IMG/VR virus record: IMGVR_UViG_3300027747_002439
Coordinates: 54,851-74,850 of that record
DNA length: 20,000 nucleotides
Reading direction: 5' to 3' (one strand)
Source: an uncultured virus (IMG/VR IMGVR_UViG_3300027747_002439)
Lineage: Duplodnaviria > Heunggongvirae > Uroviricota > Caudoviricetes
Shown: piece by piece, positions 1-20,000 of the stretch
Layout of the letters: each line of letters starts with the position of its first letter
How positions within the stretch are numbered: position 1 is the first letter of the stretch
Program-made: the position numbers and the translations under genes
The notes under the pieces: model-generated
Databases searched by the model: none
What the model was told of the DNA's origin: nothing
The model's input: only the letters and a program-made list of their open reading frames with translations

Positions 1-108
1 GGAAACTGTGGAGCTAGAGTCTGTGTCAATTGCCCAGTCCGCGTGAGCAGGTGTTGCGATGAGAGTTGCCATGGAAACAATCCCAAGTAGCGTTATACGT
101 CTTTTCAT
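1..108 (-). CDS. N-terminal part of a secreted/exported protein (runs off the window)
   Basis: Manual translation MKRRITLLGIVSMATLIATPAHADWAIDTDSSSTVS: basic N-terminus, hydrophobic core and AHA cleavage motif; GAAAGG SD upstream on - strand. Not in the ORF track. Confidence 0.7.
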   Translation of the reverse strand, partial: MKRRITLLGIVSMATLIATPAHADWAIDTDSSSTVS

Positions 109-210
109 CTTAGTGCCTTTCGTAGTGTGTCATTTAGTATAATAGACAATATCACATAGAGGCCAGAACGTACAACTATCACCGCAGGTTTTGTGGGATA
201 CTATCTATCA

Positions 211-486
211 ATGGAATTCAACGACGATATAGACCCTGATTTTGGTAGAGATGATGATGTTCTAATGCAGTATCTTGAGGAGGAAGGGCTACTCCTCGTC
301 CCCGTTGAGTTCATGAAGGAACTGATGGCTCTCATGGAGACATACATCCAGAACGTATGTGACGTAGATAGGGATGAACTTAGCGAGATCTTAACCCGTC
401 TAGAGGATCTTCTAGGGGAAGACGGCATGATGGACTTATCTATTGAAGGTATCGTCGGCTGGGTAAATACGCTAAAAGCTGTCTAG
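211..486 (+). CDS. Very acidic hypothetical protein (91 aa)
   Basis: ORF 193..486; start moved to ATG 211 because TACTAT (199-204) lies 6 nt upstream. 25 D/E versus 5 K/R. Confidence 0.75.
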   Translation: MEFNDDIDPDFGRDDDVLMQYLEEEGLLLVPVEFMKELMALMETYIQNVCDVDRDELSEILTRLEDLLGEDGMMDLSIEGIVGWVNTLKAV

Positions 487-491
487 GATCC

Positions 492-500
492 TGTTATAAT
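492..500 (+). promoter_or_regulatory. Extended -10 promoter TGtTATAAT
   Basis: Perfect TGnTATAAT just after the stop at 486, with no convincing ORF downstream until 759. Confidence 0.7.
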
Positions 501-506
501 TTAAGC

Positions 507-723
507 ATCGCCACTGGCCTGGTGCCGCCATCAGTAGCTTGTCACAACGAAAGCGAACCTTCGCTAATCCCGCCAATGCGAATCGTCCTGGATAAGACGT
601 ACAACTGTCATCCACTCCAACTTCAGAGTTGAGTGTCTAGCACTGGCTGGGTAGACATCGAGTGGGTTGTTGATTAGCGAGCTATCGTTACGGGTAGCAT
701 AAGAAGCGCTGCCAGTGCTAGAC
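507..723 (+). ncRNA. Candidate structured non-coding RNA, family unassigned
   Basis: Own promoter. Complementary segments 561-569/672-680, 612-617/660-665, 618-622/627-631, 634-639/652-657 and 635-647/711-723 (13 bp perfect); T-rich tract at 728-742. Confidence 0.6.
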
Positions 724-758
724 CCGATTCTTTCTAATTTTTATGATACAGTTCATTC

Positions 759-1109
759 ATGACACCGGAGATCTTTGTTCGCCCTTGGGGCTTCTATGTA
801 ATCCTTCACACTGAGCAAAAAGTACAGGTCAAACGAATACACGTTGAAAACGGAAGTCGTTTAAGTAAGCAATCACACAAACACCGCGCGGAGCATTGGT
901 ACATCACGCAAGGTTACGCGGAGGTCGAGCTATTTGACCAGATACTTCATCTTGGCCCAGGAGACTACGTCTCAATTGGGGTTGGAGAAGTTCACCGCGT
1001 AAGAGCCGAAGGCGAAGGCGACCTCGTCTTTATCGAGATTCAAACAGGTGAGTATCTTGGAGAAGATGACATCATTAGATATGAAGATGATTTTGGACGT
1101 GTTGAGTAG
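759..1109 (+). CDS. Cupin, mannose-6-phosphate isomerase type II (ManC C-terminal)-like
   Basis: RPWG, LSKQSHKHRAEHW, HRV and IEIQTGEYLGEDDIIRYEDDFGR motifs. Confidence 0.9.
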   Translation: MTPEIFVRPWGFYVILHTEQKVQVKRIHVENGSRLSKQSHKHRAEHWYITQGYAEVELFDQILHLGPGDYVSIGVGEVHRVRAEGEGDLVFIEIQTGEYLGEDDIIRYEDDFGRVE

Positions 1110-1666
1110 TGGAGCAAGAGCTTCCTACGTGGTTTAACCACGTTAAACCAAACTTTGAAAACTACCTGAGGATTGAATCTCCCTTAACTGTTTTACAGAT
1201 CGGAGTATATGAGGGTGACACAACACAGTGGTTATTAGACAATAAAAACATCAACAGGATAGTAGACGTTGACACCTGGGAAGGCTCAATAGAGCACGAA
1301 GGTACCTTTGACTTTAACCAGGTTGAGAGAGTCTACGACGAGCGATTTGCTAAAATTGAAAAGGTTGAAAAGCGTAAGGGCACAAGTGATAAATACTTTG
1401 CGACATGCCCTGCAAGTGAAAGATTTAACGTTGTCTACATAGACGGAGATCACACCGCACTGCAGACCGTGATTGATGCCCTTCATGGCTGGCGCGTGCT
1501 GGAGGTTGGCGGGATCATGATATTTGACGACTACGACTGGCACATGTATCAAGGAACACCCTTACACCCTAAGGACGGTATTGATTGCGTTCTAAGGCTG
1601 TTTAGAGGACGCTACAACCTTATCGTTACGAACTACCAGGTCTGGATTCGTAAGACCGCGGAGTAG
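1109..1666 (+). CDS. Class I SAM-dependent methyltransferase (Methyltransf_24-like)
   Basis: LQIGVYEG motif I, VDVDTW, YIDGDH, GGIMIFDDY; start overlaps the upstream stop (TAGTG). Confidence 0.85.
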   Translation: MEQELPTWFNHVKPNFENYLRIESPLTVLQIGVYEGDTTQWLLDNKNINRIVDVDTWEGSIEHEGTFDFNQVERVYDERFAKIEKVEKRKGTSDKYFATCPASERFNVVYIDGDHTALQTVIDALHGWRVLEVGGIMIFDDYDWHMYQGTPLHPKDGIDCVLRLFRGRYNLIVTNYQVWIRKTAE

Positions 1667-1705
1667 GCTTTTATCAATCATATGTAGATAAGATAAAATA
1701 AGCCT

Positions 1706-2602
1706 ATGCCTATTCTTGGAACAATCGCGAGCGGGTACAATGTACCTTTGTCAATTGTCACTGGCGGTACACTTACTAGTGACGCAACTTATTACTACCG
1801 TACATTTACTTCTACCGCAGACTTAGTAGTCACTGCAGCTCCTCTTACTGCAGATGCTCTTGTAATTGCAGGCGGAGGCCCAGGCGGAAATAACTCGGCT
1901 GGAGGATACGCTTCTGGCGGTGGAGCTGGTGGAGTTCAATATGGAGCTGCAACTTCTTTTTCGGCGGGAACTTACACGGCAACAATTGGTGGCGGTGGCA
2001 GCCTTGGGTCTAATGGAGTTGATTCTTCACTAGGTTCTTTATTTATCGCAAAGGGCGGCGGTAGAGGCGTATTAGCTAGTGCTGTAGACGGAGTAGCTGG
2101 CGGATCTGGCGGTGGAGCAAGCGGTAATCAGGGCACATCAGCAACAGCAACAGGTGGCGCAGCTACAAGCGGCACTGGCGGAATTTTTTATGGAAATAAA
2201 GGTGGAGATTCTTTTGGTGGCACAAACGGTGCGTATCCAGCGCAAGGTGGCGGAGGCGGCGCGGGCGCAGCAGGAGGTAGCGTGTCTCTTAGCGGAGGGT
2301 ACGGAGAAACTCCTGGCGGGTCGGGCGGAGATGGATTAAGCACTTGGTCATCTTGGGCAACTGCAACTGGAACTGGTAGAAGCGGATATTACGCAGGTGG
2401 TGGATGCGGCGGATACAGAGTTGATGCTTCTAGTGGACAAGCTGGCGCAGGTGGAGGCGGTGGGTACGGAGTTGCAGGTGGCACTAATACTGGTGGTGGC
2501 GGCGGCGGAGCTTTGAACGGCGGTCAATACAATACAGTAAGTGGCATAGGTGGATCTGGTATTGTTATTGTTCGCTATCTTCGTTCTGCAGTGGGTGGTT
2601 AA
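1706..2602 (+). CDS. Glycine-rich domain protein (putative virion fibre/appendage)
   Basis: TGGT...YRTFT, LVIAGGG, YYAGGG and GGSGIVIVRY: one complete glycine-rich module. Confidence 0.8.
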   Translation: MPILGTIASGYNVPLSIVTGGTLTSDATYYYRTFTSTADLVVTAAPLTADALVIAGGGPGGNNSAGGYASGGGAGGVQYGAATSFSAGTYTATIGGGGSLGSNGVDSSLGSLFIAKGGGRGVLASAVDGVAGGSGGGASGNQGTSATATGGAATSGTGGIFYGNKGGDSFGGTNGAYPAQGGGGGAGAAGGSVSLSGGYGETPGGSGGDGLSTWSSWATATGTGRSGYYAGGGCGGYRVDASSGQAGAGGGGGYGVAGGTNTGGGGGGALNGGQYNTVSGIGGSGIVIVRYLRSAVGG

Positions 2603-2619
2603 GTAATATAATTGCAAGT

Positions 2620-2847
2620 ATGAGCGACGTAATAATAGAAGTTGATACTGAAGCAGATCTGCGCACTAACAGCGGAGATCACGACAAGTTTTCGCATTAT
2701 ATTCACCGCGATGCAGCAATGGAAGCATACGTAGAAGGCAAGCCTGCTATCGCTTTATGTGGAAAAATATGGGTTCCAACAAGAGACGGAACAAAATTTC
2801 CTGTCTGCAAGCCGTGTAAAGAAATCTTTGAAACACTAGGAAGTTAA
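2620..2847 (+). CDS. DUF3039-family actinobacterial metal-binding protein
   Basis: GDHDKFSHY...ALCGKIWVPTRD...PVCKPCKEI pattern. Confidence 0.85.
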   Translation: MSDVIIEVDTEADLRTNSGDHDKFSHYIHRDAAMEAYVEGKPAIALCGKIWVPTRDGTKFPVCKPCKEIFETLGS

Positions 2848-2920
2848 CACGCTTTAACGAAAAAGCAGTATAATTCGTCATCTAATTTTGATCTAAAATT
2901 ACAACATATTCCAGGGGGTT

Positions 2921-4963
2921 TTGGTGAGCTTTTTCTCTTTCAAACTAAGCGATGATTTTGTGCAAGGGTATCGAGGAAAGAAAGCTCCTTTTGGCTACAC
3001 TGATGCAGCAGGAAACTCTGTTGGAGAAATTACTTTTCTTCGCACGTACTCTCGCTTAAAAGAAGACGGCACCAAGGAAACTTGGGCTGACGTATGCGAG
3101 CGTGTCATCAATGGCATGTACTCTATTCAAAAAGATCACTGCAAAAGCCAAAGACTTCCTTGGAATGATTCAAAGGCACAGGCATCTGCAAAGGATGGAT
3201 TTGATAGACTATTTAATCTAAAGTGGACACCGCCAGGTCGTGGTCTCTGGGTTATGGGTACTCCTTTAGTTAACGTGCAAAAGAACTCTGCAGCACTGCA
3301 AAACTGTGCATTTGTTTCAACACTTGAAATGACAAAGCAAAACCCAGCAAAGCCTTTTGCGTTTCTTATGGAAGCGTCAATGCTCGGCGTTGGTGTAGGA
3401 TTTGATGATAAAGGTGCAGACAAAGATTTTGTGATTTATTCACCGCAAGGAGAGGAAACATACGTTGTCCCAGACACAAGAGAAGGATGGGTTGAATCAC
3501 TCTCAATCATCCTCAATGCTTACCTCAAGCCAGATCAGAAGGCTCCATTATATGATTACAGCCAAGTCCGCCCAGCAGGTATTCCAATCAAGACGTTCGG
3601 TGGCACAGCCGCAGGACACGAACCGTTAGAACGTTTACACAACTACATCCGTAAACTATTTGAAGGACGCGCCGGTGAAAAAGTTACTCGTACTGATCTT
3701 GCTGACATCGGTAATCTTATTGGCGTGTGCGTTGTTTCTGGCAACGTTCGTCGCTCAGCTGAACTTCTAATCGGTCGCCTTGATGACGATACGTTCCTAA
3801 ACCTTAAGAACACAGAGCGTTTCCCAGAGCGCAATAGCTATGACCCAGCATCACCGGGTTGGGGCTGGATGTCAAACAACTCCATTGAAACAACAGTAGG
3901 ACAAGATCTAGACAAGATCGTTGAGGGCATTGCCCGCAACGGAGAGCCTGGCGTAGTCTGGATGGACGTATCACGTAAGTATGGTCGTTTAGCAGATCCA
4001 GTAAACAACAAGGATCACCGCGTAGTTGGATACAACCCTTGCGCAGAGCAGTCACTTGAATCATACGAGTGTTGCACGCTTGTTGAGACGTATCTAGGAC
4101 GTCACGATTCACTAGAAGACTACAAGCGCACGTTGAAGTTTGCATATCTATATGCTAAGACAGTGACGCTGCTTCCTACTCACTGGGAGGAGACAAACGC
4201 AATCATGCAACGCAACCGCCGTATCGGAACTTCAATGTCCGGTGTAGCTAACTTTGCAGACAACGTTGGTTTACCAACTCTGCGTGAGTGGATGGACGAA
4301 GGATACAAGACAGTCAAGACGTATGACAACACGTATTCAGAGTGGCTTGGTATTCGTGAGTCTATTAAGATGACTACCGTTAAGCCTTCAGGTACAGTTT
4401 CAATCTTGGCAGGAGAGTCACCGGGAGTTCACTGGACACCAGGCGGAGAGTACTTTAACCGCGCAATTCGTTTCTCTAACGAAGATCCAATGTTGCCTCT
4501 CTTCAAGATGGCAAACTACAGAGTTGAGCCTGCGTCAGAGTCACCAGACTTTACGAGCGTCGTGTTCTTCCCTATCAAGTCAAGCGCTAAGCGTGCCGAG
4601 AAGGAAGTATCAATCTTTGAGAAGACAGCAATCGCCGCAACAGCGCAGCGCTACTGGTCAGACAACTCTGTCTCTGTAACCGTATCATTTGATCCTGAAA
4701 AGGAAGCGGAGCACGTAGGAACAGTTCTTCACATGTACGACGGACAGTTGAAGACAGTGTCCTTCCTGCCGATGGGTAACTTCACATATCCGCAGATGCC
4801 ATACACGCAGATCACCGCAAGTGAGTATGAGGATGCGACGATGAAGTTGTTTCCTATTGACTTCACCGGAGTCTACGCAGGAATGGCGTCGGATGCAATC
4901 GGAGATGCGTACTGCACAACTGATGCGTGCGAGGTTAAGCTTATCGTGGAGAACATGAAGTAA
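2921..4963 (+). CDS. nrdJ: Class II (adenosylcobalamin-dependent) ribonucleotide reductase, monomeric RTPR type
   Basis: PPGRGLW, NCAF, VVSGNVRRSA, catalytic NPCAEQ..ECCTL, KPSGT and C-terminal CTTDAC redox pair. Start is TTG 2921 or GTG 2924. Confidence 0.93.
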   Translation: MVSFFSFKLSDDFVQGYRGKKAPFGYTDAAGNSVGEITFLRTYSRLKEDGTKETWADVCERVINGMYSIQKDHCKSQRLPWNDSKAQASAKDGFDRLFNLKWTPPGRGLWVMGTPLVNVQKNSAALQNCAFVSTLEMTKQNPAKPFAFLMEASMLGVGVGFDDKGADKDFVIYSPQGEETYVVPDTREGWVESLSIILNAYLKPDQKAPLYDYSQVRPAGIPIKTFGGTAAGHEPLERLHNYIRKLFEGRAGEKVTRTDLADIGNLIGVCVVSGNVRRSAELLIGRLDDDTFLNLKNTERFPERNSYDPASPGWGWMSNNSIETTVGQDLDKIVEGIARNGEPGVVWMDVSRKYGRLADPVNNKDHRVVGYNPCAEQSLESYECCTLVETYLGRHDSLEDYKRTLKFAYLYAKTVTLLPTHWEETNAIMQRNRRIGTSMSGVANFADNVGLPTLREWMDEGYKTVKTYDNTYSEWLGIRESIKMTTVKPSGTVSILAGESPGVHWTPGGEYFNRAIRFSNEDPMLPLFKMANYRVEPASESPDFTSVVFFPIKSSAKRAEKEVSIFEKTAIAATAQRYWSDNSVSVTVSFDPEKEAEHVGTVLHMYDGQLKTVSFLPMGNFTYPQMPYTQITASEYEDATMKLFPIDFTGVYAGMASDAIGDAYCTTDACEVKLIVENMK

Positions 4964-5142
4964 TGCCACAGTACGAATATCATTGCAAGAATGGTCACTA
5001 CAACCTCATAGAGCGTAGCATAAGCGAGCCAGAGGGTAATCCAACCTGCACCGCTCCGGAGTGCTCTGAAGAGCTTAAGAGACAGTACAGCGTACCTTCA
5101 ATAAGCTTCAAAGGAAACGGGTTTTACTCAACGTCTAAATGA
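4963..5142 (+). CDS. FmdB-family zinc-ribbon protein (59 aa)
   Basis: Manual translation MPQYEYHCKNGH...CTAPEC...SFKGNGFYSTSK; TAATG coupling to nrdJ; below the ORF-track cutoff. Confidence 0.85.
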   Translation: MPQYEYHCKNGHYNLIERSISEPEGNPTCTAPECSEELKRQYSVPSISFKGNGFYSTSK

Positions 5143-5177
5143 CGTACTTTTGTCATAGTTCAATATAGAATTATTTA

Positions 5178-5480
5178 ATGGCAAAACATAACCCGCAGCT
5201 TCTCAACCTGCGCCCTGTCTATGATGACTGGGCATGGCAGGAACAGTCTAACTGTCGTGATGTAGATTCAGATCTATTCTTTTTAGATCTGATGGCACGT
5301 GGCAAGGAAAAACGTGAAAAAGAAAAAGCTGCCAAGAAGGTGTGTAGAGGTTGTCCTGTTTTGGAACAATGCTTAAGTCATGCTCTTTCAATTCCAGAGT
5401 TCTTTGGTGTCTGGGGCGGAATGACAGCGGACGAACGAAACTTTATTCTTCGCAAGCAAGGATTAAGAATAGTTAAGTAA
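5178..5480 (+). CDS. whiB: WhiB-family Fe-S transcription factor (WhiB3-like)
   Basis: WAWQ..C...LFF...AKKVCRGCPVLEQCLSHAL...GVWGG: four cysteines plus GVWGG turn. Confidence 0.93.
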   Translation: MAKHNPQLLNLRPVYDDWAWQEQSNCRDVDSDLFFLDLMARGKEKREKEKAAKKVCRGCPVLEQCLSHALSIPEFFGVWGGMTADERNFILRKQGLRIVK

Positions 5481-5536
5481 GTGTAAACTAAAAACTTATA
5501 GTTTACAAGAATTCCTATTGTGTGTATGGTCCGTCC

Positions 5537-5824
5537 ATGGCACTAGACATACAGCTATCTAGCAATTACCCTGTCTTCAAAGATCTTGGAGTCCCTGCTT
5601 GTGCGACTACAGATCCTGAGATTTTCTTTCCAGAAAAAGGAGCAAAGGGCCAATCTCAATACATCATTGGCGCAGCGCGAAGAATGTGTGCAGGCTGTCC
5701 TTATAAAGAGCCGTGCCTTGCATGGGCAGTAGAGCACGATGAAATGGGAATCTGGGGCGGAACTACCCAGAAAGAACGACGTGTTCACCGCAGAAAGTTA
5801 AAAGTAACAAACAGCAATAAATGA
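5537..5824 (+). CDS. whiB: WhiB-family Fe-S transcription factor (WhiB2-like)
   Basis: CATTDPEIFFPEKG...CAGCPYKEPC...GIWGG...ERR with a basic tail. ATG 5537 lies 6 nt after TATGGT. Confidence 0.93.
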   Translation: MALDIQLSSNYPVFKDLGVPACATTDPEIFFPEKGAKGQSQYIIGAARRMCAGCPYKEPCLAWAVEHDEMGIWGGTTQKERRVHRRKLKVTNSNK

Positions 5825-5880
5825 TAGAATAATAAAGCTTCTTGGGAGAGGTAAGCAAACCTTACTACCTCTATCCCTAG
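5822..5880 (+). promoter_or_regulatory. Extended -10 (TGaTAGAAT) followed by a 5'-leader hairpin
   Basis: TGATAGAAT at 5822-5830; GGGA-GAGG-TAAG/CTTA-CCTC-TCCC bulged stem ending just before the GGAG SD at 5881. Confidence 0.5.
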
Positions 5881-5889
5881 GGAGATTAT

Positions 5890-6183
5890 ATGGCAAAAAA
5901 GAACGACATTATGGAAGCTGATGTTTCAGTGGCAGCAGGACCAGTCACCGCGATTAAGAACATCTTGCTTCGTATCATAGCAGTATTCGCTGCATCAGGA
6001 CTTAGTGTTATCGGCGCTGGCGCTGTTGTTGGAATTAGCACCGCGAAGGCAGTAATCCTTGCTGGAACACTTGGTGTTGCAACTGTAGTTGAGCGCCTTG
6101 CTCGTGGATTCATGGACGATGGAAAACTTACCGTTCAAGAAATTAACGCTGCATTTAACTCTGTAGACAAGAAGGCTAACTAA
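5890..6183 (+). CDS. Small membrane protein, holin-like
   Basis: Two hydrophobic segments, charged C-terminus with DDGKLTVQEI, GGAG SD. Confidence 0.65.
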   Translation: MAKKNDIMEADVSVAAGPVTAIKNILLRIIAVFAASGLSVIGAGAVVGISTAKAVILAGTLGVATVVERLARGFMDDGKLTVQEINAAFNSVDKKAN

Positions 6184-6185
6184 AT

Positions 6186-6341
6186 ATGAGCCCTACACTA
6201 AAGCTAGGACTTATGGTTTTTGGAACTTTAGGCGTTATATACATAGTCTCTTACTTGACGGCTGAAATCATATTTAGACTTACAAAAGAGGACGTTAACA
6301 CGGCATTTGCCGCGGTAGACAAGCGAGCAGCTGCAGAATAA
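6186..6341 (+). CDS. 51-aa single-TM paralogue of the C-terminal half of 5890..6183
   Basis: Manual translation MSPTLKLGLMVFGTLGVIYIVSYLTAEIIFRLTKEDVNTAFAAVDKRAAAE; shares GTLGV and LT....N.AF..VDK.A. Confidence 0.7.
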   Translation: MSPTLKLGLMVFGTLGVIYIVSYLTAEIIFRLTKEDVNTAFAAVDKRAAAE

Positions 6342-6384
6342 CCCGTAGACACCTATGTCTACATTTAATGATTCTTACGGCTTT

Positions 6385-6498
6385 ATGAGTAATGAACGAC
6401 GTATGCAGCAATGGACGTGTGCCATTTGTGACAAGGTATATGTTGTTTCATCGCTAGCAAGAGACTGTGAGGATAGACACCTAGCTACTGAGAAGTAG
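6385..6498 (+). CDS. 37-aa zinc-finger-like microprotein
   Basis: Manual translation MSNERRMQQWTCAICDKVYVVSSLARDCEDRHLATEK (CxxC-x12-CxxxH). Confidence 0.65.
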   Translation: MSNERRMQQWTCAICDKVYVVSSLARDCEDRHLATEK

Positions 6499-6521
6499 TT
6501 AGAAAAACCTATAGGAGAATA

Positions 6522-7538
6522 ATGAAGTTAATACGTAACATAGCAATGACATCTGTCGTTGCGCTAGGTCTTGGAGCTGCAGTTGCACTCCCGGCAAGCG
6601 CTGCGGACATGTCACTATCAGTAAAGGTCGGAGCAGCTGTTGCAAGTTCGAACGCAACAACAGCTTTAGTACCTGCAGTAGTAACGGTTCCAGCAGATAA
6701 CACAATCGACGAAGCAGACGTAGTCCGTTTGGTCGCAACTGTAGACGCAGGTACCTCAGTTTCATTCGTCGCAACAGGAGCTATCAAGCTCGTTGCAGCT
6801 CTAGATAATCCAGCGGCAGTGCGTGTACGCTCGACAGACGGAGCTTCATCAGTTGTTGTAGCAACAGGAACAGGTAACACTGCAACTGTTTATGCTTACA
6901 CAACTAATGTAGCGGCAGGTACAATCATCGTTTCTAACGGTGGAGTTACCAACACAATTTACATGAAGGGCACAGCAGGCGCAGCATCAGCAGTTTCTGT
7001 AGTTGCTCCTTCAGCTGTAGCTTCTGGCACAGTGGCAACATACACATTTACAGCTCTAGACGTTTTCGGCAACAAGGTTTCCGGCCTTGCGATTAACGCT
7101 ACAGTTGCAGGTGCAACAGTTGCTTCAACTGGCCTTAACGTGGCAACAGTGACAACAGCGGTTGATACAGCTACAGTAGGTCTTGGCAACGCAGAGCTTA
7201 AGGTTCTTGCTCCTGCTACTGGATCTATTACAGTTGTAGCAACAGCTACAGGCGTGGCTGCAGTTGCAGCTACAACAGTCGTAAGCGATCTTGCAGCAGA
7301 ACTTGCAAAGGTCAAGGCTGAACTTGCCGCTGAGAAGGCAGGACGCGCAGCTGATAAGACTGCAGCGGACGCGGCAATGGCTAAGGTAGTAGCGGATAAC
7401 GCGGCTGCTAAGGTTGTTACAGATAAGGCAGTTGCTGATCTTTCAGCCGCAGTTGCTAAGCTCAATAAGGACATGGCCTCAATTAAGGCTAAGTACAACG
7501 CGATGGCAAAGAAGTATAAGTTCACCGCGATTAAGTAA
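6522..7538 (+). CDS. Exported Ala/Thr/Val-rich surface protein (Ig-like beta domains plus C-terminal coiled coil)
   Basis: Signal peptide ending ALPASA, beta-strand-rich body with DVFGN, Ala/Lys helical tail; AGGAG SD and own terminator. Confidence 0.75.
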   Translation: MKLIRNIAMTSVVALGLGAAVALPASAADMSLSVKVGAAVASSNATTALVPAVVTVPADNTIDEADVVRLVATVDAGTSVSFVATGAIKLVAALDNPAAVRVRSTDGASSVVVATGTGNTATVYAYTTNVAAGTIIVSNGGVTNTIYMKGTAGAASAVSVVAPSAVASGTVATYTFTALDVFGNKVSGLAINATVAGATVASTGLNVATVTTAVDTATVGLGNAELKVLAPATGSITVVATATGVAAVAATTVVSDLAAELAKVKAELAAEKAGRAADKTAADAAMAKVVADNAAAKVVTDKAVADLSAAVAKLNKDMASIKAKYNAMAKKYKFTAIK

Positions 7539-7552
7539 AGTAGGTCATTAAG

Positions 7553-7580
7553 GCGGGGTCAGGAAACTGGCCCCGCTTTT
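7553..7580 (+). terminator. Intrinsic terminator
   Basis: GCGGGGTCAG-GAAA-CTGGCCCCGC followed by TTTT. Confidence 0.9.
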
Positions 7581-7610
7581 CTTATGCCTTAAGACGCTTT
7601 GTCCGTACTA

Positions 7611-7632
7611 GTATAGAATTGGTATAGAATTG
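7611..7632 (+). repeat. Tandem 11-bp duplication GTATAGAATTG, each copy carrying a TAGAAT -10
   Basis: Exact copies at 7611-7621 and 7622-7632. Confidence 0.8.
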
Positions 7633-7659
7633 TATGTATATTTAGAGAAGGATAAACTA

Positions 7660-9318
7660 ATGCCAATTCTTGGAACTGCCGCTTCAGCGGGAGCGTTGAG
7701 TCGTTTAACACTTGCAGTTGACTACCTTGTTGTTGCAGGTGGTGGTGGTGCAGGATTTGCTGCTTCAAATGCTGGTGGTGGTGGCGGCGGAGCAGGAGGT
7801 TTACGCTCTACTGTTACTGCAACTGGTGGTGGTGGTTCACTAGAAACTGTTTTATCAATGGCACTTAATACTGCATACACAGTAACTGTTGGTGCTGGTG
7901 GTAATGGTGGAATACAATCTTCAACAACTTATGCTACTCAAGGTGGTAATTCTGTATTTTCTACTATAACTTCTATTGGTGGTGGTAAAGGAAGTTCATC
8001 AGGTATTAATTCAGCAAATGCTGCACCTGGTACAGGTGGTAGTGGTGGTGGTGGTACTGGAGATTATTCTGTTGTTTCTACGGGCGCTGCTGGTACAATT
8101 AATCAAGGTTATGCTGGTGGTGATGCTGCTGTTGGAATTAGTGGTTATGACCAAAGTCCTGGCGGTGGCGGTGGCGCTGGTGCTGTTGGTGGTAATTATT
8201 CAACACAAGGTAATGGTGGTAATGGTGTAGCCACATCTATTTCAGGCTCATCAACTACTTATGCTGGTGGTGGTGGTGGTGGTTCATCTTATCGTTACGG
8301 CTCTGCAACTGGCCCTGGTACTGGTGGAACTGGCGGTGGAGCAAATGGAAATACTAACAATGGTTCATCTAATACAGGCGGTGGCGGTGGCGGCGGTGCT
8401 TATCAAGCCAATAAAAATGGAGGCAACGGCGGCTCAGGAATTGTTATAGCCCGATACTCAGGCACTACACAAAAAGCGATTGGTGGAACTGTAACCACAT
8501 CAGGTGGAAATACAATTCACACATTTTTATCTTCAGGTATTTTTTACACTGCTGCACCTAAGGCAACTGGCGGAACTGTAAGTTACGCTGATGGATATGT
8601 GTATCACGCATTTACTGGGTCAGGTACATTTACTCCAACCATATCCTTAAGTGCAGATATATTAGTTGTTGCTGGCGGAGGTGGAACTTCACAAGATTCA
8701 GGTGGCGGTGGTGCTGGTGGATTATTAACTTTTAGTTCTCAATCCCTTACTGCTCAGGCATATACTTGCACAGTAGGTGCAGGTGGTACTACTGCTACTG
8801 ATAATTATGTTGATGATGCAACAAGCGGTAATGATTCTCAATTTGGTTCCTTGACCCTTTGTGTTGGTGGTGGTAGAGCAAGGTATAGAAGCCAAAACCC
8901 TACTGGCGGATCAGGTGCAGGTGGTAACTCTAATAATGGTGGGGGAACTACTAATCCTGGAAGTGGTACTTTTGGACAAGGTAACGCTGGCGGTACTGCT
9001 GCATTTTGTACTGGTGGTGGTGGAGGTGCTGGTGGAGTTGGTGGAAATGCAAACGGTTCAGTAATCGGTGGAACTGGTGGAATTGGTGCAACATCTGCCT
9101 TAATTAACGCAATGGGTTCTGCTACATCAACAGGTCAATTATCGGGTGGTAATTATTATTACGCAGGTGGTGGAGCAGGTTGGTATAACACTCCAGCGCC
9201 AGGTCTTGGTGGTGGTGGAGAACAAAATACAAACGCTCCAGCAAATATGGGCGGTGGCGGTGGCGGTTATAAAGCCAGCGGCGGCTCCGGTATCATAATT
9301 GTTAGATACGCGATTTAA
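7660..9318 (+). CDS. Glycine-rich domain protein with two modules (putative fibre/appendage)
   Basis: Starts MPILGT like 1706..2602 (GAAGGA SD); two LVVAGGG...YAGGG...GGSGI(V/I)I.RY modules. Confidence 0.8.
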   Translation: MPILGTAASAGALSRLTLAVDYLVVAGGGGAGFAASNAGGGGGGAGGLRSTVTATGGGGSLETVLSMALNTAYTVTVGAGGNGGIQSSTTYATQGGNSVFSTITSIGGGKGSSSGINSANAAPGTGGSGGGGTGDYSVVSTGAAGTINQGYAGGDAAVGISGYDQSPGGGGGAGAVGGNYSTQGNGGNGVATSISGSSTTYAGGGGGGSSYRYGSATGPGTGGTGGGANGNTNNGSSNTGGGGGGGAYQANKNGGNGGSGIVIARYSGTTQKAIGGTVTTSGGNTIHTFLSSGIFYTAAPKATGGTVSYADGYVYHAFTGSGTFTPTISLSADILVVAGGGGTSQDSGGGGAGGLLTFSSQSLTAQAYTCTVGAGGTTATDNYVDDATSGNDSQFGSLTLCVGGGRARYRSQNPTGGSGAGGNSNNGGGTTNPGSGTFGQGNAGGTAAFCTGGGGGAGGVGGNANGSVIGGTGGIGATSALINAMGSATSTGQLSGGNYYYAGGGAGWYNTPAPGLGGGGEQNTNAPANMGGGGGGYKASGGSGIIIVRYAI

Positions 9319-9343
9319 TAGACCTATTAACAAGGGAGAAGAC

Positions 9344-9547
9344 ATGGCAAAGGTAACACCTATCAAGGACAAAAAGGTAACGCAGTGCTTCAGCTATGAG
9401 GTCACTATGCTTATCCATATCATTGCGGACGACGAGATCACCGCAAAGAAGCAATTGGACGAAAAGGGCGGAATCGTCACTCGACGTGACGTCAAGCTCG
9501 TCAACGCAGATGTGGTCTACGGGGAAGGTAACCTAGACCCGAAGTAG
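9344..9547 (+). CDS. Hypothetical protein
   Basis: ORF 9299..9547; GGGAG SD favours ATG 9344. Confidence 0.7.
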   Translation: MAKVTPIKDKKVTQCFSYEVTMLIHIIADDEITAKKQLDEKGGIVTRRDVKLVNADVVYGEGNLDPK

Positions 9548-9604
9548 TAAACAAGTACCTGTGATATTATTGGACTAACGCCGTAACCAAGGAGATATAT
9601 AACA

Positions 9605-9946
9605 ATGGCACACTTTGCAGAAATTGACGGAGACAACCTCGTAACACGTGTTCTTGTTGTCCCAGACGAGCAGGAAAACCGCGGAAATGATTACCTAGCT
9701 GCCGACCTCGGTCTTGGTGGCACATGGGTTCAGACATCTTACAACGCGCGTATTCGCAAGAACTACGCAGGAATTGGATACACATTTGATTCCGGCCGCG
9801 ATGCTTTTATTCCACCTAAGCCTTTTGCGTCTTGGGTCTTGAACGAAGAGACATGCAACTGGGACGCACCTGTTGCTCGTCCAGAAGATGACAAGATGTA
9901 CACATGGGATGAAGCTACAACATCTTGGGTTCAGGTAACAGCATAA
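9605..9946 (+). CDS. Phage protein, MAHFAE...WVQTSYN...RKNYAGIG type (putative fibre accessory)
   Basis: AAGGAG SD; tryptophan-repeat C-terminus (SWVLNEETCNWDAP, YTWDEATTSW). Confidence 0.75.
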   Translation: MAHFAEIDGDNLVTRVLVVPDEQENRGNDYLAADLGLGGTWVQTSYNARIRKNYAGIGYTFDSGRDAFIPPKPFASWVLNEETCNWDAPVARPEDDKMYTWDEATTSWVQVTA

Positions 9947-10182
9947 TGTCAGATACACCAACAAAGATCGTAGTTGATTGCTCAACAGGCGAACAACAGA
10001 TCCTTGAACTTACAGCAGCTGAAATCGCTCAGCGTGACCAAGATGCAGCAGATGCTGCAGCTCGTCGCGAAGAGGAAGAAGCTGCAGCCGCGGCACTCGC
10101 AGCTCTGAAGGCTTCAGCTAAGGCTAAGCTTGTTGCAGGAACACCTTTGACAGAAGAAGAAGCTGCTACACTAGTTATCTAG
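9946..10182 (+). CDS. Hypothetical protein (fibre-chaperone-like)
   Basis: TAATG coupling; VDCSTGEQ..ELTAAEIAQR...AKAKL...LTEEEA. Confidence 0.7.
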   Translation: MSDTPTKIVVDCSTGEQQILELTAAEIAQRDQDAADAAARREEEEAAAAALAALKASAKAKLVAGTPLTEEEAATLVI

Positions 10183-10183
10183 T

Positions 10184-10390
10184 TTAAGCGTCTTTTGGCG
10201 GAAGTATGTCCAGCTTGTCATAGACGGCTGTTGCCGCCTCCCAGATTGTTTCGCTGTGCACGAACGCATGTATGTCACATAGAAAGATTATCTTGTTTTT
10301 AATCTCAGCCTTCACCGCAGCAAAGGACGGGCAGAGATCACAGACGTCACTAGGAACTATCGGAGAGATGACTCCATAGGTCAAGGGCAT
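10184..10390 (-). CDS. Small Cys/His protein (CDLC...LCDIH)
   Basis: Start moved to ATG 10390 (TATTAT 6 nt upstream); the longer ORF-track call overlaps the tRNA. Confidence 0.7.
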   Translation of the reverse strand: MPLTYGVISPIVPSDVCDLCPSFAAVKAEIKNKIIFLCDIHAFVHSETIWEAATAVYDKLDILPPKDA

Positions 10391-10413
10391 GACTTTATAA
10401 TATCGTGAACCAG

Positions 10414-10486
10414 AGCGGACGACCGGGTTTGAACCGGCGACCTGAACCTTGGCAAGGTTCCGCGCTACCAACTGCGCTACGTCCGC
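10414..10486 (-). tRNA. tRNA-Gly (anticodon GCC), CCA not encoded
   Basis: GCGGACG/CGTCCGC acceptor stem, U73, D-arm GCGC-AGTTGGTA-GCGC, anticodon arm GAACC-TTGCCAA-GGTTC, T-arm GCCGG-TTCAAAC-CCGGT. Confidence 0.97.
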
Positions 10487-10492
10487 GTTGTA

Positions 10493-10633
10493 CTATCTGT
10501 TTACTATAACCTTTTCCCAATCAGAGTTACAATCATAGCAGGTATCATCACCGTCGATGGTAAGCTGGTCTGACACAACTCCGTAGGCTTTACCCTTGCA
10601 GTTAGGACAAAAGAACGTGAATTGAACTGTCAC
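10493..10633 (-). CDS. 46-aa zinc-ribbon microprotein
   Basis: Manual translation MTVQFTFFCPNCKGKAYGVVSDQLTIDGDDTCYDCNSDWEKVIVNR; GTGA overlap with the upstream stop. Confidence 0.7.
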   Translation of the reverse strand: MTVQFTFFCPNCKGKAYGVVSDQLTIDGDDTCYDCNSDWEKVIVNR

Positions 10634-10887
10634 TCTTCATCCTCTACAATCAACTCATCGTGCGGGACGTAAACAATACAGGGGAGTCTTTTATCTCCAA
10701 GAACTGGTTGCCATTCCTGCGTTGGGTAGTACATATCTTCATATAGCTCTTTTACAAGCGTTGACCAGCTATATTTCCAAGATCCATCTGAGCCAACCAT
10801 GCCCCAGCCCTTTGGATCTTTTTGCCAGGCGCTTCCGTTTCTAGCGACGACTACCGAGCCAATTGGAGGCTCCTTCATTTTCTTCAT
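10630..10887 (-). CDS. Hypothetical tryptophan-rich phage protein
   Basis: EPPIGSVV...AWQK...W...SW..L pattern; ATGA coupling. Confidence 0.7.
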   Translation of the reverse strand: MKKMKEPPIGSVVVARNGSAWQKDPKGWGMVGSDGSWKYSWSTLVKELYEDMYYPTQEWQPVLGDKRLPCIVYVPHDELIVEDEE

Positions 10888-11099
10888 AACCGCTCTGCAC
10901 GTCTCCAGTGTAGATATGATTTAACATATACCGCGGAGTAAGCGGTGGCTGCAAAGATAAATCCGTATTGATCTGTCGCAAGAGCGTACACAATCCAGAT
11001 ACACTCGTTAGTTAAAAGAACAAGCCAACCCCATATAGTCTTGCGACCTACAAAGTATATCCCTGTCACACCTATCACCGCAAGTACCCAGGACCACAT
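10884..11099 (-). CDS. Small 3-TM membrane protein, PnuC/SemiSWEET-like half-transporter
   Basis: WSWVL..IG..G...GRK..WGW.....E.IWIVYA....QYGF; TGATG coupling gives start 11099. Confidence 0.6.
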   Translation of the reverse strand: MWSWVLAVIGVTGIYFVGRKTIWGWLVLLTNECIWIVYALATDQYGFIFAATAYSAVYVKSYLHWRRAERL

Positions 11100-11191
11100 C
11101 AATTAAGTTCCTTCCCGTCATCTGTAGCTCCGCAAATAGAGCAGGTAACCTGTCCGTCTAAATCTTGCACGAAGTCGTGCTTGTGCGTCAT
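11099..11191 (-). CDS. 30-aa HxH/CxxC microprotein (in-frame alternative start at 11272)
   Basis: Manual translation MTHKHDFVQDLDGQVTCSICGATDDGKELN; GAAGGA SD. Confidence 0.55.
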   Translation of the reverse strand: MTHKHDFVQDLDGQVTCSICGATDDGKELN

Positions 11192-11284
11192 TAGATCCTT
11201 CTTAACCTGTTCATCAAGAGAGGATGGCACCCTTCTGAATACGTGACAAAAAAGTCTGGTCGGGGCGCTCATTTATACTTCTTT

Positions 11285-11908
11285 TTACTTCGTGTTGATA
11301 TCTCTATAAGGGCAAAAGGTATGAGAAAGCTGGCAAGGTGTAGTTGCATCAGGGCTACAAGTTTTGCATACCTTAACTGCCGGGGACCAGTACTGCGTCG
11401 CATTAGTGGGCACTTTATCTGTGTAAGAAATGGTAATTATGTATCTTTTGCCAGATATTACTGGATTTACCCCGTGTAGGTACGGTGTTGGGAAATAAAT
11501 AAGTTCATACTTTTCTGGTCTGTAAGTGTATCCACCATCGATTTCTGGGAAAGATAGTTCTCCGCCTTCGTACTCATCATTTAGATATATGACTGTGCTT
11601 ATCGTCTCAGACTCATCTTCAACGTCTCTATGAACTTTCATGAAGGCGCCCTCTTCGTACAGCCCTACTAAGTTTTCTGCTACGTAAAGTTCTTCTTGAT
11701 CAATAAATTTATTAGAATACTTTTTTACAAAATCAATCAAGACAGGGTTATCAGAGTTGTATAGTCTAAAAGTGCCGTCTCCTCTTTCGTTATTTAGTTG
11801 ATCTTTTAATTTTAACTCTTCCATCAAGTTAATCAATGCTTGAGCGTCCGACGGTTCAACATAGTTTTTTATTGATTTTATTTGCTCTTTATCCATAAGC
11901 TTTGTCAT
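11285..11908 (-). CDS. 2OG-Fe(II) oxygenase (prolyl-4-hydroxylase-like) with a Cys-rich tail
   Basis: HRD, VIYLNDEYEGGEL, HGV and GKRY motifs; ATGA coupling suggests start 11908. Confidence 0.88.
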   Translation of the reverse strand: MTKLMDKEQIKSIKNYVEPSDAQALINLMEELKLKDQLNNERGDGTFRLYNSDNPVLIDFVKKYSNKFIDQEELYVAENLVGLYEEGAFMKVHRDVEDESETISTVIYLNDEYEGGELSFPEIDGGYTYRPEKYELIYFPTPYLHGVNPVISGKRYIITISYTDKVPTNATQYWSPAVKVCKTCSPDATTPCQLSHTFCPYRDINTK

Positions 11909-12099
11909 TTGCATGACGAACAGTAGAAGGGAACGCGAAGGTTATCTTTGTTGGTGGTGACAACAATGCAGCACTTAGAACACTTTGCGTGGATAAGATC
12001 CTTGCTATTAAACTTGCTTAACTTAAAAACAGTCGACCCCGTGTAATAAACCTTAGTCGCATACCACGTAACAAGCATGGCGAAAATTGTAGTTAGCAT
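11905..12099 (-). CDS. Membrane-anchored zinc-ribbon protein
   Basis: Hydrophobic N-terminus; CSKC...YCSSCK. Confidence 0.65.
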   Translation of the reverse strand: MLTTIFAMLVTWYATKVYYTGSTVFKLSKFNSKDLIHAKCSKCCIVVTTNKDNLRVPFYCSSCK

Positions 12100-12101
12100 A
12101 A

Positions 12102-12581
12102 TTACTTCTTGCCTTCCTGCACGCGCATAGCGTGACGCTGAACGGCGTAATAGAGAGGAGCGGATGATGAAAGACCTAGCGCCTTAGAGACGGTAGCAAG
12201 GGAGATGCCCGCGTGGTACGCATCATGCAACTCTTGATGGTAATCCTCGGTTGACGTATCACGTGCCTTTAGAATGGACTCAAGTGACTTAGCGATGGTC
12301 TCCTCGGTCGCGCGTGAACGGTTTTTACGAGCTACAGGGGGAATGGCCGAGGTGAAAACTCTCCGCCGCAGGCCGGAATAGGCAACACCTAACTTCTCTG
12401 AGAGAGCAACGAGGGATCCACCCTTAGAGTAGTATTCCTTAATTAGCTCTGTGTACTTGGCGGATGCCCTGTGGGCAGGGGTTGCCTGTCCGCGAAGTCC
12501 GTAGGCCTTCTTTGCAAGCTCAAGGTGAGGCGCAATTTTAGCCGCGTACTTTTCGGTAATCTCTTCAAACTGTTTGCTCAT
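12102..12581 (-). CDS. Basic protein with two helix-turn-helix-like repeats
   Basis: GGSLVALSEKLGVAYSGLRRRV and GISLATVSKALGLSSSAPLYYAV; ATGA coupling gives start 12581. Confidence 0.7.
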   Translation of the reverse strand: MSKQFEEITEKYAAKIAPHLELAKKAYGLRGQATPAHRASAKYTELIKEYYSKGGSLVALSEKLGVAYSGLRRRVFTSAIPPVARKNRSRATEETIAKSLESILKARDTSTEDYHQELHDAYHAGISLATVSKALGLSSSAPLYYAVQRHAMRVQEGKK

Positions 12582-12892
12582 TGTGGGTTTCCTGATTCTG
12601 TCATCACTCGGACTGCGGGTATACTCCATAGGTTGGATTTAATAATTGTCTGCATTGCATCATGCACCGCGATTGACGCCTTTTTCATATTAGCGTTATC
12701 GGGGTCGGGGATAGTAAGATCATACTCAAAGGACGCAACGATTCCACGGTAGTCATCATTTGGCTCGACGTTAATGGTCTTTGTCTTGATATCTACAAAG
12801 GGAAGAAGAGAGGTAGCCTCTACAGCATTGTTAAATGCTTTCTCGGCAATATCTTCATCAACGTTGACTACGTATACAACAAGTCTTTTCAT
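12578..12892 (-). CDS. Hypothetical protein
   Basis: GAGGAG SD and upstream TATAAT on - strand. Confidence 0.75.
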   Translation of the reverse strand: MKRLVVYVVNVDEDIAEKAFNNAVEATSLLPFVDIKTKTINVEPNDDYRGIVASFEYDLTIPDPDNANMKKASIAVHDAMQTIIKSNLWSIPAVRVMTESGNPQ

Positions 12893-12973
12893 CTATAATC
12901 TCTCCTCGTTATTGATTAACGAGTTAAATTATATACAGGAAACGCGTATTTATTATAATTTTAAAGAAGAGGA

Positions 12974-13159
12974 TTATCCCTCTGTATCTTCATCATCCTT
13001 AGGATTACGAAGAGGGTAGGTAGCTATCCAAAACGCAGAGGTAGCAATGATTGCATATCCTGTAATGGTCTTTGCAGATCCATCAAGCACAAGCCAAGCT
13101 ACGAACATGCCAAGGAGAGTCCATGCTTGGTCTACAATGTCGCGGAAGAGATCTTTCAT
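12974..13159 (-). CDS. Small 2-TM membrane protein
   Basis: DQAWTLLGMFVAWLVLDGSAK; TAAGGAG SD and TAGAAT upstream. Confidence 0.75.
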   Translation of the reverse strand: MKDLFRDIVDQAWTLLGMFVAWLVLDGSAKTITGYAIIATSAFWIATYPLRNPKDDEDTEG

Positions 13160-13190
13160 TATTTTTGCTCCTTAAGTTGCATATTCTATA

Positions 13191-15908
13191 TTATTTTCTT
13201 GGGGTTCTATTGGTTGTACGACGTCGGCCAATCTTCTTTCCTTTGCCATCTCCTGATGATCCACCTCCACCACCTCCCCCTCCAGAGGAGCCACCGCTAG
13301 ATGATGAGCCGCCGCGTGAAGCAGAGCCTGCTGCAGATGTTGCTGCACCTGCCGCTGCTTGAATTGCAGCTCCTGCGGCAACAACAGTTGCCACAACCGC
13401 TTCCTTAGACTGCTTACGTTCTTCATCAGACATATCCGCGCCTAGATTAGAAAGCGCTGTAAGAACCTGTCCAGGGTCTGTTAAGGCCGCCGCAAGGAGT
13501 TGCCCTGGGTCTGCTAACACTTCAAACGCTGCCTGAACTTCAGCAACGATAACTACTCCGTTTGCAAGTTCAACCGGTGTATCAGGAGGTAAATCTTTGT
13601 AGTCAATTCCAGAAGCTGCCATCGCGGACGCAGGAATTGCATCACCGTTGTTTGTAAATGCAGCAACAAGAACTCCTGCAACCGCAGTTTTCTCTGACGC
13701 AGATAGTTCTCCTCCTCCAGAGATTTGAGCTACAACATCTCTAATCTCCGCGACAGAAACTTTTCCATCAGCCGCAAGTGATTCTCCAACAGCCCTTGCT
13801 TCACTCGCAGAAACTCTGCCATCTGCAAGAGCTTCTACCGTGCTTTCATGAGCAGATGGTATAGGATCTGGCTTAGGTTCTTTCACAGGAGGTTCTAATG
13901 GTGTTGGTGGTTCGACGGGTTCTGGCTCTGGTGTTGGCGGTTCCACTGGTTGTGGTGGTTGTTCCGGCTCTGTTGGTGGCTGTGGTTTTGGGTCTACTGG
14001 GGTATCTGGGTCGACTGGTGTTTCAGGCTTTGGAATTGGCGGTGCAGGGACTTCAGGTGTTGGCGCAGGTATCTCCTCGGTCGGAGGAGTAGGTGGCTCT
14101 ACAGGAGCTTGAGCTACTGGTTCAGGAGTTGGAGCTGGGGGTTCTGGTGCTTGAGGAGCGTTTACAGACGCTGCTGCTGCTGCTGCTGCTTGTGCAGCGT
14201 TAGCCGCTGCTTGTTGAGCAGCAAGTTGCTCCGCTAAAACTCTTGCAGCTTCAACTGCAGACTGTATGGCAGCTGCCTGCGTAACAACTACTTGAGCCGC
14301 CGTGATAGCAGTAGGTGCGGCAACAACAACATCAACTGCAGATGAAACTGCAGCAAGTGATTCAGTCTTAGTAGTTAACGTCGTAGTTGCAGTTTGCAAA
14401 GCTGCAACCGTATTTGAAGAGACTATCGTGATAGGAGCGAGAGCTGCTACCGCAGAAGTAGTAGTGGCATTTTGAGCAACAATCGCTGTAACCTGTGTGT
14501 TAAGCGCTGCGATCTGCGCGTTGGCTGTGTTGATAGCCGCTTGAATAGTAGCGGTGCTTGAGTCTGGAGTTGGCGTAAATGCAGCTCCTTGACTGATTGT
14601 TCCATTAAATCCAGGTCCCGAGTTTGTGTCCGCTATAGCGGTAACTGCTCCGCCGGTAGTTTCTCGCATGTTAAACCTTGCGCCATTCGGAATTAGACCG
14701 GTAACGTTTACATCCGCTGCCCATGCGCCGTCTTGTGGATTAACGTCCGCGTTAAATCTAATCTGTGTCATCTGAGTATCGGCAGTTCTTAGAGGAAAGA
14801 CGCGAACGTCCCACGCGATAGATAGGGTATTAGTTGTTGTCGAGTAGGTAACTCCGGATCCGTTACTCCACGTCGTCCAGTCATATCCCGCGATAGAAAT
14901 TGAAGGTGCGTTAGGAGTGGAGTAATAATTTTGTCCTTCGTTGACACCAAAGGTAATCGTTGCGTTAGAACCAACATAAACATTTGTGTAAACGGTGTTT
15001 CCCATGCGTAGGTTAAACGGTAGGTTCATGCGAACCCCTGCATCGTCTGTATTTGCTAAAACGTTTGTAGACGTTCCGATGGTTGCAGCCAATGCGTTAA
15101 CTGCGTCCTGCGCTGTGTTGATTGCGACGTTAGCCTGAGTTAACTGAGTCTGCGCCTCTGTTCGTGCAGGAGCTATAGCAGCTACCGCTGTTGTTGCAGC
15201 TGCGATGGACGCAGTTGCGGATTCAATTGCGGTGGACGCTGTTTGAATTGCAGTGGACGCTGTCGCCGCCCGGGCAGTCTCTGTTGCAATCGCGGTAACA
15301 ACCGCGGAGGTTGTCGCTAAAGGCTCTGCCGCTATAGTGTTGGCAGCCGCTATAACTGTTGCAGTTGCGCTTTCTACAACCGCTGTTGCGTTTGTAATCG
15401 CAGTCTGCGCGGTAGTGATCTCGGGTGTAGACGCGGTAATAGTCACGGGTATCGCCGCGATAGCGGTAGCAACCTGTGTTACGGCAGCTGTAACGGTAGC
15501 AGCTGTCGCAGTTGCTGTATCGGTAACCGTTGAGGTATTTGCAACTGCTGCAACCGCTGTGACCGCGGTGGAGACGGCGGTGGTTGCGGTGGCAACCGCG
15601 GTGTTAGAGGCAGTGACTAATGGCTGTGCGATAGCGACGGTAGCGGCAGCGGTATCGGACGCAGCCGCTGCCTGGGTAACTTCAGTTGTGGCGGTAGCCA
15701 GTGCGGTGTTGACCGCCTGCTGTGCAGGGCTAACAACTACCTGCTCAGACGGTGCAGGAACCGTATCCTCGGCGTACGCCAAGGATTGTCCTAATAGATA
15801 TAGTGTAGCGCTTAGAAGAAGGGTAGCAAAAAATCTATAAGATATGTTGCTCTTCCTGTGTTGCTTATGTGTCTCGTGCTCTCCCCCACGGTGAGCTTTA
15901 CGGGGCAC
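13191..15908 (-). CDS. 905-aa exported/membrane protein: Ala/Thr helical stalk, nidogen(NIDO)-like beta domain, Pro-rich linker, helical C-domain
   Basis: Signal-like segment ending AYA; DDAGVRMNLPF...YTNVYVGSNATITFG; PEP/PTP repeats; C-terminal hydrophobic segment followed by a Gly/Ser and basic tail; TAAGGA SD. Confidence 0.75.
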   Translation of the reverse strand: MPRKAHRGGEHETHKQHRKSNISYRFFATLLLSATLYLLGQSLAYAEDTVPAPSEQVVVSPAQQAVNTALATATTEVTQAAAASDTAAATVAIAQPLVTASNTAVATATTAVSTAVTAVAAVANTSTVTDTATATAATVTAAVTQVATAIAAIPVTITASTPEITTAQTAITNATAVVESATATVIAAANTIAAEPLATTSAVVTAIATETARAATASTAIQTASTAIESATASIAAATTAVAAIAPARTEAQTQLTQANVAINTAQDAVNALAATIGTSTNVLANTDDAGVRMNLPFNLRMGNTVYTNVYVGSNATITFGVNEGQNYYSTPNAPSISIAGYDWTTWSNGSGVTYSTTTNTLSIAWDVRVFPLRTADTQMTQIRFNADVNPQDGAWAADVNVTGLIPNGARFNMRETTGGAVTAIADTNSGPGFNGTISQGAAFTPTPDSSTATIQAAINTANAQIAALNTQVTAIVAQNATTTSAVAALAPITIVSSNTVAALQTATTTLTTKTESLAAVSSAVDVVVAAPTAITAAQVVVTQAAAIQSAVEAARVLAEQLAAQQAAANAAQAAAAAAASVNAPQAPEPPAPTPEPVAQAPVEPPTPPTEEIPAPTPEVPAPPIPKPETPVDPDTPVDPKPQPPTEPEQPPQPVEPPTPEPEPVEPPTPLEPPVKEPKPDPIPSAHESTVEALADGRVSASEARAVGESLAADGKVSVAEIRDVVAQISGGGELSASEKTAVAGVLVAAFTNNGDAIPASAMAASGIDYKDLPPDTPVELANGVVIVAEVQAAFEVLADPGQLLAAALTDPGQVLTALSNLGADMSDEERKQSKEAVVATVVAAGAAIQAAAGAATSAAGSASRGGSSSSGGSSGGGGGGGGSSGDGKGKKIGRRRTTNRTPRK

Positions 15909-15916
15909 TTTTTTCC

Positions 15917-16168
15917 TTAGTCTAGTTGTTTATTGCTTCTATCTGATGGGTGAGCTTTCTTGTCAAGTTCCTGCCAGGTAATATTGGATATTCTGTCTGA
16001 GAGGAGTACAACCTCGTTAAGAAGATCCTGTGCCTGGATAGCTAGGTCTGCGCGAAGCTCTATAGAACCTGGGTCCTCTAGCTCTAAGAGTAGGGTACGG
16101 ATTGTGTAGGTACATGCCTGCATACGGTTCATCGCCTGGTAGTGCGCGGTCGAATTGCCGATAATCAT
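15917..16168 (-). CDS. Hypothetical helical protein
   Basis: ORF with TAAAAT 6 nt upstream of ATG on - strand. Confidence 0.65.
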   Translation of the reverse strand: MIIGNSTAHYQAMNRMQACTYTIRTLLLELEDPGSIELRADLAIQAQDLLNEVVLLSDRISNITWQELDKKAHPSDRSNKQLD

Positions 16169-16199
16169 AGGAGGATTTTAACGTGAAATCTTCACCGCG

Positions 16200-16560
16200 A
16201 GCAAGAATAAGAGGACGAAAAGAGAGAAGAGAGTGAACGAGAATTATTAAAGAAATGGTTGAGAATGGTTGAATATGAGTTGGAGTTGCAGAAGGGTGAA
16301 AAGTAGATACTAAGTGAAAGTGATAGAGCTGGAGATACAAAAGTGCTTAGTAAGGCTCCAGGTCGATACTAAGTGAAAGTAGTGGTTCGAAAAGTTGATT
16401 GCTGCTTAGTATCTTAAATAATCCTAATAATCTGAATATTATAATACTTAAATAGTTAACTATATTTAGTTTACGTGTAGGGAGTTCTCCCTAGGGGCTT
16501 TAGTTTTTATAGTCAAGAATTAAAGAATTAAGATTTTAAGTTGATTTTGGTTGTACTTTG
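16200..16560. other. Putative replication origin / divergent control region
   Basis: Largest non-coding gap, at the strand-switch point; purine-skewed tract, 59-bp-periodic repeats, AT-rich tract, palindromes; TCACCGCR polarity flips here. Confidence 0.55.
16306..16411. repeat. Two units of GATACTAAGTGAAAGT-N22-TGCTTAGTA at 59-bp period
   Basis: 16-mers at 16306-16321 and 16365-16380; 9-mers at 16344-16352 and 16403-16411; TACTAAG/CTTAGTA inverted within each unit. Confidence 0.85.
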
Positions 16561-16608
16561 GTTGGCTATCATGATAAGGTTTTTTATACAAACGATAGGA
16601 GAGACAAA

Positions 16609-16794
16609 GTGTTACTAAAAACTGATTGGGTTGCAATTGTAATTGCTACATTTGGTGTAGCCATAGTTGCATACTACGGCTGGTCAGCAAGAAAAGAAAA
16701 TCCAGTGATGAGGAAGATCCTCTACTCACTGCTTGTCCTTATAACTATCCTGTGGGCACTATGCATCTACATGGTGCTTGAAGTCAATGGATAA
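16609..16794 (+). CDS. Small 2-TM membrane protein
   Basis: AGGAG SD before GTG 16609; two hydrophobic helices separated by a basic loop. Confidence 0.65.
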   Translation: MLLKTDWVAIVIATFGVAIVAYYGWSARKENPVMRKILYSLLVLITILWALCIYMVLEVNG

Positions 16795-17272
16795 AGGAAA
16801 ACCGATGATTGATGATGATGCCCTAAAGGCAATGGGATTATCCTTCGAGGAAGTTGCGGCGGCAGATAAGAAGCTGGTTGCAAAAACTAAGAGCGGTGGT
16901 CGAGATCGACGGGTCTGCGTTTGTGGTCACGCCATGACCAAGCACACGGTCTACTCTGGAATGGTTGACTGCAAGCCAAGTGCTCTGCGTTGTCCCTGCA
17001 AGAAACCTAGAGCTGTCCTTGAGGTAGACGATACTCGTGTGTTCCTTCGTAAGACTGAAGGTGCAGGAGCAATGCATGCCTTAGCTCGTGGAATGTACTC
17101 GAGCATTCAAGCAGGTAAGTCCGTCAAGTGGATTATTGAGCTTGCCTGCGATAGGTGCGGTGAAAAGGCCACGAACGTTATTCCTGTCCCCGTGACTCAA
17201 TCTGGATATGGTGCAGATGAAGCAACTGGCTTTGACGCTCTGTTGTGTCCTACATGTAGAACGGTGGTGTGA
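16787..17272 (+). CDS. Cys-rich multi-zinc-binding protein
   Basis: CVCGH....H, C......CPC, CDRC, CPTC; start uncertain (16787 or 16805). Confidence 0.75.
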   Translation: MDKGKPMIDDDALKAMGLSFEEVAAADKKLVAKTKSGGRDRRVCVCGHAMTKHTVYSGMVDCKPSALRCPCKKPRAVLEVDDTRVFLRKTEGAGAMHALARGMYSSIQAGKSVKWIIELACDRCGEKATNVIPVPVTQSGYGADEATGFDALLCPTCRTVV

Positions 17273-17273
17273 T

Positions 17274-17513
17274 GTGGCTAAGAAGAAAAAGAAGGATCTC
17301 CCTGCGTATGTTCTTATCGAGATGCCAGAGTGGAAAAGTAGAGTACTTAATTATATGCTGATGGTTCTTAATATCCCTGGCCAAGCCTGGGTGATTGCTA
17401 TTGAGGATACGGGATTTACGTATGACGGTGAGTCCTTCACGGACGAAGAGACCGGATTGACAATTAACAAGATTAGCAAGAAGGTGGCAAATGGCGCTAA
17501 GCTCACACTATGA
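17274..17513 (+). CDS. Hypothetical protein
   Basis: ORF 17208..17513; GTG 17274 lies just after the upstream stop. Confidence 0.65.
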   Translation: MAKKKKKDLPAYVLIEMPEWKSRVLNYMLMVLNIPGQAWVIAIEDTGFTYDGESFTDEETGLTINKISKKVANGAKLTL

Positions 17514-17649
17514 AAGAAAGCTAGGTAAGACGGGTAACCGTTGGTTTCATTGTGGTTACTCACATAGACGTCTTGCGCTCGGGATAGCCATTAGCCCAAA
17601 CAACTTTGATCTTGATTTGATCTTTGTCTGGGTGGGCTTTGAGTGGTGA
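17491..17649 (+). CDS. 52-aa hypothetical protein
   Basis: Manual translation MALSSHYERKLGKTGNRWFHCGYSHRRLALGIAISPNNFDLDLIFVWVGFEW; AAGGTGG SD; TGATG coupling to the next gene. Confidence 0.65.
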   Translation: MALSSHYERKLGKTGNRWFHCGYSHRRLALGIAISPNNFDLDLIFVWVGFEW

Positions 17650-18335
17650 TGAAAGAGTTACCGATTGTCAAGGCTGATGTACTTCACTATGACGTCCTGA
17701 TTGCGACGCCAGCATTCTCGTTCGTGCCAGAGTACGTGACGAGTCTCGTTGCCACTACCAGAATGCTCAACGAGAAGGGAATCTCATACCACCTGCTTCA
17801 TAAGTCTGGTTCATTTATCCCAAGTACTCGTGAACAGGTTGCGACAGATTCCTATGGACATAACTGGAAGACCAACGAGATTGGCGGTGGAAAGTACACC
17901 TACAAGAAGATCTTTTGGATTGATTCGGATATCGAGTGGACGCCGGAAGATTTTTTACGTATCTATGATTCAGAGATGGACGTGGTCAGCGGGTTGTACC
18001 AAACCAACCCAAACGGTACAGTAGCGGTTAATCTATCAGATCCACAAGGACGCCCAACACTTGTCAACAAATCTGACTTCCTTCTCCATTGGGAGCCAGT
18101 GGAGGTTGGCGGTGTAGGTTTCGGTTTCGTTGCGATGAAGCATGGAGTCTTTGAAAGTATGAAGAGACCCTGGTTCAAGATCCGCGAGGTCTTCTGGGAA
18201 GAGAACGGTTTTGCGGTGAACATGGGAGAAGACTACTCCTGGTGTGAAGGCGCTAAGGAAGCCGGATATAAGATTTGGGTAGACCCCACCGTTAAGCTGA
18301 AACATCATAAACAAGTGGTGTACGTCGTTGAGTAA
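17649..18335 (+). CDS. GT-A fold (family 2-like) glycosyltransferase
   Basis: VLIATP, FWIDSDI (DxD), VGFGFVAM, GEDYSWC, IWVDP...H.K. Confidence 0.8.
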   Translation: MKELPIVKADVLHYDVLIATPAFSFVPEYVTSLVATTRMLNEKGISYHLLHKSGSFIPSTREQVATDSYGHNWKTNEIGGGKYTYKKIFWIDSDIEWTPEDFLRIYDSEMDVVSGLYQTNPNGTVAVNLSDPQGRPTLVNKSDFLLHWEPVEVGGVGFGFVAMKHGVFESMKRPWFKIREVFWEENGFAVNMGEDYSWCEGAKEAGYKIWVDPTVKLKHHKQVVYVVE

Positions 18336-18540
18336 AGAGCTAAGGAATGAAGAGTGGACTAGTATCCGAGAGGTTATTCCACTTGAAGGTTCCTGTGGAT
18401 TTTGTCGGACCGACACCCATGACTCATGCCCACATGAAATCGCGTGGTACGACAAGTTATGGATCTGCGGTTGTGACTGTAACAAGGGATGGAAGCCAGT
18501 TAACATAGTTGTGAGTAAGAAAACAAAGGAGACAAAATGA
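18328..18540 (+). CDS. Small Cys-rich protein
   Basis: CGFC....HDSC...WICGCDC. Confidence 0.7.
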   Translation: MSKELRNEEWTSIREVIPLEGSCGFCRTDTHDSCPHEIAWYDKLWICGCDCNKGWKPVNIVVSKKTKETK

Positions 18541-18782
18541 ATAGCGATTTTGTAAATGAATTATATAAGGATTTGATTACTGCCCTAGCCCACCCTGGGT
18601 ATCGTCAGCAGGATCTGTACCTTGTACTAAATAAAAAGCTACAAGCATTAGAAGACAAACAGGTTAAAGAACTTACCAAGATGATTAAGCATTGGGAGGC
18701 TGAAGTCCCAGATGACACGACCCTTTACACCTTGGGACTAAGACAGGCGATTGACGTGATTCAAGGAAACGGGCCGCTTTAA
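18537..18782 (+). CDS. Hypothetical protein
   Basis: AAGGAG SD, ATGA coupling; LYTLGLRQAIDVI. Confidence 0.75.
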   Translation: MNSDFVNELYKDLITALAHPGYRQQDLYLVLNKKLQALEDKQVKELTKMIKHWEAEVPDDTTLYTLGLRQAIDVIQGNGPL

Positions 18783-18879
18783 AGAAGCAGTTTACCCGTA
18801 CATTCATATTCTGTTTCTACACAAAGCAGAAGCGAGGTAGTCTCTCTCCTCTTTCCTCCTCAACCTCTCCAACCTGATG

Positions 18880-18920
18880 TAGAATTTCTCCTAGAGTCAA
18901 CCCTGACTCATAAGGAGAAA
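18880..18920 (+). promoter_or_regulatory. -10 element overlapping an SD-sequestering hairpin
   Basis: TAGAAT at 18880-18885; TTTCTCCT (18885-18892) pairs with AGGAGAAA (18913-18920); inner stem GAGTCA/TGACTC. Confidence 0.7.
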
Positions 18921-18922
18921 AC

Positions 18923-19108
18923 ATGACTAACGAACTAAAAGCAATGGCAGCCTCATGGGCTCGTTCATTCCTAGCCGCAGGAATCGCGGTTTATATGGCA
19001 GGAGTAACAAACCCAGCGGATATCGCAAAGGCTGGTCTTGCTGCGATCCTTCCTGTTGTACTTCGCTACCTAAATCCTAATGACGCAGCATTTGGAAGAA
19101 CGAAGTAA
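18923..19108 (+). CDS. Holin-like small membrane protein
   Basis: 61 aa, two hydrophobic helices, W.RSFLA...A.LPVVLRYLNP.D.AFG, basic C-terminus. Confidence 0.6.
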   Translation: MTNELKAMAASWARSFLAAGIAVYMAGVTNPADIAKAGLAAILPVVLRYLNPNDAAFGRTK

Positions 19109-19133
19109 CTAACTTCTAACTCCAAAAAAGAAC

Positions 19134-19188
19134 GAGGCAGACTCCGTGATTAGCCCTCTCCCCAGGTCGCGGAGTCTGTCTCCTTTTT
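19134..19188 (+). terminator. Long intrinsic terminator, possibly bidirectional
   Basis: 18-bp stem (4 G-U) 19134-19151/19165-19182 followed by CTTTTT; A-run upstream. Confidence 0.75.
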
Positions 19189-19210
19189 AAGACGTATGTA
19201 CAATTGAACA

Positions 19211-20000
19211 ATGACGACAGCGAATCTCTTTCCGGTCTCCGATGAGGACGATGACAATGATGCAACCCCCATCATTGAAGATCCTACGAACATCCGACCG
19301 GATCTTGGAGCCTTGGGCATCCTAGAACATTCCCGCGGCGTGTGCGAGGACACGTACGAAAACCGCAGCATCCTGCGCTCCTCACAGATGGGCTGGGATA
19401 CGGTCTACGCCACGAACGGTGTTCCGACCGGTCTCATCCAGGCGCGGTCAAAGGACATGGTCACACAACGCCGGATTCTTTCACTAGCTGAGAAACGTCC
19501 GATCCTGGTAGATCCTAAGAACATGAACAGCGATTATCTAACCGGCCTGGATCTAGTTGCGGAATCGGCGTCCGATCACATAGTTCCTCCCTGGGTTATC
19601 GGCGCGACACGGATGTGGATTAACGAGCAGGACAACCCGATTGCCACCGAGAAGCGTAAGCCGACCGCTCTCCCTCATCGGTGCCGGCAGGTCAAGGACG
19701 ACGCAATCCGCTGCATGCTTTGGAGCAGCGGGCGTCTCAAGGACGATGGACTATGCCGTGTTCACCTACGGCATGTCAAGAAGAATCCAAGCGACGACAT
19801 AGAGCGGGCACGCAAGAAATTAGTTCAGGCTGCTCCCTATGCGGTAGACGTTCTAGAGGATCTCATGAACTCCGCGGTTTCAGAGCCGGTAAGATTAAAA
19901 GCATCTACGGAGATTTTAGATCGCGCGGGAGTAAGAGGCGGTATAGAGTTAGACGGTAACATCAACGTCACGGACGGCAGGTCCGCGGCAGATATTATTT
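19211..20000 (+). CDS. Putative terminase small subunit-like protein (partial, open at window end)
   Basis: Manual translation is open from ATG 19211 to the end: C-x9-C-x13-C-x2-H zinc finger, then ARKKLVQAAPYAVDVLEDLMNSAVSEPVRLKASTEILDRAG; TACAAT 6 nt upstream. Missing from the ORF track. Confidence 0.6.
   Translation, partial: MTTANLFPVSDEDDDNDATPIIEDPTNIRPDLGALGILEHSRGVCEDTYENRSILRSSQMGWDTVYATNGVPTGLIQARSKDMVTQRRILSLAEKRPILVDPKNMNSDYLTGLDLVAESASDHIVPPWVIGATRMWINEQDNPIATEKRKPTALPHRCRQVKDDAIRCMLWSSGRLKDDGLCRVHLRHVKKNPSDDIERARKKLVQAAPYAVDVLEDLMNSAVSEPVRLKASTEILDRAGVRGGIELDGNINVTDGRSAADII

Follow-up and report, generated by a model that had tools for sequence, protein, structure and literature searches.

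TCACCGCR recurs along one strand of a stretch of phage DNA and then changes strand near its right end, which raises the question of what reads this octamer and what its direction marks. The window analyzed here is a whole stretch of 20,000 nucleotides at the very end of a 74,850-bp fragment from a large freshwater actinobacteria phage. All 15 copies located by the first-pass annotation lie where it had placed them, 13 on the plus strand (179 to 16192) and two on the minus strand (17156 and 18212; Table 1). The over-representation that it had counted by eye was reproduced, as 200 dinucleotide-preserving shuffles of the window gave a mean of 1.04 copies and a maximum of 5, and none reached 15. 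Sense, antisense, and intergenic contexts and all three reading frames are occupied, as had been claimed, and contig-wide there are 14 sense copies, 15 antisense copies, and one intergenic copy. Its caveat about a looser word running the other way between 15229 and 15708 is also correct, with CACCGC present six times on the minus strand there and absent from the plus strand. The gene content of the window includes a ribonucleotide reductase gene, a WhiB-like gene, a small nuclease-family gene, a tRNA-Gly, and a 230-aa gene at 17643–18335 on the plus strand.

Table 1. Copies of TCACCGCR in the window and features of the polarity switch
Feature	Position	Strand	Context
TCACCGCA	179..186	+	intergenic, 14 nt before ORF 193-486
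TCACCGCG	992..999	+	sense, ORF 759-1109
TCACCGCG	2703..2710	+	sense, small ORF 2620-2847
TCACCGCA	3440..3447	+	sense, ribonucleotide reductase gene
TCACCGCG	4015..4022	+	sense, ribonucleotide reductase gene
TCACCGCA	4812..4819	+	sense, ribonucleotide reductase gene
TCACCGCA	5785..5792	+	sense, close to 3' end of WhiB-like gene
TCACCGCG	5945..5952	+	sense, small nuclease-family gene (5890-6183); kept at orthologous place in G002
TCACCGCG	7522..7529	+	sense, 16 nt ahead of stop, ORF 6522-7538
TCACCGCA	9438..9445	+	sense, ORF 9299-9547
TCACCGCA	10312..10319	+	strand opposite local minus-strand features (doubtful ORF 10184-10471, adjoining tRNA-Gly)
TCACCGCA	11075..11082	+	antisense, minus-strand ORF 10884-11102
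TCACCGCG	16192..16199	+	final dense-arm copy; 24 nt upstream of minus-strand gene starting at 16168
TCACCGCA	17156..17163	-	antisense, plus-strand ORF 16778-17272; first copy of long arm
TCACCGCA	18212..18219	-	antisense, plus-strand 230-aa gene 17643-18335
Polarity switch d	16200..17155		24 plus / 2 minus left, 25 minus / 3 plus right (unique sites, 29 related loci)
AT-rich divergent intergenic region	16169..16557		inside switch d; candidate origin or genome-end region

The 74,850-bp fragment is identical to part of a complete phage genome with a circular map of 129,379 bp (G001). The first-pass annotation had made its case depend on codon-preserving shuffles, and the word stands out against them over the whole of G001, with 42 copies compared with 9.3 ± 2.6 (largest 18 in 300 shuffles). 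The same procedure gave 48 copies against 12.5 ± 2.8 in G002 and 18 against 6.2 ± 2.4 in G004. After repeat masking of G001, TCACCGCA ranks first of 29,093 octamers by count and also first by order-3 Markov excess (22 versus 4.4). The consensus, 5'-D-TCACCGC-R-R-3' with the complement YGCGGTGA, is asymmetric and tight over 8–10 nt; TCACCGCY occurs once in the contig, and one-mismatch variants of the octamer are mostly without polarity. GTTGCGCC, GGTGGTGG, and similar over-represented words were discarded, their source being collagen-like or Gly-rich repeats.

On the circular map, the sites fall into a dense arm of 27 kb (0.66 sites per kb, spaced about 0.2–1.9 kb apart) and a sparse arm of 102 kb (0.19 per kb), a 3.5-fold difference in density, and one stretch of 15.5 kb lacks the word entirely. 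A two-arm model accounts for 37 of the 42 sites, where shuffles give 5.5 ± 2.0, a 6.7-fold excess. The five discordant sites are at chance level (4.0 ± 1.8), so that only one orientation is enriched. Strand changes around the circle number six, compared with 21.5 on permutation, and a count that low arose in none of 20,000 permutations. The polarity expected to the right of the window is sustained, with the minus strand carrying 19 of the 22 sites in the ~101 kb that follow on the circular map. The expectation of exactly two inflection points holds in part. At the scale of 129 kb, of which the 75-kb contig is only a portion, two major switches were found, separating arms of very different length, and three further sites form a small reversed cluster that is conserved.

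The distribution among sense, antisense, and intergenic positions (17/24/1 in G001 and 18/27/3 in G002) indicates that orientation is not set by gene strand. Among words of 6–8 nt that track the arms in both gene-strand strata, TCACCGCR is the top one (11/11 and 19/21), and no other word of comparable strength was found. There is no arm-linked composition skew in G001, the arm term at four-fold sites being −0.03 ± 0.02.

The sharp flip placed at 16.2–17.2 kb was confirmed and is conserved in relatives. Measured from the start of the 230-aa gene in 29 related loci, switch d is bounded by −1311/−1412 on the plus side and −487/−192 on the minus side. Both arm borders are conserved divergent intergenic regions. 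The one in the window contains direct repeats at 16303–16321/16362–16380 and 16344–16352/16403–16411, each pair spaced 59 bp. The second switch lies just upstream of the gene for a Prim-Pol, D5_N, and SF3-helicase protein, at most about 3 kb from its start in clades with at least 83% identical primase. Because this other switch adjoins the primase-helicase gene, an origin there is as plausible as one at 16.4 kb. The AT-rich region with its repeats, the 67% of coding bases that are co-directional with YGCGGTGA, and a raised contig depth weakly favor 16.4 kb, and a GC or AT skew switch was looked for at this position and not seen. The contig around switch d is deeper in two runs (61 versus 42 and 78 versus 49), for which a terminal repeat, a mixture of strains, or extra copies close to an origin could each be the cause. 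Genome ends were sought in assembled Logan contigs, and these bridge switch d with no break. Three further ideas about the genome layout were rejected. Fifteen related contigs start 200–600 bp upstream of the primase gene, at differing nucleotides, and were read as a hypervariable boundary instead of a genome end. A search for the long telomere-type palindromes of a linear-plasmid prophage was negative, and arm lengths do not fit the arithmetic of two-origin symmetric fork models.

The same switch is kept in relatives down to ~56% protein identity, and whole-genome two-arm patterns recur in G409, G410, and G411. Between G001 and G002 (~70–85% DNA identity), 13 of 33 alignable G001 sites are retained, while lineage-specific dense-arm sites lie in the orientation of the arm in 14 of 15 cases in G001 and 13 of 14 in G002. 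The orientation is under selection while individual sites turn over. Some relatives of similar GC and with replication proteins ~77–83% identical are without the word: it is not enriched in G005 (4 copies versus 4.2 in codon-preserving shuffles). Its absence would fit a change of host and a changed phage factor equally well. Two words considered as analogous polar words were rejected, CACCGTC in G005, which tracks gene strand, and TCTCCMC in G004, which does so over a long block of minus-strand genes. A gene-content comparison, in which G003, G004, and G005 are incomplete, yielded no partner DNA enzyme whose presence is restricted to genomes enriched in the word.

The pattern might have no direct function and be a by-product of codon or amino acid usage, mutation bias, inversions of an ancestrally uniform pattern, or the avoidance of head-to-head orientation-dependent restriction sites. 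Orientation-dependent restriction of Type III and Type ISP does reward sites in the same direction, and coding alone makes the word 5–10 times commoner than its reversal in high-GC actinobacteria, so that the reversed word is a control confounded by codon usage in a class-wide count of actinobacteria. The long same-strand runs in that count proved to be an artifact of forward matches being listed first. Against such an origin, the excess exceeds codon-preserving shuffles at z = 12.6 and 12.9, avoidance is unable to yield a 6.7-fold excess, and the arms have no linked composition skew. New sites arose in the orientation of the arm in both lineages after their split, so an old inversion is no explanation either. 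A by-product is therefore very improbable and largely refuted. The evidence supports positive selection of TCACCGCR, and the word is not a product of coding or transcription direction.

A selected polar word could serve the replisome as a place where the Prim-Pol/helicase protein preferentially primes or loads on the lagging-strand template, its direction marking the movement of forks away from an origin. Phage primase sites such as that of T7 gp4, which recognizes 5'-GTC, would likewise be strand-polarized with fork direction. One switch lies next to the gene for this very protein, bidirectional forks would yield two opposed arms, and the dense-arm spacing resembles Okazaki fragment lengths. 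Some Prim-Pol enzymes require a short template word (GTG for pRN1 ORF904), and the octamer iterons bound by the P4 alpha protein have TTCACC in common with the word. However, known primase specificities are 3–5 nt and such sites are needed genome-wide, whereas TCACCGCR spans 8–10 nt and is very unevenly spaced. Priming is needed everywhere, yet the 3.5-fold density gap and the 15.5-kb siteless stretch depart from the roughly even density of primase sites, and the arms show no strand composition skew. Clades with 74–78% identical primase are mostly without TCACCGCR, the word does not co-vary with the primase, and a search of relatives with 75–78% identical primase for an analogous polar word was negative. 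We consider a role in priming or loading unlikely.

The octamer could also be a strand-specific nick or cleavage site of a phage nuclease, as in T5-like nicked genomes, with a strand that is constant in relation to the arms. The tight asymmetric consensus and the lack of polarity in most one-mismatch variants would suit a cleavage site, and the dense arm contains a conserved small gene of a nuclease family (window 5890–6183). All five relatives compared have this gene, including G003 and G005, which are without the word. To our knowledge, the nicks of known nicked phages are confined to one strand throughout, and we consider this explanation improbable.

Actinobacterial AIMS, as known from Corynebacterium, are G-rich and do not resemble TCACCGCR, which bears on a further possibility, that the word guides a double-stranded DNA translocase of the FtsK or SMC type toward one switch, where a site of resolution or a terminus would lie. 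KOPS and the architecture-imparting sequences read by FtsK are polar 8-mers that flip at origin and terminus in the available text of two reports (PMC3384302; PMC5993296), where they are chromosome-wide host words. The phage octamer is bipolar in the same way; its arrows point toward one convergence point and its density is higher near there, and the phage encodes a small serine recombinase. The arms are nevertheless very unequal, and family scans found no XerCD/dif-type site and no FtsK-like phage gene; no link to a translocase emerged. TCACCGCR is also without replichore polarity in G287, G359, and G272, three small low-GC actinobacterial genomes used as GC-matched stand-ins that may not be the host. 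In the first 400 kb of G359 (GC 45.9%), it is at order-3 Markov expectation (25 versus 25.5 and 18 versus 18.5). A translocase guide is quite improbable, and the proposal that the phage mimics a chromosome-wide host signal is without support in these three stand-in genomes. Matches to the ribonucleotide reductase protein are limited to distant, mostly high-GC genomes, and a literature search with the word itself returned primer noise only.

The reading that we prefer, at a probability of roughly 0.4, is that TCACCGCR may act on a helicase-nuclease in the manner of Chi, as an orientation-dependent signal comparable to that of the Chi-rich phages P1, LLS, and MD8. Among the readings offered by the first-pass annotation, the Chi-like one is the best available, mimicry lacks support where it could be examined, and a primase site is weakened by the density gap and the wordless relatives. 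Bacterial Chi words include GCTGGTGG in E. coli and AGCGG in B. subtilis. The phage word is likewise short, asymmetric, and over-represented, has a replichore-like bipolar orientation, and as YGCGGTGA is G/T-rich like known Chi. Its orientation is set by region and not by genes; that of E. coli Chi, by contrast, comes largely from gene direction and codon usage, according to the accessible part of one source (10.1101/2021.07.08.451572). In P1 and relatives, the lambdoid LLS, and Pseudomonas MD8, one octamer is most frequent at about one per 2–3 kb, with non-random orientation and crowding in one zone, as the available portions of two sources describe (10.1101/2021.07.08.451572; PMC12315714). 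In P1, Chi lies on both strands and faces both ends, so that, as they may in G001, nucleases entering from either side face the word. What sets G001 apart is a clean division into two opposed arms and a switch that occupies ~1 kb or less. The word of P1, LLS, and MD8 is, in the same portions, the experimentally known Chi of host RecBCD, whereas that of G001 is a new word.

If the word is Chi-like, a tracking enzyme would read it along the phage DNA, starting from a fixed point or from the DNA ends, and the word would switch a helicase-nuclease from DNA degradation to sparing or recombination. With two opposed arms, an enzyme moving in one defined direction on either arm meets the word from the same side. 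With such uneven density, a signal directed to ends or zones is a better fit than a general need in replication. Which strand bears the signal would follow from the switch in the window: an origin there would make it YGCGGTGA, as first proposed, and virion DNA ends would make it TCACCGCR. The putative reader may be a host end-resection enzyme or a phage module of SNF2 helicase, PD-(D/E)XK nuclease, Sak4, and SSB. A RecC-family search of the three stand-in genomes gave no match, but it was insensitive, matching one of 14 control genomes. In lambdoid phages, the available text of PMC12315714 associates a phage's own recombination module with few Chi sites, and Chi-rich phages mostly have no recombination genes of their own. 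Given this lambdoid pattern, the Sak4/exonuclease/SSB module of the G001 phage counts against a Chi-like signal.

For the actinobacterial AdnAB, the accessible part of PMC5314763 gives no known Chi and notes a proposal of Chi independence, and the phage word bears on whether the double-strand-break machines of actinobacteria obey a Chi-like word at all. A clade in which an oriented octamer is enriched ~7-fold, keeps its polarity despite site turnover, and flips within ~1 kb provides a concrete candidate for a Chi-like word, and the arms of these phages form a natural set of test substrates. It is conceivable, if unlikely, that in this octamer we see the first Chi-type control word for an AdnAB-class actinobacterial machine or for a phage helicase-nuclease, readable from the layout of the clade. 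If so, the two switches would mark the phage origin and the DNA ends, and the layout would give a sequence-only marker of origin and genome ends for uncultured 130-kb freshwater actinophages.

The octamer TCACCGCR was reported in the first-pass annotation as a Chi-like or primase-site-like word with 15 copies in the window, and all 15 are present at the positions noted. None of 200 dinucleotide-preserving shuffles of the window reached this number (mean 1.04, largest 5). The window forms the final 20 kb of a single contig of 74,850 bp (GC 45.5%), which contains 30 copies of TCACCGCR versus one of TCACCGCY. This contig matches a 129,506-bp virus record (G001, locus L005) without a mismatch over the shared part. 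An overlap of 127 bp between its ends closes G001 into a circle of 129,379 bp, whose coordinates run in reverse of the window and which carries 42 copies of the word versus seven of the reversed word.

The enrichment was compared with codon shuffles, in which synonymous codons were permuted within each gene so that protein sequence and codon usage were preserved (300 per genome). G001 contains 42 copies against a mean of 9.3 ± 2.6 (largest of 300, 18), and the related phage genome G002 contains 48 against 12.5 ± 2.8 (largest 19). For three further relatives, all incomplete records, the values are 18 against 6.2 ± 2.4 (G004; largest 15), 13 against 7.1 ± 2.2 (G003; largest 15) and 4 against 4.2 ± 1.9 (G005; largest 10). 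When repeats are masked in G001, TCACCGCA is the commonest octamer (22 copies, rank 1 of 29,093) and tops the over-representation under an order-3 Markov model, with 4.4 copies expected. Other words over-represented in the raw genome derive from collagen-like and Gly-rich repeats and were discarded. A consensus built from 108 sites in three genomes reads D-TCACCGC-R-R. The same Markov model also reveals an excess of GGATCT/TGGATCT in G001 and G002, and of the palindrome CTCGAG in G003, G004 and G005.

The orientation of the sites tracks position in the genome and not the genes, with sense, antisense and intergenic counts of 17, 24 and 1 in G001 and 18, 27 and 3 in G002. A two-arm model fitted to G001 places one border, d, at 95.7 kb (16.2–17.2 kb in the window) and the other, a, at 123.0 kb, just upstream of the Prim-Pol/helicase gene. 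In this model 37 of the 42 sites are concordant, compared with 5.5 ± 2.0 concordant and 4.0 ± 1.8 discordant sites in the shuffles. The enrichment is therefore confined to one orientation per arm, at about 6.7-fold, and the five misfit sites are at chance level. The strand changes six times round the circle, compared with 21.5 times on permutation, and none of 20,000 permutations gave a value as low. Variants with one mismatch to the consensus are mostly non-polar. With repeats masked, TCACCGC is the best arm-tracking word of 6–8 nucleotides in both gene-strand strata (11/11 and 19/21), in a test that is not independent because TCACCGC itself defined the arms. This stratified test shows no general strand asymmetry between the arms, and four-fold-degenerate sites show no arm-linked GC or AT skew (−0.03 ± 0.02). 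In masked G001, all 16 occurrences of TGTTAAT agree with the arms, which falls short of significance once the number of words examined is taken into account. The short arm (27.3 kb) holds 0.66 sites per kb, and the long arm (102.1 kb) holds 0.19 per kb, with one stretch of 15.5 kb without a site.

Positions of site blocks and other features, in coordinates of the window, the contig or the complete phage genome G001
Feature	Position	Strand	Remarks
TCACCGCR sites	G001 4.7-55.3 kb	+	11 sites
TCACCGCR sites	G001 70.8-71.9 kb	-	three sites
TCACCGCR sites	G001 72.9-95.2 kb	+	8 sites
TCACCGCR sites	G001 96.2-123.8 kb	-	19 sites, one '+' exception
Direct repeat pair	window 16303-16321 / 16362-16380		59-bp spacing
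Direct repeat pair	window 16344-16352 / 16403-16411		59-bp spacing
tRNA-Gly (GCC)	window 10413-10486	-	mapped from ARAGORN match at G001 101895-101968
ORF overlapping tRNA-Gly	window 10184-10471		probably spurious
562-aa Gly-rich gene	window 7630-9318		one of several phrog_2295 paralogues
Collagen-like tail-fibre gene arrays	contig 48.7-52.8 kb (L003 12.7-16.8 kb) and contig 28.8-42 kb		
Longest genomic hairpin	G001 72247		outside window; 15-bp arms, 7-nt loop
Histone-deacetylase-family gene	G001 76627-77673		outside window; adjoins TerL
Ferritin-like domain	G001 67059-69113		outside window; in 684-aa protein of virion module

The polarity is conserved in relatives although most alignable sites are not. 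G001 and G002, the latter with an 83% identical primase, are collinear and have the same site layout, but only 13 of 33 alignable G001 sites are kept and the remainder have turned over, in aligned stretches of ~66–87% DNA identity. Nearly all lineage-specific sites of the dense arm have the orientation of that arm (14 of 15 in G001 and 13 of 14 in G002), which rules out an old inversion as the explanation; selection on orientation can account for it. The same arm pattern is found in the whole genomes of G409, G410 and G411, with 37, 26 and 24 copies versus 10, 9 and 7 of the reversed-word control, and by the same counts the word is not enriched in G412 and G413. At 29 loci around the gene for a 230-aa protein right of d, unique sites left of position −1300 relative to this gene are 24 '+' and 2 '−', those right of −500 are 25 '−' and 3 '+', and none lies in between. 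This switch is retained down to about 56% identity of the 230-aa protein. The other switch, followed at 66 loci that surround the primase gene, lies at most about 3 kb from the gene start in clades that are at least 83% identical, and clades with a 74–78% identical primase are mostly without the word. The main rival reading, in which the word is a priming or helicase-loading signal, is made less likely by these word-free relatives with a similar primase and by the uneven site density.

Between the portal and terminase genes, at a distance of 23–28 kb from d, two or three sites form a small group of reversed orientation. This group recurs in G001, G002, G409 and G411 and could therefore represent a genuine minor feature. 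The genome's longest hairpin coincides with this minor switch in G001, also between the portal and terminase genes, and is flanked by the three reversed sites on one side and the following '+' site on the other.

Opposed arms that disregard gene direction need a process that starts at one point and runs both ways, or one that enters at two ends and moves inward. In one geometry, TCACCGCR would be the signal, the DNA ends would lie at d and replication would start near the primase gene. In the other, proposed in the first-pass annotation with an origin near window position 16400, the origin would lie at d and the signal would be YGCGGTGA. Both geometries fit the data equally well. Three points weakly favor an origin at d. 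The divergent intergenic region at d is AT-rich and carries direct repeats, 67% of coding bases are co-directional with YGCGGTGA, and contig depth over window 13273–20000 and about 9 kb beyond is 1.45–1.6 times that of the neighbors in two sequencing runs (X1 and X2). The excess corresponds to about 8.5–9.4 kb of doubled sequence in both runs; besides copies near the origin, a mixture of strains or a terminal repeat of about 9 kb could explain it equally well.

Family scans show that the phage is a tailed phage of actinobacteria, with three WhiB-like genes and a structural module of TerL, portal, major head protein and tape measure. Its ribonucleotide reductase has 73% DNA identity to the counterpart in Actinomycetia phage DSL-LC01. 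The replication and recombination set consists of a PolA-type polymerase, an SNF2 helicase, a PD-(D/E)XK exonuclease, Sak4, SSB and a Prim-Pol + D5_N + SF3-helicase protein. ORF calling followed a simple rule that takes the longest ORF. The scans also reveal collagen-like tail-fibre genes in arrays, which adjoin a 219-aa serine invertase/resolvase; together these could form a switchable host-range module comparable with Gin or Cin. The Gly-rich gene contains dozens of alternative joints or skips in the Logan contigs of four runs and looks like a hypervariable, cassette-like gene. In each of the four runs, contig depth spikes to 120–230x at the tRNA-Gly, presumably because other organisms carry the same tRNA sequence.

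As stand-ins for the host, three complete-looking, low-GC actinobacterial genomes of 1.3–1.4 Mb, all from the same class, were examined (G287, G359 and G272). In all three the word occurs on both strands along the whole chromosome, without a replichore pattern. Over the initial 400 kb of G359 (GC 45.9%), its counts equal the order-3 expectation (25 versus 25.5 and 18 versus 18.5). These genomes make mimicry of a chromosome-wide host word, as suggested in the first-pass annotation, less likely. No match to the RecC family was found in the three genomes, in a search that detected just one of 14 control genomes.

The nearest documented case, according to passages of PMC12315714 and bioRxiv 10.1101/2021.07.08.451572, is Chi in phage genomes; in P1, the same passages describe Chi on both strands, facing both directions. 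The word resembles phage Chi in rank, density, orientation dependence and uneven crowding. In contrast to phage Chi, the word is new, and according to PMC5314763 the actinobacterial AdnAB has no known Chi. Unlike most Chi-rich phages, the present phage carries its own recombination genes. Given these likenesses and three differences, we therefore put the probability that TCACCGCR is a Chi-like signal at about 0.4.

Follow-up and report, generated by a model that had tools for sequence, protein, structure and literature searches.

A candidate stand-alone structured RNA gene with a covarying core in freshwater actinophages

We find that a 272-nt gap between two phage genes is the site of an RNA gene on the plus strand, some 225 nt long, with probable ends at position 507 and about position 735, which is recognized by its promoter and by a covarying structure. 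Positions refer to the window, the 20,000-nt stretch of viral DNA that was analyzed. We file the RNA as an undescribed family; the claim of novelty covers the family only and leaves the kind of function open. Its sequence context and conservation lead us to favor, at somewhat better than even confidence, a stand-alone, trans-acting structured RNA gene of ~130-kb freshwater actinophages, whose product would be a folded particle that binds a conserved partner. The original prediction, made from the letters of the window, had proposed a promoter-driven, stand-alone structured phage RNA, and this much is borne out by the covariation and by the behavior of the gene as an autonomous cassette. It had further proposed a switch between two folds, and here the family tells a different story, as described below.

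The locus, the RNA family and the promoter

The gap lies between an ORF for a 97-aa acidic protein (193–486), which has no Pfam or PHROG match, and a gene for a 116-aa cupin (759–1109), which carries the C-terminal domain of mannose-6-phosphate isomerase (ManA C-terminal domain PF01050, Pfam E = 6e-30). The IMG/VR record that holds the window is 74.8 kb long and the window corresponds to its bases 54851–74850. A stretch identical to the window is found in G004, a complete genome of 129.5 kb bounded by direct terminal repeats. The gene content of the two points to a phage of Actinobacteria: the window encodes two WhiB proteins, a DUF3039 protein, a class II ribonucleotide reductase and glycine-rich fiber proteins, and the complete genome encodes a siphovirus-type tail protein, a terminase, many sugar-modifying enzymes and collagen-like fibers. 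Three possible source runs aside, the DNA sequencing runs in which half or more of the sampled words occur (X4–X6, from three studies) bear the label freshwater metagenome or just metagenome, and the RNA-bearing phages are best read as a clade of ~130-kb freshwater actinophages. The sole ARAGORN find in the window is a tRNA-Gly at 10413–10486; in the RNA region the program found no tRNA, tmRNA, cloverleaf or tRNA-like domain. We also note that the word WTCACCGC is over-represented.

The RNA family comprises 34 IMG/VR contigs and 37 metagenome loci, some of which are the same scaffolds, and can be divided by sequence into seven groups (G1 to G7) with subtypes. It is small and confined to one phage clade, and many of its sequences are related by recent descent. 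Among the loci around cupin homologues, 20 related contigs carry the gap sequence at 77–100% identity. Identity to 14 distinct relatives is 0.99 over 596–625 and 0.97 over 626–655, compared with 0.46–0.92 for the flanking coding DNA in the same relatives. As this non-coding stretch is more conserved than the coding DNA around it, we conclude that the non-coding sequence is under purifying selection.

Members were retrieved with the invariant word CGTCCTG-N5-GACGTACAACTG, for which all 28 matches in IMG/VR and 37 of 46 metagenome loci were true members, the other nine loci being chance matches. A relaxed pattern, GACGTACAACTGNNATCC, gave 31 loci, namely 28 that were already known and three chance matches in genes, and the 25 matches of a structure-based pattern scan all lay on known contigs. 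A covariance model (R1) run with filters off on the loci of homologues of the 97-aa protein added the divergent members L219/L220, L224 and L229 and the truncated L228, all without the invariant word. Outside uncultured phages, the invariant core word had 11 matches in 185,579 prokaryote species genomes, all of them in unrelated, mostly coding DNA and none a true member. The model R1 gave nothing at E ≤ 1e-4 in 151 Actinomycetota genomes, which are a sample only and for which no cellular positive control exists. Among the cultured phages of INPHARED there was no match to window positions 1–3000, and the RNA core gave only 21-nt chance matches in Lactococcus phage capsid genes. By model R1 the RNA is single-copy in each of three complete ~130-kb genomes and was not found in a fourth complete relative, G001 (100% complete, cupin 90% identical), in which a small gene is directly followed by a leaderless methyltransferase gene.

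The original prediction placed a perfect extended −10 promoter at 492–500, and the sequence there is indeed TGTTATAAT. All 53 family sequences whose upstream DNA reaches far enough have the TATAAT box, and 40 of them also carry the TGn extension. In all groups the box lies 5–7 nt before the first helix, which is P1 but in group G6 is P2, at a distance of 5 nt. Because this spacing is kept, including in G6, the RNA seems to begin with a helix, and transcription probably starts at ~507, about 7 nt after the TGnTATAAT box. A small RNA gene is expected to have a promoter of its own, set at a constant spacing from where structure begins, and this one does. In four metatranscriptome runs, available as assembled contigs only, the RNA sequence is present in three studies; these contigs carry neither ends nor strand and could stem from carried-over DNA, and do not settle transcription. 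One of them, of 236 nt, covers 454–689 at 100% identity and a depth of 2.3 and begins upstream of the probable start site. Another, of 152 nt, comes from a G1b-type relative and covers 580–679 at a depth of 14.3, and a third, of 1322 nt and from a relative, spans 403–802.

Covariation and architecture of the RNA

When every member was divided into segments, a single architecture emerged. The 3′ part of the RNA (584–723) forms a conserved core made up of the hairpin P2, a joiner J, the helix P3 with its hairpin P3a, a long-range helix and the elements P5/P4. The core was aligned with MAFFT from 26 sequences, 24 of them distinct, and the alignment was not fitted to any structure. In the 24 distinct cores, 96.6% of 936 pair cells hold standard pairs, compared with 30.7–40.8% when the 3′ partners are slid by 1–3 columns. 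Covariation among homologues was the check that the original prediction had proposed, and it is found: 20 of 39 core pairs show compensatory changes, in which both sides have changed, and the covariation score is 0.450, a value reached by none of 500 shuffles (0.196 ± 0.012). An earlier alignment of 23 sequences gave similar figures. G-U cells number 44 and A-C cells 6, and from this excess we conclude that the plus strand is the one that folds.

Folding energy is less informative. The original prediction had also expected the RNA to fold better than its dinucleotide shuffles, which it does not do: the minimum free energy of 507–742 is −73.6 kcal/mol, at a z-score of −1.54, and 16 of 200 shuffles equal or better it (the minus strand has z = −1.07). 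The unconstrained fold at this energy differs from the conserved fold, whose nested versions, containing either P3 or the long-range helix, come to −64.7 and −57.7 kcal/mol. As the energy is not better than that of the shuffles, the case for structure rests on covariation.

The core opens with P2 (584–587/596–599), a CGTC/GACG stem with an 8-nt loop (588–595) of consensus C-Y-G-R-R-Y-R-W. Its four pairs are invariant in all 24 distinct sequences, so that none is compensatory and covariation neither supports nor opposes the pairing. It is followed by J (600–609), an A-rich, unpaired joiner, which reads TACAACTGTC in the window. J is identical over TACAACTG in groups G1–G4 and reads CAAAACTTCT, TAAAAAGACC or TAAAAACGCC in G5–G7, and its length is always 10 nt. 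Part of J, ACGTACAACT.TCA, occurs a second time in the window at 168–181, upstream of the neighboring gene.

Helix P3 (610–617/660–667) has 93% of its cells paired and compensatory changes in three of eight pairs, and comes in five variants (CCACTC/GAGTGG, CCGTCC/GGACGG, CCACCC/GGGTGG, CCCGA/TCGGG and CCCAA/TTGGG). Within it lie P3a, a second joiner and the 5′ strand of the long-range helix. P3a (618–622/627–631) has 99% of its cells paired and one of five pairs compensatory (CAACT/AGTTG vs CATCT/AGATG); as read from the sequences, it is enlarged in group G4 to an arm of 37–58 nt, and inserted arms bring the G4 RNA to ~330 nt. The long-range helix (635–647/711–723) has 13 bp and crosses P3. 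It carries the largest number of compensatory pairs (10/13, with 98% of cells paired) and exists in at least seven sequence versions, all of them complementary. The joiner between its 5′ strand and the 3′ strand of P3 (648–659) has a conserved length of 12–13 nt, and within it A653, C656 and A657 are invariant in 28/28 sequences of alignment A5; G669 and A673 further downstream are likewise invariant. P5 (676–679/707–710; 3/4 pairs compensatory, 99% of cells paired) abuts the 3′ strand of the long-range helix and encloses hairpin P4 (682–686/693–697; 3/5 pairs compensatory, 91% of cells paired). A T-rich tail (724–742) is the likely 3′ end region. The most conserved nucleotides are unpaired ones located at the junction.

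The 5′ domain (508–581) is variable. In G1 and G2 it contains a hairpin (537–554) and is closed by an interrupted helix, P1 (508–510/579–581, 512–513/577–578 and 515–516/574–575), which RNAalifold predicted; on 11 sequences of these two groups the program gave 15 pairs in the domain, five of them with compensatory changes. Other groups have, as read from their sequences, a different 5′ domain closed by other P1 sequences, and across groups P1 is only 72% paired in a MAFFT alignment that is unreliable for this domain. G1b carries a swapped domain, and G6 lacks the domain while retaining the core; the best explanation is that it is an exchangeable accessory.

The strands of P3 and of the long-range helix interleave, so that the two together make a pseudoknot if both coexist. 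The connecting strands are 17, 12 and 43 nt long, with which coexistence appears sterically plausible, and one pseudoknotted fold is the simplest reading of the pairings; the sequences are also compatible with alternation between the two helices.

Autonomy of the gene and competing readings

The cupin gene has a promoter of its own outside the RNA, as the original prediction had also noticed. It is an extended −10-like sequence, TGATACAGT (744–752), followed after 6 nt by the ATG at 759 (the whole element spans 744–761), and it is kept in groups G1–G3, G5 and G6. Such a TGnTAnnnT box 6 nt before the ATG, without a Shine-Dalgarno sequence, is a leaderless-type arrangement, which is found at 8 of 25 ORF starts in the window. 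In locus L010 a 1.5-kb stretch with two genes is inserted between the RNA and the cupin gene, and the TGATACAGT-type promoter has remained attached to the cupin gene. In G1, G2, G3, G5 and G6 the cupin gene is the immediate downstream neighbor of the RNA; elsewhere the RNA precedes unrelated or convergent genes. Its shape is preserved across at least 10 distinct downstream contexts, and in L091, L100, L175, L166/L179 and L054 a convergent ORF on the minus strand comes next. The flanking DNA of different contexts diverges 6–10 nt after position 723. T-rich tails are present in G1, G2, G4 and G6 and lacking in G3, G3b and G5, and a scan tool called no terminator here. In G3 and G5 the long-range helix ends 3 nt before the cupin promoter, and since there is no T tract, read-through into the cupin gene is possible in these groups. 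Terminators without a U tract are known in Actinobacteria. From the own promoter, the varied downstream contexts, the insertion in L010 and the presence or absence of the RNA among complete genomes, we conclude that promoter, RNA and tail behave as an autonomous accessory cassette.

The position upstream of the cupin gene in five groups, together with a complex fold that has conserved junction nucleotides, could alternatively mean that the RNA is a riboswitch-like leader, with the core as an aptamer that controls read-through into cupin-methyltransferase genes. The terminator of such a leader would be the 13-bp helix, extended by pairing of 625–632 with 724–731 and followed by the T tract. This pairing joins the tail to the 3′ strand of P3a, would extend the 3′ helix as far as the T tract and would compete with P3a. 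In G1 and G2 it is possible in 78% of 186 cells, but only two of its eight pairs are compensatory, and it is not kept in G3 and G5. The RNA further shares with riboswitches in general a conserved, covarying aptamer-like fold, but it is not always found upstream of, and on the same strand as, genes that it might regulate: next to a convergent or unrelated gene it is still found intact, a conserved leaderless-type promoter of its own serves the cupin gene, and the G001-type loci that were examined (L018, L019, L020 and L023) have cupin genes but not the RNA. We therefore regard a leader as unlikely, while placing it ahead of the other competing readings.

There is a precedent for such leaders in phages, namely the manA (RF01745) and wcaG (RF01761) motifs, multi-stem cyanophage RNAs with a proposed pseudoknot. 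They come mostly from aquatic metagenomes and often lie beside or upstream of mannose or other sugar-metabolism genes, and the manA motif occupies 5′ UTRs of genes for mannose, fructose or related functions (Weinberg et al., 2010; PMC2864571). They are the nearest analogues in kind, as our RNA too is an aquatic phage RNA that in most groups is followed by a ManA C-terminal-like cupin. It differs from the two motifs in its host, an actinophage of lake water as opposed to a T4-like cyanophage of the sea, in having its own promoter, in the leaderless promoter on the downstream gene and in persisting away from the cupin; nor does either covariance model match the window region, even at E ≤ 10.

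A new ribozyme, self-cleaving or otherwise, would also account for a pseudoknotted core in which P3 crosses the 13-bp helix and the most conserved nucleotides are unpaired at the junction; J and 648–659 would then form the active site. The strands interleave in the order 5′a-5′b-3′a-3′b, with a hairpin between 3′a and 3′b, which resembles the way P1 and P2 are nested in HDV-like ribozymes and P3 and P7 in the core of group I introns. Unlike those, the second helix here is 13 bp long, conserved sequence lies upstream of the first helix, and the joiner 648–659 has, as read from the sequences, no conserved self-complementarity and hence no P3/L3-like hairpin. Unlike a group I intron the RNA lies between genes and has its own promoter. 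The sequence of J varies across G5–G7, and no Rfam ribozyme family, HDV-like and group I included, matches. We give a ribozyme a slightly smaller chance than a leader, and place both well below the trans-acting particle that we favor.

The original prediction described two mutually exclusive folds. In Fold A the RNA is closed by 512–518/711–717, and in Fold B the strand 635–647 pairs with 711–723, so that two copies of CACTGGC (512–518 and 641–647) compete for one GCCAGTG at 711–717 and toggle the RNA between two states. Several of its helices hold across the family, namely P2 (584–599), P3 (612–617/660–665), P3a (618–631), P4 (681–698) and 635–647/711–723. P3 of Fold A and the long helix of Fold B both covary, and a single fold with both is the simpler reading; what did not stand are the closing stems of Fold A. 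On an alignment of 27 sequences the whole supported model has 92.8% of its cells paired, whereas the figure is 76% for 512–518/711–717 (with 12–17 gapped rows at four of its seven pairs), 69% for 561–569/672–680, which conflicts with the covarying P5, and 61% for 601–605/666–670, which shows no covariation. The hairpin proposed at 634–657 (634–639/652–657) is 83% paired and has a pair that is broken in 15 of the 27 sequences, the one at 571–580 is not kept in the family, and the one at 552–565 is specific to the window sequence. Both competing pairings are perfect in the window, its unconstrained minimum-energy fold is Fold A-like, and in L186, as read from the sequences, the 5′ copy retains eight of nine possible pairs with a changed 3′ strand. 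The 5′ copy is, however, mutated without compensation in L083/L104, absent from G1b, G3, G3b, G4, G5 and G7, and missing with the whole 5′ domain in G6, and residues 508–516 covary with 574–581 as P1 instead. Because the 5′ copy is mutated or absent in relatives and belongs to P1, competition between the two copies is not supported, and we consider a two-state switch very improbable.

That the conserved element is no RNA at all, but a DNA-level site for protein binding or recombination, a small protein gene or chance complementarity, is barely credible: the 13-bp helix is also a DNA inverted repeat and part of J recurs at 168–181, yet six distinct helices persist in the family, and in five of them compensatory changes maintain the pairing; G-U is tolerated on the plus strand only (44 vs 6 cells), every member with sufficient upstream DNA has a promoter in front of the element, and indels of 1 and 2 nt in relatives break any reading frame, with no ORF conserved. 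The largest ORFs in 487–758 have 36 aa (plus strand) and 47 aa (minus strand), which agrees with the earlier view that no credible ORF is present, and a coding reading was rejected.

Relation to other RNAs and possible role

The original prediction had recognized no known family, and covariance-model searches concur. With Rfam 15 (4227 models) only the tRNA at 10414–10486 passes the gathering score in the whole window; at E ≤ 10 the region 430–800 gives only a 15-bit SNORD108 noise match, and at E ≤ 5 the only matches in seven other members are noise that lies outside the RNA. We found no account of the RNA in the literature searched. A catalogue built from IMG/VR lists 10,006 viral RNA candidates of 29–151 nt (Fremin et al., 2023; PMC10690425). 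None of six contig numbers looked up occurs in the supplementary tables that were checked, and the "within 25 bp" table has no cupin or ManA entry; a part of the RNA, up to 151 nt, may still be among the candidates.

Two other kinds of RNA deserve comparison. GOLLD and ROOL are large, ornate, phage-associated RNAs, and they are, like the RNA described here, stand-alone and heavily structured, found by covariation and often located in phage or prophage DNA, with their biochemical function open (bioRxiv 10.1101/2024.12.08.627333). Their Rfam families, however, did not match ours. They are also several-fold larger. With 6S RNA and Ms1, which act in trans on a conserved machine, our RNA has in common that it belongs to a class of discrete RNAs of ~200–300 nt with their own promoters, and the analogy may be extended in that part of its single strand resembles a promoter-upstream element of the neighboring gene. 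6S and Ms1 are rod-like with a central bubble, unlike the branched pseudoknot proposed here, and neither Rfam model matched; that the RNA might bind polymerase as they do is pure speculation.

RNAs that catalyze reactions or bind a specific partner usually stand out by multiple covarying helices, a pseudoknot and conserved nucleotides left unpaired at the junction, and by analogy the combination of these features here suggests a specific binding pocket or an active site. We favor a trans-acting particle over catalysis and over control of the next gene because the cassette is autonomous. In the mechanism we propose, transcription from the TGnTATAAT box would give an RNA beginning with its first helix, whose functional unit would be the 3′ core (584–723). 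The 13-bp helix would join the inside of P3 to the 3′ end and stack on P5/P4, and the resulting pseudoknot would bring J, the joiner 648–659 and the strand 668–675 together at a multi-helix junction. The conserved unpaired nucleotides of this junction could then bind the partner, either a host or phage protein or a small ligand, and the GC-rich 13-bp helix with the T-rich tail would end the transcript.

A search for a partner encoded by the phage gave no candidate that we retain. Pfam found no RNA-binding or RNA-modifying protein, and no reverse transcriptase, Ro/TROVE, RtcB, RNA ligase or similar protein, among 129 of the 154 ORFs of the complete genome; most of the other ORFs lie in the window, where 16 ORFs were scanned with Pfam. 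When four genomes were compared, three ORFs were shared by the RNA-bearing G002 and G003 and absent from the RNA-less G001, one of them encoding a tail-fiber-assembly-like protein of 118 aa. We judged their co-occurrence with the RNA to reflect linkage, as linked fiber genes, and rejected them as partners.

More tentatively, and at odds that we put clearly below even, the RNA may represent a new class of phage functional RNA, a particle that catalyzes a reaction or binds a ligand, or else a decoy for titrating a factor of the host or the phage. The factor titrated by such a decoy might be one that recognizes the ACGUAMAACU-type element, which also lies upstream of the promoter region of the neighboring gene. 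We know of few such RNAs from phages of Actinobacteria and of none from uncultured lake actinophages. With a compact core of ~150 nt, clear boundaries and natural variants, including group G6, which carries the core without the 5′ domain, the family could be put directly to use in probing, in screens for cleavage and for ligands, in pull-downs and in solving a structure. That some 130-kb genomes have the RNA and otherwise similar ones do not suggests that it serves host take-over or defence in an accessory capacity. Should the RNA indeed be of such a new class, a clade of lake actinophages would carry an RNA-based tool for take-over or counter-defence that has no described relative.

Probable recombination in the RNA, and gene order around it

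RNAs of the G1b subtype (loci L085, L094 and L181) carry a 5′ domain of the G3 type on a core of the G1 type, and this mixed make-up indicates recombination at the border between P1 and P2. The RNAs of group G6 (L219/L220) are entirely without the 5′ domain, and their promoter lies 5 nt upstream of P2.

In the related contig L010, an insertion of about 1.5 kb (1413–2981) is placed precisely between the tail of the RNA and the cupin promoter, and the same holds for L003 and L167. The insertion codes for two proteins, one glycine-rich (367 aa) and the other of 137 aa. In relatives that lack the RNA (L018–L020 and L023, 2394–3000; complete genome G001), the small acidic gene is followed directly by a methyltransferase gene, whose ATG is preceded at a distance of 6 nt by a TGATATAGT box, and then by the cupin gene. 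A small serine recombinase of the resolvase type (219 aa; 116649–117308 (+) in the complete genome G004, 3–410 (−) in contig L054) is encoded 1–5 kb from the RNA in G1 and G4 genomes alike. The genes in between are collagen-like and tail-fibre-assembly-like, and their orientation varies by lineage.

Repeated sequences

The start of the J/P3 segment of the RNA, ACGTACAACT.TCA (597–610), recurs in part on the same strand at 168–181, upstream of the 97-aa gene that adjoins the RNA. The two share an exact 10-mer, for which we estimate post hoc a chance probability of about 0.01, and are identical at 14 of 16 positions overall. In relatives, ACGTAAAACTRTCACCGCARG is kept upstream of the 97-aa gene, including in genomes without the RNA. 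The likeness may point to a binding factor common to both sites, or simply to common ancestry.

The word WTCACCGC occurs 18–32 times per genome of about 130 kb (G001–G004; loci L203–L209 and L257–L277), mainly within genes, against an expectation of about 7–8 in mononucleotide shuffles.

Gene content and gene starts in the window

Downstream, on the (+) strand, the window encodes a DUF3039 protein (2620–2847), a class II (B12-type) ribonucleotide reductase (2921–4963), whose start codon appears to be TTG, and two adjoining WhiB-family proteins (5178–5480 and 5522–5824). A tRNA-Gly (GCC) lies at 10413–10486 (−), scoring 68 bits against the Rfam tRNA model. At 8 of the 25 ORF starts in the window (744–761, 1694–1708, 2606–2622 and 5160–5180, among others), a TAnnnT box precedes the start codon by 5–8 nt and a ribosome-binding site is absent, an arrangement which suggests that leaderless transcripts are widespread in this phage.
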